Shown here: positions 1 through 51,683 of the stretch, in pieces
Layout: each line of letters opens with the position of its first letter
Position numbering within the stretch: the stretch's first letter is position 1
Source of the DNA: Gemmatimonadales bacterium
GTDB taxonomy: Bacteria; Gemmatimonadota; Gemmatimonadetes; Gemmatimonadales; GWC2-71-9
NCBI GenBank assembly: GCA_036559785.1
Contig: DATBSM010000029.1
Location: 1-51,683 of the forward strand
Reading direction: 5' to 3'
Length of the DNA: 51,683 nucleotides
Notes under the pieces: model-generated
The model's database searches: none
Told to the model about the DNA's origin: nothing
What the model saw: the letters and a program-made list of their open reading frames with translations, nothing else
Position numbers and translations under genes: made by a program

Positions 1-270
1 ACTGTAGAAGATGGCGACCTTACGGGTCATCTCCTGAATCGTAGAGCACTCGCGCGTCGCGGCTTCATCAAAAGCCCGGGTGATGATGAAGGTGATGTTC
101 CCGATCCGCTCGTACTTGGGGAGGTGCTCCGGATCGAGCGAATCCTCGACCGAGGTGGAGTGGAGCCCGTACTGCCGGGCGACGTTCGCCAGCTCTTCCT
201 TCGAGGGACTGACCACGTCCAGCCATATGAAGGGCGGGTCGTTGCTGTTGATGATAGTGCGAATGGTCAT
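1..270 (-). CDS. corA: CorA-family divalent cation channel, first 90 codons only (gene runs off the window start)
   Basis: Not in the ORF track because it reaches the window edge. The minus-strand ATG at 270-268 overlaps the larB stop (ATGA). It opens the frame [67 protein letters not shown]..., which resembles the CorA N-terminal cytoplasmic domain. Confidence 0.6.
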
Positions 271-1016
271 GTCAGGCAGATCCGGCTGGCCGCGGCGGCG
301 GCGCCAAACCCGTTATCGATGTTGACCACCGTCACCCCCGCTGCGCAGGAATTCAGCATCCCGAGAAGCGCCGCCAGTCCCCCGAACGACGCGCCATACC
401 CGATGCTGGTCGGCACCGCGATCACCGGGACGCTCACCATGCCGCCGACCACGCTCGGCAGGGCACCCTCCATGCCGGCGACGACGATCACGACTCGCGC
501 GTGCTGGATCTGCTCGGCCGCGGCCAGGAGGCGGTGGATCCCCGCCACGCCGACGTCGATCAAACGCTCCACCTGGTGGCCGAACGCCTCCGCCACGACC
601 GCGGCCTCCTCCGCAACAGGCAGGTCGCTGGTGCCGGCGGAGACGACGAGAATGGTACCGGTACGCACAGGCTTCGCCTCGGTTTGTGGCAGGTGCACCG
701 TGCGAGCCAGGGAATTCCAGACCATTCGCGGAAAGCGGGCCTTGAGGCGCGAGGCGAGCGCCTCGTTGGCACGGGTGCCCAGAAACGAGCCGTTGGCGGC
801 CTCCAGGCGCTCGCAGATGGCCACGACCTGGTCCGGGGTCTTCCCCTCGCAGAACACGACCTCGGGATGGCCCTGGCGCAACGCTCGGTGATGATCGATC
901 CGGGCAAACTGCAGATCTTCGAACGGAAGGTGGCGGAGCCGGTCGAGCGCTGCCCCGGGGGCAATGCGTCCGGCGGCGACCTCGGCGAGCAGAACCTCGA
1001 GCTGCTCGGCTGTCAC
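267..1016 (-). CDS. larB: LarB-type AIR-carboxylase-like protein (nickel-pincer cofactor biosynthesis, PurE-related)
   Basis: The C-terminal 249 aa of ORF 267..1340 contain [21 protein letters not shown] and [63 protein letters not shown]. The GTG at 1016-1014 overlaps the dus stop (GTGA). The upstream part of the ORF is Arg/Pro-rich junk. Confidence 0.85.
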
Positions 1017-1996
1017 GCCACCTGGGCAACCGGCTCGAGATACTCGAGAAAGATCGCCTCCGCCTCCGCGATCGATTCGATTTGGAAGAGGCGCTGCCGC
1101 AGCGCGCTCGAGCCGTGAAGCCCCCGGGTGTACCAGCCCAGGTGCTTCCGGAACTCCATCACCGTTTTCCGGGTATCGCCCTGAAGACGAAGAGCCAGCC
1201 GGGCGTGGTCCAGGGCCACGGTGAAGCGCTCGCCCGCGTCGGGAGAAGGGTGCACGGCGGTGCCACTCAACAGGGCGCGGCCGTCCCGGAACATCCACGG
1301 GTTGCCAAAGGCGCCCCGGCCGATCATGGCCCCGGCACACCCGGTATGCTTCTGCAGGCGCACGATGTCGGCGGCGGTCTCGAGGTCACCGTTACCGATG
1401 ACGGGAATGTCCAGGGCCTCTACCACGCGCGCGATCTCGTCCCAGTTCGCCTTGCCGGCAAACATCTGAGTGCGGGTCCGGGCGTGCAGGGTGAACGCCT
1501 TGGCCCCGGCGTCCTGCATTCGCAGGGCGATCGTGACCGGATCCCGTGAGTCCTCGCTCCACCCGCTTCGGGTCTTGACCGTCACCGGCAGGTGAGTGGC
1601 CCCAACGACAGCCCGAATGATTCGGTCCACCAGGTCCATGTCACGGAGGCACCCCGAGCCGCCATTTCGCTGCACCACCTTCTTCACCGGACAGCCGAAG
1701 TTGATGTCGATGAACTCGGGCTGGTAGTGCTCCGTGATCAGGGCGGCTGCCTCCGCCATCGCGTTCGGATCCGAGCCATAGATCTGGATTCCGATGGGAC
1801 GCTCGACCGGCTCGAACTCGGCACCCTCCAGCGTGGTCTTGATACGGCGCCGAATCGCCTCCGATGAGAGAAACTCGGATAGCACGACATCCGCACCCAT
1901 GCGCCGGCAGATCTGGCGGAAGGGCGCTTCCGACACTCCCGCCATCGGGGCAAGGATGAGCGGGAATGGATGCGCTGATAGATAGGGCAACTGCAT
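1013..1996 (-). CDS. dus: tRNA-dihydrouridine synthase
   Basis: Motifs LILAPMAGVSEAPFRQICRRMGADVVLSEF, IDINFGCPVKKV and a TIM-barrel FMN pattern. The ATG at 1996 gives a typical N-terminus (MQLPYLSAHPFPLILAPMAG). The ORF could extend to the GTG at 2020. Confidence 0.9.
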   Translation of the reverse strand: MQLPYLSAHPFPLILAPMAGVSEAPFRQICRRMGADVVLSEFLSSEAIRRRIKTTLEGAEFEPVERPIGIQIYGSDPNAMAEAAALITEHYQPEFIDINFGCPVKKVVQRNGGSGCLRDMDLVDRIIRAVVGATHLPVTVKTRSGWSEDSRDPVTIALRMQDAGAKAFTLHARTRTQMFAGKANWDEIARVVEALDIPVIGNGDLETAADIVRLQKHTGCAGAMIGRGAFGNPWMFRDGRALLSGTAVHPSPDAGERFTVALDHARLALRLQGDTRKTVMEFRKHLGWYTRGLHGSSALRQRLFQIESIAEAEAIFLEYLEPVAQVA

Positions 1997-2062
1997 GAGG
2001 ATAAAATACTTGGCCGCCACAGAGGTGGCAATGGAAGCGGGGTTGATGTAGCTTGTCGAGCC

Positions 2063-2515
2063 ATGCGACTCAAGGAGTTCCTCAGCCCCGACGCTATCTC
2101 GCTGTCGCTCCGTGGCGGCTCGAAGGACGAGATCCTGAATGAGCTGGTCGGTCTCCTGCGGACCGACGAGCGCTCGGCGAATATTCTAGTTCGGATCCTG
2201 CAGCGCCGCGAAAACCTCGGCTCCACAGGAATAGGCCGCGGGATTGCGATTCCTCACGGCCGGTCCCTGGTTGTGAGCCGGCTGAGACTCGCCTTTGGCC
2301 GCAAACCTGAGGGAGCCGATTTTCAGGCGATCGACGGGAAGCCGGTGTTCAGCTTTTTCCTCATCATGGCCCCACCGCTGGAAATCTCCAATCAATACCT
2401 GCCGGTGCTGGGCAAGATCGCGCAATTCGCCAAGGAGCCGGACGTGCCCGATCGTCTCGCGGGCGTCAAGTCGGCGGACGAGTTCTTTCGTCTGCTGGAG
2501 GAGAAGGGGGTTTAG
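2063..2515 (+). CDS. ptsN: PTS EIIA(Ntr)-like regulatory protein
   Basis: 150 aa. MRLKEFLSPDAISLSL...STGIGRGIAIPHGRS carries the phosphorylatable-His context of the EIIA type-2 domain. It is divergent from dus. Confidence 0.8.
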   Translation: MRLKEFLSPDAISLSLRGGSKDEILNELVGLLRTDERSANILVRILQRRENLGSTGIGRGIAIPHGRSLVVSRLRLAFGRKPEGADFQAIDGKPVFSFFLIMAPPLEISNQYLPVLGKIAQFAKEPDVPDRLAGVKSADEFFRLLEEKGV

Positions 2516-4075
2516 TCACTCCCACTCGATCGTGGCCGGCGGCTTCGAGCTCACATCGTACACCACCCGGTTGACTCCATCCACCTCGTTGGCAATGCGG
2601 TCCGACATCCGGGCCAACACGTCGGGCGGAAACGGGAACCAGTCGGCCGTCATCCCGTCCCGGCTGGTGACCGCCCGGAGGGCGACCACCTGATCATAGG
2701 TGCGGCCGTCGCCCTGCACACCGACCGAGCGGATGGGGAGCAGCACCGCGAACGCCTGCCAGATGTCGTCGTACAGCCCTGCCGCCCTGATCTCCTCGGT
2801 ATAGATATGATCCGCCCGCCGCAGGATCTCGAGATTCTCGGGGGTGACGTCGCCCAGAATGCGGATGGCGAGCCCGGGGCCAGGAAAGGGATGCCGTCCC
2901 ACCATCTCCTCGGGGAGGCCGAGCTCGCGCCCGACCTGACGCACCTCGTCCTTGAAGAGCTCCCGGAGCGGTTCGAGGAGCTTGAACGGCAACCGTTCGG
3001 GCAAACCGCCGACGTTGTGGTGGGTCTTGATCGTGACGGACGGTCCCCCCATCGGTGAAAGCGACTCAATGACATCGGGGTAGAGGGTGCCTTGCACCAG
3101 GAATCCCACGTCCTTCCCTACCGATTTCGCCTCGGCCTCGAAGACGTCGATGAAAGTGTGCCCGATTCGCCGGCGTTTCTCCTCGGGGTCGCTGATGCCG
3201 GCCAACCGCTCCAGAAAACGCGCGCGCGCGTCCACCACCCGGAGGTCAATCCCCAGGTGTCGGCGGAAGGTCTGTTCCACCTGCTCGCGCTCGTGCAGCC
3301 GCAGCAGACCGTGATCCACAAAGATGCAGGTGAGCCGGTCGCCTACCGCACGATGGACCAAGACGGCAGCAACTGACGAGTCCACCCCGCCCGAGAGGCC
3401 GCAGATCACGCGCGCCTTGGGCCCGACCATCTCCCTGATCCGGGCGACCTCGCTCTCGACGAAGTGTCCCGGTGTCCAGTCCGGCGTGCAGCCACAGACC
3501 TCAAAGAGGAAGTTGTTGAGGATCTCACCGCCCCGGGGCGTGTGGGCCACCTCGGGATGGAACTGCACCCCGAAGAGGGCGCGCTTGGTGTGTTCGATTG
3601 CCGCGATGGGTGAGTTCTTGCTCGACGCGGTCACTTTGTAGCCGGGCGGCGGCACATCCACGTGGTCGCCGTGGCTCATCCACACCGGGGTTTCCTCGCC
3701 GGCCCCGAAGCCACGGAACAACCGTCCCCCCTCGACCCGCACATTCGCGCGGCCGTACTCCCGGCGGCTGGCCCGGGTGACGTTGCCCCCGGACAGGTGG
3801 GCCATCAGCTGCATGCCGTAGCAGAGGCCGAGCACTGGAGTGTTCAGGTCAAGCAGCTTTGGGTCGGCGGTCGGCACGTTCTCGCCGTACACCGAATTGG
3901 GTCCACCGGACAGAATGATCCCCCTGGGCTTCCAGTCCCGGATCCAGTCCACGGTCCGGGTGGGCGGGTGGATCTCGCAGTACACGTGCGCCTCTCGTAC
4001 CCGGCGGGCGATCAGCTGGGTGTATTGGGAGCCGAAGTCGATGATCAGGATGCCGTCGTGATGGTTTGTGGTCAG
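2516..4075 (-). CDS. guaA: GMP synthase (glutamine-hydrolysing)
   Basis: [21 protein letters not shown], the GATase Cys context (LGLCYGMQL), the ATP-PPase motif SGGVDSSV, and a C-terminal ATIEWE. Start uncertain. The CTG at 4075-4073 overlaps the lysA stop (CTGA) and gives a normal-length N-terminus. The nearest canonical starts are the GTGs at 4138 and 4135. Confidence 0.93.
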
Positions 4076-5379
4076 GGTGACAGCCTTTCGGAACGATACA
4101 GGTCCTCGACTGTTTCCCGGGGTCTCGCCACCCACCACTTTCCAGCATCCACGATGACCTCCGGCGGCCGCGGGCGGCTGTTGTAGTTGGAGGCCATGAC
4201 GAAGCCGTAGGCGCCCGCGCCCAGAATCGCCAGCGCGTCGCCCGCCTCGAGCCCGGGAAGGGTTCGGTCGAGCGCCAGGAAGTCGCCGGTCTCGCACACC
4301 GGCCCGACGACGTCCACCCGGGCAGAGGGCCGCTCCTGCTCCACCAGCTCCACGATCTCGTGGTATGCCTGGTAGTGGCTGGGCCGGACGAGGTCGTTCA
4401 TGCCGGCATCCACGACTACAAACTCTTTTCCACCCGAGTGCTTGCGATAGAGCACCCGAGTGAGGAGCACACCGGCGCTGCCCACAAGAAATCGACCCGG
4501 CTCCAGGTAGATCGTGAGGCCGGTAGGGGCGAGCAGCGGCACCACCGCTTTGGCAAACTCGGTCGGATCCACTGGCCGCTCATCGGAATAGCGGATGCCG
4601 AGACCACCGCCGACATCGAGGACGCGGAGAGTGCCGACACCGGCTCGTCGCAATTTCTCGACCAGATCGATCAGGCGGCCGATTCCCTGGCGGAATGGCT
4701 CCGCGTCGAAGAGTTGGCTACCCAGGTGCATGGCCAGCGTGGTGAGCTCCAGCCGCGGATGGGCGAGGATATACTCGGCGGCCGGGAGGACCTGATCGGT
4801 GGGCACACCGAACTTGATTCCGCTCTTGCCGGTGGAGATGTAGGGGTGGGTCTCGGTGGTGACATCGGGATTGACCCGGACGCCTACTCGGACCTGAGCC
4901 TCCTCCGCGTCGGCAACACGGCCAACCAGCTCCAGCTCTTCCCGGGACTCGACGTTGAGGTGCCCCACCCCAGTGCGAATGGCGGAGCGAAGCTCCTCAG
5001 CGGTCTTCCCCACCCCACTGAAGACGATCTGCTCGGGGGCGAACCCTGCCGCCAGTGCGCGTGCCAGCTCACCGGAGGAGACGATGTCCGCCCCCGCACC
5101 CAGCTCTCTCAGGAGCCGGAGGATCGCGAGGTTGCTGTTGGCCTTGACGGCAAAGCAGATCCGATGCGGCAGCGATCCCAGGGCCGCATCCAGCGAGCGA
5201 TAGCGGCCGCGGATCGCCTCGGCGTTGTAGACGTAGGCCGGTGTACCAACCTGCTTCCCTATCTCAGTGAGCGACACATCGCCCAAATAAAGCGCGTCGC
5301 CTCGCCGAGCCAGTCCAGCATCCGCAAACAGGAGTTCCGTCGGCGAGACTGTCCCGCTGTCCCGCTGCCCCGCTGCCAC
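4072..5379 (-). CDS. lysA: diaminopimelate decarboxylase
   Basis: [24 protein letters not shown] (PLP Lys), GGGLGI, and CETGD near the C-terminus. The GTG at 5379-5377 lies 2 nt after the proS stop. The ORF-track start at 5433 would overlap proS. Confidence 0.93.
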
Positions 5380-5382
5380 GCC
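5351..5382. repeat. Four tandem 8-mers (GTCCCGCT GTCCCGCT GCCCCGCT GCCACGCC) at the proS stop / lysA start junction
   Basis: Read directly from the sequence. Bases 5361-5376 (cccgctgccccgctgc) are identical to 29121-29136 in the rpsI-rpsB spacer. Confidence 0.85.
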
Positions 5383-6830
5383 TAGTACGCCTTCGCCCAC
5401 ACGGCCTCGACCACGCTGGGCTGGCCGCACCACATGCAGTGGGTCGGCGCCACGGGTGAACGGAATTCCGGGTCGGGCAGGACCCGAATCGTGGCCTTGG
5501 TTTTTTCTTTAATCTCCATTTCACAAACGCCCCGGCCACAGAAACCGCCGTAGACGAAGCCACCCTCGTTCTCCATCCTGGCGATGAACTGATCCTTGGT
5601 GGCTCCCCGCAGACTCGCTGCCTCGCGTCGGGCGAGCGCCGCGGCCAGCAGATCCGCCTGAAACTGGTCTATGACGGCAGTAAGCCTGGCCGGAAGCCCG
5701 TCCATCGGCAGAGGCTCCTTCTTGCCGCCGGTGCGCCGGGCCAGCATGACCGACTTCGAGGCTACATCGCGCGGCCCCACCTCCAGGCGGAGGGGGACGC
5801 CGCGGCCCTCCCACTCGTAATATTTTGCGCCCGGCTTGATTCCCTCGCGGGAATCCACGTGCACCCGTATTCCGACTGCCGCCAGCTGTTGGCGCACCCG
5901 TTGCGACGCCTCGAGCACGGTGGAGCGTTCCTCGTCGTTCTTGTAAATCGGAACGATCACCACCTGGTACTGGGCCAGCCTCGGCGGACACACCAACCCG
6001 AGATCATCGCTGTGGGTCATGATCAGCGCGCCCACCAACCTGGTGGAGACGCCCCATGAGGTGTTCCACACGTGGTCCAGTCCTCCGGCCGCGGTCTGGA
6101 AGGTCACCTCGAACGCCCGGGCAAAGTTCTGGCCAAGATTGTGACTGGTACCGGCTTGCAGGGCCTTGTTGTCCTGCATCAACGCTTCGCAGCTGTAGGT
6201 CCGAAGCGCACCGGCGAATCGCTCGCTGTCGGTCTTGAGCCCGGTGAGCACCGGCATCGCCATCCACTCTTCCATAAACGTCCGGTAGACCCCGAGCATC
6301 CGCCGCGCCTCCTCCTCCGCCTCGGCCTCAGTGGCGTGGGCGGTATGTCCCTCCTGCCAGAGGAATTCGGTAGTGCGCAGGAAGAGTCGGGTACGCATCT
6401 CCCAGCGGACCACATTGGCCCACTGGTTGATCAGGAGCGGAAGATCCCGGTAGCTCTGGATCCACTTGGCATACATCGCGTATATGATCGTCTCGGAGGT
6501 CGGCCGGATGATCAGCGGCTCCTCCAGCTCCTTGCCGCCGCCGTGGGTCACCACGGCCACCTCGGGGGCAAACCCTTCGACGTGCTCCGCCTCTCGCGCC
6601 ATGAAGCTTTGCGGGATGAAGAGCGGGAAATAGGCGTTCTGGTGTCCGGTGTCCTTGAACATCTGGTCCAGGGCGCGCTGCATCTGCTCCCAGATGGCAT
6701 AGCCGTTGGGCCGGATGACCATGCACCCCCGGACCGGGCTGTAGTCGGCGAGCTCGGCCCGGGCGATGATCTCGTTGTACCACGCGCTGAAGTCGGCGGC
6801 GCGGGTGGTGAGTGCCTTGGTATCAGCCAT
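5382..6830 (-). CDS. proS: prolyl-tRNA synthetase (archaeal/eukaryote-like architecture, no INS domain)
   Basis: 482 aa. FSAWYNEIIARAELADYSPVRGCMVIRPNGYAIWE, class II motifs, and a C-terminal Cys cluster ending ...WAKAY. Confidence 0.97.
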   Translation of the reverse strand: MADTKALTTRAADFSAWYNEIIARAELADYSPVRGCMVIRPNGYAIWEQMQRALDQMFKDTGHQNAYFPLFIPQSFMAREAEHVEGFAPEVAVVTHGGGKELEEPLIIRPTSETIIYAMYAKWIQSYRDLPLLINQWANVVRWEMRTRLFLRTTEFLWQEGHTAHATEAEAEEEARRMLGVYRTFMEEWMAMPVLTGLKTDSERFAGALRTYSCEALMQDNKALQAGTSHNLGQNFARAFEVTFQTAAGGLDHVWNTSWGVSTRLVGALIMTHSDDLGLVCPPRLAQYQVVIVPIYKNDEERSTVLEASQRVRQQLAAVGIRVHVDSREGIKPGAKYYEWEGRGVPLRLEVGPRDVASKSVMLARRTGGKKEPLPMDGLPARLTAVIDQFQADLLAAALARREAASLRGATKDQFIARMENEGGFVYGGFCGRGVCEMEIKEKTKATIRVLPDPEFRSPVAPTHCMWCGQPSVVEAVWAKAY

Positions 6831-8115
6831 TGATGCGGGCCTTGATGGTGTTCACGACCGATTGCAAAGAGACCGACTCCTGAGACCCGCTGCGTAAGTC
6901 CTTAACCATGATTTGGTCACGCTTCCGTTCGTCCGGCCCGACCACCACCGCGAGGCGTGCGTTCCGCGAGTCGGCCAGCTTAAGCTGCTTGCCCACGACC
7001 TGGGAGCTCAAGGCGTACTCGACCCTGAGGCCGGCGTCCCGAAGCTGGTGGGCCAGGGCCAAGACATGCGGCAGGTCTTCTTGAGTAATGAAGGCTAGAA
7101 ACACGTCGATACTGGAGGTCTCGGCCGGAAGCAGGCCCCTGTCCTTGAGCAGCTCACCCAGTACCACGTCACCCATACCAAATCCGACCGCGGGCATCTG
7201 AACGCCACCGAGCGCGTCGAGCAGGTTATCGTAGCGTCCGCCACCGCAGATGGCACGCAGGGTACGTCCCGCGTCGAACAGCTCGAAGACGATTCCGGTG
7301 TAGTAGGCCAGCCCTCGGACGATCGTGAGGTCAATCTCGATGAAATCGCCCAGACCCATCGCCACTAGAGCTTGATAGGCTTCGCGCAAGGGATCAGCCA
7401 CCTTGGACAGCTCGCCGAGCTCCTTGTCTAGCTGGTCCCACCCTCGAATTTGTGAAACCTCCCAGAGGTCTTCGATAGTGGCTGGCGCAAAAACTTCCGG
7501 TTTGAAGTCGTATTTATCGAGCTGGGCTTTTCGTACGCGTTCGACCTTGTCAATGTACTCGAACGCCTTTCCCATTCCCGACGCCGGCACGCCTCGACCC
7601 TCGAGGATCGACGTCAGCACCCGCCGGTCGGAGAGTCTGACCCTCACGTCGTTGGGCCCCAAGCCAAACGCCCGCATCACGTCGATCGCGAGTGCAATGA
7701 TCTCGGCGTCGGCGAGGGGACCCGGCTCCCCGATCAAGTCGCAGTTGAGCTGGAAGTGCTCTCGAAGCCTCCCCCGTTGCTGCCGCTCGTAGCGAAACAG
7801 CTGAGGGATGGAGAACCATCGGATAGGCTTCCGGAGCTGGCCGGCCTGGGCCGCTACCATGCGGGCGAGCGTCGGCGTCATCTCCGGCCGGAGCGCCACC
7901 GGGCGATCCCCCTTATCGGTGAAGTTATACAACTGACCGACGATCTCGTCCCCACTCTTGGCGGTGTAGAGATCCAGCGGCTCCAGCGGAGGTCCGTCGT
8001 ACTCCTCGAACCCATATCGGGTGGCCACCGTACGCCAGGTTCGGAAAATGTGGGCACGGAGGGCGAGATCGGCGGGGTAAAAATCACGAAAGCCCGGCAG
8101 GGCCTTGGTTTTCAT
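6823..8115 (-). CDS. hisS: histidyl-tRNA synthetase
   Basis: 430 aa. ALPGFRDFYPADLALR, LRPEMTPTLARMV, RYERQQRGRLREHFQLN, GGGRYDNL. Overlaps the proS start by 8 nt. Confidence 0.97.
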   Translation of the reverse strand: MKTKALPGFRDFYPADLALRAHIFRTWRTVATRYGFEEYDGPPLEPLDLYTAKSGDEIVGQLYNFTDKGDRPVALRPEMTPTLARMVAAQAGQLRKPIRWFSIPQLFRYERQQRGRLREHFQLNCDLIGEPGPLADAEIIALAIDVMRAFGLGPNDVRVRLSDRRVLTSILEGRGVPASGMGKAFEYIDKVERVRKAQLDKYDFKPEVFAPATIEDLWEVSQIRGWDQLDKELGELSKVADPLREAYQALVAMGLGDFIEIDLTIVRGLAYYTGIVFELFDAGRTLRAICGGGRYDNLLDALGGVQMPAVGFGMGDVVLGELLKDRGLLPAETSSIDVFLAFITQEDLPHVLALAHQLRDAGLRVEYALSSQVVGKQLKLADSRNARLAVVVGPDERKRDQIMVKDLRSGSQESVSLQSVVNTIKARING

Positions 8116-8154
8116 GGGGGGAGTATAAGGGGAGAAGGCGTGGGCGGGAAGGAA

Positions 8155-9405
8155 TTACACCTCCATCCCCAGCACAGACATGACGTCTCCCACCGTATGG
8201 AAGGACCCGGTGACGAGCACCGTCCCTGCGCCTTTCTGTACTTTATCGATCGCCTCGGTGAACTCTGGAATCAGCGTCCATTCCGCGTGCGCGGGCGGCC
8301 GCTTTGGGTCCTTGAGCCAGCGGCGGAGCCACTCGATGTCCCAGCCCCGTCCGGCCGCCGTGGGGGCGATCGTCAACACGCCACGATCGATCACCTGGTC
8401 CAGCTGCACCAGCATCTCGGGCCACTCCTTGTCGCCCAGAATCGATACCAGCGCATGTAGAGGCCGCTTCGGCTGGGTGGAACCCAGCGCTCTCACCAGC
8501 GACCGCATCCCATCCGGGTTGTGCGCCACGTCGAAGAGCCAGCGGCCTCTCTGGTCGAGCCGCCCGGCGACCCGGGCCAGGCCGAAGGCCCGCTCGATCT
8601 GGGCCGCCGTGGGCCGGTAGGGCACGGGCAAAGCCATCAGAATGCCATGGGCCACCGCCGCGTTGCGCCGCTGATGCGGCCCCACCAGGCTGAGCGGGCC
8701 ACGCCACTCGTAGTCCGGTGGCAGCACCCGGATGTCCGCTGCGGCCCGCCCGTCCGCCCGTCCGCCCGTTCGCCGGACCGCACGTCTGGCCTCGCGGCGC
8801 AGGACCCCCACCAGCTCAGGGTCGGTCTCGCCGATCACGAACGGCACGCCGGCCTTGGCAATACCGGCTTTCTCGCAGGCGATCAGCTCCAGGGTGTCAC
8901 CCAGATACTTCATGTGATCCCGCGCGATCTTGGTCACCCCGCTCGCCAGGGGCCGCACCACATTGGTGCTGTCGAGGCGCCCACCCAGCCCCACCTCCAC
9001 CACCGCCACCTCTACGCCCCGGGCGGCAAAATCGGCGAACGCGAGCGCGGTCGTGGCCTCGAAAAAGGTCGCCTTGTGCTCCAGGATGGTCGAAAGAACC
9101 AGGGAGGTCCACATCGCCACCGCTTCTTCAGAGATGGGCACACCGTCCACCTGAATGCGCTCGCGGAACGAGATCAGATGGGGTGAGGTGTACAGCCCCA
9201 CCCGCCAGCCGGCCTCTCTGAGCGCCGCCGCCACCAGGGTCGAGACGCTTCCCTTGCCGTTGGTGCCGCCGATATGCACCGATGGCATGACCTCGTGCGG
9301 GTTGCCGAGGGTCTTGAGCAGCGCACGCGTCGTCGTCAGCCCGAACTTGATCGTCGTAGTCCGGGGGAAGAGGAACTCCAACGACTGGGCGTAGGTCAGC
9401 GACAT
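8155..9405 (-). CDS. folC: bifunctional folylpolyglutamate synthase / dihydrofolate synthase
   Basis: P-loop HIGGTNGKGSVS, a Mur-ligase fold, and LVTGSFHTVGDV at the C-terminus. accD-folC adjacency as in E. coli. ATG at 9405, with a TTG at 9408 also possible. Confidence 0.92.
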   Translation of the reverse strand: MSLTYAQSLEFLFPRTTTIKFGLTTTRALLKTLGNPHEVMPSVHIGGTNGKGSVSTLVAAALREAGWRVGLYTSPHLISFRERIQVDGVPISEEAVAMWTSLVLSTILEHKATFFEATTALAFADFAARGVEVAVVEVGLGGRLDSTNVVRPLASGVTKIARDHMKYLGDTLELIACEKAGIAKAGVPFVIGETDPELVGVLRREARRAVRRTGGRADGRAAADIRVLPPDYEWRGPLSLVGPHQRRNAAVAHGILMALPVPYRPTAAQIERAFGLARVAGRLDQRGRWLFDVAHNPDGMRSLVRALGSTQPKRPLHALVSILGDKEWPEMLVQLDQVIDRGVLTIAPTAAGRGWDIEWLRRWLKDPKRPPAHAEWTLIPEFTEAIDKVQKGAGTVLVTGSFHTVGDVMSVLGMEV

Positions 9406-9438
9406 CAAGTGCTCGCGAGAGAGTGCGTGGGGGAACGA

Positions 9439-9475
9439 CGACGCCCCACCCGATGAGGCCGTGGGTGGGGCGTCG
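9439..9475 (-). terminator. 13-bp perfect GC-rich hairpin downstream of accD (terminator-like)
   Basis: CGACGCCCCACCC (9439-9451) and GGGTGGGGCGTCG (9463-9475) are exact reverse complements with an 11-nt loop, 22 nt after the accD stop. The trailing tract on the minus RNA is only weakly U-rich (UCGUUCC). Confidence 0.45.
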
Positions 9476-9496
9476 AAACCGCTAATTCGCTCGACC

Positions 9497-10372
9497 TCAG
9501 CTCAGCTCGGCCATCTCGACATGGGGCCGCTGCCCCTGCATGTGGCGCACGAGTCGGGCGGTCGTGTCGCGCAGCGAGGCACGCGGGACCACGTCATCCA
9601 CCTGGCCGTGCTCCAGGAGAAATTCGGCGGTCTGAAATCCATCCGGCAGATCCTGGCCGATTGTCTGCTTGATCACCCGCTGTCCGGCAAAGCCGATCAG
9701 GGCGCCAGGTTCGGCGAGCACCACGTCTCCCTGCATGGCAAACGACGCGGACACACCGCCGGTGGTGGGGTCGGTCAGGATCGAGATGTAGGGGATACAG
9801 TCGCGGTTGAGCTGGGCGATGACGGCTGAGGTCTTGGCCATCTGCATCAAGGCGAGAACACCCTCCTGCATGCGGGCCCCGCCGGAGGTCGAGACGATGA
9901 CCAGCGGAATCTTCTTCTCCACCGATCGCCGGGCCAGCCGGGCAATCTTCTCCCCCACCACTGAGCCCATCGAGCCGCCCATGAAGGCAAAGTTCATCAC
10001 CGCCAAATTGAACAGCAGCCCATCGATCTTGGCGGTCCCGGTGTACACCGCATCGGCTTCCCCGCCCTTCTGCCTCGCCACTTTCAGCCGATCGGCATAG
10101 TTCTCGAACCCGAGCGGATCAACCGAGCGCAGGCCACCGTACAGCTCACGCCAGGTGCCCGGGTCAGTCAGAATCTCGATGTAGTCCTCCGCGCTGATCC
10201 GCCGGTGCCAGCCGCACTCGGGGCAGACGTTTAGCGCCTTCTCGAACTTCTCACGAATGTCGATGTGGCCACATTTGTCGCACTTCTCCCACGCATCGGC
10301 CGGGATCTCCAGCCGCTCGCGCTGAGAAGTACGTGGTTTGCGTTCCTTCTTAAACCAGGCCATCACAGCCAT
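9497..10372 (-). CDS. accD: acetyl-CoA carboxylase carboxyltransferase beta subunit
   Basis: N-terminal Zn ribbon (CDKCGHIDIREKFEKALNVCPECGWH) and a carboxyltransferase domain (FAFMGGSMGSVVGEK). A second in-frame ATG at 10363 (MAWFKK) is an alternative start. Confidence 0.95.
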   Translation of the reverse strand: MAVMAWFKKERKPRTSQRERLEIPADAWEKCDKCGHIDIREKFEKALNVCPECGWHRRISAEDYIEILTDPGTWRELYGGLRSVDPLGFENYADRLKVARQKGGEADAVYTGTAKIDGLLFNLAVMNFAFMGGSMGSVVGEKIARLARRSVEKKIPLVIVSTSGGARMQEGVLALMQMAKTSAVIAQLNRDCIPYISILTDPTTGGVSASFAMQGDVVLAEPGALIGFAGQRVIKQTIGQDLPDGFQTAEFLLEHGQVDDVVPRASLRDTTARLVRHMQGQRPHVEMAELS

Positions 10373-10479
10373 AAGATACAGGTGGCGTGGAGGATAGAGG
10401 GTTCCAGGTGCGGTGGTCGAAGCGATGGAATCTCACGATTCCCTGCCTCCCGCGCTAGACCCCCGCCTCTAAGTCGCTA

Positions 10480-11721
10480 TCAGTTATCAAGATAGCCAGA
10501 TGACCTCGAGTCATATGCGACCCTCAGGGCCACTCCGAGACACAACGAACAGATGATGAAAAAGGAGCCACCATAAGAAAAAAGCGGGAGTGGAATGCCG
10601 GTGATGGGCATGAGGTTCACCGTCATACCGACGTTCTCGAACACGTGGGTGAAGAACAGACCGATGATCCCGAAGACGGCGAGACTGCTGAACGGATCGG
10701 TTGCCCGCCGTGCGATGCGAAGCAGAACCAGGAAAAGCGTCAGAAAGAGTCCCAGCGCCACCGCCACCCCAAGAAAGCCGAGCTCCTCGCCAACCACCGA
10801 GAATACAAAGTCGGTATGCTGCTCCGGCAGAAAGGCCAGGCGCTTCTGCGGACCCTCGGTGTAGCCGGTGCCAAACCAGCCGCCGGATCCGATCGCTACC
10901 CGGGATTGAATGGCATGGTAGCCTGCGGCCCGCGGATCGGCCTCGGGATTGAGGAAGGTGAGCAGCCGGTTCTGCTGGTATGGGGCCAACCGCGTCCACA
11001 GCGGCATGGCAATGGCACCCATGGCCACGTTCGCCACCAGGAACGTCGTCCAATCCCACACATACGGCCGCCACGCCATGAGGATCAACACGAATATGAT
11101 GATCCACGCACTCCAGGCCAGCGTATTGAACGCCAGGAACAGGCTGATCCCCGGAGTCGCCATCAAGAATAGCATCCGGGGGCGAACGCCAGACCAGAAC
11201 AGCATGGCGAAGAAGACCCCCACAAAGACGAGGGCGCTGCCAAGATCGGGTTGCTTGAGAACCATGAGGAACGGCACACCCACGATCAGGGCAGGGCCGA
11301 CCAGGTCCCAGAGGGAGCGGGGAGCTTCTTTGCGGCCGGAGAGAAACCTGGCCAGCATGAGCACCGTCGCCACCTTGGCCAGCTCGGAGGGCTGGCCGAT
11401 CTGATGTCCGCCGATGGAGAGCCAGCTGTGGCTGCTTTCGGCGGTTCCGGCACCGGTGCCCACCACCAGCACCACGCCCAGCAGCAGGATGCTGAAGGCG
11501 TACAGCGCGGGGGCTATCCACTCAAGGACCCGGAGCGAAATGTTGTAGACCACCCAGCAGGTTACGATCCCCACTCCAAACCAGACGATCTGGCGTTCCC
11601 ACATGCCCGCGGCCCGGGTGGGCACGTCGGTCTGGCCAGCCGAATAGAGCGTGGCCAGGCCAAACGACATGAGGGCGAGGGTGACCAGGACCAGGTTGCG
11701 GTCGACTGCAGGGCCTCTCAC
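10480..11721 (-). CDS. rodA: rod shape-determining SEDS glycosyltransferase RodA
   Basis: 413 aa polytopic FtsW/RodA/SpoVE family (LPEQHTDFVFSVVGEELGF, PITGIPLPLFSYGGS). The GTG start overlaps the mrdA stop (GTGA). Confidence 0.93.
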   Translation of the reverse strand: MRGPAVDRNLVLVTLALMSFGLATLYSAGQTDVPTRAAGMWERQIVWFGVGIVTCWVVYNISLRVLEWIAPALYAFSILLLGVVLVVGTGAGTAESSHSWLSIGGHQIGQPSELAKVATVLMLARFLSGRKEAPRSLWDLVGPALIVGVPFLMVLKQPDLGSALVFVGVFFAMLFWSGVRPRMLFLMATPGISLFLAFNTLAWSAWIIIFVLILMAWRPYVWDWTTFLVANVAMGAIAMPLWTRLAPYQQNRLLTFLNPEADPRAAGYHAIQSRVAIGSGGWFGTGYTEGPQKRLAFLPEQHTDFVFSVVGEELGFLGVAVALGLFLTLFLVLLRIARRATDPFSSLAVFGIIGLFFTHVFENVGMTVNLMPITGIPLPLFSYGGSFFIICSLCLGVALRVAYDSRSSGYLDN

Positions 11722-13604
11722 TGGTTGCCCTCGGCGCGTCGCAGCGAGTCTGTGGCGGCGCGCGCGGCGGCAGAGTCGGGATCGAGCTCAAGGGGCCGGG
11801 GCGCGGCATCTCCCGAGGTCAGCGATTCGTCGAGCAGCACACCGAGCTTCACGGGACCAACGGCGTCCGGTCCGAGGATGTAGCGCCGCAGCGTCCGGAC
11901 CACGTACGGCGCCACGGTGGTGCCGTGCTTGGCGAACTCCATGATCCCTCCCACTACCAGTTCCGGCTTGTCGGCAGGCGCAAAGCCGATGAACCAACCA
12001 TGGTCATCGCCATGGGGATTCTGCGCCGTCCCGGTCTTGCCGGCCACCGCCAGGTCGGCCCGGCGGTTCGCCGACGCAGTGCCGCGCTCCACTACCGCGA
12101 TGAGCGCGTTGCGCAGCCCGTCGAGCTCCCTGGTGGAGAGCCCCAGCGATCTGCCTTTTCCCGAGCTGGGGTGCACGATATAGGGAGTGAGGGCCACACC
12201 CGGCCCGGCCAGGCCCTGATAGAACTTGACCATGTTGATCAGCGTCTGGGTGTTCTCACCCTGGCCAATGGAGAAGTTCAGCGTGGTGCCCGGCGGACTC
12301 CAATATCGCGGTCCGTACAGCCGGTCGAAGTACGCCTTGGAGGAAGGCCAGATGGGGCTCAGCTCGTCCTCGAGATCTATCCCGCTCTTGTCCCGAAATC
12401 CCATGAAGATGCCATCCTGGATGATGGCATCGAGCCCCAGCTGCAGCCCGAGCTGGTAGAAGTAGACGTCGCAGCTCGCAGCCACTGCCCCGATGAGGTC
12501 GAGGCTGCCGTGGCCCTCCTTCTTCCAGCAGCGGAACACCCGGTTGCCCAGTCGCATGCCGCCGCGGCATGGCTCCGGCATCCTCGTACTCAGCTTGATC
12601 AGGCCGCGTTTCAGCGCCATGGCCGAGATCGCGAGCTTGAAGGGCGAGGCGGGAGGGTAGCGAGCCTGCATCACCCGGTTGAGGAGTGGTCGGGCGGGAT
12701 CGTTGTTCAGCTTGCGCCATTCGGCCGAAGTGATGCCGCCGACGAACTGATTGGGATCGAAAGTGGGCGCGGAGTACAGTGCCCGGACCTCGCCCTTGGG
12801 CGTCAGGGCGACCATGGCGCCGCGCACGCCAGCCGGCCAGATGCTGTCGATGAACTGCTGGAGTTCGAGGTCAATGGTCGTGGTGATGGGATTCCCCGGC
12901 GTCGGCGGCAGCGCGGCCGAGGCAGCACCCTCCCGGACCAGGCGACCACGGGCGTTCACCTCGATGTAGTGCACCCCTTCATTGCCCCGCAGCGTATCGT
13001 CGTACTCCCGCTCGAGCCCGGCCTTCCCGACAATGGATCCGAGGACGGCCCCCGGGTATTTGTCGGCGCTCAGATCGGCTTCGGTGACCTCGGAGACGTA
13101 GCCGGCCAGGTGCCCGACCGATTTACCCGCAGGGTACAACCGCTTGGGTTCGGCCTGAATCACCAGTCCCGGCAACACCGACCGGTGCTCCTCGAGCCTG
13201 GCAATGACCTCGAACGACGCGTCGCCGAAGATGAGTGCCGGCTGATAGCGGGCCCGCTGAAAGCGCTCGACGATGTCGGTTACCTGCGCGCTGTCCACCG
13301 GCACGAAACGCCGCACCCTGGCGATGACTGCCCGCAGCGAATCGGTCGACGGAGCCAGGAGCTTTACCGAGTAGCCGGGCACATTCTCGGCGATGATGCG
13401 TCCATTGCGGTCGAGGATCGATCCCCGGGGCGGAGTCAAAGAAATCGGCCGCAGGCGGTTGGTCTCGGCCTTGAGCTGGAACTTGCTGTGCTGGATCACC
13501 TGGGTCCGGAAGAAGGCGCCGCAGAGCACCACGAAGGCAACGATCAGGATCATCCGGGCGATATCGGCCCGGTGGCGGAGCCGATATGAATCGAAGCCGT
13601 TCAT
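11718..13604 (-). CDS. mrdA: penicillin-binding protein 2 (elongasome transpeptidase)
   Basis: 628 aa. RGSILDRNGRIIAEN, an SxxK-type motif (PPASPFK), KTGTA, and a position between mreD and rodA. Confidence 0.95.
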   Translation of the reverse strand: MNGFDSYRLRHRADIARMILIVAFVVLCGAFFRTQVIQHSKFQLKAETNRLRPISLTPPRGSILDRNGRIIAENVPGYSVKLLAPSTDSLRAVIARVRRFVPVDSAQVTDIVERFQRARYQPALIFGDASFEVIARLEEHRSVLPGLVIQAEPKRLYPAGKSVGHLAGYVSEVTEADLSADKYPGAVLGSIVGKAGLEREYDDTLRGNEGVHYIEVNARGRLVREGAASAALPPTPGNPITTTIDLELQQFIDSIWPAGVRGAMVALTPKGEVRALYSAPTFDPNQFVGGITSAEWRKLNNDPARPLLNRVMQARYPPASPFKLAISAMALKRGLIKLSTRMPEPCRGGMRLGNRVFRCWKKEGHGSLDLIGAVAASCDVYFYQLGLQLGLDAIIQDGIFMGFRDKSGIDLEDELSPIWPSSKAYFDRLYGPRYWSPPGTTLNFSIGQGENTQTLINMVKFYQGLAGPGVALTPYIVHPSSGKGRSLGLSTRELDGLRNALIAVVERGTASANRRADLAVAGKTGTAQNPHGDDHGWFIGFAPADKPELVVGGIMEFAKHGTTVAPYVVRTLRRYILGPDAVGPVKLGVLLDESLTSGDAAPRPLELDPDSAAARAATDSLRRAEGNQ

Positions 13605-14098
13605 GCGTCGAGCCGGACGGAAAAAATACTGCGGAACATGATCAGCACGATGAGGGCGAGGCCCGCTGTCGTCAGCGCCTGCAAGGGGCTGTAGATGGTC
13701 AGCTCGGTGATGATCTGGCGGTGGTCAGTTCCGCTCGTCACCAACACGATGAGGTCTCGCAGCCACAGGCCAGCCGCCACGAAGCCCGCGTTGACCAGCA
13801 TGTTGTCGGCAAAGAACACCGCACGTCCCCAGGATGCCAGATAGGCGACCAGGGTGTGAGCCAGGGCGCCCGCACCAAACCTGGCGGGCGTCAGCGTGTC
13901 GGCAATGAGCCCGACGGCAAAGCCGGCCAGAGCTGCCAGACCCGGCCTGCTGCGCATGGCAAAGAGCATCAGGGCGATCAACAGAAAGTCAGGGCTGATC
14001 CGCGCGTCCCAGAGACGGGGGCGCACGTAAAACTGAAGCGCCACGAGCAGGAGCATCACCAGCAGCAGCTGGACCCGGCTTACCCGGTTAGTGCTCAT
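13601..14098 (-). CDS. mreD: rod shape-determining protein MreD
   Basis: 165-aa polytopic membrane protein (MSTNRVSRVQLLLVMLLLV...). The ATG at 14098 overlaps the mreC stop (ATGA). The longer ORF-track start at 14440 lies inside mreC. Called mainly from position in the mreBCD cluster. Confidence 0.8.
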   Translation of the reverse strand: MSTNRVSRVQLLLVMLLLVALQFYVRPRLWDARISPDFLLIALMLFAMRSRPGLAALAGFAVGLIADTLTPARFGAGALAHTLVAYLASWGRAVFFADNMLVNAGFVAAGLWLRDLIVLVTSGTDHRQIITELTIYSPLQALTTAGLALIVLIMFRSIFSVRLDA

Positions 14099-15162
14099 GG
14101 GGCCGAGTCCTTTGGCGCTGGGACTGGACCGCTCGAGGTGCCGCCCTGCATCGGCGACGGCGGAGTGCCACCCTGGATCGGGGAAGGCGGGGTACGGCGC
14201 GGGGCCGGAGCGGCTCCCGCCAACGAGTCCCGCCGCGCGGCCCGTGCGTTTCGGATGGCCTGTGCCGCCGAGTCGGCCCGGCGCAGGCGGGCGATCGAGT
14301 CGAGCCGCAGTGCCTCCAGCAGTGAGTCGCTGGGAAAGGCGCCGGCGAGATCCCGGGCCTGAGGGCCGCTCACCAGCACGAGGACGTGAGCCGCGGATGC
14401 CGGGTTGGCCGCGGGACGCAGCCGATACACTCGCTCCCAACCCGCCTCTTCCCGGACGGTACCAATGACGGTCCCCACCGGAATTCCCTTGGGAAACACG
14501 CCGCCAAGGCCGGAGGAGAGCACCAGGGTTCCAAGCGGTACGGAGTCGCGATACGGCACGCCGCGGAACTCCAGCGCCCCTTCTCCGTTGCGGCCCTCGT
14601 TAGAGGGCGCCACCACCCCGAAGGCATTGCCGCTTACGGTGAAGGCGCTGACGCGAAACTCCGGGTGCGCCCACGACATCGCCACGCTGCTGTTCCCCGA
14701 GACGCTGGAGACCATGCCGATCAGTCCCTCAGGCGCAACCACCGGGCTGAACAGCATCACACCCTGCCGCGACCCCGCGCTCAGGAGCAGCGTCCGTCCA
14801 TCCATCGCCTGCGGCTGATGAAGCACCTCAGCCGGGATGTAGCCGGTATTGACTCTGCGGCTCAGCCGGAGGAGCTGGCGCAAGCGCTCGTTCTCGGCCC
14901 GAAGCGAGGGGAGAAACTGCGACAGATAGGCGGTGGAATCGCGCTCGAAGGTGACCTGGCGGAACCGCACCCGGCTGGTGCGCCCCTCTTCCGCCCGAGT
15001 CTGGAGCCAGACCAGGGGGAACAGCACCGTCTCGCGGAGCGTGTCGGCCACGCTGCGCCCCCAGGGAACGGGGGAGAAGAGCCCAAACAGCGAGAGGCCG
15101 AGACAGAGCAGGAAGAGCGCTGTGTCCCGGCGTGAATAACGGCGATCTGACGTGCTGATCAT
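14095..15162 (-). CDS. mreC: rod shape-determining protein MreC
   Basis: N-terminal TM helix, coiled coil (LRAENERLRQLLRL), beta-barrel region (GLGGVFPKGIPVGTV), and a Pro-rich C-terminal tail. Confidence 0.9.
   Translation of the reverse strand: MISTSDRRYSRRDTALFLLCLGLSLFGLFSPVPWGRSVADTLRETVLFPLVWLQTRAEEGRTSRVRFRQVTFERDSTAYLSQFLPSLRAENERLRQLLRLSRRVNTGYIPAEVLHQPQAMDGRTLLLSAGSRQGVMLFSPVVAPEGLIGMVSSVSGNSSVAMSWAHPEFRVSAFTVSGNAFGVVAPSNEGRNGEGALEFRGVPYRDSVPLGTLVLSSGLGGVFPKGIPVGTVIGTVREEAGWERVYRLRPAANPASAAHVLVLVSGPQARDLAGAFPSDSLLEALRLDSIARLRRADSAAQAIRNARAARRDSLAGAAPAPRRTPPSPIQGGTPPSPMQGGTSSGPVPAPKDSAP
14140..14193 (-). repeat. In-frame tandem 27-nt duplication in the mreC 3' tail (encodes TPPSPIQGG / TPPSPMQGG)
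   Basis: 14140-14166 and 14167-14193 align base for base with about 7 substitutions. They are translated as two 9-aa repeats. Confidence 0.8.
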
Positions 15163-15164
15163 GC

Positions 15165-16202
15165 TCAGGACGACAGCACGCTGCGGTATTTCTCGAAGTC
15201 GTCCAGGATCCGGCCAGTCCCGCGGACGACGCAGGTCAGCGGATCCTCGTCAACGTGGATGGGAAGTCCGGTCTCCTGGGCGAGAAGCAGGTCCAGTCCT
15301 CGAATCAGCGCGCCGCCGCCGGTCATGACGATTCCCCGGTCGACGATGTCGCTGGCGAGCTCCGGTGGCGTGATTTCGAGCGCGCGACGTACCGCATCCA
15401 CGATCTGTTGAATGGGCTCTTGAACCGCTTCCCGGATCTCGGTCGAGTGCACCCGCACCGTCTTGGGGATGCCGGACACGAGGTCCCGGCCCTTTACTTC
15501 CATCTCCCGTTCGTCGCCGGTGGGCGCGGCGGAGCCGATCTTGATCTTGATGGCCTCCGCGGTGGGCTCTCCGACCAGCAGGTTGTAGTTCTTGCGCATG
15601 AACTGGACGATCGCCTGATCGAGCTCATCGCCGCCGGTGCGGATAGATGTATCGGAGACAATGCCGGACAGGGCGATGACCGCGATCTCCGTGGTGCCCC
15701 CTCCGATATCGATGACCATGTTCCCGGTAGGCGTCTCCACCGGCAGGCCGACGCCGATCGCCGCGGCCATCGGCTCGGCCACCATGAGGACCTGTTTGGC
15801 CCCAGCGGTCTCCGCCGAGTCCCGCACCGCGCGACGCTCGACTTCGGTAATCCCCGAGGGCACGCAGACGATCACTTTCGGCTTGACCCGGAACACATGC
15901 TTGTCGATGATCGTCTTGAGAAAGTAGCGCAGCATCTTTTCGGTGACATCGAAGTCGGCGATGACCCCGTCCTTGAGCGGCCGTACCGCCAGGATCCCGT
16001 CCGGCGTCCGGCCCAGCATCCGCTTGGCCTCGAGACCGATGCCCTTGATCTTGCCGGTAGCCTTCTCGATGGCCACCACCGAGGGCTCGTTGAGCACGAT
16101 CCCTTCGCCTTTGACGTAGATGAGGGTGTTGGCCGTACCGAGATCAACCGCGATTTCATTGGCGGGCAACCAGGACATCAGATTCAAACCGGGAAATTTC
16201 AT
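15165..16202 (-). CDS. mreB: actin-like rod shape-determining protein MreB
   Basis: IAVDLGTANTLIYVKGEGIVLNEPSVVA, VIDIGGGTTEIAVI, GIVMTGGGALIRGLD. ATG at 16202, with ATG 16178 an alternative. The ORF-track start at 16349 overlaps dut. Confidence 0.97.
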   Translation of the reverse strand: MKFPGLNLMSWLPANEIAVDLGTANTLIYVKGEGIVLNEPSVVAIEKATGKIKGIGLEAKRMLGRTPDGILAVRPLKDGVIADFDVTEKMLRYFLKTIIDKHVFRVKPKVIVCVPSGITEVERRAVRDSAETAGAKQVLMVAEPMAAAIGVGLPVETPTGNMVIDIGGGTTEIAVIALSGIVSDTSIRTGGDELDQAIVQFMRKNYNLLVGEPTAEAIKIKIGSAAPTGDEREMEVKGRDLVSGIPKTVRVHSTEIREAVQEPIQQIVDAVRRALEITPPELASDIVDRGIVMTGGGALIRGLDLLLAQETGLPIHVDEDPLTCVVRGTGRILDDFEKYRSVLSS

Positions 16203-16275
16203 CGAGGAGCCGCTGGGCACATGGGTTGTGAAGGTACTCGGGCGCCTTGCCGACTGGTAGCGGGTCGTGTCCCCT

Positions 16276-16740
16276 TTACGTGCCGCTGCTTCCGAATCCA
16301 CCTGTGCCTCGTGCGGTAGGGGGCAACTCTTCGACTGGGTGGAAAGCAACTCGCTCTACTCGCGCAACGATCATCTGGGCGATGCGCATGCCCCGCGTGA
16401 CCTGAAACGTGGTGGAGCCCAGATTCACCAGCGCCACCATCAGCTCGCCCCGGTAGTCGCTGTCGATGGTGGCTGGGGTGTTCGGCAGCGTGATGCCGTG
16501 CCGGAGTGCCAGGCCTGACCGGGGCCGCAGCTGGCACTCATACCCCACCGGAACCGCAATGCTGAAACCAGTCCGAAAGAGCTTTCGCTCGAACGGCGCC
16601 AGCTCACCGTCTTCGGCGCTGGCCAGATCGTAGCCGGCCGAACCCGGGGTGGCAGAGCTGGGAAGCGGGAGCCCCTCAGCATGGGGGAGGCGCGCGATCA
16701 GCACCTCCACCGCGGCCTCGGACAGCACCCGCTCAGACAA
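16276..16740 (-). CDS. dut: dUTP diphosphatase
   Basis: 154 aa. GSAGYDL, RPRSGLALRHGI, IDSDYRGEL, and a GFGSSG tail. The TTG start overlaps the ald stop by 8 nt. The GTG at 16728 is an alternative start. Confidence 0.94.
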   Translation of the reverse strand: MSERVLSEAAVEVLIARLPHAEGLPLPSSATPGSAGYDLASAEDGELAPFERKLFRTGFSIAVPVGYECQLRPRSGLALRHGITLPNTPATIDSDYRGELMVALVNLGSTTFQVTRGMRIAQMIVARVERVAFHPVEELPPTARGTGGFGSSGT

Positions 16741-17845
16741 CGCTGTTGACGTCGGTCAGGGGAAGACGGAAGGCTTCGGCCACCCCCGGATACACCACCT
16801 TGCCCTCGACGACGTTCAGGCCGAGCCTTAACGCATTATCGGACTTGCACGCCGCACGCCAGCCGAGCTTGGCGAGCTTAAGTCCGTATGGCAGCGTAGC
16901 ATTGGTGAGGGCCAGGGTAGAGGTCCGGGGGACGCCGCCCGGCATATTTGCGACGGCATAGTGCAGAATGCCGTCTACGAAGTAGGTGGGGTTTTCGTGG
17001 GTCGTGGGCTTGATGGTCTCGACGCACCCGCCCTGGTCGACCGCCACATCTACAATGACCGACCCAGGCTTCATCAGCTTGAGGTCGGCCCGCTTGACCA
17101 GATGGGGGGCTTTGGCGCCCGGAAGGAGCACCGCCCCCACCACCAGGTCGGCCCGCCGGATAGCATCCAAAATATTGTGACGGTTGGAGTAGACGGTATC
17201 CACGTTGGCGGGAAGCACGTCGGCCAGGTACCGCAGCCGGTCCAGGGAGATGTCCAGGATCGTCACGTGGGCGCCGAGGCCAGCGGCCATCTTGGCGGCA
17301 TTGATACCGACCACCCCGCCGCCGATGATTGCGACCTCCCCGGGGGCCACCCCGGGCACCCCACCCAGCAGAATGCCGCTTCCTCCGAAGACCTTCTCCA
17401 GATACTTGGCGCCTTCCTGCACCGCCATCCGGCCGGCCACCTCGGACATCGGCGTGAGCAGCGGCAGCTCCCCGCTGTCCAGCTGCACGGTCTCGTAGGC
17501 CACCGCGACGGCCCCCGAGGCGATGACCGCCCGGGTGAGATCCTCGGCTGCGGCGAAGTGGAAATAGGTGTAGATCAGTTGGCCCCGGCGCATGCGGGGC
17601 CATTCGACGGCAATCGGCTCCTTGACCTTCATGATCATCTCGGCCTGCTGCCAGACTGCGTCGGCAGTCGGCAGAATCGTGGCCCCAACGCCCCGATATG
17701 CGTCATCGGAGAATCCGCTTCCCGACCCGGCCCCCTGCTCCACCAGGACGGAATGTCCCGCCGCTGTCAACGCCTCGGCTCCGGCCGGCACCAGCGCGAT
17801 ACGATTCTCGTTGGTCTTGATCTCCTTCGGGACGCCGATCTTCAT
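16733..17845 (-). CDS. ald: alanine dehydrogenase
   Basis: [22 protein letters not shown], Rossmann motif [14 protein letters not shown]. The ATG at 17845 is preceded by AGGAG. Confidence 0.95.
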
Positions 17846-17886
17846 GGACTCCTCTTGAGTGACGGCTTCGGTTAAAAAGCGTGGCC

Positions 17887-17979
17887 GGTGAGCGGTAAGC
17901 GGTGAGCGGGTGCGCAAGAGACCAGGGTAACGTTACGGAGTATCCGCCAGCATTCCCCGCTTACCGCTCACCGCTTACC
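17887..17979. repeat. Inverted repeat whose arms are tandem heptamer arrays (GGTGAGC GGTAAGC GGTGAGC ... GCTTACC GCTCACC GCTTACC)
   Basis: Left arm 17887-17907, right arm 17959-17979. 18/21 complementary in register, or 14/14 perfect in either of two 7-nt-slipped registers. A5 at 17874-17878 and T5 at 17981-17985 flank it. The right arm contains the M16 peptidase stop (17968-17970). Confidence 0.85.
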
Positions 17980-19233
17980 GTTTTTCGGCCCCAAACGTAC
18001 AACGGTTTGCCTTTCAGGGGCGAAGAACTCCCCGGCGACAGCAGCGACCTCCTCGGAAGTCACGGCATCGATCTCGCGCAGCATCTCATCCAGCGGCCGG
18101 TAACGGTCATCGTGCAGGATGAAGCCCGCCAGCCGGCCCATGCGAGCGGCCGGGCTTTCCAAAGAGAGCATCACCTGGCCCTTGAGCTGCTGCTTGCCGT
18201 TGACCAGCTCGGTCATCGGTAGTCCTTCCCGCGCCAGGCGGGCATACTCCCCACGGATCGCCTCTGCCGCTTGGTCGGCTGTCGCCGGCTGGGTACCGAC
18301 GTAGACACCCAGCTGCCCCGAGCCCTGGTAGAAGTGCTTGTAGGCGAAGATGGCATAGGCGAGCCCCAGCTCCTCCCGGACCCGCTGGAAGAGGCGGCTG
18401 GACATGCCGCCGCCAAAGGCATTCGTCAGGATGGCCAGCGGGAAGCGCCGCGGATCGCGCAGCGGGAAGGTGTCCGTGCCGAACACGATATGGGTCTGCG
18501 CGGTGTCCCGTTCCTCGGCGCGGCTGGCACCCTGAACGGCAGGAGCCGGGGTAACGGCCTCACGAGGGGGCTCGGGAGCAGTGCCCTCGAACCACCCTTC
18601 CCGCTCCAAAGCGGTGAGCAGCTGATCGTGGTCAACGTGTCCCGCCGCGGCGATCACGCAGTTCCCCCGGTAATAGCCGTTTCGGTGCAGGACCTTCAGA
18701 TCCTCGGCCGAGAGGGCGGCAAGCGATTCCGGGGTGCCGAGAATGGAGTACCCGTACGGATGCTCCGGCCAGAGCGTCTCCGCGTGCATCTCGAACACGA
18801 GGTCGTCCGGCGTGTCGGCGACCCCGCTGATCTCCTCCAGAATCACATTACGCTCGGGCTCCAGGTCGCTGGCGCGCAGAAGGGGCCAACGCACCAGGTC
18901 GGTGAGGATTTCGACCGCCAGCGGCAGATCGGCGTCGAGCACATGAGCTTGATAGCTGGTGTAGTCGCGTCCGGTAAAGGCATCCAGTCCCCCGCCCCGG
19001 ATCTCCAGCCCTAGCGCGAGCTCCTGGGCGGTCCGGCGTTCGGTGCCCTTGAAAACCATGTGCTCGAGCAGATGAGAGATTCCCAACTGGCGGCGCGGCT
19101 CATGGGCGGAGGCGGTGCGGACGTAAATACCAACTGCCACCGAACGGACCCCTGGTAACGTCTCGCTGAGAACGACCAGTCCGTTCGGCGCAGTGGTGCG
19201 GCGCAACCCTTCGTCGAGTTCAACCGTTTCCAC
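17968..19233 (-). CDS. M16-family zinc metallopeptidase (insulinase/pitrilysin-like)
   Basis: 421 aa. Inverted zinc motif HLLEHMVFKGT and an M16 N+C domain layout, located downstream of pnp. Confidence 0.9.
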   Translation of the reverse strand: METVELDEGLRRTTAPNGLVVLSETLPGVRSVAVGIYVRTASAHEPRRQLGISHLLEHMVFKGTERRTAQELALGLEIRGGGLDAFTGRDYTSYQAHVLDADLPLAVEILTDLVRWPLLRASDLEPERNVILEEISGVADTPDDLVFEMHAETLWPEHPYGYSILGTPESLAALSAEDLKVLHRNGYYRGNCVIAAAGHVDHDQLLTALEREGWFEGTAPEPPREAVTPAPAVQGASRAEERDTAQTHIVFGTDTFPLRDPRRFPLAILTNAFGGGMSSRLFQRVREELGLAYAIFAYKHFYQGSGQLGVYVGTQPATADQAAEAIRGEYARLAREGLPMTELVNGKQQLKGQVMLSLESPAARMGRLAGFILHDDRYRPLDEMLREIDAVTSEEVAAVAGEFFAPERQTVVRLGPKNGKR

Positions 19234-19239
19234 GAAGGG

Positions 19240-21330
19240 CTATTCCCTGGGCAGGAGCGCCTTCCGGGAGAGCTTCATCCGGCCACGATCGTCCACTTCG
19301 AGCAGCTTGACCTGGACGATGTCGCCCTTCTTGACCACGTCTTCGGTCTTTTCGGTTCGGCCATGCTGCAGCTCACTGATGTGGAGCAGCCCTTCGACGC
19401 CGGGCATGATCTCTACGAAAGCGCCGAAGGCGGTGGTGCTCTTGACCGGCCCTTCGTAGGTCCGGCCCACTTCGGGCTCGGTGGTGATGGCGGCGACCAT
19501 GGCTCGCGCCTTCTCGCCGGCCTCTCCCCCGACCGCGGAGATCGTCACGACGCCGGTATCCTCGATGCTGATCTTGGCGCCGGTGGCGTCCTGGATGCCC
19601 CGGATGGTCTTGCCCTTCGGCCCGATGACGTCGCCGATCTTGTCCGGCTTGATCTGCATCGTGAAGATGCGGGGCGCGTACGGCGACAGCTCGGTGCGAG
19701 GCGCCGGCAACGCCTTGGCCATTTCCTTGAGGATGTGCAGCCGGCCCTTCCGGGCTCGTTCCAGCGCCTGCTCCATGATCTTGAGCTCGAGGCCCATGAT
19801 CTTGATGTCCATCTGGATCGAGGTGATGCCCTTCTCGGTCCCAGCCACCTTGAAGTCCATGTCGCCGAGGTGGTCCTCAGAGCCGAGAATGTCGGTGAGG
19901 ATCGCCACCTTGTCGCCTTCCTTGATCAGGCCCATGGCGACACCGGCGCAGGCGGCCTTCATCGGTACGCCCGCATCCATCAGGGCGAGCGAGCCGCCGC
20001 AGACCGTGGCCATCGAGGACGAGCCGTTGGACTCCAAAATCTCGGAGACGATGCGCAGCGTGTAGGGGAACTCCTCGTAATGTGGCAGGAGCGGCTGCAG
20101 CGCCCGCTCGGCCAGGGCACCGTGGCCGATCTCCCGGCGGCTGGTGCCACGCATCATCTTGACCTCGCCGGTGGCATATGGCGGGAAGTTGTAATGCAGC
20201 ATGAACGATTTGGTCGTCTCCCCCGCCACGTCGATGCTGTCGATCCGCTGCTCATCATCTGCGGTCCCGAGGGTGGCCGAAACCAGCGCTTGGGTCTGGC
20301 CGCGGGTAAACAGCGCCGACCCATGGGTGCGGGGCAGTACCCCGGTCTCGATCGAGATTGGCCGGATGGTATCGAGATCGCGCCCATCGACCCGCTCGGA
20401 GCGCTCCAAGACCTGCTTTCGCATGACCCGGTACTCGATTTCCTCCAACTCCTCGTTGATATCGCGTCCCCGGTCGGCGTGTTCCAGCAGTAAGCTCTGA
20501 AGAATCTGCTCCTTGAGCGCCTTTACGCTGGACGAGCGACCCGCCTTGTCCTTGGCGTTGATCGCCTGGGCCATGGCCCCCTCGGCCAGTTGACGCACCT
20601 TGGCAAGCAGCGCGGCATCTGGGGCGGCCTTGGTCCACTTGATCTTCTGCACCGCTCCAGCCTTGTCGATCAGCTGCTTCTGCAGCCCGAGCAGCTCGCG
20701 AATGCCCTTCTGGGCCACCTTCAGCGCCTCGATGATCTCGGCTTCGGAGATCTCGAGCGAGCCGCCCTCGACCATGACGATCGAGTCTGCCGATCCACTA
20801 ACCACCAGATCCACGCTGGAGAACTCGAGCTGCTGGAATGTCGGGTTCAGAATCCAGTTCCCTTCCATCCGGCCGACGCGCACCGCCGCCAGCGGGCCAC
20901 TCCACGGCACCGTCGACAGCCCCAGCGCGGTGGCAGCAGCGGTCACGCCGAGCACGTCGGCGTCGTTCTCCTGGTCCGCCGACAGCACGGTGACGAATAC
21001 CTGGACTTCGTTCTTGAACCCCTCCGGAAAGAGCGGCCGGATCGACCGGTCAATCAACCGGCTGGCCAGGATCTCCTTGTCCGATGGGCGTCCCTCGCGC
21101 TTCAGAAACCCCCCGGGAATCTTCCCGGCGGCGTAGGTCTTCTCGCGATATTCGACGGTGAGGGGAAAGAACGGCAGGGTGGAAACGTTCTGGGAGACGG
21201 TCACGGCGGCGAGTACTACGGAGTCGCCAAAGCGAACGACGACGGAGCCGGCGGCTTGCCTGGCCATGCGGCCGGTCTCGAGGACCAGCGGACGTCCGGC
21301 AAACTCGGTTTCAATCTTCTGTGCGGTCAC
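19240..21330 (-). CDS. pnp: polyribonucleotide nucleotidyltransferase (PNPase)
   Basis: Two RNase PH domains, KH (IGDVIGPKGKTIRGIQ) and S1 (GRTYEGPVKSTTAFGAFVEI). GTG at 21330, preceded by GAGAGAGAG. The ORF-track TTG at 21369 abuts the leader hairpin. Confidence 0.97.
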   Translation of the reverse strand: MTAQKIETEFAGRPLVLETGRMARQAAGSVVVRFGDSVVLAAVTVSQNVSTLPFFPLTVEYREKTYAAGKIPGGFLKREGRPSDKEILASRLIDRSIRPLFPEGFKNEVQVFVTVLSADQENDADVLGVTAAATALGLSTVPWSGPLAAVRVGRMEGNWILNPTFQQLEFSSVDLVVSGSADSIVMVEGGSLEISEAEIIEALKVAQKGIRELLGLQKQLIDKAGAVQKIKWTKAAPDAALLAKVRQLAEGAMAQAINAKDKAGRSSSVKALKEQILQSLLLEHADRGRDINEELEEIEYRVMRKQVLERSERVDGRDLDTIRPISIETGVLPRTHGSALFTRGQTQALVSATLGTADDEQRIDSIDVAGETTKSFMLHYNFPPYATGEVKMMRGTSRREIGHGALAERALQPLLPHYEEFPYTLRIVSEILESNGSSSMATVCGGSLALMDAGVPMKAACAGVAMGLIKEGDKVAILTDILGSEDHLGDMDFKVAGTEKGITSIQMDIKIMGLELKIMEQALERARKGRLHILKEMAKALPAPRTELSPYAPRIFTMQIKPDKIGDVIGPKGKTIRGIQDATGAKISIEDTGVVTISAVGGEAGEKARAMVAAITTEPEVGRTYEGPVKSTTAFGAFVEIMPGVEGLLHISELQHGRTEKTEDVVKKGDIVQVKLLEVDDRGRMKLSRKALLPRE

Positions 21331-21369
21331 TGCTTGCTCTCTCTCTGTGGGATGGCGTCTTTGCCGCAA

Positions 21370-21448
21370 GTCTAGGGTCTAGAGTCGAGGATCAAGGTCT
21401 CGTGGAGAGTCACCGTCAGTGGTAGACCCTCGACCCTAGACCCTTGAC
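21370..21448. repeat. Inverted repeat with heptamer-array arms (GTCTAGG GTCTAGA GTCGAGG ATCAAGG ... GGTAGAC CCTCGAC CCTAGAC CCTTGAC) in the rpsO-pnp spacer
   Basis: Left arm 21370-21397, right arm 21421-21448. The three outer unit pairs give 19/21 complementary positions. The element ends 40 nt upstream of the pnp GTG. Confidence 0.85.
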
Positions 21449-21453
21449 CCCGT

Positions 21454-21491
21454 AAAGCAGAAAGGGCGCCCCGAAAGTGGATCAGGACGCC
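21454..21491 (-). terminator. Candidate intrinsic terminator of rpsO
   Basis: On the minus RNA, GGCGUCC (21491-21485) pairs with GGGCGCC (21471-21465) for 7 bp including one G-U, with a 13-nt loop. It is followed directly by CUUUCUGCUUU (21464-21454) and starts 20 nt after the rpsO stop. Confidence 0.5.
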
Positions 21492-21510
21492 CCTGGTCGG
21501 CGCGCGGCGG

Positions 21511-21771
21511 TTAGTGCCGGAGTCCAAGCTGCTCGATGAGCGCTCGGTAAGTCGGCAGATCGCTTCGCTTGAGGTACGTGAGGAGACGACGGCGGGTCCC
21601 GACCATCTTCAGCAGCCCGCGGCGGCTGTGATGATCTTTGGAATGGGTGCGGAAATGGTCAGTCAGGGAGTTGATCCGCTCGGTGAGCAGCGCCACCTGT
21701 ACTTTGGTCGATCCCGTGTCGCTTGCGTGGGCCTGGTGCTTGGCCGTCACCGCCTGCTTGTCGAAGCTCAT
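21511..21771 (-). CDS. rpsO: 30S ribosomal protein S15
   Basis: 86 aa. [48 protein letters not shown]. The ORF-track extension to 21957 is spurious. Confidence 0.97.
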
Positions 21772-21828
21772 GCCGCCTGGTGTCCTCTTTGAGTGCGCGT
21801 CGTAATTCGTTGTAGCACGGAAGTATAA

Positions 21829-21893
21829 GGGGGGTCTGGAGGGCGAGGCAAGGGTCGCTTCCCGCCGTTTCCGCCCCTCACGGTTACCCCCCC
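21829..21893 (-). terminator. Composite GC-rich hairpin spanning the rseP stop codon (possible operon terminator)
   Basis: The G6 run (21829-21834) is complementary to the C7 run (21887-21893). GGAGGGCG (21838-21845) pairs with CGCCCCTC (21872-21879) with a 1-nt bulge. On the minus RNA the 3' arm is followed by UUAUACUUCC. Confidence 0.35.
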
Positions 21894-23248
21894 AGCACCC
21901 GCCTGATGTCATTGGAGAAGGCCAGGCCCATGAGCAGGAGGATGAGCACCAGGCCAACCGTGGTGAGCCGCTCTCTGAGCTTCATGGGCAACGGCCGGCG
22001 GATCACCGCTTCGGCCAGCAGGAAGAGAAACTGCCCTCCATCCAGGACCGGAATCGGCAGCAGGTTCAGGACGGCCAGGTTGATCGAGATCAGGGCCATG
22101 AAGCCGAGGAAGGTGTCGAGGCCCCGGCGGGCGCTCTGGCCGGCCAGCTGCCCGATCAGAATGGGTCCCCCGACCGTGCGTCCGGAGATCCGTCCGCTGA
22201 AGAGTCCGCGCACGGCACGAAAGATCTGGGTTGAGGCCTCTAATGTCGCCTGTCCGCCTTCGGCGATCGCCTCGCCCAGAGTGAACTTCTGCCGTATGGC
22301 GTCGTCCCGGACCCCGGCTCCAATCCGGCCTACCACGCGGATCTTGCCATCGGCGGTAGGGATGGAGTCGACGTAGGGTTGGAGCGTAAAGGTCCGCTGT
22401 TCCCCACCTCGTGCCGCGGTAATCGTCACGGTTCGCCCCGCGCTCGCCTGCACAGTATCGAGCAGCTCGTACCACTCACGGATGGGTGTCCCGTTCACTT
22501 CCAGAATGATGTCCCCACTCCGCAGTCCGGCTCGCGCTGCGGGCTTATCGGCTACGAGGGAATCGATGATGGGCTTCCGGTGAGGCTGCAGCGCCTGGGC
22601 CGCCTTCGCCCGCTCCTCGAGCGCGTCGGGATGTATCGGAACCACGACGGTTGACCCACCGGCGAGGTCGATTCGGACTTCCGGGTCCGGCGTGTTGATG
22701 ATGGAAGAAACGACTTCGTCCCACGACTTGACCGAGTCGCCATTGATGCGGACGATCTGGGATCCAGGTTTGATCTCTTTCAGCGCCTCGGCGCCGGGCG
22801 GAACCAGCTCTTCCACGACCTTGCCGACGGTCGTCACCGGGTCGATCTCACGCCCATTCTTGTAGGCGAGAAAGGTGAAGACTGCCCAGGCGAAGAGGGC
22901 ATTCATCGTCACGCCCGCGAGGATCACCAGCATCCGCACCCAGACCGGTTTGGCCTCGAACATCCGGTCGGGAGGGACCTGCACCGGCGGAGCGCCCCCT
23001 TCGAGCGCGCTGCTGCCGATGTCCTCCTCCTTGCTGGCCATCTTGACGTACCCGCCGAGCGGCAGCCACGAGACGGTGTATTCGGTCTCGCCCCGCCGGA
23101 AGGTGAGCCAGGGGATCGGCGGACCGAGGCCGAGCGAGAAGCGGTGGACGTAGATCCCGGCCCACTTGGCCGCGAGAAAGTGTCCCGCCTCATGCACGAA
23201 GATGAGCACGCCCAGTACGACGATCAGGGCCAATACCGTCAACAACAC
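21884..23248 (-). CDS. rseP: RIP site-2 metalloprotease RseP (M50) with PDZ domains
   Basis: [14 protein letters not shown] (HExxH), two PDZ-like segments, and [11 protein letters not shown] near the C-terminus. GTG start overlapping the dxr stop by 1 nt. Confidence 0.93.
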
Positions 23249-24450
23249 TATGACCTCACACTCTGCTGTGCCGCTTCACGGGCCCAGCGATCGGCCGCGC
23301 GCACCGCTTCCACGGAGCTGGCGGGAACGGGCGTGTGCGCGTCGAGCGCGCGCTCGATCGTTTCGCTGATACGCCCGAAAGGAATGGCACCCTGGAGAAA
23401 CGCGGCGACCGCCACCTCGTTCGCCGCGTTGAACACGGCGGGTGCGGTCCCACCGGCGCGTCCGGCGGCCACGCCGGAGGCGAGGGCAGGAAAGACTTCG
23501 GTCCGAACCGGCTCGAAGGTTAGCGGACCGGCACCGACCGGATCGAAGCGGCGGACACCCGAATCGGCGAGCCGCTCCGGATGAGTCAGGGCGTACAGAA
23601 TGGGCAGCTCCATGGAGGGAAACCCCAGCTGTGCCAGCACACTGCCATCATGAAATTCAGCAAAGGCGTGCACGATGCTCTGGGGGTGAACCACCACCTC
23701 GAGCGCGTCGTACGGCAACCCGAACAGGTGGTGCGCCTCGATCAGTTCCAGGGCCTTGTTGGCGAGGGTCGCGCAATCGACGGTAATCTTGTGACCCATT
23801 CGCCAGGTCGGATGCTGGAGCGCCTCCGCCACCGTGGCGTTCCGGACCCGTTCGGCTCCCCATTCCCGGAACGGGCCGCCTGATGCCGTCAGGATAAGGC
23901 GAGCGAGCCCGCCGTCCCGCCCGGTGACACACTGGAGTATGGCGCTGTGCTCGGAGTCGATCGGGACGATTTCTCCGCCGCCGGCGCAGGCTGCCTGGGC
24001 CACGAGGGCGCCCGCCATGACCAGGGTCTCCTTGTTGGCCAGGGCGACGCGCTTTCCGGCCCGAAGCGCCGCGAGGGTGGCATCGAGCCCGGCCGCACCC
24101 ACCACCGCATTGACCACGATGTCGGCCTCGGGATGGGTAGCGGCCTCCACCAGGACCTCAGGACCACTGGGCCACCGCAGATCCCCCGCCGAGTCAGCCA
24201 GCCCGGCGTAAGTCGGCTGCCATTCCGCCACCTGAGCGGCGAACTCGTCCCGATTCCGCCCCGCGGTCAGGGCCACCAGCTTGAAATGCTCCTGGTGTCG
24301 GCGGAGCACGTCCAGCGTGCTGCGACCGATCGAGCCGGTGGAGCCCAACACGACCACGCCTCGCCGCCCCTTCCTCGCCTGGACAGGGGCCTGGTTGATC
24401 GGCTCGGCGCGGGGTGGCTTCCCCCGTGGCTGGGTGGACGGGGAGCCCAT
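23248..24450 (-). CDS. dxr: 1-deoxy-D-xylulose 5-phosphate reductoisomerase
   Basis: VVVLGSTGSIGRSTLDV, ALANKETLV, IDSEHSAI, HPTWRMGHKITVDCATLANK. The ATG overlaps the cdsA stop by 1 nt (TGATG). Confidence 0.96.
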   Translation of the reverse strand: MGSPSTQPRGKPPRAEPINQAPVQARKGRRGVVVLGSTGSIGRSTLDVLRRHQEHFKLVALTAGRNRDEFAAQVAEWQPTYAGLADSAGDLRWPSGPEVLVEAATHPEADIVVNAVVGAAGLDATLAALRAGKRVALANKETLVMAGALVAQAACAGGGEIVPIDSEHSAILQCVTGRDGGLARLILTASGGPFREWGAERVRNATVAEALQHPTWRMGHKITVDCATLANKALELIEAHHLFGLPYDALEVVVHPQSIVHAFAEFHDGSVLAQLGFPSMELPILYALTHPERLADSGVRRFDPVGAGPLTFEPVRTEVFPALASGVAAGRAGGTAPAVFNAANEVAVAAFLQGAIPFGRISETIERALDAHTPVPASSVEAVRAADRWAREAAQQSVRS

Positions 24451-25315
24451 CAGATCACGCCGAACAGCCGATAGATGGCGGCCGCCGTGGGAATGACGAA
24501 GTACAGGGAGTCAAACCGATCGAGCACTCCGCCATGCCCAGGAATCAGGTGACTGGAGTCTTTCACCCCCGCCTCACGCTTGAAAAGGGATTCGGCAAGG
24601 TCGCCAATCTGTCCCACGACCGACAGCGCCCCGGCCAGGACCAGCAGCTGCCAGAGTGGGACTTCGAGTCCGACTCGGGGAAACACCAGGCTGCCGAAGA
24701 TCGGAGCCACGAGGAGGCCGCCAACTACACCCGAAGCCGCGCCGGAGCGGGTCTTCCCGGGACTGATCGTGGGCGCGAGCTTCGGGCCGCCCAGGGCTCT
24801 CCCGCCGAACATCGCGGCGGTGTCGCAGACCCAGGTGACCACCAGGGGAAAGAACACCAGCCAGGCGCCGGCCCAGGAGCGCTCCGGATGCGAGAGGTGC
24901 CTGATCCCAATCAGGAAAGCCGGGAGAACGCCGGTGTATACCACCGCGAGCAGGGTGACGCTCACGGCCTCCATCGGCTTCTCGGCGGGCGACCTGGCGG
25001 CCAGGGCCCAGGTAAGGAGCCCTATGACCCAGAGAGCCACAAGGTATGGCCAGCTTGCCAGCACCAGCTCGCGAACATCGGGGGCCACCAGTGCGGCATA
25101 GGTCACCGGCGCGATGGTCGCGGTGCTGACGAAACCCCACGCCCGAGCCGGAACCACTCCCTGCCGGGTGGCGAGATCGAACAGCTCGCGCGCACCCAAG
25201 GCACCGGTGAGTGCCATCAGGAAGGCGAGCGGCAGCCCGCCATACCAGATGACCGCCAGCGCTAGCGGAATCGCGACGACGGCGAATCCTACCCGCCGGG
25301 CCAGATTGGAATCCA

Positions 25316-25316
<1 letters not shown>
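24450..25316 (-). CDS. cdsA: phosphatidate cytidylyltransferase
   Basis: 288-aa polytopic protein with the CTP-transferase signature SLFKREAGVKDSSHLIPGHGGVLDRFDS. The ATG at 25316 overlaps the uppS stop. The ORF-track start at 25508 lies inside uppS. Confidence 0.9.
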
Positions 25317-26056
<740 letters not shown>

Positions 26057-26060
26057 CCGG

Positions 26061-26615
26061 TCAGACTTCCAGGATCTCCGCCTCTTTCGAGTGAATGAGT
26101 CCCTCGATCTGCTTGATATGCTCGTCGGTGTGCTTCTGAACTTCCTTCTCGGCCCGGGCCTTGTCGTCCTCCGAGATCTTCTCGAGCTTCTTGACCTTGG
26201 AAAGGGTCTCGGTGCGGGCGTGGCGGACGGCGATGCGCCCCTCTTCCCCCAGCTTGTGGACCACCTTGACCAGATCCTTGCGTCGCTCTTCTGAGAGCGC
26301 GGGCAGCGGCACCCGGATCAGGTTGCCCTGGGTGGCCGGGTTGAGCCCGAGGTCGGAGTCGCGGATGGCCTTCTCGATGACCTGAGTGAGGGACTTGTCG
26401 AATGGCTGCACGGTCAGGAGCCGGGGCTCGGGAGCCGCGACCATCGCGACCTGGTTCAGGGGTACGGTGCTGCCGTAGGCCTCGACTCGAACCAGATCGA
26501 GCAACGAGACGCTGGCCTTGCCGCTCCGGATGGAGGAGAACTCGCGCTTGGTGCTCTCCACCGCTTTGTGCATCAGTTCCCGGGCATGCTTGGTCAATTC
26601 GGGGATGGTGCTCAT
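26061..26615 (-). CDS. frr: ribosome recycling factor
   Basis: 184 aa. [52 protein letters not shown] overlap with the pyrH stop. Confidence 0.97.
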
Positions 26616-27322
26616 CGGACGATGGTCCCTACCCGCTCACCCCGCAGCACGCGCGTGATGGCGCCGGGCTGGTTGATGTTGAAGACGATGATCGGAAGAT
26701 GGTTGGCCTTGCACAATCCGAATGCGTTGGCATCCATGACGGCGTAATTCTTCACGATGGCTTCCTGGAAGGTGAGCTCGGGAATAAACGTGGCGGTGGG
26801 ATCGGTCCGCGGATCGCCGGTGTACACTCCGTCCACGTTCGTCGCCTTCAGAATCACCTGGGCATCCACCTCCAGGGCTCGCAGCACGCCGGCGGTGTCG
26901 GTGGAGAAGAACGGATTCCCGGTGCCGGCGGCGAAGATGATCAGCCGGCCTTTCTCCAGGTGGCGGATCGCTCGGCGGCGAATGTAGGGCTCCGCTACCG
27001 ACTCCATACGGATGGCCGTCATGACCCGGGTGTCCACCCCGATCTTCTCCAGCACGTCCTGCAGCGCCAGGGCATTGATAACGGTGCCCAGCATGCCCAT
27101 GTAGTCCGCCGAAACGCGGTCCAGCCCTTCACGGCTCGCCGAGGTGCCGCGGATGATATTGCCGCCGCCCACCACCAGCGCCAGGTGCACGCCCAACGCA
27201 TGCACCGCCTTGATTTCTTCGGCGAAAGCCTCGACTACCTGGTAGTCGAGGCCAAAGCCTTTATCGCCGGCCAGCGCCTCACCCGAGATCTTGAGCAGGG
27301 CACGGGTGTAGGCGAGAGCCAT
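26612..27322 (-). CDS. pyrH: UMP kinase
   Basis: 236 aa. [37 protein letters not shown]. Confidence 0.97.
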
Positions 27323-27927
27323 CAGGCTTCCCCGATTTTATACCGGGCAAAGCGCCGGACCGAGATCGCCTCGCCCAGCTTGGCTGATGCTTCCTTCAGC
27401 AGCTGGCCGACCGTCTTGGAGTCGTCCTTCACGAACGGCTGCTCCGTCAGGGTGCGCTCGGCCACGAACTTCTTGAGCTTGCCGTCCACGATCTTGCCGC
27501 GGATGTTCTCCGGCTTGCCCTCTTTGGCCACCTGCTCCTCGGCGATCCGGCGCTCGCGGTCGAGCAAGTCGGCCGGGATATCATCCGGGTTCACGCCGAT
27601 CGGATCGGCGGAGGCGATGTGCAGGGCGATCTCTCGCGCCAGCTGGCCGAACTCGTCGGTTCGAGCCACGAAGTCGGTCTCGCAATTGAGCTCCAGCAGG
27701 ACGCCCACCTGGCTGTTGTGATGGATGTAGCTCACCACCAGTCCCTCGGAGGCGTTCCGCCCGGCGCGCTTCTCGGCCTTGGCCATGCCCTTCAGCCGCA
27801 GGATCTCCGACGCCTTGGCCAGGTCGCCGCCGGATTCCTCCAGCGCGCGCTTGCAGTCCATCATGCCGGCGCCGGTGCGGGTCCGGAGCTCGCTTACGTC
27901 TTTGGGGGAAATCGTCGTGCTTGCCAT
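27322..27927 (-). CDS. tsf: translation elongation factor Ts (short form, about 200 aa)
   Basis: [37 protein letters not shown] (UBA-like N-domain), [24 protein letters not shown]. The ATG at 27927 is preceded by GGAG. Confidence 0.93.
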
Positions 27928-27966
27928 AGTCTCCAACCGGGTCGTCTTCAGGGGTGAATAGTAAAG

Positions 27967-28002
27967 CCGCCGCTCACGGCCTGCACGGCCCGAGAGCGGC
28001 GG
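27967..28002 (-). terminator. Hairpin in the rpsB-tsf spacer (attenuator/terminator-like)
   Basis: CCGCCGCTC (27967-27975) and GAGCGGCGG (27994-28002) are exact complements, with an inner GGCC/GGCC pairing. On the minus RNA it is followed by CUUUACUAUU. An rpsB-tsf intergenic attenuator has been reported in E. coli. Confidence 0.4.
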
Positions 28003-28026
28003 AAAATGCCACGGGTCCGGATGGTC

Positions 28027-28926
28027 CTATGCGCCCGCGTCGGTCACCGCCTCGGGGACTGGAGCCTCCGGGGCCCCCTCGGCATCGGCGTCCGTCTTGA
28101 GCCGGGCCGCAATGGCCTCGGGCTTCGGCCGCCGCTTGCGGCGGGGGCGCCGGCGCTTGCGATCGGCATCGGCATCGCCCTCGCTCCCCGCGTCGGTGCT
28201 GTAGGTCTCGGCCTCGAGATCCTCGGTGACCTCGCGCATGGGCATCTGGGACCGGGCTTCCTTGATCACGTCGGACAGCGCGGCCGTGATGAGCGAGACG
28301 GAGCGGATCGCGTCGTCGTTGCCGGGGACCGGCACCGTGATCACGTCCGGATCGGCGTTGGTGTCCACAATGGCCACCACCGGAATGCCAAGCTTGTTGG
28401 CCTCGGCCACGGCGATCTTTTCCTTCTTGGCATCGACCACGAACAGGGCGCCGGGAACTCGACCCATTCCCTTGATGCCCTCCAGATTGCGGCTCAGCTT
28501 CACCCGCTCGCGCTCGAAGAGAAGCTTTTCCTTCTTCGTGTAATTCTCGAAATCGCCCTCGGCCGCTCCCTGCTCCAGCTCCCGCAGCCGCCGAATCTGC
28601 TTCTTCAGCGTCTGGAAGTTGGTGAGCATGCCGCCCAGCCAGCGCTCGGTGACGTAGAACGACCCCGAGGACTCGGCCTCCGCCTGGACGATGGCCTTGA
28701 GCTGCTTCTTGGTGCAGACGAAGAGCACTCCCTCGCCCTTGAGCACCACGCTCTTCAGCAGCTCCTGCGCCTTGCCGATCTGGCGGAGGGTCTTCTGGAG
28801 ATCGATGATGTAGATGCCGGATCGTTCGGCGAAGATGAAGCGTCGCATCTTCGGATTCCACCGGCGGGTCTGGTGACCGAAATGGACGCCTGCTTCGAGC
28901 AGGTCCTGCAGTTGAGGCTGTGCCAT
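28027..28926 (-). CDS. rpsB: 30S ribosomal protein S2 with a long charged C-terminal extension
   Basis: LLEAGVHFGHQTRRWNPKMRRFIF, GGMLTNF, IPVVAIVDTNADPD. About 68 extra C-terminal residues include RKRRRPRRKRRPKP. Confidence 0.97.
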   Translation of the reverse strand: MAQPQLQDLLEAGVHFGHQTRRWNPKMRRFIFAERSGIYIIDLQKTLRQIGKAQELLKSVVLKGEGVLFVCTKKQLKAIVQAEAESSGSFYVTERWLGGMLTNFQTLKKQIRRLRELEQGAAEGDFENYTKKEKLLFERERVKLSRNLEGIKGMGRVPGALFVVDAKKEKIAVAEANKLGIPVVAIVDTNADPDVITVPVPGNDDAIRSVSLITAALSDVIKEARSQMPMREVTEDLEAETYSTDAGSEGDADADRKRRRPRRKRRPKPEAIAARLKTDADAEGAPEAPVPEAVTDAGA

Positions 28927-29052
28927 GCGCTAGTTGATGTCCCGTCCGATTTGGGGTTGTGCGTCCACCGCCTTCATCTCCACGCTGCGATCCATTCCCT
29001 CGCGGTGCTCGGGGTCAGGACACCCACAGCAGGATCCGGCGATGTGCGAAGT

Positions 29053-29150
29053 CAGCGGGGCCGCAGGCAGCAGGGCAGTTTGTTCCGGCGGCTGGACACC
29101 ATCAGGTGTGCTTTGACCGCCCCGCTGCCCCGCTGCTACCTGCCCCGCCG
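29053..29150. repeat. Inverted repeat with roughly 8-mer-array arms (CAGCGGGG CCGCAGG CAGCAGGG CAG ... CCGCCCCG CTGCCCCG CTGCTACC TGCCCCG) in the rpsI-rpsB spacer
   Basis: The left arm (29053-29078) aligns colinearly with the reverse complement of 29122-29150 at about 22 paired positions with two small bulges. CAGCGGGGC also has two exact 9-nt complements (29119-29127 and 29127-29135). The element begins 6 nt after the rpsI stop. Confidence 0.8.
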
Positions 29151-29155
29151 TGAAA

Positions 29156-29560
29156 CTACCGCTTGCTGAACTGGAACCGCTTCCGTGCACCCGGCCGGCC
29201 CGGCTTCTTCCGCTCGACCGCACGGGGATCACGAGTCATGAGACCCGCCGCCCGCAGCTTCAGCCGGTGCTGGGGATCGGCCTCGACCAAAGCCCTGGCG
29301 ATGGCGTGCCGCATGGCTCCGGCCTGGCCCGCCTGACCGCCACCCGCCACGTGCGCCTTCACATCGAACGCGCCCAGTGTGTCGGTGGCGGTAAACGACT
29401 GCTGAATGTGCTGCACCAGGGAGGGTCTTGGGAAATAGTCACCGAGAGTCCGCCCGTTGATGTCCCACTTGCCGGTGCCGGGGGTCAGATATACCCGGGC
29501 GACGCTCGTCTTGCGCCGGCCCACCGCCTGCCACCGGAACTGAGGTACTACTGCGGTCAT
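29156..29560 (-). CDS. rpsI: 30S ribosomal protein S9
   Basis: 134 aa. GRRKTSVARVYL, GGGQAGQAGAMRHAIARAL, RDPRAVERKKPGRPGARKRFQFSKR. Confidence 0.97.
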   Translation of the reverse strand: MTAVVPQFRWQAVGRRKTSVARVYLTPGTGKWDINGRTLGDYFPRPSLVQHIQQSFTATDTLGAFDVKAHVAGGGQAGQAGAMRHAIARALVEADPQHRLKLRAAGLMTRDPRAVERKKPGRPGARKRFQFSKR

Positions 29561-30009
29561 GCGCTAGCCTTCGACGGGGTAACGGAAAACGGTTTGGGCT
29601 GCTGGGCTACGTGGGGGTGCTCGGCGCCGGCGTAGACCTTGAGCTTGCCACGCATGTGCTGCTTGGCCAGCGAGGTTTTTGGCAACATGCCGTAGACGGC
29701 CTTTTCGATGACCCGGTCGGGATGCTTGGCCATCATGTCGCGGGCGGCGGTAAACCGCTCGTGGCCCATGTAGCCCGTATGTGAGAAGTAGCGTTTGTTG
29801 GTCAGCTTCTTCCCGGTCAGCTTGACCTTCGAGGCATTGATGACCACGACGAAATCGCCACCATCCATGTGCGGCGTGTAGGTCGGCTTGTGCTTGCCGC
29901 GAATGAGCTGGGCCACCACGCTCGCCAAACGGCCGAGCGGAACTCCGTCGGCGTCGACAACGTGCCAGTCGTGACTGATGTCCGCCGGCGTGGCGGTGAA
30001 GGTCTTCAT
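29557..30009 (-). CDS. rplM: 50S ribosomal protein L13
   Basis: 150 aa from the ATG at 30009. WHVVDADGVPLGRLASVVAQLIRGKHKPTYTPHMDGGDFVVVINA. ATGA overlap with the rpsI start. Confidence 0.97.
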   Translation of the reverse strand: MKTFTATPADISHDWHVVDADGVPLGRLASVVAQLIRGKHKPTYTPHMDGGDFVVVINASKVKLTGKKLTNKRYFSHTGYMGHERFTAARDMMAKHPDRVIEKAVYGMLPKTSLAKQHMRGKLKVYAGAEHPHVAQQPKPFSVTPSKASA

Positions 30010-30085
30010 GTCTTCTGCTACCTTAGGCTTTGGACCGGGCCAAACCGAAACAGACTCACAAGATAGTGGATTCAGTGGGGTTAGG

Positions 30086-30601
30086 TCAAGCTGTCGACTT
30101 CTCACCTTCGAACTCCAGCAGCACCTGCCCCTTCTCTACCGCCTCACCCGGCTGCACCCGAACCACTTTCACCACGCCAGGCGCCGCCGCCTTGAGCTCA
30201 TTCTCCATCTTCATCGCCTCGAGCACTACCAAACTGGAGCCTGCAGCCACCGTCTGGCCGGGCTCGACCTGCACCCGCAGTACGAGTCCGGGCATGGGGG
30301 CCTTCAATACCGGGCTGGCCCGGGGGCGGTCGCCGCTGCTGGTGAGACTTCGGATGTGGCGGGTCCGCTCATCGAGGACCTCGACCTCACGCCGCTCGCC
30401 GCCGGGAGCGAGGGCCCAGCGTCCCCGGCCGAGTGACTCGACGGAGAGTGTGGTGGGCCGGCCGTCGAGCAGCAGGAGGCGCAGCGGGGTCCCCGGGATT
30501 GCGCCAAGGGTCGCCGTGTGGGTCTGGCCTCCCACAATCACCTGGTCGCCATCCACCTCGACCTCGATCACCTGACCATCCAGCAGAATCGCGTATTTCA
30601 C
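30086..30601 (-). CDS. biotin carboxyl carrier / biotin-lipoyl attachment domain protein
   Basis: 171 aa. The C-terminal biotinyl domain has LVVLEAMKMENELKAAAPGVV (biotinyl-Lys motif AMKM). The GTG start overlaps the stop of the upstream methyltransferase (GTGA). Confidence 0.85.
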   Translation of the reverse strand: MKYAILLDGQVIEVEVDGDQVIVGGQTHTATLGAIPGTPLRLLLLDGRPTTLSVESLGRGRWALAPGGERREVEVLDERTRHIRSLTSSGDRPRASPVLKAPMPGLVLRVQVEPGQTVAAGSSLVVLEAMKMENELKAAAPGVVKVVRVQPGEAVEKGQVLLEFEGEKSTA

Positions 30602-31821
30602 GCCGGCTCCAGGACGGCGACCGTCTCGACATGGGCCGTCTGGGGAAACAGGTCGAACGCCTGGACCAGGCAGAGCCGAAGACGTTTCATCCGTTGCAGG
30701 TCCCGGGCGAGGGTGGCTGGGTCGCAGGAGATGTAGACCAGCCGGCTCGGGGCCAGACGGTCGAGCTCCTCGCTCACCCGCTCGTCCATCCCGGTTCTGG
30801 GTGGGTTCACAATCACCATATCGGGGGGATGCAATTCGCGCAGGAGGTCTTCAACCCTGCCGGTGTGGCGTTTTGCCGCCGGGCCCTTCCCCTCGGCCTC
30901 GACCACCGCGCGGCGGTCGATCTCCACGCTCTCGACCATGGCCCCCTTGGCGGCAAGCTGCGCGGTTGTCTCGCCGATGCCGGCGTAGAGATCCCACACC
31001 CGGCGGCCCGACACGTCCCCAAGCTGCTCCATGGCGAAGGCCCGCACCCGATCCCCCATCTCCGGATGAACCTGCTCGAACACGGTGGCGGGAAATGCCT
31101 CTCCGGCCCCGGCCACAGCTCGCGCCGGCCCGCCTTCGGACTGGTACCAGATGGTGACTGGTACCGCCCGCCGCTCGAGCTCCCGGCGGAGTCGCTCGAA
31201 GCCATCCCAGACCTCGCCTTCACCCACCCGGACCAACACGTGCCGGCCGCCGTTGCGGTCGAGGCGGAGAACGATCTGCTCCACCCGCGGTGGGAGAAAG
31301 GGACGAAATGCGCGAATCGCCCGCCACAGCTCCATGAGCTCAGGTACCGTGATGTGACACCACTTCAGGTCGAACACCTGATCGGGCCTTCCGTAGCGAT
31401 GGAGTCCGATCCGGCGTTCGTCCTCGCTCACGTGAAGGGTCAGCTTGGTTCGATAGTCGAAGATTTTTGCGGCGGGAACGATTGGCGGATCAGGTACGTC
31501 CAGCTTCCCCAAACGCCGGAGCGCGTCACCCACAAAGCTGCGCCGGGCAACAAGCTGCGCCTCATAGTTCAGATGCTGGAGCTGGCAGCCACCGCACTCG
31601 TCGGCGGTGTAGTGAAGGCAACGGGGCTCGACCCGATCGGGAGACGCCTCCAACAGCCGGCCCGGCCGCGCCCGGGCAAAGCGCTTGTGCTCCCGCAGCT
31701 CCACCAGCTCTACGAGATCTCCCGGCGCAGTGCGCGGCACGAAGACCGTCTTCCCATCCGGGAGCTTGCCCACTCCATCGCCACCGGAGGCCAGGCGCAG
31801 GATTCGAACCGCCTGTGTCAC
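30598..31821 (-). CDS. RumA/TrmA-family SAM-dependent RNA (uracil-5) methyltransferase with an N-terminal TRAM domain
   Basis: 407 aa. TRAM-like LASGGDGVGKLPDGKTVFVPRTAPGDLVEL, Cys cluster CLHYTADECGGCQLQH, SAM motif VWDLYAGIGE, IVNPPRTG, and catalytic YISCDPATL. The GTG overlaps the accC stop. Confidence 0.88.
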   Translation of the reverse strand: MTQAVRILRLASGGDGVGKLPDGKTVFVPRTAPGDLVELVELREHKRFARARPGRLLEASPDRVEPRCLHYTADECGGCQLQHLNYEAQLVARRSFVGDALRRLGKLDVPDPPIVPAAKIFDYRTKLTLHVSEDERRIGLHRYGRPDQVFDLKWCHITVPELMELWRAIRAFRPFLPPRVEQIVLRLDRNGGRHVLVRVGEGEVWDGFERLRRELERRAVPVTIWYQSEGGPARAVAGAGEAFPATVFEQVHPEMGDRVRAFAMEQLGDVSGRRVWDLYAGIGETTAQLAAKGAMVESVEIDRRAVVEAEGKGPAAKRHTGRVEDLLRELHPPDMVIVNPPRTGMDERVSEELDRLAPSRLVYISCDPATLARDLQRMKRLRLCLVQAFDLFPQTAHVETVAVLEPA

Positions 31822-33311
31822 CTGATCCCTTCAGTTCGGGCCTGCCTGGCCCACTCGCTCGGCGCCCCCGTTTCCGCCGTGGCGGGCGGACGCCGGGCAT
31901 GGCGAGCATGGTCTTCGGCCAGAGCCGCGGCCACGGCGAGATCGAGGATGCGGCCGGGATCGACGCTCTGGGCAAGCAGATCGGTCCGTCGCTCCAGAAA
32001 CTGGATGTCAATCTCGCCTTTCCGGAACGCCGGGTCCGCCATGAGTCGGCGATGAAATGCCTGGTTGGTGGCAACTCCGGCCACCACCAGCTCGTCCAGC
32101 GCCTGCGTCATGCGGGTGATCGCCTGTGCGCGGTCGGGGGCCCACACAATCAGCTTGGCGAGCAGTGAGTCATAGTAAAGCGTGACCTCGTCTCCGGTCT
32201 CCACGCCGGCGTCCCATCGGACGCCGGGGCCGGCGGGCGCCCTCAGATACTCGATGCGGCCGGTGGAGGGCAGGAAGCCATTGGCGGGGTCTTCACTGGT
32301 GATGCGGCACTCCAGCGCCCAGCCCCGCGGATTGAGCCAGCCGGGGTGGACCCGCATGGGGAGACCGCCGGCAATGCGGAGCTGCTCCCGCACGAGATCC
32401 ACGGCGTAGACCAGCTCGGTCACCGGATGCTCCACCTGGATCCGGGTGTTCATCTCCAGGAAGTGGAACGATCCATCTCCGGTAAGGAGAAACTCGCACG
32501 TCCCCGCGCCACGGTAACCGACTGCCTGGGCCGCCGAGACCGCGGCGGCGCCCATTCGCTCGCGAAGGTCCGCCGACACGGCGACCGAAGGCGCCTCCTC
32601 GACCAGCTTCTGGTGGCGCCGCTGGATCGAGCACTCCCGCTCCCCCAGATGTACGGTACGCTTGTCGTCGGCCAGCACCTGGATCTCGATATGGCGGGGC
32701 TGCACGATGAACTTTTCCAGATACACCGTGGGATCACCGAATGACTTGAGCGCTTCCGAAGCCGAGGCTTCCAGGGCTGCGGCCAAAGCCTTCGGATCAT
32801 GCACGACCCGCATTCCCTTGCCGCCGCCACCAGCAGCCGCCTTTACCATCACCGGATACCCGATCTCGGCTGCGGCCACCCCCGCGGCTGCCGGATCGTC
32901 TACCGGCGCACTCCCTCCCGGAACGATCGGCACCCCGGCCTCCTGCATCCGCCGGCGAGCCTCGGTCTTGTCACCCATGGCTCGGATGGCCGCCGGAGGC
33001 GGGCCGACAAAGATGAGCCCTGCCTGCTCGACCGCCTCGGCGAATGCGGCTCGCTCCGCCAGGAACCCGTACCCGGGATGGACCGCGTCGGCACCCGACT
33101 CACGCGCCGCTGCGATCAAACGCTCGATCGAGAGATAGCTCTCGGACGGCCGCGCAGGGCCGATTGCGATTGCCCGGTCCGCCGCGCGCACATGCGGACT
33201 CCGCCGGTCGACGGCGGAGTAGACGGCAACCGCCTCAAGCCCTTCCTCGTGACATGCGCGGATAATGCGGAGAGCGATCTCGCCGCGGTTGGCGATCAGG
33301 ACACGCTTCAT
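31818..33311 (-). CDS. accC: biotin carboxylase subunit (acetyl/propionyl-CoA carboxylase)
   Basis: MKRVLIANRGEIALRIIRACHE, ATP-grasp motif YPVMVKAAAGGGGKGMRVV, EMNTRIQVEHPVTE. 497 aa, with no fused BCCP domain. Confidence 0.95.
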   Translation of the reverse strand: MKRVLIANRGEIALRIIRACHEEGLEAVAVYSAVDRRSPHVRAADRAIAIGPARPSESYLSIERLIAAARESGADAVHPGYGFLAERAAFAEAVEQAGLIFVGPPPAAIRAMGDKTEARRRMQEAGVPIVPGGSAPVDDPAAAGVAAAEIGYPVMVKAAAGGGGKGMRVVHDPKALAAALEASASEALKSFGDPTVYLEKFIVQPRHIEIQVLADDKRTVHLGERECSIQRRHQKLVEEAPSVAVSADLRERMGAAAVSAAQAVGYRGAGTCEFLLTGDGSFHFLEMNTRIQVEHPVTELVYAVDLVREQLRIAGGLPMRVHPGWLNPRGWALECRITSEDPANGFLPSTGRIEYLRAPAGPGVRWDAGVETGDEVTLYYDSLLAKLIVWAPDRAQAITRMTQALDELVVAGVATNQAFHRRLMADPAFRKGEIDIQFLERRTDLLAQSVDPGRILDLAVAAALAEDHARHARRPPATAETGAPSEWARQARTEGIR

Positions 33312-33315
33312 AGGA

Positions 33316-33457
33316 GGGGAAAGATTGGGAAGGAAGGGAAAGACGGGAAGGTCTGGCGGACGCGGAGACAGAATGGTCGGTCAGGTGCTCGAAAGGGAGC
33401 TACGCAGATCACCCCCTCCCGTCATTCCGGTCATTCCCGTCCTTCCCCACTTTCCCG
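33316..33457. repeat. Inverted repeat with 9-mer-array arms (GGGGAAAGA tTGGGAAGGA AGGGAAAGA CGGGAAGGT ... TCATTCCGG TCATTCCCG TCCTTCCCC ACTTTCCCG) filling the spacer upstream of accC
   Basis: Left arm 33316-33352, right arm 33422-33457. About 28/36 positions are complementary colinearly. The right arm abuts the stop (33458) of the upstream gene and the left arm ends 4 nt from the accC ATG (33311). Confidence 0.8.
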
Positions 33458-34486
33458 TCATGGCCTACAGGCTGCCGGCGGCGTGTCTCCAAAAACCGGG
33501 AGGAAGCTGCTGCAGAGGAGCCCGTTGTAGCGTGCGGCGCTGTCGTACACCCCGCGGACCTCGGCGACCCACACCGATCCACCCTGGCGGGTGGCGGCAA
33601 GGAGCTCGGTCAGCGAGAGCGCTTCTGGACCGGGCGGCACCGGACCGCTCACCCTGGCCAGCCGGGACACCGTCCAGGTGAGGGCGGGCGCGGCCGCGCT
33701 GTCAGCTGTGGGCGACAGGCAGAGCGGCCGGCGAGCCGCTACGCTGGCGAGCGCATTCCGGATCGGCAGGGCTGGATCGGTCTCCATGGCCTCGGCCATC
33801 CGGCGGCGATACAGGGAGTCGGTCGCGTATCGCGCTGGGCGGAGCGAAAGGACCCTCCGGGCCAGCAGATCTCCATGATCGTACCAGACCGAAAGCGCCT
33901 CGAGATCGGTTCCCACCAGGAGCACGCCACCGACTGGGCAGGAAGCCAAGAGGTTGGCACCAAGCTCGAGGATAAAGGGCGGCAGCGGCGGGGCGTGCGA
34001 CGCAGCTCGGATCAGGCCAGCGGCGTTCGACCCGGAGTCTTCGAGCAGGACGACTGCGCGCTCCAGCTCGGCCAGACCGCGATAGACCACGCCGGAGTCC
34101 ACCGAGAGCCGAACAGCCTGGTCGAATGCCGTCGCCGCGAAATCCAAATAGAGAAGGCCATCGGGATCTCCCCGGTGGCCCTGGAGGTGCCAGTCACGTG
34201 CATCGAGAAGGTAGAACCGGCCGAGCTGAAACCAGGCGCGTCCGTCGTCGGGCGCGGTGGCGAGGTAGCGGCCGAGCAAGCCAATGGCCATCCGCCGCTC
34301 TCCGGCCCGCTCGAGGGCCGCGGCCCGCGGCGCCACGTTGGGGTCGACCGCTGCCTGTCCGCGGATCTCCCCGGTCACCGCCGCGGATGCGATGGCCAGC
34401 GCCGCCACGCCTTTGCATGAGAGGCGAAGCACCGGGTTAGCTCGGGGTGTCAGCCATGGGAGACGGGCCTGAAACATGTGTGACAA
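33458..34486 (-). CDS. hypothetical exported protein with a TPR-like N-terminal region
   Basis: 342-aa ORF between the carboxyltransferase and accC. It has a hydrophobic segment (VAALAIASAAVTG) and a helical-repeat-like stretch (GRAWFQLGRFYLLDARDW). I recognise no family. The start is the TTG at 34486 or the ATG at 34477. Confidence 0.6.
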   Translation of the reverse strand: MSHMFQARLPWLTPRANPVLRLSCKGVAALAIASAAVTGEIRGQAAVDPNVAPRAAALERAGERRMAIGLLGRYLATAPDDGRAWFQLGRFYLLDARDWHLQGHRGDPDGLLYLDFAATAFDQAVRLSVDSGVVYRGLAELERAVVLLEDSGSNAAGLIRAASHAPPLPPFILELGANLLASCPVGGVLLVGTDLEALSVWYDHGDLLARRVLSLRPARYATDSLYRRRMAEAMETDPALPIRNALASVAARRPLCLSPTADSAAAPALTWTVSRLARVSGPVPPGPEALSLTELLAATRQGGSVWVAEVRGVYDSAARYNGLLCSSFLPVFGDTPPAACRP

Positions 34487-34542
34487 AAATGGCTCAGGGG
34501 CCTGGAGTTAGCTAGTAGGGGACGCCGGCCGGGGGCCGGGGC

Positions 34543-36096
<1,554 letters not shown>

Positions 36097-36131
36097 GGGT
36101 GGTCAATATAATGAGAGCCGTACGACCCTGG

Positions 36132-36857
36132 TCATTGCATTGTGGCCCGCAGCTCCACCAAGGCACGGTCGAACTGGTCCACCCGGATCAGCCCCAGCCG
36201 GGGATACTCGATATCGAGGATGACGTACGCGGCGATCGCAATCGTCAGCGCAAAGGCAACCATATGAATCCAGTTGCGCTGCTGTCCCTCTCCCATCCCA
36301 TATCCTGCAAGCAACGCTCCGGCCAGCGCAAAGAGGGCCAGCATGATGTAGACGACTAACGGTGGATGCATCCAGCTGGCGAGCCTTCGAGTCTCCGCCA
36401 TGTCGAACATCTGGTTCATGGCAGGCAAGAGAAGCAGCCTGGCCGGCAGACCACTCTCAGTTCGGCAGACCGCGACCGCCTTGGCCCAGGTTTCCCCTCC
36501 GGCACGTGCGGCCTTGGTTAATTCCTCGGCCGCCGCTTTCGTATCGGGCATCTTCCTGTACGCTGCCAGCCGGGCATCGAGGTAACGCAGGAATCCTTCA
36601 CGAATCTCGGGCTGGGCCTCCGGTGGCAGCAGGTCGATTCGCAACCAGGCCGTGCCGATCGCGTTGACCTCTTCCACGATCAGGTGCTTGCGGTCATTGA
36701 AGCGCTGGGCTGCCCCCGAAAAGGTGAACGCCATCAGCAAGCCGAGCAAGCCGAGGACGGACCCTTCAACCACTCCGACTCCGCCTTGGGAGCCCCCGGC
36801 ATCGCGGGCAGGCCGCCGCGAGCCGACCACCCGTCCCACCTCGATCAGGACCAGCAT
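36132..36857 (-). CDS. DUF4239-like membrane protein
   Basis: VEEVNAIGTAWLRIDLLPPEAQPEIREGFLRYLDARL plus C-terminal TM helices match my memory of DUF4239 (tentative). The first TM helix continues in frame upstream of the ATG at 36857. A CTG at 36908 with a GGAGG 6 nt upstream is a plausible true start. Confidence 0.6.
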   Translation of the reverse strand: MLVLIEVGRVVGSRRPARDAGGSQGGVGVVEGSVLGLLGLLMAFTFSGAAQRFNDRKHLIVEEVNAIGTAWLRIDLLPPEAQPEIREGFLRYLDARLAAYRKMPDTKAAAEELTKAARAGGETWAKAVAVCRTESGLPARLLLLPAMNQMFDMAETRRLASWMHPPLVVYIMLALFALAGALLAGYGMGEGQQRNWIHMVAFALTIAIAAYVILDIEYPRLGLIRVDQFDRALVELRATMQ

Positions 36858-36938
36858 GGCGACGAACAGAAGCCCTGCAAGCGCGAGTGCAAGGAACGTG
36901 AAACTCAGATCTCACCTCCCCAGGTACCGCAGGAATGA

Positions 36939-36976
36939 GAAAGGGCGGGAGAATCTTCCGATCCCTCCGCCCTTTC
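36939..36976 (-). terminator. Candidate intrinsic terminator of rpsA
   Basis: GAAAGGGCGGGAG (36939-36951) pairs with CTCCGCCCTTTC (36965-36976) for 12 bp plus a 1-nt bulge, with a 13-nt loop. The minus RNA reads ...CUCCCGCCCUUUC-UCAUUCC. Confidence 0.5.
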
Positions 36977-36998
36977 CGTGTGCTCCGTCCTCTCCGTC
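36954..36998 (-). repeat. Five phased tandem 9-mers immediately after the rpsA stop (minus strand: GACGGAGAG GACGGAGCA CACGGAAAG GGCGGAGGG ATCGGAAGA)
   Basis: Read directly. On the plus strand, TCCG occupies positions 4-7 of every 9-nt unit. The last units form the 5' arm of the terminator hairpin. Confidence 0.8.
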
Positions 36999-38711
36999 CT
37001 ATTCCGTAGCTGCGCTCTCTTCGTACGCCGGAGGCTTGACCGGCGGAATGATCGGCTCGTCGGGATAGTTGATGACGGCAAGGACGATTCGATGATGGAT
37101 CGGGTCCACCTCGAGCACCTTGAGGTCGACCGGCTGGCCTTCCTTCACCGCGTCGCCCGGGTTCTCGATGTTGGGCACCCCGAGCTGGGACATGGGCACG
37201 AATCCTTCGATATCGTTGCCCAGGTCCACGACGACGCCCTTGTCCATCAGGCGCACGGCGCGACCGCGAAGCTCCATCCCGATGGGATAGGTCTCGCCGA
37301 TCTTGAGCCAGGGGTCTTCCTCGGCCTGCTTGAGCCCGAGCGAGATCCGCTTGTTCTCGGCGTCGATGTTGAGGATCACCACGTCCACCGCATCGCCCTT
37401 CTTCACCACCTCGGACGGATGCTGAACCCGCTTGGTCCAGGACATGTCGGAGATGTGAATCAGACCGTCGATGCCCGGCTCGATCTCGACGAAGGCGCCG
37501 AAGCTGGTGAGGTTCCGAACCTTGCCGTTGATGCGGGTGCCGATGGGATACTTGAGCGGCAGCACCATCCAGGGATCCTGCTCCGTCTGCTTCATGCCGA
37601 GCGAGATCTTCTCCTCGGCCTCGTCCACCTTGAGCACCACGGCCTCGATGGTCTCGCCGATGCTCACGATCTTCGAGGGGTGGCGGACGTTTCGGGTCCA
37701 GCTCATCTCGGAGATGTGGACCAGGCCCTCGATGCCGGGCTCGATCTCGACGAAGGCGCCGTAGTTGGTGATCGAGACCACCTTCCCCTGCACCCGGGTG
37801 CCGACCGGGTACTTGGCGGCCACGTTCTGCCAGGGATAGGACTGGAGCTGCTTCATGCCCAGGCTGATGCGCTCCCGCTGCCAGTCGATGTCGAGGATCT
37901 TGACTTCGACTTCCTTGCCGATGGTCACCATCTCGGTCGGATGGGAGACCCGGCCATAGGACATATCGGTGATGTGCAGCAGGCCGTCTACTCCGCCCAG
38001 GTCGATGAAAGCGCCGAAGTCGGTGATGTTCTTGACTACGCCCTTCCGGACCTGACCCACGGCGAGCTCCTTCATCAGGTGCTCGCGCTTGTGAGCCCGC
38101 TCGTTCTCCAGGATCACCCGGCGGCTGACCACGATGTTCCGGCGCCGCTTGTTGAGCTTGATGATCTTGAACTCGTAGGTCTGACCCAGGAGCTCATCGA
38201 TGTTGGGTACCCGCCGGAGCGCAATCTGGCTGCCGGGCAGGAACGCATCGACGCCCATCAGGTTGACCACCACACCGCCCTTGATCTTCTTGACCAGGGT
38301 GCCCTCTACCGGCTGATCGCTCTCGTGGGCCACGCGGATCTTTTCCCAGACCCGCATGAAGTCGGCCTTCTTCTTCGACAGGACGACGGCGCCTTCCTGG
38401 TCCTCGAGATGCTCGAGGAAAACCTCGACCTCATCGCCCTCCTTGAGGAGATGCGGGTCTTTGAACTCATCCAGCGGCACCGAGCCTTCAGACTTGAAGC
38501 CGACGTCCAGGATCACGGCGTTGTCGGTGACCCGGAGAACCTTGGACTTGACGATCTCCCCCTCGACGATCTGCGACATGGTGCCCTCGTACATCGAGAG
38601 CATCTGCTCGTAGTCAGCGTCGGAGTATTCTTCGTCGTAGAGATCCTGGCGGACGCGCAGGCCGGTCTGGGAGATGAACTGGTCGGTGGAGGGGTTGAGT
38701 TGATCGAGCAT
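36999..38711 (-). CDS. rpsA: 30S ribosomal protein S1
   Basis: 570 aa from the ATG at 38711. Six S1 repeats (for example GEIVKSKVLRVTDNAVILDVGFKSEG, GVVKNITDFGAFIDLGGVDGLLHITDMS). Confidence 0.97.
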   Translation of the reverse strand: MLDQLNPSTDQFISQTGLRVRQDLYDEEYSDADYEQMLSMYEGTMSQIVEGEIVKSKVLRVTDNAVILDVGFKSEGSVPLDEFKDPHLLKEGDEVEVFLEHLEDQEGAVVLSKKKADFMRVWEKIRVAHESDQPVEGTLVKKIKGGVVVNLMGVDAFLPGSQIALRRVPNIDELLGQTYEFKIIKLNKRRRNIVVSRRVILENERAHKREHLMKELAVGQVRKGVVKNITDFGAFIDLGGVDGLLHITDMSYGRVSHPTEMVTIGKEVEVKILDIDWQRERISLGMKQLQSYPWQNVAAKYPVGTRVQGKVVSITNYGAFVEIEPGIEGLVHISEMSWTRNVRHPSKIVSIGETIEAVVLKVDEAEEKISLGMKQTEQDPWMVLPLKYPIGTRINGKVRNLTSFGAFVEIEPGIDGLIHISDMSWTKRVQHPSEVVKKGDAVDVVILNIDAENKRISLGLKQAEEDPWLKIGETYPIGMELRGRAVRLMDKGVVVDLGNDIEGFVPMSQLGVPNIENPGDAVKEGQPVDLKVLEVDPIHHRIVLAVINYPDEPIIPPVKPPAYEESAATE

Positions 38712-38833
38712 TCGAAGAAGAGCCACAGGGTTAGGGTTACCGCGGCACTGGCGGAAGTGCCAGCGACGGGAGCCTAGGAGGATAGCGGCGGAAGCTCCAT
38801 AAGGCAACTTCCAGCATGCGGTTGGCAGTAGCG

Positions 38834-39577
38834 TCAGCGCCGCCGGAAAATCGGGCGGGCCCGCTCCACGATGAATTTCACCTGTTCGGGGAAGTCCATG
38901 GTCGTGGTGTCGAGATGCACGGCATCGTCCGCCGGCCGCAGCGGCGCCACCGCACGGGTAGAGTCGGCGTGGTCCCGGGCGGCCAGTGCCGCGGCCTCGG
39001 CGTCGAGACCTTCCGGCTGCACGACGTCACCACGCTGGCTGAGGCGCCGGCCGGCCCGGGCCTCCGGAGAGGCGGTCAGGAAGATCTTCAAATCGGCATC
39101 GGGGAAGACCACCGTCCCGATGTCTCGCCCGTCCACAACCACGTTCTGGCCGGCGCGGACCATCGCCCGCAAGCGGCCATTGATCCACTCACGCACCACC
39201 GGGATGGCGGAGATGGCGGAGACCCACGACGTGATCTCGGCAGACCGAAGCGCGTCGTCCACCGGCTCTCCCTCCAGATAGGCGGCAAAGCCTGCCTCGT
39301 CCGGTTGGAGCATCAAGCCTCGGTCTTCCGCGGCCCGGAGCAGGAGCTCCGGAGGCAGATCGCGGGCCGGGTCGCCCCCCCGGATCCCTTGCCGCGCCAG
39401 CTCGCGCAGCCCAACCAGAGTAATCCCGCGGTACAGGGAGCCGGAGTCGAGGTGGGCAAAACCCAGGGCGTCCGCGACCGCCCGCGCGGTGCTCGATTTG
39501 CCCGAGGCCGCAGGCCCGTCAATCGCAATGACGCCGCCGGAAAACTGAGACTCGATCGGCAGGCTCTGTTCTCCCAT
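38834..39577 (-). CDS. cmk: cytidylate kinase
   Basis: VIAIDGPAASGKSSTARAVADALGFAHLDSGSLYR (P-loop), VVDGRDIGTVVFPDA. ATG at 39577. cmk-rpsA adjacency as in many bacteria. Confidence 0.93.
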   Translation of the reverse strand: MGEQSLPIESQFSGGVIAIDGPAASGKSSTARAVADALGFAHLDSGSLYRGITLVGLRELARQGIRGGDPARDLPPELLLRAAEDRGLMLQPDEAGFAAYLEGEPVDDALRSAEITSWVSAISAIPVVREWINGRLRAMVRAGQNVVVDGRDIGTVVFPDADLKIFLTASPEARAGRRLSQRGDVVQPEGLDAEAAALAARDHADSTRAVAPLRPADDAVHLDTTTMDFPEQVKFIVERARPIFRRR

Positions 39578-39731
39578 GGGAGCTTCCCTGGCCGAGGCGG
39601 CGGGATTGCAGCCGCTTGAGAGTAATCGGGCACGCGGCGGGTGAGAAGCAGCCGTCACGCCTCCGTGGGTCATTACCTTAGACAGAATCTCGCAGCGACG
39701 GTCCACCTCAAACGACGGAGACGGAAGCGAC

Positions 39732-40076
39732 TTGCGGCACAGGATCTTCGTGGGCTATGTGGCTCTGATGGTACTGGCGTTCCTCGCCCCGGTGCCTTCA
39801 ACTCCTCTTGCAGAGTCAACTTACGTCGACAAGCTGGTCCATTTCGGAATTTTTCTGGGCTTCGCGCTGTTCCTCCATGCGGATCGCGCCCCGAAGGCAT
39901 GGCGGACACTCCTCCTCTCATTCGCGTTCGCGGGGGCGATCGAGCTGGTGCAATCGTTCCTGTCCTATCGGCATGGCGATTGGGGGGACTTTGTGGCCGG
40001 TGCCGCGGGCGCCACAGCGGGCACCCTTCTGATATTCATAAATGAGCGCCGCGCCCCCCAACCCGCCGGGGGCTGA
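39732..40076 (+). CDS. VanZ-like family membrane protein
   Basis: 114 aa. DKLVHFGIFLGFALF ... GAIELVQSFLSYRHGDWGDFVAGAAGATAG matches the VanZ-like pattern. TTG start. The 3' end overlaps the aroA 3' end convergently by 41 nt. Confidence 0.7.
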   Translation: MRHRIFVGYVALMVLAFLAPVPSTPLAESTYVDKLVHFGIFLGFALFLHADRAPKAWRTLLLSFAFAGAIELVQSFLSYRHGDWGDFVAGAAGATAGTLLIFINERRAPQPAGG

Positions 40077-41325
40077 TCGCTTTCAACGTGTCTCGAAATC
40101 CGGGAAAGCTTACCGCCGCACACGCCATGTCATCTATCGTGATTCGCGCTCCAGGCACCAAACCGAGTACAGCGAAGGCCATGGCGAGCCGGTGATCGCC
40201 GGCGGTGCGCACCTTCCCACGGGGGACCCGATCGGTTCCCTCCACCACCAAATCGTCGCCCACCACCTCGGCCTCGGCACCGACCGCTCGCAGATTCTCC
40301 GCGATCAGCCCCAGCCGGTCGCTTTCCTTGACCCGGAGTTCACCGACCTGCCGGAAGGTGGTGGTGCCCGAGGACCGGGAGGCGAGCACCGCGAGGAGGG
40401 GGATCTCGTCGATGAGCCCAGGGATTTCCTCCGCGGCTACCTCGGTGCCACGGAGCGATGCCGGCCTGACGACCAGGTCGCCCACCGGCTCTCCAAACCT
40501 GTCGGCGCGGTTCTCCAGCTGAATAGCGGCTCCCATCCGGCCGAGCACGTCCAGGAATCCTGTCCGGGTCGGGTTCACCCCCACCGCCGAGATCAGGAGC
40601 TCACCCCCCTCCGCCAGGGTGGCGGCACCCACGAGAAATGCGGCTGACGACGGGTCGCCCGGTACCTGGATATCGAACGGCTCCAGGTGTCCTCCGGGCG
40701 CGAAGTGGATCCAGCCATCTTCCTCGGTCACGCCATACCCGAACGCGCGCAACAACCGCTCGGTGTGGTCACGAGAGCGGCCATGGGGCTCTCGAAGCGC
40801 GACGTCCACTGCTCCCGCCATGCCGGCGAACAGTATCGCGCTCTTAATCTGGGCACTGGACACGGGCATCTCGTATCGGAGCGGCCGCAGGTGCCCTCCT
40901 CTCACACTGAGAGGTAAACCGTCACCGTTCTGTTCGGTGAAGCGGGCTCCCATCGACGCCAGCGGAACCGTGACCCGGCGCATCGGCCGGCGACGCAGCG
41001 ACCGATCGCCTGTCAGCGTGGCCGAGAACCGGTGTGCGGACAGGAGGCCCAGCAGGAGACGCGTCGTCGTGCCGGAGTTCCCGCAGAAGAGCGGACCGTC
41101 AGGGCGGCGGAACTTCCCCCTGCCCAGCACCGTCACCGGCACCCCAGGCCTGAGGGGCGACAGCTCAGCCCCGAGCTGTCGCAGCACTCGGGCGGTCGAG
41201 CGGGCGTCGAGCGAGGTGAGTGCTCCGCCGATGTGACTCGTGCCCCGAGTGAGGGCGCCAAGGAGGAGCACGCGGTGGGTGATGCTCTTGTCTCCGGGCA
41301 CGCGAACACTGCCGGCGACCTTCAC
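40036..41325 (-). CDS. aroA: 3-phosphoshikimate 1-carboxyvinyltransferase (EPSP synthase)
   Basis: VRVPGDKSITHRVLLLGAL, FCGNSGTTTRLLLG, VKESDRL, DHRLAMAFAVLGL. The GTG at 41325 overlaps the tyrA stop (GTGA). Confidence 0.95.
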   Translation of the reverse strand: MKVAGSVRVPGDKSITHRVLLLGALTRGTSHIGGALTSLDARSTARVLRQLGAELSPLRPGVPVTVLGRGKFRRPDGPLFCGNSGTTTRLLLGLLSAHRFSATLTGDRSLRRRPMRRVTVPLASMGARFTEQNGDGLPLSVRGGHLRPLRYEMPVSSAQIKSAILFAGMAGAVDVALREPHGRSRDHTERLLRAFGYGVTEEDGWIHFAPGGHLEPFDIQVPGDPSSAAFLVGAATLAEGGELLISAVGVNPTRTGFLDVLGRMGAAIQLENRADRFGEPVGDLVVRPASLRGTEVAAEEIPGLIDEIPLLAVLASRSSGTTTFRQVGELRVKESDRLGLIAENLRAVGAEAEVVGDDLVVEGTDRVPRGKVRTAGDHRLAMAFAVLGLVPGARITIDDMACAAVSFPGFRDTLKAISPRRVGGRGAHL

Positions 41326-42170
41326 CGTTCGATTCCCTTGCGAAAGACCTGCGCCGCGGCCAGGTAGGATCGGAGTCCGGCCTTGTCGCCGGTGGCAAGC
41401 AGACGCCGGAGCTCCGCGAGGTGAGCCTCGGTCCGCGCCAGCGCCTCGCCGACGGCGGGCTGATTGTAGAGAAGAATGTCCACCCACATGTCGGGGTCAC
41501 TGGCCGCCAGCCGCGTGGTATCTCTGGCTCCGCTTCCGTACGACACACCCCCAAGCCCGTAGTCGGCCAGGCTCCGCGCCAGCGCGTAGGCCACGGCCTG
41601 AGGCAGATGACTGGTCCAGGCGAGCTGGCGATCGTGGTTCTCGGCGCTGATAAGAACCGGGGAAGCCTCCATGGTGTCCTGCCAGAAGCTTGCGACGCTG
41701 CCGGATGCCCGATGCCCGCCGGCCGTACCACTCTCGCAGATGTAGACCACGCAACCGCGTAGCCGGTCGGGGCGGGCGGACAGGAACCCTGACTCATGGG
41801 TGCCTGCCAACGGATGCCCTCCGGCAAAGCGGTCTCCCAATCCGGCCGTCACCGCCTGCTGGACCACCGGAACCTTGACACTGCACACATCGGTGAGGAT
41901 GGCCTCGGGCTCGAGGGCGGAGGCGAGCTGAACGATCAGATCGAGCGTCGCCCGCGGCGGCACCGCAAGCACGATCAAGTCCGCGCCACGCACCGCGCTG
42001 GCCGGCGTGTCCGCCAGTTCGGTGATGGCCGAGGCCTTGAGTGCCTGGATGCCCTCGGATCGCTCGGGCGAATAGCCCACCACCCGCCGGACGCCCGCCA
42101 GGCGAGCCTGCCAGGCCAGCGAGCCGCCGATGGCGCCGAGGCCGATCACCACGAGAGAAGTTGGGCGCAC
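41322..42170 (-). CDS. tyrA: prephenate dehydrogenase
   Basis: 282 aa. Rossmann motif LVVIGLGAIGGSLAW, GGHPLAGTHESGF, and a position upstream of aroA. Confidence 0.9.
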   Translation of the reverse strand: MRPTSLVVIGLGAIGGSLAWQARLAGVRRVVGYSPERSEGIQALKASAITELADTPASAVRGADLIVLAVPPRATLDLIVQLASALEPEAILTDVCSVKVPVVQQAVTAGLGDRFAGGHPLAGTHESGFLSARPDRLRGCVVYICESGTAGGHRASGSVASFWQDTMEASPVLISAENHDRQLAWTSHLPQAVAYALARSLADYGLGGVSYGSGARDTTRLAASDPDMWVDILLYNQPAVGEALARTEAHLAELRRLLATGDKAGLRSYLAAAQVFRKGIER

Positions 42171-42254
42171 CTACTCAAGCCTCAAGAGACTGCCCACGTT
42201 GCCCGGGGGCTGCAAAGAGAGTACTGATATGGCACCCGGATGGGAGCGGCGTAC

Positions 42255-42632
42255 ATGGCAAGAATCCTGATCGTGGAAGATAGTCCGGATAATATGAAGC
42301 TGTTCCGAACCATCCTCACGCTCAAGGGCCACGAGGTGACTGGTCTCCCTGGAGGCGACGGCCTGCTCGACGCCATCGAGAAGGGATCGCCCGATCTGGT
42401 GTTGATGGACATCCAGCTTCCGGGCAAGGACGGCTTCGCGCTGCTGCAGGAGATCAGGACATCGCCCGGACCTCACGTACGGGTGATCGCGCTGACCGCC
42501 CACGCCATGACGGGCGACCGCGAGCGAGCATTAGATGCGGGTTTCGACGGCTACATCACCAAGCCGATCGATATTCGAAACTTCCCTGAGCAGGTACAGC
42601 AGGCGTTACGAGGCGAGCAGCCCGACCGATAG
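42255..42632 (+). CDS. stand-alone response regulator receiver domain (CheY-like)
   Basis: MARILIVEDSPDNMKL, phospho-acceptor context LVLMDIQLPGKDG, ALTAHAM, ITKPID. No output domain. Confidence 0.9.
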   Translation: MARILIVEDSPDNMKLFRTILTLKGHEVTGLPGGDGLLDAIEKGSPDLVLMDIQLPGKDGFALLQEIRTSPGPHVRVIALTAHAMTGDRERALDAGFDGYITKPIDIRNFPEQVQQALRGEQPDR

Positions 42633-42661
42633 ACCTCCCTGGCCCTCAAGGGGTTGCGGAC

Positions 42662-44752
42662 TCACGCCGACCGCCGCAGCAGCACCAGGGAGTGAGGAGC
42701 GAGGTTGATCCGGTTCGTCCCGGCTGGAACCTGGGAACCTGAGGTATCCACCACCTCGGTCCAGATCCCCGGACGGTCCAGATTCGGCAGCGTGAACGGC
42801 TTGGACCGTCCTCCGCCGTTCAGCAGCAGCAGGATCTCCTCCTCCTTACTCTGATCGCCCCCACGCTCGATCCCCCCTGGAGCGCCGCCGCGAATCAGCA
42901 TGCCCAGCACGTGGCTGCCGTTATCCTGCCAGTCGGCCTCGGTCAGCGCCTGGCCGTCGGGTCTGAGCCAGGTGAGATCATCCCCCGGGTGAAAGAACGT
43001 ACGGCGGCGCAGCAGCGGACTCGCCGCCCGGATGGCAAAGACCTTCCGGGCGAATTTCAGAAGCTCCTGATTTTCCTGGGAGAGCCGCCAGTCGATCCAG
43101 CTGAGCGGACTGTCCTGGCAGTACGCGTTGTTGTTTCCCCGCTGGGTTCGGCCCAGCTCGTCGCCGTGTGAGATCATCGGAACGCCTTGGGAGAGCGCCA
43201 GCGTGGCGAGGAAGCTTCGCTTGACCCGGTCCCGAAGGTGCACGGTGCGGGCAACGTCCGTGGGGCCCTCTACGCCCCAGTTGCGGCTGAGATTGTGGTT
43301 GCTGCCGTCACGATTCTCCTCGCCGTTCGCCTCGTTGTACTTCCTCTCATAGCTGACCAGGTCCTGCAGGGTGAATCCATCGTGACAGGTGACGAAGTTG
43401 ATGCTGGCCTGCGGTGCGCGTTGGCTGGCGTCATAGAGATCGCTGCTGCCGGCGAGCCGGGATGCGAGGCTGCCGACCTGCCCCGGGTCGCCCCGCCAGA
43501 AGTGGCGAACGGTATCGCGATACTTGCCATTCCACTCACTCCAGTCGGCCGGAAACCGGCCGACCTGGTAGCCATCCGGGCCCAGGTCCCAGGGCTCGGC
43601 GATGAGCTTTACCCCTGCAAGGACCGGATCCTGCCGGAGCTGCGAAAAGAACTCACTCCCGGAGCTGAATCCATCGTCCCCGCGGCCGAGGACTGGCGCG
43701 ATATCGAAACGGAACCCGTCCACGTGCATGTCCCCCACCCAATACCGCAGGCTGTCCAGCACCAGCTCGAGGGTTTGGGTCTTCCGCAGATCCACGGTGT
43801 TGCCGCAGCCGGTGTAGTCGGTGTAGAGACGGGGATTTTCGGGATGAGGCCAGTAGTACGTCGCGTTGTCGATCCCGCGGAACGAGAGCGTGGGGCCGAG
43901 GTGACTGCCTTCGCCGGTATGGTTGTACACCACGTCGAGAAGAACCTCGATGCCCTCCTGGTGAAACTGCTTGACCATGGTCTTGAATTCGGTGACCTGG
44001 CTACCCGGCATACCACCGCTCCTGGCGTAGCGGCTATCGGGCGCGAAGAATCCGATGGAGTTGTATCCCCAGTAGTTGGTGAGCCCCTGCTCACTCAATC
44101 GCCGCTCGGCCGCAATGTGGTGGACGGGCAGCAACTCGATGGCGGTGACGCCAAGGCTCTTGAGGTGGCCGATGATCGGGGGGGTGGCGAGTCCCAGGTA
44201 GGTACCCCGCAGATGCTCCGGGACGTCCGGATGAAGTTTGGTCATGCCCTTGACGTGGGCTTCGTAAATCACCGTCCTGTCCCATGCCGTCCGGGGTGGA
44301 GCATCATCGCCCCAGTCAAACGCCGTGTCGATGACCAGACTCTTCGGCATGGCCCCGGCGCTGTCTTGGGGATCAGGGGTCAGATCGCGATTGGGATCGG
44401 CGCTGCGTAGCGGATATCCGGACAGCAGGTCGCTCCACTCCATCGTCCCGCTGATGGCCCGGGCGTAAGGATCGAGCAGAAGCTTGGAGGGGTTGAAGCG
44501 GTGACCCTGGTCGGGGGAATAGGGGCCGTGCATCCGGTATCCGAAGGCCTGGCCCGGACGGACATCCGGTAGGTATCCGTGCCAGACATCCCCGGTTCGC
44601 TGAAGCTCGAGGCGGCCGGATTCGGTCGCGTCCTTTGGGTGCGCAAAGAGGCAGAGCTCTACCCGGGTGGCATGCCGGGAGAAGACCGCGAAGTTGGTTC
44701 CCTGTCCGTCCCAGGTGGCGCCGAGCGGAGCCGGTGATCCGATGGGTGGCAA
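42662..44752 (-). CDS. glgX: glycogen debranching enzyme (GH13, GlgX-type)
   Basis: 696 aa. PLGATWDGQGTNFAVFS, VLLDVVYNHT, GFRFDIAP, LIAEPWD, FVTCHDGFTL. TTG start. Confidence 0.95.
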   Translation of the reverse strand: MPPIGSPAPLGATWDGQGTNFAVFSRHATRVELCLFAHPKDATESGRLELQRTGDVWHGYLPDVRPGQAFGYRMHGPYSPDQGHRFNPSKLLLDPYARAISGTMEWSDLLSGYPLRSADPNRDLTPDPQDSAGAMPKSLVIDTAFDWGDDAPPRTAWDRTVIYEAHVKGMTKLHPDVPEHLRGTYLGLATPPIIGHLKSLGVTAIELLPVHHIAAERRLSEQGLTNYWGYNSIGFFAPDSRYARSGGMPGSQVTEFKTMVKQFHQEGIEVLLDVVYNHTGEGSHLGPTLSFRGIDNATYYWPHPENPRLYTDYTGCGNTVDLRKTQTLELVLDSLRYWVGDMHVDGFRFDIAPVLGRGDDGFSSGSEFFSQLRQDPVLAGVKLIAEPWDLGPDGYQVGRFPADWSEWNGKYRDTVRHFWRGDPGQVGSLASRLAGSSDLYDASQRAPQASINFVTCHDGFTLQDLVSYERKYNEANGEENRDGSNHNLSRNWGVEGPTDVARTVHLRDRVKRSFLATLALSQGVPMISHGDELGRTQRGNNNAYCQDSPLSWIDWRLSQENQELLKFARKVFAIRAASPLLRRRTFFHPGDDLTWLRPDGQALTEADWQDNGSHVLGMLIRGGAPGGIERGGDQSKEEEILLLLNGGGRSKPFTLPNLDRPGIWTEVVDTSGSQVPAGTNRINLAPHSLVLLRRSA

Positions 44753-44766
44753 GCTGTTTCTTTGCC

Positions 44767-44979
44767 CTAGGATTGAGGGCGGCTCACGCGCGCAGCGCGT
44801 ATTCGGTTGAGGCCGCGGATCACTACGACGAGGTTGATGACGGTCCAGACCACGGTGAAGACGATCTTCGTGCTATCCGACGCTCGCTCGATCCGGGCGC
44901 CGAAAAACACCGCGACGAAGACGGCGTCCACTGCCAGCACCAGCCCGACCAGCACCAGAGCCTCTCGCTTGCCGGTCAC
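44767..44979 (-). CDS. hypothetical small two-helix membrane protein
   Basis: 70 aa with two hydrophobic helices (ALVLVGLVLAVDAVFVAVFF, IVFTVVWTVINLVVVI). GTG start preceded by AGGGAA. No family recognised. Confidence 0.45.
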   Translation of the reverse strand: MTGKREALVLVGLVLAVDAVFVAVFFGARIERASDSTKIVFTVVWTVINLVVVIRGLNRIRAARVSRPQS

Positions 44980-45001
44980 TTCCCTGCCCCGGGGTAGAGA
45001 C

Positions 45002-45439
45002 TCAACGCTGAATCAGGATCACGCCGGCAATGACCAGCGCGGCGCCCAGGAGCCGCACCAGCGTCAGCGAGTGGACTGGGAACCCGGCGAGGCCGTACTG
45101 GTCGAGCACGAGCGAGCTCAGCATCTGGCCCGCCACCACCGCCGCGATGAGCGTGGCCGCGCCGAGCCTCGGGGCCAGCACGATGGCAGCCAGCACGTAG
45201 GCAGCGCCGATGAGTCCGCCGCTCCACTGCCATAGACTGGTGGCGGCCCACGCGCGTCCCAACGTCACCGGTGCGCGCATGAGAAGCGCGATCGTTGCCA
45301 ATCCGGCGGTACCGACCAGGAAGGAGACCAGTGCCGCGGCCACGGGCGAACCCAGCGCGGACCGCAGTTGAGCATTGAGCCCCGCCTGCACCGGAAGGAG
45401 GGCGCCGGCCGCCAGTGCCAGCAGGAGGAAGAGGATCAT
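45002..45439 (-). CDS. DMT-superfamily membrane protein, DUF606 / YdcZ-like
   Basis: 145 aa. LLALAAGALLPVQAGLNAQLRSALGSP with five TM segments. The start overlaps the DinB-family gene stop by 4 nt. Confidence 0.8.
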   Translation of the reverse strand: MILFLLLALAAGALLPVQAGLNAQLRSALGSPVAAALVSFLVGTAGLATIALLMRAPVTLGRAWAATSLWQWSGGLIGAAYVLAAIVLAPRLGAATLIAAVVAGQMLSSLVLDQYGLAGFPVHSLTLVRLLGAALVIAGVILIQR

Positions 45440-45942
45440 CGCACCGAGCTCAGCTCCGAAGGCTTGACGGCGTCCACCGCGAGCGCGGCGCCGGTCACCA
45501 CCCGGCGATGGTAGTCGATCTGACCCAGGTGATAGGCGAAGTGCGTCGTCAGGTGAACCAGATAATCGCCGGTGGTCACCCTCGAGCCGGCGATTGTCTC
45601 GGGATACTCAGCCGCGAGGTCGGGCTCAGTTGGGCGGGAGAGCGCCGCCTTCACCCCGGCGCGCGCGGCTTCGATCTGGCTCAGCAGCTCCGAGCGCGGC
45701 ACATCCCGGCGCGCGAACTCCGCAGCACGGTCTCTCACGTATCCGGTCTGCCCCAGGTGGGCTCCGATATAGTGTTGCAGGTTCCCCGCCAGGTGCAGAG
45801 CCAGGGTCCCAGCCACATTGGAGATGCCCGGCACCTCCTGCCACAGTCCGCGCTCGTCGGGGTAGGCCTCGACTTCCCGGCGAAGGGTACGCAAGTCGCG
45901 GTCGAGAATGGTGGCAACCGATCGCAGCAGAGAGAAGCTCAA
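45436..45942 (-). CDS. DinB-family (four-helix bundle, metal-binding His triad) protein
   Basis: 168 aa. ILDRDLRTLRREVEAYPDE, GTLALHLAGNLQHYIG, HLTTHFAYHLGQIDYHRR. Confidence 0.85.
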   Translation of the reverse strand: MSFSLLRSVATILDRDLRTLRREVEAYPDERGLWQEVPGISNVAGTLALHLAGNLQHYIGAHLGQTGYVRDRAAEFARRDVPRSELLSQIEAARAGVKAALSRPTEPDLAAEYPETIAGSRVTTGDYLVHLTTHFAYHLGQIDYHRRVVTGAALAVDAVKPSELSSVR

Positions 45943-46445
45943 TGGGCCGCTTCGTGGCTGGTCGAGCGATGATCCTGCCGCTGAAAAGCCAGGAACTCGT
46001 GGATCGCGGCGATGGCGGAAGAATCTGAGGTCCTGAGGCGCACCTGCCCGCCGCCCGCGAGCGTGTCGGCAACGTAGCGGATCTCAGACCGCCGGGCCGC
46101 CATCACCGCAGTTCCGGGAACCTCCCGGGCGTGGACCAGCCCGGGCAGCGCGAAGTTGCCATCCGTGAATGCGACCGCGATCCTTTGCATATGGGATCTG
46201 ATCTGGGCCACGCCTGCGCTGTCACCGGGATCGCGTTGAAGACTGATGCGGCCGCCGTCGGGCAACGACTCGAATTGGTGGAAGGAGGTGTATTGATCCA
46301 CGCCCATGGCCACCTGGCCGCGAGCCTGGACCAAGGCAAAGGCGCTGTCGGTGGAATCGCGAGCCGGTCCCTGCGCCGAGCTACTCCGCGCGGGACGATC
46401 TAGGCAGGCAGGCAGGACCAGAAGCAGCAGAAAGGCGAGACGCAT
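45939..46445 (-). CDS. hypothetical lipoprotein
   Basis: 168 aa. Signal peptide with a lipobox-like LLLLVLPAC, then a His-rich C-terminus (HEFLAFQRQDHRSTSHEAAH). Overlaps the downstream DinB gene by 4 nt. Confidence 0.6.
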   Translation of the reverse strand: MRLAFLLLLVLPACLDRPARSSSAQGPARDSTDSAFALVQARGQVAMGVDQYTSFHQFESLPDGGRISLQRDPGDSAGVAQIRSHMQRIAVAFTDGNFALPGLVHAREVPGTAVMAARRSEIRYVADTLAGGGQVRLRTSDSSAIAAIHEFLAFQRQDHRSTSHEAAH

Positions 46446-46456
46446 TCGGCGACCCG

Positions 46457-46936
46457 TCAGTCTTCCAGCTCGATCTTGGACATCTCCCGCTCGTGCGCCC
46501 CCTGGCGCAGCCGGCGGAAGACCGACTCGAGGAGCTCGACTCCCAGGAGCAGGGCCACGGTAACGAGGGTGAGCACGATGGCGCCGGTGAGGTGACCGAG
46601 TCCGATCATGGCACCCAGCGAGGCCAGCACCCAGATCACGGCCGCCGAGGTGACTCCTACGATCGCGCCCTCGCGGGCCAGGATTACTCCCCCGCCAAGA
46701 AATCCGATTCCGGTGACCACCTGGGCCAACACCCGGGTCGGGTCAACCCGGGCGCCTTCGAAGGATGCTCCCAGCGCGACGAACAGCGCGGTACCCATGC
46801 AGATGAGAATACTGGTGCGGATGCCAGCGGCCTTCCCCCTGAGCTGGCGCTCGAGACCGATGATCCCGCCGCACAGGATCGCCGTGCCAAGACGGAGCCA
46901 GAACGCAGGGGAGTTGGGGTCGAGCGCATCGTACAC
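46457..46936 (-). CDS. mgtC: MgtC/SapB-family membrane protein
   Basis: 159 aa. LRLGTAILCGGIIGLERQLRGKAAGIRTSILICMGTALF. GTG start. Confidence 0.88.
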   Translation of the reverse strand: MYDALDPNSPAFWLRLGTAILCGGIIGLERQLRGKAAGIRTSILICMGTALFVALGASFEGARVDPTRVLAQVVTGIGFLGGGVILAREGAIVGVTSAAVIWVLASLGAMIGLGHLTGAIVLTLVTVALLLGVELLESVFRRLRQGAHEREMSKIELED

Positions 46937-46967
46937 CGGGGCGACCTCTGGTGGCTGGGTTCCGTCC

Positions 46968-47237
46968 TTACTTCCGCTGGCGCTGCAGCAGCGGTGCCTT
47001 GGCTCCGAAGACCTGCTCGTCCACCCATCGAAGCAGCGCGTCGTCCAGCTCCACGAGCTCCTGCCCGGGAACGTGCGGGAGCACCGGCCGGCGCTTGCCC
47101 TCGTTCATCAGGTACCACATTGGGGGTACCGCTTCGACACCCCGGCGCTCGTTCGCAATCTGGGCGTCGTAAGAGACGAAGTGAAATTCCCGACCCCGAT
47201 GGCTGAGGCGGCGCTGCTCGACTTTATGGGTGCTCAC
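46968..47237 (-). CDS. hypothetical small protein (paralog of the upstream 84-aa ORF)
   Basis: About 89 aa from the GTG at 47237 (the ORF is open from the GTG at 47303). FHFVSY...MWYLMNEGKRRPVLPHVPGQELVELDDALLRWVDEQ aligns without gaps to the neighbour at W, G, P, LRW and E. Confidence 0.5.
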   Translation of the reverse strand: MSTHKVEQRRLSHRGREFHFVSYDAQIANERRGVEAVPPMWYLMNEGKRRPVLPHVPGQELVELDDALLRWVDEQVFGAKAPLLQRQRK

Positions 47238-47303
47238 GGAAGACTCGCTTGGTATGATATGTAGGCACGGACCACGACCCGCTGGCCCGTAATCTAATCG
47301 CAC

Positions 47304-47558
47304 TCACCCCCCGCCGAGCACGATCTGATCGCGATCGAGCATCTCGGGATGCTCCCGCAGCCAGCGGAGCACCCGCTCTCGCACCTGCCCTTCCGTGTCT
47401 GTTGCGGCGCCCGGGAACTTGGTCAGAGCCGTCCCGGCAATGGTCACGTGCCACTGGGGAGCCTGGTCGCTGCCAAGCACCTCGCCGGACATGGTTTGGC
47501 CTTCGCTCAGAGAGGCCGTAACCTGCTTCCCCTTATAACTGACGGTTACCTGATCCAT
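47304..47558 (-). CDS. hypothetical small protein
   Basis: 84 aa. The ATG is preceded by GAGGA, 13 nt after the helicase stop. VTVSYKGKQV...QWHVTIAGTALTKFPGAATDTEGQVRERVLRWLREH. No family recognised. Confidence 0.55.
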   Translation of the reverse strand: MDQVTVSYKGKQVTASLSEGQTMSGEVLGSDQAPQWHVTIAGTALTKFPGAATDTEGQVRERVLRWLREHPEMLDRDQIVLGGG

Positions 47559-47571
47559 GGTTCCTCGATCC

Positions 47572-48900
47572 TCAACGCGGGGAGCCCCCGTTCCTCGGCC
47601 GGCCCGGCCCGCCCCGCTGGCCGGGCCGGGCGGAGGGCGAGCGCTCAGGCGGCCGGCTCCCTAGGTCGGCCCGGCGCGCCGCTTTCGCCTTCGACCGGGC
47701 TCTGTCCTCCGCCTTCTTTGCCCGGATCGCGGCGATTCGTTCCGCCAGCGGCACCTCGAACCGGGCTGCCGGCTTGGCCGTGTAATCGAAGTCCGGAACG
47801 GTGATCCGCGGGAGGCGCCTTCCTACCACCCGCTCGATGCCGCGCAGCTCGCTCTCCTCGTCGGGGGACACCAGGGTAAAGGCGTCACCCGTCAGCTCTG
47901 CTCGCGCGGTCCGTCCCACCCGGTGAATGTAGTCCTCGGCCGCCTTCGGCACGTCGAAGTTCACCACGTGGCCAAGGGCCTCGACGTCGATTCCCCGGGC
48001 GGCGATATCGGTGGCCACCAGCACCCGGTACTTCCCGCTTTTGAACCCGGCCAGGGCTTCGGTACGCTGCGATTGAGAGCGATTTCCGTGGATCCGCTCC
48101 GCCTTGATGCCGTTGCGCGCCAAGTAGTCGGCCAGCCGGTTCGCCCGATGCTTGGTGCGGGTGAAGACCAGCGCCTCCTGCATCTCACCCCGCTGAAGCA
48201 GGGCGACGAGCAGCGCAGATTTGAGCTCCTGGGGCACCGGGTAGACCGCCTGAGTGATCCCCACCGCCGGCGCCGGCTTCCGGTCGAGCTGGATGGACTC
48301 GGGGTTCCGAAGCATCTCGCGGGTGAGCGTCAGGATTGGGGGCGGCATTGTGGCGCTGAAGAAAAGCGTCTGCCGCTTCTGGGGCAGGTGTCGCAGCACC
48401 CGCCGGATGTCGGGGAGGAACCCCATGTCCAGCATGCGGTCCGCCTCGTCCAGTACCAGGTGCTCGATCCCTGCCAGCTTGGCGTAGGGCATTCGGAAGT
48501 GGTCCAGCAGCCGACCCGGGGTGGCCACCATCACGTCCACCCCACTGCGGAAGGCATGCTCCTGCGGGCCCATCCCGACACCACCGAAGATGGCAGCGCC
48601 CGTGATCGGTGTGTGCACCGCTAGGTCGTTCAGATCTTCGAGGATTTGGGCCGCGAGCTCGCGCGTCGGCGTGAGCACGAGAGCGCGGGTGACGCCCCGG
48701 GGCCGGCTGACCAGCTTGTGCAGGATAGGCAGGAGAAACGCGGCGGTCTTGCCGCTCCCGGTCATCGCGCACGCGAGCACGTCCCGCCCCGCGAGAGCCG
48801 GAGGTATGGCCGCCTCCTGAATCGGGGTGGGCCGGATAAATCCGAGCTCCTTGATCCCTTTCAGGAGATCGGGATGAAGCTTCAAACCACTGAATGGCAC
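47572..48900 (-). CDS. DEAD-box ATP-dependent RNA helicase (RhlE-like) with an Arg/Gly/Pro-rich tail
   Basis: Q motif (GFIRPTPIQ), AMTGSGKTAAF, PTRELA, VLDEADRMLDMGF, SAT, ARGID, HRVGRTAR. GTG start. Confidence 0.96.
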   Translation of the reverse strand: MPFSGLKLHPDLLKGIKELGFIRPTPIQEAAIPPALAGRDVLACAMTGSGKTAAFLLPILHKLVSRPRGVTRALVLTPTRELAAQILEDLNDLAVHTPITGAAIFGGVGMGPQEHAFRSGVDVMVATPGRLLDHFRMPYAKLAGIEHLVLDEADRMLDMGFLPDIRRVLRHLPQKRQTLFFSATMPPPILTLTREMLRNPESIQLDRKPAPAVGITQAVYPVPQELKSALLVALLQRGEMQEALVFTRTKHRANRLADYLARNGIKAERIHGNRSQSQRTEALAGFKSGKYRVLVATDIAARGIDVEALGHVVNFDVPKAAEDYIHRVGRTARAELTGDAFTLVSPDEESELRGIERVVGRRLPRITVPDFDYTAKPAARFEVPLAERIAAIRAKKAEDRARSKAKAARRADLGSRPPERSPSARPGQRGGPGRPRNGGSPR

Positions 48901-48935
48901 TGGGCCCTCTTATTTCGTCCTGCGGGTGGCTGGCG

Positions 48936-49577
48936 TCAGTCGGACTCGCGCCGGACTGCCGGGCCGGCCGCCGCACCAAAGGTGACATCCACGGTGTAGC
49001 CGTCGGCGTGGATCAATGCGCCGAGCAGCCGCCGGGCACTCTCTTCCGCGTGCGCCGCAACCCCAAGCTCCCCCGCTGCGCTGATCAGCTGTTGCCGGGC
49101 CAGAAAGTAGATGGTATCCCGATCGGCGGGGCGGAAGGGATTCCACAGCCCGCTGCGCTCATCGTACGTCCGCATCTGGGTCACTTCGACACCGAGCACC
49201 TTGGCCGGCGGGAGAACCACGTGGACCCGGTGGTCCCCTTGATCGATGTCCACCTGGGTTCCGCGGTCGAGATCGATGCCGGCCATCACCTTCCCGGTGA
49301 CCACCACCAGGGACCGCTTGGTAGACCCGAGACGCCGATTCTCGTACACCACGACATCGCGGACCGTGGTTTCGCTGGTGACCAGCTGAGCCACCGCCCG
49401 TATCCGCTCTACGACAACGCCGTGGGTAACCGTCGTTTCGCCTCGACCCGGCAGCAGATTGTGGGTCAGAGGGACGAAGCGTTGAACCGCAAGACCGATG
49501 AGAAGGAGTGCCCCGCCGAGGAGAAGAAGGGAGATGACAACCACCGCAACCGGCCGCCGGGGCCGTGAGTCGGCCAT
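48936..49577 (-). CDS. DUF4230-like membrane-anchored protein
   Basis: 213 aa. N-terminal TM helix, then IRAVAQLVTSETTVRDVVVYE...VVVTGKVMAGIDLD...VVLPPAKVLGVEV, typical of DUF4230 as I remember it. Confidence 0.7.
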   Translation of the reverse strand: MADSRPRRPVAVVVISLLLLGGALLLIGLAVQRFVPLTHNLLPGRGETTVTHGVVVERIRAVAQLVTSETTVRDVVVYENRRLGSTKRSLVVVTGKVMAGIDLDRGTQVDIDQGDHRVHVVLPPAKVLGVEVTQMRTYDERSGLWNPFRPADRDTIYFLARQQLISAAGELGVAAHAEESARRLLGALIHADGYTVDVTFGAAAGPAVRRESD

Positions 49578-49585
49578 GCCGCTGC

Positions 49586-49762
49586 TCAGAACTCCCGGCG
49601 CTTCATGTCCTTGAACAGGCGCCTGGTCTCAGCATCTTCTTCAGTGGGTTTCTGCCGCAGGGTGGAGTCGAACTTTGCCGCGCGATCGGCCTTGGGGGGA
49701 ACCACTTTCTCGGCGTTCTTCTTGGCCAGCGCGGCTATCCGCTGATCTTCACGCTTGGACAT
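49586..49762 (-). CDS. hypothetical small basic protein
   Basis: 58 aa from the ATG at 49762, preceded by GGAGGTG. MSKREDQRIAALAKKNAEKVV... No family recognised. Confidence 0.45.
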   Translation of the reverse strand: MSKREDQRIAALAKKNAEKVVPPKADRAAKFDSTLRQKPTEEDAETRRLFKDMKRREF

Positions 49763-49789
49763 CAACACCTCCAAAAATTTGCCCGCTAG

Positions 49790-50143
49790 CTAGAAGGCCG
49801 GCCGCTGCGCCTGCTCGATGCTCTGAGCGAGCTCGTTCGCCGCCTCTTTGAGGCCGGCCAGCTCCCGGTGTCTCCCACTCACGGCACCGGTCCGCAGGTC
49901 TCCACCCAGCCCGCGGCTCATCTCCGTCGCTCTTCGAATGCGAAACCGCTCCTGAAACCCCTTGTAGTCGTCCCCGCCCGCGGCACTCAACAGACCCCAC
50001 AAGCGGAGCCGCACATCATCGAGTGCGCTCTTGAAATCCTCCAGCTCCTGCACCGCGGCCTGGCCTCGTTCCAGCTGCCCCTCGATGTCGCTCAGCGTGG
50101 TGTTGAGGGTGGCTATCTGCTCGAGAAAGCTTGGCTCCGCCAT
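49790..50143 (-). CDS. hypothetical coiled-coil protein
   Basis: 117 aa from the ATG at 50143, preceded by GGAGGG. Helical heptad-like LEQIATLNTTLSDIEGQLERGQAAVQELEDFKSALDDVRLRL. Confidence 0.55.
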   Translation of the reverse strand: MAEPSFLEQIATLNTTLSDIEGQLERGQAAVQELEDFKSALDDVRLRLWGLLSAAGGDDYKGFQERFRIRRATEMSRGLGGDLRTGAVSGRHRELAGLKEAANELAQSIEQAQRPAF

Positions 50144-50303
50144 CAGCCCTCCGTCGCCGTGGTGCATCCGCTGCCCGTGGGCGTAAAGAATCCTTGTGGC
50201 TCAACCGGGGCAAGGCCCGGGGACGCGAGCGGTCCCCCTCCAGATCCTCTACCAATACTTTAGATAGAGCGATCTAACTGCTTTGCGACATTGCGTTTGC
50301 TGA

Positions 50304-50732
50304 TCATGCGGTCTCTCGGTAGAGCCGGGCACCCAGATAGCCTCCCGCGAGCGCCGCCACCAGCCCACCCACGCTGCTGGCTCCCACCAGCGACCACGAG
50401 TAGTACCCCATGAAGGCGTACGATGCGTAGGCCGCGTGGGACGCGAGCCAGATAACAAACGCAGCGGTAAACGCGGTGCGAGGTCCGGGGCCGAGCCGGG
50501 GGCGGATGGCCGCGTAGACCCATACCGCAAGGATCCCCAGAATGAAATCCACGACCACCCAGCCCATGGTGCCTGACTCCGCCTTGGCGAGGAGTCCGGG
50601 GTTGAGCGCCTCGGTCTCGACCATCCAACGATTCCCCAGCAAGAAGCCGTTGGTGGTTGCATCGATGACATTCATGACCAGGCCGGCGGCGAGGCCTCCA
50701 ACGATGACACGGGACGAGTTCAGTTGCGCCAT
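50304..50732 (-). CDS. hypothetical four-helix membrane protein
   Basis: 142 aa from the ATG at 50732 (MAQLNSSRVIVGGLAAGLVMNVIDA...). The ORF-track extension to 50837 overlaps the upstream gene. Confidence 0.6.
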   Translation of the reverse strand: MAQLNSSRVIVGGLAAGLVMNVIDATTNGFLLGNRWMVETEALNPGLLAKAESGTMGWVVVDFILGILAVWVYAAIRPRLGPGPRTAFTAAFVIWLASHAAYASYAFMGYYSWSLVGASSVGGLVAALAGGYLGARLYRETA

Positions 50733-50751
50733 GCTGCCCTCCAGAGTCCGG

Positions 50752-51213
50752 CTAGTGAGACCGCAGGGAAACACCGTACCCGCGGGCCATGGCCGCGGCG
50801 AGGAAGACCATGACGATGACGATCCCGGCCTGCACAAAGCTGATCCGGGCCAGCAGCGGAGCCCCGCTGGTGTCGGGCTGTTCGCTTCGCGCCACCCGCC
50901 GGCGCCACCCGATCAGCGTGAGCATGGGCATGACTTCCAGTGCCAGGATGATGGCGAAGAGCGCCATCTTGCCCAGGAACACATGATTGTGGAAGTAATA
51001 TGTGGTGTCTTTCTCCAGTCCGGCGAGGAGACGCCACAGGCCGGTGCCGAGCCACAGCGCGGCGGCTAGAGCCCAGAAGTTGTCGGCGAGGAAAACGGAG
51101 CGTAGGCCCACCGGATCGAGACGGGACTTGAGCGCCCGTCCCCGGGCCCAGACAGCACCCAGCCCGACGCCAAGCCCGAGCAGGTGAAGGCCCGCGAGAA
51201 GCAACCGTGTCAT
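50752..51213 (-). CDS. membrane protein, DUF2214-like (tentative)
   Basis: 153 aa with four TM helices. YYFHNHVFLGKMALFAIILALEVMPMLT resembles DUF2214 from memory only. Confidence 0.55.
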   Translation of the reverse strand: MTRLLLAGLHLLGLGVGLGAVWARGRALKSRLDPVGLRSVFLADNFWALAAALWLGTGLWRLLAGLEKDTTYYFHNHVFLGKMALFAIILALEVMPMLTLIGWRRRVARSEQPDTSGAPLLARISFVQAGIVIVMVFLAAAMARGYGVSLRSH

Positions 51214-51226
51214 CAGCCGAAGTGGC

Positions 51227-51676
51227 TCAAAGCCGGCGTTGGGCCCCGGGGAGCGCAGGGTCTCGCGACCGGCGCCACAGCGTGATCAGCATGGCTCCGA
51301 GATTCGCGGCCGCACACCCGGCACCCACCAGGATCAATCCGCGGGCGAGGTAGCGGAGCACGGTGACGCGGTTGATGTCGATCACCACCAGCAGCAGCTT
51401 GGTGCTGAGCAACGCCGCGGCAGTCGAGAAGAGCATCAACTGCAGCAGCAGCAACGGCCGATATCCCATGCCGGCGTAGAGCCAGTACAAGGCGAGCCCG
51501 ACCAGGAGCCAGGCCAGAAGGGCGGTACGGGTGCTCTGTCCTAGCGGAAGCTCCCGGATAAGCGGCACCCCGATAAGCGCCAGGGCAGCAAGCGTCAGGA
51601 GGAGCCTCCAGCTGGCCCCCCACAGCTCGCGGGGTGAAGCATCTTCGGCAGTGTGTAGGGCCGGTTCGTTGTCCAC
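51227..51676 (-). CDS. hypothetical polytopic membrane protein
   Basis: 149 aa with four hydrophobic helices. GTG start near the window end. No family recognised. Confidence 0.5.
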   Translation of the reverse strand: MDNEPALHTAEDASPRELWGASWRLLLTLAALALIGVPLIRELPLGQSTRTALLAWLLVGLALYWLYAGMGYRPLLLLQLMLFSTAAALLSTKLLLVVIDINRVTVLRYLARGLILVGAGCAAANLGAMLITLWRRSRDPALPGAQRRL

Positions 51677-51683
51677 TTTGCCT

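Follow-up and report, generated by a model that had tools for sequence, protein, structure and literature searches.

Spacers between co-directional minus-strand housekeeping genes in a 51,683-nucleotide stretch of Gemmatimonadales DNA, referred to here as the window, contain hairpins whose arms are short tandem arrays of 7-, 8- or 9-nt units. This periodic-arm architecture is confirmed as real and non-random. We give about an even chance to the view that these elements are inverted pairs of simple sequence repeats built by slippage, with arms kept alike by exchange, and that they are the mRNA counterparts of rRNA intervening sequences. The six sites in the window are as follows:

17886-17980, minus strand: E1, periodic-arm hairpin in the pepM16-ald spacer, with arms 17886-17910 and 17956-17980 made of 7-nt units GGTRAGC / GCTYACC, 3.4 copies per arm
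21370-21448, minus strand: E2, periodic-arm hairpin in the pnp leader
29053-29150, minus strand: E3, weaker, indel-ridden periodic hairpin at the end of rplM-rpsI
33316-33457, minus strand: E4, periodic-arm hairpin with 9-nt GGGAARGAC-like units
5349-5381, minus strand: one-sided 8-mer array, sense CAGCGGGR x4, immediately past the proS stop codon (5382-5384)
36939-37000, minus strand: 9-mer array (36965-37000, sense AGGACGGAG-like) with an ordinary hairpin (36939-36976)

The arms of E1 comprise 3.4 copies of the variants GGTGAGC/GGTAAGC and their reverse complement; they are 25 nt long, 88% complementary, and separated by a 45-nt loop. The pepM16 stop codon (17968-17970) lies inside the sense 5′ arm, and the stem is placed between flanking A5 and T5 tracts (17874-17985). 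E2 is located between the rpsO terminator (21462-21494) and the start of pnp, most likely a GTG codon at 21330, and has 7-nt units (GTCNAGG / CCTNGAC) in arms of 21-24 nt that are 88-90% complementary around a loop of 31-37 nt. E3 begins 5-8 nt past the rpsI stop codon (29156-29158) and is followed directly by the conserved rpsB leader (28927-29050); its CAGCGGGG-like units of 8 nt alternate with 7-nt variants, and although its longest ungapped arm is 12 nt, RNA folding nonetheless predicts a 36-pair hairpin in the transcript. E4 occupies the entire spacer from the stop codon of a TPR gene (33458-33460) to the ATG of a biotin carboxylase gene (33309-33311), with arms (33318-33359 and 33415-33456) of 23-42 nt, 74-87% complementarity, and a loop of 55-75 nt. 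The 36965-37000 array starts at the rpsA stop codon (36999-37001), and its last two 9-mer units form the 5′ arm of the short-looped hairpin at 36939-36976. An 8-mer array is also present inside a coding linker (8746-8786).

Several measures distinguish these elements from chance. A periodic-arm detector finds three loci in the window, whereas 60 dinucleotide-preserving shuffles of it average 0.033 and never exceed one. E1, E2 and E4 are picked up by both TRF and an inverted-repeat finder, ranking among the longest inverted repeats of the window with the latter; for E3, TRF detects the right-hand array alone. The periodic inverted repeats described previously are clear at three spacers and weaker at the fourth. 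Folding z-scores are −5.06 for E1 (minimum free energy −60.7 kcal/mol), −6.40 for E2, −3.64 for E3, −3.52 for E4, and −3.08 for 36939-37000. The 5349-5381 array has no complementary arm and no structure (z = +1.24); of the two sites thought to be array-only, one is indeed one-sided and the other has an array that enters an ordinary hairpin. All six sites are intergenic, in six of the 15 spacers that are 40 nt or longer in the interval 124-38807, of which about 5.7% is intergenic. Their placement after the stop codons of co-directional minus-strand genes, as originally reported, is borne out by measured distances of 0-10 nt at five sites and 62 nt at rpsO-pnp, where the element comes after the rpsO terminator. 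Applied to 1.45 Mb from several phyla, the same detector finds 29 such loci, with a period of 7 in 19.

Two claims of the preliminary description hold in part. The units were said to be unrelated between loci, apart from one pair. At least four families are present among the six sites, and many more elsewhere, but the CAGCGGGR unit is common to the 5349-5381 array and E3, and a GACGG core is shared by the units at 33316 and 36965. The helices were also expected to form in several slipped registers. Such registers are predicted within 3 kcal/mol for E1 (±7) and E4 (±9, about three), and none within 5 kcal/mol for E2 or E3, so that the expectation holds for two of the four hairpins. Unit families of the window also reappear at non-orthologous spacers in relatives, as for CAGCGGGR, CGGGAAGGA and AGGACGGAG: the CAGCGGGR family is present at L090:9100-9126, the E4 family builds a hairpin upstream of rpsO in the same genome, and the 18-mer CTCCGTCCTCTCCGTCCT is common to the 36939-37000 site and the dut-mreB hairpin of L001. 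Purely local growth does not account for this recurrence.

The elements change far faster than their flanking genes while staying at their spacers. In close relatives an element is kept at the same spacer with its unit number, its unit sequence, or the whole element altered; some close relatives, like more distant species, have no element at these spacers, so no essential role is implied. Every close relative has a GGTRARC-type variant between pepM16 and ald. Between rpsO and pnp, relatives with identical RpsO and nearly identical flanks carry a GGTCNAG-type, a GAGTCGG/CTCCTGA-type, or a complex element – other unit families thus take the place of E2, which is missing in more distant species – and the GAGTCGG/CTCCTGA-type element has four units in one of the genomes L089 and L094 and seven in the other. 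The rpsI-rpsB spacer is found full, internally deleted (by 78 nt in L092/L094), with different 8-mers, or empty (L090), and L001 and L006 have other periodic hairpins there. In contig L101, which is 99.7% identical to the window, E3 is replaced by a compact hairpin, CAGCGGGG-CAGCGG-CCCCGCTG, with an 8-bp stem and a 6-nt loop. Most of nine other Gemmatimonadota rpsI-rpsB loci have a periodic or ordinary hairpin just past the stop codon; among these nine, L014 has none and L003 no clear one.

The elements had been suggested to be products of slippage that are then selected for pairing, and these two halves fare differently. The slippage step is shown by the differences in unit number and unit order between close relatives, including the four versus seven units in L089 and L094 and the compact version in L101. 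For pairing, compensatory changes are seen at 0 of 28 pairs in the single family that could be aligned, the sense strand gives the more stable RNA in only five of 18 cases, and G.U pairs (52 in sense, 67 in antisense) give no sense-strand advantage. Because there is neither covariation nor a sense-strand G.U bias, nothing here shows selection on RNA structure. Moreover, the alignment of L089 and L102 shows inversion of a whole element between the two genomes, with 517 nt aligning at 87% identity in reverse orientation between flanks that align forward. The flipped element, the lack of compensatory changes, and the lack of strand bias all argue for exchange between arms.

In relatives and in soil metagenomes, the architecture very often encloses a small gene for an ‘rRNA intervening-sequence protein’ (PF05635; S23p/Avd-like), as at L089:1075-1572. 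Periodic arms bracket 32 of 53 metagenomic PF05635 loci and two of 1500 control segments, a roughly 450-fold difference; the TCAGCCR family of bracketing arms has the opposite polarity, and the overall split is 14 to 16. No rRNA is present in the 20 PF05635 loci tested, and tblastn finds no homolog of the L089 protein in the window, whose copies are versions with no gene in the loop. The tie between gene-less and gene-carrying hairpins rests on their shared architecture, unit families and spacer in relatives rather than on direct descent. Intervening sequences encoding S23p have terminal inverted repeats that form a stem of about 28 bp with a long loop, like the window hairpins. In Coxiella burnetii, RNase III cuts the 28-bp stem of the 23S intervening sequence, which also has three or four tandem heptamers in strain-dependent number (Warrier et al. 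2016, PMC4990558); these lie in the 5′ stem region, and the window elements likewise vary. Intervening sequences differ in being located in helix 25 or 45 of 23S rRNA rather than in mRNA spacers. The S23p-family gene that such a stem encloses in relatives of the window is absent from the window copies, and RNase III cutting, demonstrated for Coxiella, may extend to them by analogy.

The architecture is not undescribed, because the same anatomy is known from Xanthomonas and Geobacter metallireducens. Xanthomonas genomes contain 70-75 convergent pairs of GGGAATC arrays each, in which a plus-strand (GGGAATC)4 array is followed 21-67 nt on by a minus-strand array; the pairs lie 3-30 nt past the upstream gene, for example in the groES-groEL, atpA-atpG and atpD-atpC operons, and the average gap is 28 nt on the side of the upstream gene and 160 nt on that of the downstream gene (Rehm et al. 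2015, PMC4692102). As in the window, these pairs are convergent with the G-rich arm 5′, mostly with four heptamers per array; 89-93% are intergenic, usually with co-directional housekeeping genes on either side and seldom with divergent ones, and they vary in length and sequence between related species. However, one unit dominates the Xanthomonas genome and is read as a G-quadruplex motif, whereas the window has at least four families of 7, 8 and 9 nt in 51 kb, most unable to form G3 quadruplexes. The Geobacter class 1-3 sites are paired 7-9-nt arrays on opposite strands, with class 3 pairs 75-115 nt apart and of the same polarity as in Xanthomonas (Aklujkar et al. 2009, PMC2700814). These ‘putative global regulator binding sites’ resemble the window elements in having 3-5 tandem units per site, variable spacing and several families per genome. 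Matches are seen between their class 2 unit TCTCCGTS[Y] and CTCCGTCCT, the unit at 36965-37000, and between their class 3 unit MTYCTGA and the CTCCTGA arm of L089 and L094. The study that reported them, which made no strain comparison, treated them as multicopy BLAST families and took them for IHF/HU binding sites.

Other repeats are less similar. The cyanobacterial STRR/TAACTGA arrays are tandem heptamers, mostly intergenic and variable in copy number, like 5349-5381 and 36965-37000, but they almost never pair as inverted copies, and TAACTGA sets are found immediately ahead of start codons rather than just after stop codons (MacGregor 2015, PMC4679880). The initial exclusion of REP/BIME, ERIC, MITE and CRISPR stands, and the elements have no match in Rfam. 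REP-type elements, for which mRNA 3′-end protection is among the proposed roles, are also intergenic hairpins that follow stop codons, where the neighbouring genes are co-directional or convergent, and in REPINs a spacer of about 70 nt separates two inverted copies. However, REP units are single imperfect palindromes of conserved sequence, with hundreds of copies tied to a RAYT transposase, whereas the window elements have tandem-array arms and locus-specific sequences, with no RAYT gene seen. In Drosophila Foldback transposons, the long inverted terminal repeats consist of short tandem repeats and in some cases enclose a gene. These are mobile eukaryotic elements of kilobase size that have target-site duplications, whereas the window elements show no evidence of transposition.

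The window hairpins, the Xanthomonas GGGAATC pairs, the Geobacter class 1-3 sites, and the S23p/PF05635 stems are best read as one class. A 7-9-nt seed at or just past a stop codon would be multiplied by replication slippage, and the arms would be kept alike by inter-arm recombination or template switching – a putative mechanism – rather than by selection on single pairs. The elements would be transcribed within operon mRNAs, fold into long-looped stems with about 20-35 predicted pairs, and would most likely act as intercistronic cleavage (RNase III-type) or 3′-end hairpins. The analogy is with rRNA intervening sequences and their RNase III-cut stems, and the presence of some hairpin after rpsI in most relatives examined also suggests such a role. 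Against it, canonical terminator features are absent, the loops being too long and a T tract present in E1 only. Alternatively within this same explanation, the elements may be close to neutral passengers.

It is possible, if on the unlikely side, that the elements lack any role at the RNA level and are selfish or neutral DNA: slippage-prone arrays grow where tolerated, after stop codons and away from promoters, arm recombination keeps the palindrome, and RNA cleavage is incidental. The differences in presence and form between the window and its 99.7%-identical counterpart and among genus-level relatives would fit, as would the lack of compensatory changes and strand bias, the array within the coding linker, and the heptamer simple-sequence-repeat excess known from the literature as a genome property. 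However, most Gemmatimonadota loci examined retain some hairpin past the rpsI stop codon, the 0-10 nt placement is strikingly regular here, with a position close behind the upstream gene in Xanthomonas too, and the roughly 450-fold bracketing of PF05635 genes points to some organised relationship.

Unlikely, too, is that these are transcription terminators, attenuators, or REP-type barriers to 3′ exonucleases, with periodicity as a mere trace of growth. E3 and the 36939-36976 hairpin do lie at expected operon ends, after rplM-rpsI and after rpsA, with a promoter-like site upstream of rplM; A5 and T5 tracts flank E1; and ordinary hairpins, including the compact one in L101, take the same position in relatives. 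Yet a consensus terminator scan flags none of the elements (at E2 it flags the rpsO terminator only), the loops are 31-75 nt long, and E2 is inside the pnp leader, downstream of a proper terminator. E4 ends 4 nt ahead of the next start codon, and full termination would therefore silence the downstream gene.

Protein-binding arrays in DNA or RNA, one unit being one site for IHF/HU, an unknown regulator, or a pentameric S23p/Avd-like protein, would accommodate the 3-5 units per arm (Xanthomonas favours four), the location of PF05635 genes between such arrays, and the insertion sequences at a fixed distance from some Geobacter sites (PMC2700814). The solved homolog 2GSC, an entry with five chains, is described as a homopentamer, and its gene, XCC0516, adjoins a GGGAATC array. 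This reading is nonetheless doubtful, with at least four unit families in the window, too many for one sequence-specific protein, and no PF05635 gene there by tblastn. G-quadruplex regulatory repeats, as proposed for Xanthomonas and Nostoc heptamers, are very improbable despite at least four G3-4 runs on the G-rich strand of E4 and the 5349 array, a G-rich 5′ arm in 25 of 25 period-7-to-9 loci of the pnp set, and the in vitro G4 formation reported for (GGGAATC)n, given that E1 and E2 units have GG runs only, many families (e.g. GCGAGAA, ATTGAMG, TCAGCCR) lack G runs, the complementary arm competes for pairing, and bracketing arms are of mixed polarity.

The periodic-arm hairpins represent a little-studied but known class of element, for which the turnover in relatives, the lack of compensatory changes and of a sense-strand G.U bias, the link to PF05635, and the inversion are new. 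By analogy with rRNA intervening sequences, it is plausible that they serve as mRNA processing determinants.

The genes of the window lie almost all on the minus strand, are housekeeping genes, and keep a conserved order; they include proS, hisS, mreB, dut, ald, peptidase M16, pnp, rpsO, rseP, tsf, rpsB, rpsI, rplM, a biotin-carrier gene, biotin carboxylase, carboxyltransferase, and rpsA. Among species-representative genomes the closest PNPase relative is 85% identical, and contigs 99.7-99.9% identical to the window are present in three JGI metagenomes. The material analyzed comprises 51 kb of the source genome and approximately 1.6 Mb of related loci, with the gene maps of the older loci drawn from ORFs. 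Intergenic sequence makes up about 5.7% of positions 124-38807. Of the 15 spacers in this region that measure 40 nt or more, six – all flanked by minus-strand genes on both sides – contain short tandem arrays. These are readable directly in the raw sequence, and TRF reports them as follows.

5349-5381, between minus-strand genes: period-8 array behind proS, one-sided
17886-17909 and 17957-17980, between minus-strand genes: period-7 arrays of the pepM16-ald hairpin (E1)
21423-21450, between minus-strand genes: period-7 array of the rpsO-pnp hairpin (E2)
29119-29148, between minus-strand genes: period-8 array of the rpsI-rpsB hairpin (E3)
33317-33349 and 33417-33461, between minus-strand genes: period-9 arrays of the hairpin between a TPR gene and biotin carboxylase (E4)
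36965-37000, between minus-strand genes: period-9 array behind rpsA

The distances to stop codons in the preliminary description are correct, with five of the sites 0-10 nt behind the upstream stop. Four unit families (GGTRAGC, GTCNAGG, CAGCGGGG, and GGGAARGAC) are distributed over the six sites, and G3 tracts occur in only some of the units. Pairing TRF arrays by consensus unit proved too strict, recovering one of four hairpins, and was replaced by an inverted-repeat and arm-periodicity detector requiring arms of at least 16 nt, complementarity of at least 75%, a loop no longer than 160 nt, and periodicity in both arms. It finds three loci in the window, whereas 60 dinucleotide-preserving shuffles average 0.033 and never contain more than one, so that the recurrence noted in the preliminary description exceeds chance. 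The clear inverted array pairs are E1, E2, and E4, and the inverted repeats at 33318/33415, 17874/17954, and 21370/21425 rank among the longest in the window. E3 (29053-29150) is weaker, mixing 7- and 8-nt units and failing an ungapped test, where its best arm reaches only 12 nt; a 36-pair hairpin is nonetheless predicted for its transcript.

Loops of the window hairpins span 31-75 nt. The minus-strand transcripts are predicted to fold more stably than expected, with z-scores of -5.1 (E1), -6.4 (E2), -3.6 (E3), and -3.5 (E4), as the proposed hairpins require. With inner loop helices counted, the predicted structures have between 35 and about 49 base pairs, and the arm-to-arm stems contain 13-25 pairs in one register. 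The further proposal that periodic arms permit pairing in slipped registers holds in part: alternatives within 3 kcal/mol are predicted for E1 (±7) and E4 (±9), and not for E2 or E3. The array at 5349-5381 has neither partner array nor structure, and the final units of that at 36965-37000 serve as the 5′ arm in an ordinary hairpin with a short loop.

Two of the hairpins lie near gene starts. The biotin carboxylase ATG is at 33309-33311, and the CCCCUCCU preceding it on the mRNA is the terminal part of the C-rich arm of E4; no Shine-Dalgarno-like sequence lies ahead of this ATG (33309-33320), so the ribosome-binding region would sit inside the E4 stem. The long pnp ORF begins at a TTG (21369) adjoining E2, and relatives and gene calls indicate the GTG at 21330, preceded by GAGAGAGAG, as the true start (696 aa). 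An 8-mer array (sense GACGGGCG, five copies) at 8746-8786 falls inside a folC-like Mur-ligase gene, where it separates the middle domain from the C-terminal one, and arrays of this kind are thus not strictly intergenic.

Several described classes of element do not account for these hairpins. REP, BIME, and REPIN elements are conserved imperfect palindromes of 20-40 nt that occur in many copies and are associated with a RAYT gene, whereas the arms here are tandem arrays with locus-specific sequences, and no RAYT gene was noticed in the 51 kb; CRISPR arrays have 24-48-nt repeats with unique spacers, whereas these units are 7-9 nt, head-to-tail, and spacer-free. MITE-type transposition is rejected because the unit family of each spacer is constant across species and loci with the same unit have no common loop sequence. 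The CAGCGGGR loci (5349, 29053, and position 9100 of comparison locus L090) do not have adjoining sequence in common, and the E2 flanks, the only ones read for target-site duplication, contain no direct duplication. Integron attC sites are likewise rejected, as the flanking genes are core housekeeping genes with conserved synteny. A scan for canonical intrinsic terminators (GC-rich stem, 3-8-nt loop, and T tract) flags the rpsO terminator and none of the elements, with a T5 tract at E1 only. Consistent with the initial failure to recognize a known family, Rfam gives no match at the gathering score and only chance-level matches at E≤1. A tRNA-like fold called by ARAGORN at 10997-11071, with a 4-base anticodon and within an FtsW/RodA-family gene, is most likely a false positive.

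The architecture does have precedents. Rehm et al. (2015) described 186 and 183 GGGAATC arrays in two Xanthomonas genomes, including 70-75 convergent inverted pairs per genome, and did not find a function (PMC4692102). These arrays are 89-93% intergenic, mostly between co-directional neighbors, differ between the two species, and are separated on average by 28 nt from the gene upstream and by 160 nt from that downstream (PMC4692102). Pairs are tabulated as plus-strand (GGGAATC)4 followed 21-67 nt on by a minus-strand array, with examples at groES-groEL, atpA-atpG, atpD-atpC, and gltB-gltD (PMC4692102). The window pairs have the same anatomy – a tandem array and a convergent reverse-complement array, intergenic and close behind the upstream gene – but in Xanthomonas a single family with a G3 tract (GGGAATC/GGGANTN) is used genome-wide, whereas several families stand side by side in the window. 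Three classes of opposite-strand paired sites, each with 3-5 tandem units of 7-9 nt, were reported in Geobacter metallireducens by Aklujkar et al. (2009; PMC2700814), with units GTTGCTYN, TCTCCGTS[Y], and MTYCTGA and a proposed role in IHF/HU binding (PMC2700814). Their anatomy and polarity are those of the window pairs; the class 2 unit fits only that at 36965-37000 in the window (CTCCGTCCT), and the class 3 unit fits the CTCCTGA arm of close relatives (L089 and L094) and not the window. The architecture is therefore of a known but obscure kind.

It also occurs beyond the window. Applied to 1.45 Mb of pnp-centered loci, the same detector reports 29 instances, with period 7 the commonest, in Gemmatimonadota, Nitrospinota, Geobacteraceae, Acidobacteriota, and other groups. 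The 18-mer CTCCGTCCTCTCCGTCCT, common to the window and relative L001, has eight viral-contig matches, all of them coding peptide repeats, and scans with 9-mer units are consequently noisy. The G-rich arm is the 5′ arm in all 25 period-7-to-9 loci of the pnp set and in all window hairpins, a property that is identical whichever strand is read and that the Xanthomonas pairs also obey; ordinary inverted repeats divide 115:119. As a universal rule it fails in the TCAGCCR family described below, with an overall split of 14:16, and is a family-specific property.

Orthologous spacers, proposed as a test in the preliminary description, were compared in ten relatives obtained by an exact RpsO protein look-up (87-92% nucleotide identity, together with the same strain): flanks are nearly identical, the elements differ, and unit number is polymorphic. 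The rpsO-pnp spacer contains a GGTCNAG-type element whose units are reordered and carry substitutions, a GAGTCGG/CTCCTGA-type element in which one arm has four or seven units, or a complex element of greater length; the rpsO-pnp element was not found in more distant Gemmatimonadota. The rpsI-rpsB spacer is empty or has the full hairpin, a version that has lost 78 nt internally between short direct repeats, or a hairpin built from different 8-mers around a loop of 10 nt. In L101, a contig that matches the window at 99.7% identity over 5.4 kb, E3 is replaced by the compact hairpin CAGCGGGG-CAGCGG-CCCCGCTG. At pepM16-ald every close relative has a GGTRARC/GYTYACC variant, with differing unit counts. 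Most of nine other Gemmatimonadota read have some hairpin directly behind the rpsI stop; L001 (CAGGCGAG) and L006 (CGTACGT) have periodic hairpins with other units, three (L005, L017, L018) have ordinary ones, L014 has none, and L003 has no clear one. L001 also has a periodic hairpin in the dut-mreB spacer, where the window has none. Elements thus keep their spacers, turn over far faster than their surroundings, and are polymorphic in unit number. The pepM16-ald spacer of L001 (13415-13582; an 85%-identity relative) contains a perfect 31-bp non-periodic hairpin adjoining a single GCTCACC unit, the unit that is amplified in the window.

Some periodic arms enclose a gene. At 1075-1572 of L089, inverted 9-mer arrays (GACGGCGAG, five copies, and its complement) lie 420 nt apart around an ORF of 121-127 aa that matches PF05635, the 23S rRNA intervening-sequence protein family (E 3e-27), and TIGR02436; its sole PDB match is 2GSC, Xanthomonas XCC0516 (E 8.5e-19). 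PF05635 proteins resemble the Avd protein of diversity-generating retroelements (PMC10053308). The same bracketed gene is present in the biotin-carrier-rplM spacer of L102 (1366-1900) and L103; this spacer is only 76 nt in the window (30010-30085), where tblastn finds no PF05635 homolog. It is 383 nt in L094 (802-1184), without arrays, and seems prone to insertions of various kinds. XCC0516 likewise directly follows a biotin-carrier gene, bccP, and Xanthomonas GGGAATC repeat #15 lies 6 nt behind bccP and overlaps the XCC0516 start; the published table has no array for this gene other than the one on the bccP side (PMC4692102).

A metagenome scan with the L089 protein yielded 80 loci (L102-L181), 53 of them non-duplicate with sufficient flank. 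Periodic-arm inverted arrays bracket the PF05635 gene in 32 of these, with periods of 7 (24 loci), 9 (four), 10 (two), and 8 (two); 16 have some other inverted repeat, and five have none. Among 1500 random control segments, periodic arms occur in two and any inverted repeat in 142. The heptamer family TCAGCCR recurs in roughly 15-20 PF05635 loci. Ten loci read whole (for example L126, L174, and L162) show arrays typically running from or just behind the upstream stop codon to shortly before the next start, and rRNA was found in none of 20 tested.

The 23S intervening sequence of Coxiella has a 28-bp terminal stem cut by RNase III, an S23p ORF in its loop, and three to four tandem GACAGAT heptamers in strain-variable number (PMC4990558). 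The window hairpins likewise have terminal inverted repeats around a long loop, and their predicted structures, inner loop helices included, exceed the 20 bp expected of such a stem. However, intervening sequences sit in helix 25 or 45 of 23S rRNA and contain an S23p ORF, whereas the window elements lie between protein-coding genes, have no ORF in their loops, and occur in a stretch without rRNA. A literature search found no paper joining the repeat pairs, PF05635 genes, and intervening sequences.

How the arms remain complementary is informed by three comparisons. Compensatory double changes are absent from all 28 pairs of the only alignable family (four sequences), in which several pairs are broken; and, in the 18 elements whose orientation is known, only five have the more stable RNA on the sense strand, and G.U pairs are not commoner on the sense strand (52 vs 67 antisense). 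The lack of compensatory changes and of G.U bias leaves no signature of selection on RNA structure, and arm symmetry points to a process acting on DNA. Elements of the biotin-carrier-rplM spacer in L089 and in L102/L103 are 87% identical over 517 nt in opposite orientation, with flanks aligning forward; this is direct evidence of arm-to-arm exchange, as recombination between inverted arms yields such flips. Its non-crossover outcome would keep both arms alike.

Two further loci were noted. Ahead of rpsB, a stretch of 120 nt (28927-29050, and its counterpart in L001-L018 and L089-L101) is strongly conserved across Gemmatimonadota (e.g. CGCCGGATCCTGCTGTGGGTGTCC ... GAAGGCGGTGGACGCACAACCC), has no Rfam match, and may be an undescribed rpsB leader. 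In L090 (9100-9915) and L093, rseP and rpsO are separated by an inserted 190-aa ORF that lies on the opposite strand and has no Pfam or NCBIfam match. One of its flanks has a GTCATCCTGAGCGAATGCGAAGGATC motif and, at the rseP stop, a one-sided array of GCGGGRCA; the other has a separate periodic hairpin with CGGGAAGGA units.

The class identity of the elements and their mode of evolution – slippage, arm-to-arm exchange, and fast turnover at a fixed spacer – rest on direct comparisons. As to function, we favor intercistronic cleavage or 3′-end hairpins, with the elements otherwise probably nearly neutral: they would be transcribed within operons, with stems presumably long enough for RNase III, the gene-carrying counterparts are built like the intervening sequences that RNase III excises, and behind rpsI periodic elements take the place of ordinary hairpins. 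One rival explanation is that they are pure selfish or neutral DNA, and others that they act as plain terminators or exonuclease barriers, or as arrays for protein binding. The weakest rival, that the repeats form G-quadruplexes, has against it that many units lack G runs and that one large family has the opposite polarity.

A broader reading, which we regard as possible but doubtful, is that the hairpins are gene-less 'intervening-sequence cassettes' of a widespread unrecognized family in mRNA spacers and rRNA. The full cassette would run from a stop codon through a tandem array, an S23p/Avd-like gene, and the inverted array to the next start codon; the pentameric S23p protein would bind the units repeated in its own stem, RNase III would excise the cassette from the operon transcript, and array-to-array recombination would flip the cassette and keep its arms alike.

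Because the elements differ even in a 99.7%-identical contig, they are natural markers for high-resolution typing. Metagenome assemblies also break at such elements: a Gemmatimonadaceae contig (L015:1-112) starts with 14 perfect copies of the 8-mer TCCACCGT, and tandem arrays like this one appear to interrupt assembly from short reads. The inverted heptamer pairs of Xanthomonas and Geobacter have been catalogued for more than a decade with their function still missing, and the S23p/PF05635 proteins – relatives of Avd – and rRNA intervening sequences are long-standing orphans too. The cassette reading, if true, would explain the orphan S23p/PF05635 family together with the repeats of Xanthomonas and Geobacter, and if all are one phenomenon, three open puzzles would become a single testable question.

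Follow-up and report, generated by a model that had tools for sequence, protein, structure and literature searches.

Downstream of pnp in a Gemmatimonadales genome, the gap between an M16 peptidase gene and the alanine dehydrogenase gene ald holds a hairpin with tandem heptamers as arms and runs of five A and five T as outer flanks. The first-pass annotation read it as resembling a bidirectional intrinsic terminator with two equivalent slipped structures, which raises the question of whether the junction carries a purpose-built device for ending transcripts or a copy of a more general element. The gene order in the window (the whole 51,683-nt stretch of DNA analysed) is pnp, M16 peptidase, ald, then mreB and mreC, and both neighbours of the element lie on the minus strand, here called sense. 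The features of the junction are these:

16733–17845, minus strand: alanine dehydrogenase gene (ald; PF05222 and PF01262), with its ATG at 17845–17843 and SD GAGGAG
17874–17878, plus strand: A5, the U5 of the sense (minus-strand) transcript; fits the A-run that precedes array ends of the repeat family described below
17880–17886: CGTGGCC, the decayed outermost (fourth) unit of the left arm; the family terminal unit is CGTRAGC, and the closest relative, G058, has CGTGAGC there
17887–17907, plus strand: left arm, GGTGAGC GGTAAGC GGTGAGC, the 3′ arm of the sense transcript
17908–17958: inner GGG (17908–17910), unique loop with the palindrome GTAACGTTAC at 17928–17937, and inner CCCC (17955–17958)
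17959–17979, plus strand: right arm, GCTTACC GCTCACC GCTTACC, the sense 5′ arm (GGUAAGC GGUGAGC GGUAAGC)
17981–17985, plus strand: T5, the complement of the peptidase Lys-Asn codons (AAA AAC) and, at the sense 5′ end, an A-run of the family type
17968–19233, minus strand: M16 peptidase gene (PF00675 and PF05193), downstream of pnp

The hairpin and its counterparts in relatives

On re-reading the sequence, the positions assigned earlier to A5, both arms, T5, the loop palindrome and the peptidase stop were all correct. The coordinates also confirm that the plus-strand T-tract adjoins the stem and that the sense U5 stands 8 nt off, a distance that exists because the outermost left-arm unit, CGTGGCC, has decayed. 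Read on the sense strand, the element is AAAAAC-(GGUAAGC GGUGAGC GGUAAGC)-GGGG-loop-CCC-(GCUCACC GCUUACC GCUCACC)-GGCCACG-C-UUUUU. The peptidase stop (TGA, minus strand, 17968–17970) falls within the middle unit of the right arm, and the sense 5′ arm encodes the final three codons of the peptidase (Gly-Lys-Arg) together with the stop; at this locus a repeat element provides the M16 peptidase with its final codons and stop. The C terminus reads RLGPKNGKR* here, RLGPKDGKR* in G058 and RLGPQG* in a relative that has no element. Three units place stops in all three frames, and slippage would therefore be unable to extend the peptidase far. As a general rule all-frame stops were rejected; they hold for GGTRAGC and fail for the words GGCTATT and AGCGGGGC. 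An Rfam search of the region gave no family match, and no strain variant of the locus turned up in exact-protein look-ups.

The hairpin between peptidase and ald is confirmed as real and above chance. The window contains four instances of two consecutive GGTRAGC units where chance would give 0.03, and the 141-nt region folds with z-scores of −4.2 on the minus strand and −5.25 on the plus strand, with 0 of 200 shuffles folding as well. In register, the arms form 18 of 21 Watson–Crick pairs, the exceptions being the three R/Y positions; as RNA these give two G·U and one A·C on the plus strand, and one G·U and two A·C on the minus strand. Slipping by one unit in either direction gives 14 of 14 pairs, a perfect 14-bp helix. 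The two slipped alternatives noted earlier are thus both perfect, but the in-register RNA helix is the more stable one, with a computed energy of −35.2 (plus) or −31.0 (minus) against −25.7 kcal/mol for the slipped helix.

The first-pass annotation had proposed comparing the orthologous junction in relatives. We did so in 30 congeners, whose relatedness means that the counts are not independent, and in most of them an array hairpin separates the peptidase stop from the ald start. A different large palindrome occupies the junction in G073, G024, G019 and G042; G071 has a single 8-mer array arm and G066 only a decayed remnant. More distant genomes had no element at this junction. The word at the junction varies by species (GGTRAGC, GGTRAAC, GGTGAAR or GGAGAAC, with a mixture in one species), and the arms change together. 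Across the two innermost units per arm in 19 species, with windows taken from each species' best helix, a choice that favours pairing, 93.6% of cells are paired and 9 of 14 pairs have changed on both sides, a result that none of 500 shuffles equals. The R/Y position, often unpaired, stands apart from this covariation. Selection on the sense-strand RNA was considered as an explanation and rejected: mismatches comprise 35 G·U and 45 A·C, and as there is no bias of G·U over A·C, selection at the RNA level is without support. The covariation could arise from template switching between the arms, without any function.

The closest relative, G058, is 90% identical in nucleotides across the 1.3-kb query and 92% across 19 kb. 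It has 4 + 4 units against 4 (one decayed) + 3 here, a difference of one unit. Its loop is homologous to ours at neutral-like divergence, a homology confined to this one relative, and the loop palindrome has become GAAACGTTGC. The flanks have changed as well, from A5 to ATAAT (plus strand) and from T5 to TCTTT. Three further arrays of the shared 19 kb have a counterpart at the orthologous position in G058: both arms of the pnp-leader hairpin and an 8-mer at 5349. Of another 8-mer, at 8746, G058 has a partly decayed version.

A dispersed family of array hairpins

The genome (G000) is a MAG of 2.84 Mb in 344 contigs, 76% complete, with 65.5% G+C; its nearest relatives are all Gemmatimonadales. 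Two consecutive GGTRAGC units match at 37 places in it, and the reversed control pattern at none. With a relaxed word, the whole genome contains 87 array ends; 25 pairs are G-first and none is C-first. Most sites follow a common design: CGTRAGC (GGTRAGC)n GGG, an unrelated loop, and CCC (GCTYACC)n GCTYACG. C(GTGAGCG)nGG describes the array best: the 10-bp stem CGTGAGCGGG, in which a heptamer is duplicated internally. Longer copies repeat a module of CGTGAGCGGG plus AAGAGAAAA, whose A-rich part pairs with a CTTTTCTT stretch of the opposite arm. Ahead of the first unit, A predominates at positions −5 to −2 (50–56 of the 87 family ends), and that unit is of the CGT type in 59 of the 87; the end consensus is AAAAG-CGTRAGC ... 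GCTYACG-CTTTT. The flanks of the peptidase/ald copy fit this consensus on both sides, as AAAAAG-CGTGGCC and AAAAAC-GGTAAGC.

GGTRAGC is one word among many. Among TRF arrays of at least three copies, those of period 7 (232) and period 8 (217) outnumber those of period 6 or period 9, and the word families include GGCTATT/MATAGCC, AGCGGGGC, GGTRAGC, GGTRAAC, GGAGTCA, GGGAGCT and others, some of them 8- and 9-mers. When neighbouring arrays of the same period were paired (n = 143), 113 pairs were inverted and 1 was direct. Array hairpins in the genome number at least 113, and 111 of 113 have the G-rich arm on the 5′ side; copy number can differ strongly between the two arms. Avoidance of Rho was rejected as the cause of this G-first rule, solo arrays in operons being C-rich on the sense strand in 36 cases and G-rich in 39. 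We also rejected the idea that the loops are filler DNA copied from elsewhere, since 90 of 97 have no second match in the genome; the loop of the peptidase/ald copy likewise matches nothing else there. Beyond this genome, other words build the same architecture: examples come from a congener without GGTRAGC, a second family of the order, further Gemmatimonadota and one Terriglobia MAG.

Turnover of the family is rapid. The number of GGTRAGC matches among congeners runs from 0 to 158, a range of more than 100-fold. At the one further locus compared with relatives, the junction of ndk and the next gene, GGTRAGC hairpins are present in G000 and one relative, a GTGACAA/GGGACAA hairpin in another and unrelated palindromes in others. 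In several relatives the ndk site is empty, with the stop codon followed directly by a conserved TTGACC-17-TACTTT motif. Filled and empty sites mean that the whole element, loop included, was gained or lost. Collectively, the hairpin between peptidase and ald is one copy of a fast-evolving, dispersed repeat family and no local oddity.

These results bear on two other origins. In the first, the element would be a purely local, neutral product: an old stem-loop expanded by slippage and kept palindromic by arm-to-arm template switching, with no link to a gene-bearing cassette or a PF05635 protein. The unit-number change relative to G058 and the lack of a G·U bias on the sense strand agree with such an origin, a C(GTGAGCG)nGG array is what internal duplication of a 10-bp stem would yield, and heptamers are an over-represented class of long SSRs in bacteria (literature cited in PMC4692102). 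However, dozens of unrelated loci have this word, this end consensus and the inner GGG/CCC in common, congeners differ more than 100-fold in copy number, and the ndk junction gains or loses elements as a whole. Because one chirality is shared by 111 of 113 elements, random local origins are an unlikely source, and we consider this account quite improbable.

The second origin would make it a REP/REPIN element that owes its mobility to a RAYT (IS200-like Y1 transposase); REP-type elements have been linked to protection of mRNA 3′ ends. The family is intergenic, palindromic, dispersed and lineage-specific, as such an element would be, and Y1_Tnp genes occur in four of five relatives tested. Yet Y1_Tnp was found neither in G000 nor in G011, the relative with the most copies, and the RAYT genes of relatives are flanked by ordinary REP palindromes (GCGGTCCTCCGGACCGC and others) and no heptamer arrays. 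With no cognate RAYT flanked by the repeat, this identity is largely refuted and scarcely credible. A MITE was dropped as well: the flanks are inverted (A-run and T-run) with no direct repeats, and neither a target-site duplication nor an associated transposase was found. So was an integron attC site, the core sites being unlike the attC consensus.

Flanking runs and the terminator reading

If the element were a bidirectional intrinsic (Rho-independent) terminator, it would end the pnp–peptidase transcript and block antisense transcription from the opposite side, and the heptamers would merely build the stem. Its long G+C-rich stem, flanked by A5 and T5, invites that reading, and in about half to ~13 of 19 orthologous array hairpins the sense strand has a T3–T5 run after the stem. 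The details of the locus argue against it. The loop is ~47 nt (17908–17958 including the GGG and CCCC boundaries) against ~3–8 nt in terminators, and a simple scan for terminators and promoters found neither at the element. Nor does a U-tract conserved in relatives lie 0–2 nt after the stem; the sense U5 is 8 nt beyond it, and A5, T5 and the loop palindrome are all gone in G058.

For the two runs, likened earlier to those of a terminator, that role is unsupported on several counts. They are a family-wide feature of array ends, both are lost in G058, the plus-strand T5 is coding sequence, and T-runs across the family ignore the direction of transcription. For all families, the 14 nt beyond the 3′ arm contain a T4 in 5 of 84 cases with a gene reading in and 3 of 90 without; in the GGTRARC word family, T4 follows the hairpin in 5 of 21 and 5 of 21, respectively. 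In multi-module copies, moreover, A-rich and T-rich spacers pair with each other inside a longer stem.

Gap types point the same way. By crude GC3-based gene calls, array hairpins of all families lie in 60 tandem, 12 convergent and 15 divergent gaps, against a background of 1,430, 403 and 382, and GGTRAGC-family hairpins in 15, 3 and 3. Convergent gaps are not enriched and divergent gaps are not depleted; the proportions are those of gaps in general. Arrays abut coding sequences, most of them lying −2 to +10 nt from the stop codon.

Of 860 array-free gaps in this genome, just 34 have a canonical terminator, so array hairpins might still serve a non-canonical role in termination, and termination or pausing may take place at the peptidase/ald element. 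What stands of the first-pass annotation is a real, maintained hairpin with slippable heptamer arms, which covary across 19 congeners and differ by one unit from those of G058; the dedicated terminator role is unsupported, and we regard it as unlikely. For annotation practice, array hairpins with A/T flanks should not be named terminators by appearance alone.

PF05635 genes in array-hairpin loops and related systems

A search for PF05635, made first between inverted arrays 250–1,200 nt apart and then among all ORFs of the genome, found five PF05635/TIGR02436 (23S-rRNA-IVS/four-helix-bundle) genes. All five lie in the loop of a G-first inverted array pair, and each cassette has its own arm word:

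C100:1585–2090: CGTGAGC/GGTGAGC arms, with the AAAAG end and module structure of the GGTRAGC family
C330: arm word GGCTATT
C56: arm word GGGCAGCG
C310: arm word GGAGTCA
C311: arm 9-mer GGACGGGAA

The arms of the peptidase/ald element have the same word and modules as cassette C100:1585–2090. Among 22 homologues of the C100 protein, all eleven at 69% identity or above are flanked by CGTGAGC/GGTRAGC modules. Those at 50–57% identity have arms of GGTRAGG, GGTGAGT or GGTGAAC, and the one at 40% has the arm word GGGGAGC. The arm word and the PF05635 protein travel together, the word changing as the protein diverges. That the word at our junction is common to a PF05635 cassette and co-varies with its protein further opposes a purely local origin. 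The loop of the peptidase/ald copy shows no similarity to the gene-bearing cassettes; descent by internal deletion is without support, and loops as remnants of a PF05635 gene were rejected on the same ground.

We favour, with a probability of roughly 0.7, a reading in which the element belongs, as a copy without a gene, to a dispersed family of palindromic array hairpins that evolves rapidly and whose full-length relatives carry a small PF05635 gene in the loop. As such a copy, the element would not be a purpose-built two-way terminator. Its anatomy would be that of the family: an arm C(GTGAGCG)nGG, equivalent to CGTRAGC (GGTRAGC)n GGG, an A-run outside each arm, a unique loop between them and the G-rich arm 5′ on either strand. 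At the peptidase/ald junction an element has lasted through most of the genus while its word drifted, its arms changed together and its unit number slipped. The short copies may be non-autonomous derivatives or partners of the PF05635 cassettes, and the arrays probably lengthen and shorten through replication slippage.

On the pnp–peptidase(–ald) RNA, the stem of 21–28 bp that starts within the last codons of the peptidase might, by analogy with IVSs, be a double-stranded RNA site for processing of the RNase III type or for 3′ protection, and no canonical terminator. A search of the 76%-complete assembly for the RNase III signature motif (rnc) found none.

A wider proposal is more tentative. 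PF05635 four-helix-bundle proteins might be trans-acting partners of heptamer and octamer array hairpins, each lineage recognising its own word and maintaining or spreading both the cassette and its gene-less copies; array hairpins, IVSs, STRRs and the Xanthomonas pairs would then form one undescribed class of mobile element with a fixed G-first chirality. We think this possible, though the odds are against it. The finding that PF05635 genes all sit inside such hairpins, with the word tracking the protein, nonetheless gives the repeats a concrete candidate partner. A single genome here displays the whole system: many word families, strict arm chirality (111/113), genus-wide covariation at one junction and presence or absence at another. 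We found no literature on such repeats in Gemmatimonadota and, in a limited search, none linking PF05635 or IVS proteins to heptamer repeats.

Knowledge of heptamer repeats between bacterial genes goes back to 1990 (STRR). The peptidase/ald element shares the traits of heptamer inverted pairs and STRR-type repeats, with a 7-nt word repeated head to tail opposite its reverse complement, many intergenic sites, and a conserved position with varying units. In filamentous cyanobacteria, STRR heptamers form a hairpin between hupS and hupL, for which roles in transcript stability or translational coupling have been proposed (PMC2670836). As here, STRR units are 7-bp tandem repeats dispersed between genes, with hairpins between cistrons of one operon; the phylum and the words are different. 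TAACTGA repeats are described in Beggiatoaceae (PMC4679880).

Xanthomonas campestris and X. axonopodis carry GGGAATC heptamers at ~180 sites per genome, of which 70–75 are convergent pairs capable of forming stem-loops, with position kept and length varying (Rehm et al. 2015, PMC4692102). The likeness extends to a host of ~65% G+C, tandem 7-nt intergenic units in opposed arrays, and a position conserved while length and sequence vary. Unlike those pairs, the repeats here use another word, have no G-quadruplex potential and fall into many word families that include 8- and 9-mers. That paper (PMC4692102) draws no link to PF05635; the solved S23p structure is from X. campestris (PMC4990558), and PF05635 resembles the DGR accessory protein Avd (PMC10053308).

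REP/BIME/REPIN elements with RAYT (PMC3116915) are, like these, abundant lineage-specific intergenic palindromes. In contrast to them, the arms here are tandem arrays and no fixed palindrome of 20–40 nt, the loops are unique, and no RAYT association was found.

The closest parallel to the full-length copies (C100, C330, C56, C310 and C311) is the protein-coding 23S rRNA intervening sequence (IVS) of the Coxiella and Leptospira type, a long inverted-repeat stem around a PF05635/S23p loop ORF. In Coxiella burnetii, RNase III cuts the IVS within its 28-bp terminal stem; this IVS contains an S23p ORF and, in its 5′ part, tandem heptamers whose number varies between strains (Warrier et al. 2016, PMC4990558). 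It has terminal inverted repeats whose tandem heptamers form a long stem, as does the peptidase/ald element; the latter lacks an ORF, and its site is a gap between protein genes instead of helix 45 of 23S rRNA. Its loop is too short for an ORF, and we therefore class it as a gene-less relative of the IVS-type cassette and not as a full member.

PF05635 genes and further array hairpins

All five PF05635 (23S-rRNA-IVS, four-helix-bundle) genes of the whole assembly (G000; C-numbers are its contigs) lie inside the loops of G-first inverted arrays, and the word of the flanking arrays is different for each gene.

PF05635 genes in array loops of G000
C330:8267-8789
C56:2098-2658
C310:2311-2801
C311:5377-6022
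C100:1585-2090, ORF continuing into the 3′ arm

At C26:4688-4968, the loop of a GGTRAGC hairpin contains a nested GGTGAA-type hairpin, an arrangement that suggests insertion of one hairpin element into another. A GGTRAGC-family hairpin with two modules was also noted in the C81:7250-7350 region, between two genes that by eye are putative tRNA genes.

Within the window, 8-mer arrays also occur singly; comparison is with the closest relative, G058.

Solo 8-mer arrays in the window
5349-5381, CTGYCCCG, conserved in G058
8746-8786, CCGCCCGT, G058 counterpart partly decayed
29119-29148, GCCCCGCT

Other palindromes in the genus

In some congeners the peptidase/ald junction carries other large palindromes instead (loci L117, L130, L134 and L139), as do gaps in L175 and L183; examples from these species are of the GTCATCCTGAGCGAAGCGAAGGA...-type and the GTAGGGGCGCACCGTGGTGCGCCC-type. 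Several kinds of hairpin element would be attracted to these gaps. Conventional REP palindromes (GCGGTCCTCCGGACCGC, GCCGGGCCCTTACGGGCCGGGC, CGACTAAAGTCGC...) flank Y1_Tnp (RAYT-like) genes in G058 and the relatives G015, G022 and G005 (L143-L148), and together they form a repeat system separate from the array hairpins within one genus.

Putative expression signals and the pnp leader

Downstream of ndk, a TTGACC-17 nt-TACTTT motif is strongly conserved (G000 C50, L011:1560-1605; relatives, L169-L195), with the ATG of the next gene 7-8 nt after it in G000 and relatives; the motif looks like the promoter of a leaderless mRNA. Hairpin-plus-T-run terminators are rare in G000 (34/860 array-free gaps, strict pattern), and a search of this 76% complete assembly for the RNase III signature motif gave no hit.

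Second array hairpin of the window
21370-21450, GTCTAGG-type units, 3+4 copies, 32-nt loop

This hairpin, immediately upstream of pnp, is kept in G058, where it has 4+4 units rather than 3+4. The hairpin in the pnp leader of E. coli is cut by RNase III.

Follow-up and report, generated by a model that had tools for sequence, protein, structure and literature searches.

The short GGGGAYT arrays of Nostoc are cyanobacterial repeats of the “STRR” type, and we know of no function or mode of spread for such arrays in any phylum. The REP, BIME, and REPIN sequences are abundant intergenic palindromes, mobilized by RAYT, that often lie right after stop codons and fall into lineage-specific families. 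Start-masking hairpins, typified by the MS2 coat-replicase pair, couple translation and are locus-specific and conserved. Intervening sequences that carry S23p genes are found in the 23S rRNA of Coxiella, Leptospira, and Brucella. In Coxiella, the inverted repeats of the intervening sequence form a long stem, an ORF for the four-helix-bundle protein S23p lies in the loop, and the host RNA tolerates the element because it folds out and is excised by RNase III (PMC4990558).

Tandem arrays arranged as facing pairs have been described in three groups of bacteria. In Xanthomonas (unit GGGAATC) and Nostoc (unit GGGGAYT), about 180-185 arrays per genome, each of 2-26 units, are mostly intergenic, and in 70-75 cases per genome two convergent arrays occupy opposite strands (Rehm 2015, PMC4692102). 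The same study places the arrays close to an ORF at the 5' side of the G-rich strand, finds that unit number varies between close species, and reports formation of G-quadruplexes (G4) in vitro while giving the function as unknown. Geobacter metallireducens has paired opposite-strand sites of classes 1-3, each made of 3-5 tandem 7-9-nt units (GTTGCTYN, TCTCCGTS[Y], and MTYCTGA) at a variable distance within the pair and present in tens of copies per genome (Aklujkar 2009, PMC2700814). These sites were interpreted, without test, as DNA sites of the IHF/HU type.

The element that separates an accC-type biotin carboxylase gene from its upstream neighbor in a Gemmatimonadales bacterium is, judged by sequence comparison, an example of the class that includes the convergent arrays found in Xanthomonas and Nostoc as well as Geobacter's paired tandem-repeat sites. 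With the Xanthomonas and Nostoc arrays it shares short tandem G-rich units, dispersal, an intergenic location, convergent pairing, placement at ORF borders, and variability among relatives. It differs from them in its 9-nt unit (other families of the same genome have units of 7 or 8 nt), in its occurrence in the phylum Gemmatimonadota, and in the coexistence of several unrelated unit families within one genome. The class 2 unit of Geobacter, TCTCCGTSY, resembles the CGGAGAGGA / TCCTCTCCG family of this genome and its relatives. The Geobacter paper contains no analysis of polarity, gene-border placement, or S23p genes.

The window analyzed is a stretch of 51,683 nucleotides of contig DATBSM010000029.1 (assembly GCA_036559785.1), and all positions follow its forward-strand numbering. 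The corresponding MAG, labeled G000, comprises 2.84 Mb in 344 contigs at 65.5% G+C and is 76% complete; its contigs end at repeats. The features of the accC locus, together with the S23p genes discussed below, are collected in Table 1.

Table 1. Features of the accC locus in the window, and S23p genes located within array hairpins elsewhere in MAG G000
Feature	Position	Strand	Basis or remark
Upstream ORF, 342 aa	33458..34486	-	ORF list; weak TPR_14 match, Pfam E = 2e-4, under the curated cut-off
TGA stop of the 342-aa ORF	33460-33458	-	Abuts first repeat unit directly
5' arm (RNA sense), five tandem 9-nt G-rich units, family C	33413..33457	-	Sequence; TRF
Center (loop), 60 nt, unique	33353..33412	-	BLAST: no match elsewhere in genome
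3' arm (RNA sense), four tandem C/U-rich units	33316..33352	-	Sequence; TRF; inverted repeat I1
TCCT, then accC ATG (ATG = 33311-33309)	33309..33315	-	Sequence; without Shine-Dalgarno
accC-type biotin carboxylase, 497 aa	31818..33311	-	Pfam Biotin_carb_N, CPSase_L_D2, Biotin_carb_C; E 3e-44 to 3e-69
S23p gene in family A hairpin	C330		
S23p gene in family F hairpin	C310		
S23p gene in family C hairpin (unit of the accC element)	C311:5377-6022		Arms of 3 and 17 units
S23p gene in family B hairpin	C56		
S23p gene in family E hairpin	C100		

The start codon of accC is secure, because the Biotin_carb_N match to its N-terminus (MKRVLIANRGEIA) begins at residue 2. From the upstream stop codon to this start, the 146-nt spacer is wholly occupied by two arrays and the center between them. 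The units of the 5' arm are, in order, CGGGAAAGT, GGGGAAGGA, CGGGAATGA, CCGGAATGA, and CGGGAGGGG (pattern CGGGAAnGA), for which TRF gives a period of 9 and 5.0 copies and a repeat search gives four direct-repeat copies at 9-nt spacing; the family to which they belong has the consensus 9-mer CGGGAAGGA. Those of the 3' arm are ACCTTCCCG, TCTTTCCCT, TCCTTCCCAA, and TCTTTCCCC (pattern TCYTTCCC; TRF period 9, 3.6 copies). An original prediction, made from the window alone, had placed the purine array straight after the upstream stop and the end of the pyrimidine array 4 nt before the accC AUG, and both placements are borne out, the first unit starting at 33457 and TCCT alone separating the last unit from the ATG. 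Its estimate that about 28 of 36 positions pair is close to the arms returned by an inverted-repeat search, which are 42 nt long, 74% complementary, and 55 nt apart. A loop does lie between the arms, but its predicted size of 69 nt depends on where the arms are cut and may be given as anything from 55 to 69 nt. The absence of a Shine-Dalgarno (SD) sequence before accC likewise holds, none of GGAG, GAGG, or AGGA occurring in the 20 nt upstream of the ATG, and in the predicted fold the region just upstream of the AUG pairs with the purine array, as had been proposed.

How unusual this hairpin is depends on which of its properties is considered. The minimum free energy of the RNA, -68 kcal/mol, compares with -58.4 +/- 4.0 kcal/mol in dinucleotide shuffles; with z = -2.4 and 2 of 200 shuffles as stable, the fold alone is only modestly unusual. 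What lies far beyond chance is the array architecture and not the energy of the fold. Other familiar kinds of leader or spacer element were rejected. A scan of 33200-33600 found no sigma-70-like promoter in the spacer and no site that combines a G+C-rich stem with a U-tract, as an intrinsic terminator would. A search of the spacer against Rfam 15 gave no family match, only sub-threshold models of miRNA precursors (plain hairpins), which scored 27 bits where the gathering threshold is 60. A riboswitch-like leader and a CRISPR-like array were both rejected as well.

The anatomy of the spacer invites interpretation as a dedicated translational device, in which the SD-like purine array masks or decoys the pyrimidine-rich initiation region of accC so that accC is translated only when ribosomes from the upstream gene melt the 5' arm. 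Such an arrangement would suit a stop codon that abuts the 5' arm, a 3' arm that ends 4 nt before the AUG, and a predicted fold that pairs the two. It would also suit an SD-less accC in a conserved operon whose spacer in many relatives is only 10-22 nt long, which implies coupling. The distribution of the element in its own genome, its history in related genomes, and the pattern of pairing between its arms all bear on this reading.

BLAST of the accC spacer against its own genome shows that the arms recur at many loci and that the loop does not. The pattern (GGGAAN4)x2GGGAA has 122 matches in the genome, compared with 0 for a reversed control; where GGGAA and TTCCC arrays form a pair, the purine array comes first in 27 of 27 cases, and the CGGGAAGGA family has about 21-27 paired copies. 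A general search looked for TRF arrays (period 6-12) that have a reverse-complement counterpart no more than 300 nt away; it returned 145 inverted pairs (142 after merging of overlaps) and 5 direct pairs. The G-rich array is the 5' one on both strands in 143 of the 145 inverted pairs, so that the G-rich strand runs 5' to 3' from the gene border toward the center. An origin resembling telomere fusion, with G-rich strands extended toward each other, offers a mere analogy for this polarity. In all, TRF with family assignment yields 446 arrays, which occur in 16-26% of intergenic gaps as crudely called.

These arrays belong to at least nine unit families with units of 7, 8, or 9 nt. Family B (unit GCGGGGCA) has 41 paired loci and family A (unit GGCTATT), the largest 7-mer family, has 40; they are followed by family C (unit CGGGAAGGA, 21 paired loci), family D (unit GGCGGTAA, 11), and family E (unit CGGTGAG, 8). 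Further families, with units GAGTCGG, GTCTAGG, GCTGGGA, and AACGGTA, account for 15 paired loci in all, and 6 more are unassigned. When a G-rich array is followed by a neighboring C-rich array, both come from one family in 115 cases, against 8 in which the families differ. The hairpin upstream of accC is one gene-less, family C copy of a dispersed intergenic repeat and is not specific to accC.

Dispersal on this scale also bears on the simplest conceivable origin, in which the arrays are local by-products of replication slippage at the accC spacer, with neither dispersal nor function. In favor of this origin, unit number and unit variants differ among the window and its two relatives that share the unit (L026 and L036, discussed below), arm lengths are unequal at many loci, and length variation between close species has been reported for the Xanthomonas and Nostoc arrays (Rehm 2015, PMC4692102). 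Independent local origin is nevertheless contradicted, and this reading is given almost no weight, because the CGGGAAGGA 9-mer stands at more than 20 paired loci (with the 122 pattern matches against none in the control), because arrays pair with their own family (115 vs 8), because polarity is constant (143/145), and because S23p homologues that occupy other positions in other genomes are bordered by this unit too.

Two classes of mobile intergenic repeat were also considered and set aside. A MITE does not fit, as only the arms match other loci while the loops are unconserved and, at accC, hold an ancestral spacer core. REP or REPIN elements would be expected with a RAYT, and PF01797 (Y1_Tnp) is unmatched in the 76%-complete G000 but matched in control genomes. 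In structure, too, a REP is one imperfect palindrome of 20-40 nt, whereas the elements of G000 are arrays of a 7-9-nt unit, and the centers of the latter, unlike those of REP or REPIN sequences, are unique and keep ancestral spacer sequence.

The position of the array hairpins relative to genes follows general rules. Genes were called with a crude codon-usage ORF caller made for this analysis, so that distances to start codons are approximate. Of the gene pairs that flank the hairpins, 80 are tandem, 23 divergent, and 18 convergent. Of 75 G-rich arrays, 59 start no more than 8 nt to either side of a stop codon. A C-rich array ends 0-10 nt before about 34 of the 86 predicted starts, and none of these 34 has an SD core. 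Even unpaired arrays follow the rule, the 5' end of the G-rich strand being the one nearer an ORF in 108 instances against 44 (medians 13 and 107 nt). Some copies adjoin tRNA genes: one family C copy lies between two tRNA genes (C81:6977-7085) and another after a tRNA. Classic intrinsic terminators are found inside several loops (C201, C230, C268, C338, and C48), and at one nested locus (C196:3933-4136) inner CGGGAAGGA arrays are enclosed by outer GGTACGGC arrays. Placement of such generality is inconsistent with a device dedicated to translating a single gene: the architecture is shared by 142 loci, and these include gene pairs that converge or diverge as well as spacers between tRNA genes, where no translation is involved.

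Orthologous spacers in related genomes provide a second line of evidence. A total of 53 Gemmatimonadales loci have an orthologue of the upstream ORF, which in most of the checkable cases lies directly upstream of accC; the junction between this ORF and accC was recovered at 55 loci, representing 51 distinct spacers. Their lengths range from -4 to 177 nt, with many relatives at 10-22 nt. Conservation of a paired structure among relatives, by which the original prediction might have been upheld, is not what these spacers show: 30 of the 51 have no arrays, 8 have only a C-rich array (next to accC), 3 have only a G-rich array (next to the stop), and the 10 with both arms mostly carry other unit families. 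Units found at the orthologous spacers of other species include GGGAACGA, CGCAGAGGA, CGGAGAGGR, GGCGGAAAG, GGCGGTAAG, and GACGGCGAA. Only two of the 51 spacers, those of L026 and L036, have the unit of the accC element; their arms align with those of the window and their loops do not. The closest relative, L002, whose accC is 90% identical, has a different, one-armed array.

The same comparison addresses the missing SD sequence. An SD-like 4-mer precedes accC in 2 of the 51 spacers and is absent from 49, with or without arrays; because accC is SD-less in those 49 regardless, the array did not replace an SD. Across the genome, an SD core is found at -18 to -4 in about 31% of crude starts, compared with 12% in a control window, SD use being judged by motif position only because the 16S 3' tail is absent from the MAG. 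The SD-less state of accC is thus ancestral and ordinary both for this gene and for this genome, and the array is not its cause.

Within the loop, CTTTCGAGC at 33395-33387 and CCATTC at 33376-33371 align, at the same spacing, with the core GTCGCTTTCGAGCGCTACACCTCTCCATTCGAGC of the array-free spacers L024, L028, L029, L030, L039, and L072. As this ancestral core survives inside the loop, the arrays flank old spacer DNA, and for the same reason the simple insertion of a preformed hairpin fits badly. Other genomes of the genus vary widely in their content of such arrays. The GGGAA 9-mer pattern, which matches 122 times in G000, is found 77 times in G005, 35 times in G007, and not at all in many others, and the GGCTAT 7-mer pattern gives 88, 46, 45, and so on across the genomes of the genus; controls for both are near 0. 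The unit families are therefore patchy within the genus, and the element turns over fast between species.

Two tests of the pairing detect no locus-specific selection on it. Best-register arm identity within and between loci is 0.905 and 0.898 in family A, 0.884 and 0.880 in family B, and 0.883 and 0.895 in family C. The second test took 55 elements lying between co-directional genes; G·U pairs are not in excess on their sense strand, with 39 wobble mismatches in sense and 47 in antisense. Complementarity of the arms follows from their being built of the same unit. One observation at accC itself runs the other way: a position at the stem base differs in both arms between the window (AAAG/CTTT) and L036 (AAGG/CCTT), a two-sided change compatible with selection on pairing at the accC locus.

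Taken as a mechanism evolved to couple or sequester the translation of accC, as the original prediction had suggested, the hairpin fares poorly. The two-sided change favors a dedicated device; set against it are the 142 generic copies, the predominance of array-free orthologous spacers beside an accC that is SD-less in nearly all of them, arms no more complementary within loci than between them, and a sense strand devoid of G·U bias. A dedicated device is accordingly thought quite unlikely. The comparison with MS2-type hairpins leads in the same direction: in both, the region of the downstream start is predicted to pair with sequence that the upstream ribosome opens, but the accC element, in contrast to those hairpins, is one of many dispersed repeat copies, and most orthologous spacers lack it. 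An incidental coupling effect on accC translation is possible.

The spacer is probably best explained as a gene-less copy of a dispersed element that consists of two convergent arrays at the gene borders with the original spacer between them, most simply a non-coding relative of elements resembling the rRNA intervening sequences (“IVS-like”) and not a regulator evolved for accC. In a transcript that spans both genes, the arms would form an imperfect, roughly 40-bp duplex that loops out the inserted DNA. Insertion may be tolerated because the folded arms would restore the proximity of the upstream stop to the accC start. A ribosome terminating at the UGA (33460-33458) could then unwind the outermost 12-15 nt of the 5' arm and leave the region just upstream of the AUG unpaired, a step that would preserve the coupling that relatives with spacers of 10-22 nt obtain by proximity. 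The stem might further be cut by a double-strand-specific RNase, by analogy with the S23p-bearing intervening sequences of rRNA.

The arrays could instead act, as has been proposed for GGGAATC repeats, as G-quadruplex or i-motif structures, in DNA or RNA, that modulate transcription or RNA stability at gene borders, the hairpin being secondary. The related heptamers of Xanthomonas and Nostoc form G4 in vitro and have the same placement at ORF borders (Rehm 2015, PMC4692102). At the level of a motif scan, the plus strand of one accC arm (the 3' arm in RNA sense) fits the canonical G3N1-7 spacing four times, and families B (GCGGGGCA) and C have regularly spaced tracts of three or more G. The G-rich arm of the accC copy in RNA sense, however, misses the canonical motif, and families A (GGCTATT, 40 loci), D, E, and F lack G3 tracts while showing the same architecture and polarity. 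With so many families lacking such tracts, G4 potential is not general here. Nor does G4 formation explain why the two arms are of the same family (115 vs 8), and a primary role for these structures is considered very improbable.

The dispersed element of which the accC spacer is a copy also exists in a gene-bearing form. Loop lengths are bimodal: 115 fall at 6-221 nt and the other 6 at 424-660 nt, and 4 of the 6 long loops hold genes for S23p (PF05635, 23S_rRNA_IVP). All five S23p genes of G000 lie in the centers of array hairpins, and the five hairpins belong to five different families (Table 1). The 60-nt center of the accC copy contains no entry in the ORF list, hence no S23p gene. A search for other genes between arrays of the same family returned mostly artefacts from neighboring elements.

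The five S23p paralogues are 30-62% identical to one another, and 11 homologues in public contigs are associated with a matching or closely related unit. Homologues of the family C protein, 75-85% identical, stand at four different genomic sites, all flanked by CGGGAAGGA / TCCTTCCCG arrays. For the family A protein, homologues of 76-89% identity have GGCTATT arrays at three other sites, and a homologue of 71% identity has the variant AGCTATC. Those of the family B protein are accompanied by 8-mers with a GCGGGG or GCGGGT core in three sightings, two of which represent one shared site. The family C protein also matches PDB 2GSC, which is XCC0516 of Xanthomonas campestris, and in the supplement of Rehm 2015 (PMC4692102) a GGGAATC array overlaps the start of XCC0516, next to bccP; the paper itself makes no connection between its arrays and S23p genes. 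Protein clade and repeat unit thus travel together; common descent by itself could produce this association, with no need for the protein to recognize the unit.

Co-variation of this kind is what might be expected if the arrays were phased DNA binding sites for a protein, either the cognate S23p pentamer or one resembling IHF/HU, that mark or insulate gene borders and for which RNA folding is irrelevant. Each unit family with an S23p gene has its own paralogue, the sense strand bears no signature of RNA structure, and Aklujkar 2009 (PMC2700814) took paired tandem repeats to be sites of global regulators. Both arms also change unit in concert at the level of families: at the orthologous site between a nadB-like gene and lptF/G, the flanking arrays are GCGGGGCA/TGCCCCGC in G000, GCGGGGAA/TTCCCCGC in L091, and GGCGGGTA/TACCCGCC in L089. 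Yet sequence-specific binding by S23p is not documented in the literature cited here, the co-variation of clade and unit could reflect shared descent, periods of 7, 8, and 9 bp have no common helical phase, and simple binding arrays need no convergent geometry with arms of one family. Such binding sites are on balance an unlikely explanation.

The gene-bearing hairpins suggest a more specific form of the preferred reading, that of a dispersed element related to the rRNA intervening sequences. The five gene-bearing elements of G000 share with the 23S rRNA intervening sequences a layout of inverted arms with an S23p ORF in the loop, and the accC copy has similar long-stem inverted arms (42 nt, 74%; predicted -68 kcal/mol). 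It differs from those sequences in having no ORF, in lying between protein genes instead of in helix 45 of 23S rRNA, and in having arms that are tandem arrays and not unique inverted repeats. Array hairpins might be IVS-like mobile elements in which each S23p paralogue, an Avd-like four-helix bundle, has its own 7-9-nt unit and perhaps recognizes it. Gene-less copies such as the accC spacer would then be non-autonomous and spread or maintained in trans, and the duplex formed by the arms in mRNAs and tRNA precursors would be excised by a double-strand-specific RNase, leaving accC on a short-leader, SD-independent message. RNase III signature motifs were sought in a six-frame translation of the 76%-complete MAG and none was seen. 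This fuller proposal is offered tentatively, as a possibility to which less than even weight is given.

For accC, the result is deflationary: the conspicuous hairpin is one more copy of a common repeat, and the missing SD is nothing unusual for this gene or this genome. For the genome, the repeat class shapes at least a fifth of intergenic gaps, with many starts placed right behind a C-rich array and without an SD. If the IVS-like reading with its S23p partners is true, it would give the uncharacterized S23p family a function and would also account for the heptamer repeats of Xanthomonas, cyanobacteria, and Geobacter. The one-to-one correspondence of five S23p paralogues with five unit families, together with the joint occurrence of protein clade and unit in public contigs, provides a testable hypothesis that connects these repeats with a widespread protein family of unknown function.

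In the 2.84-Mb genome to which the window belongs (G000), convergent arrays of a short unit bracket all of the S23p (23S_rRNA_IVP, PF05635) genes (5/5), each of which lies outside the window and is enclosed by a different unit family. At other genomic sites in public contigs, S23p homologues retain a matching or closely related unit.

Features with coordinates (C-numbers are G000 contigs)
Feature	Location	Strand	Unit or sequence
S23p gene between arrays	C330:8267-8789		GGCTATT
S23p gene between arrays	C310:2311-2801		GGAGTCR
S23p gene between arrays	C311:5377-6022		CGGGAAGGA
S23p gene between arrays	C56:2098-2658		GCGGGGCA
S23p gene between arrays	C100:1590-2110		CGGTGAG
Remnant of accC-spacer core	window 33371-33395	minus	CTTTCGAGC ... 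CCATTC
Leader of predicted hisS start	window 8115-8160	minus	TTCCTTCCCGCCCACGCCTTCTCCCCTTATACTCCCCCC
Nested composite	C196:3933-4136		CGGGAAGGA within GGTACGGC type
tmRNA-like gene	C118:4240-4930		CGGGAAGGA family
Array hairpins at tRNA genes	C81:6977-7085 and C338:4582-4698		family C

Supplementary data of Rehm et al. 2015 (PMC4692102) on Xanthomonas campestris place GGGAATC repeat no. 15 at a distance of 6 nt from bccP (XCC0517) and across the start of XCC0516, which is the S23p protein of PDB 2GSC. From these positions, an S23p gene beside both an array and an acetyl-CoA carboxylase gene is already present in the published tables (PMC4692102), where the neighborhood is uncommented.

The accC spacers of six array-free relatives (L024, L028, L029, L030, L039, and L072) share a core, GGAGAGGTCGCTTTCGAGCGCTACACCTCTCC..TTCGAGC, which forms an 8-bp hairpin and contains TTCGAGC twice, ~22 nt apart. 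Of this core, only the tabulated remnant is left in the window. For the operon, the core could represent an old operator or RNA element.

The start that the original prediction called hisS is preceded by a C-rich leader with no Shine-Dalgarno sequence. This leader is array-like yet degenerate, and it agrees with a general tendency in the genome towards C-rich leaders, the C fraction reaching 0.34-0.41 at positions -25 to -1 of starts.

Arrays also occur nested, with inner 9-mer arrays placed within outer 8-mer arrays symmetrically in both arms of one composite. Other arrays of family C, the unit family of the accC-spacer element, accompany RNA genes. They lie at both borders of a tmRNA-like gene for which reading by eye gives the 5' end GGGGGCGACTTGGCTTCGACGGG, the 3' end GGTTCGATTCCCTGCGCCTCCA, and the tag reading frame ANTELAMAA. 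One family-C array hairpin (C81) lies between two tRNA genes, and another (C338) directly 3' of a further tRNA gene; if co-transcribed with the tRNAs, these hairpins would need to be removed in tRNA maturation.
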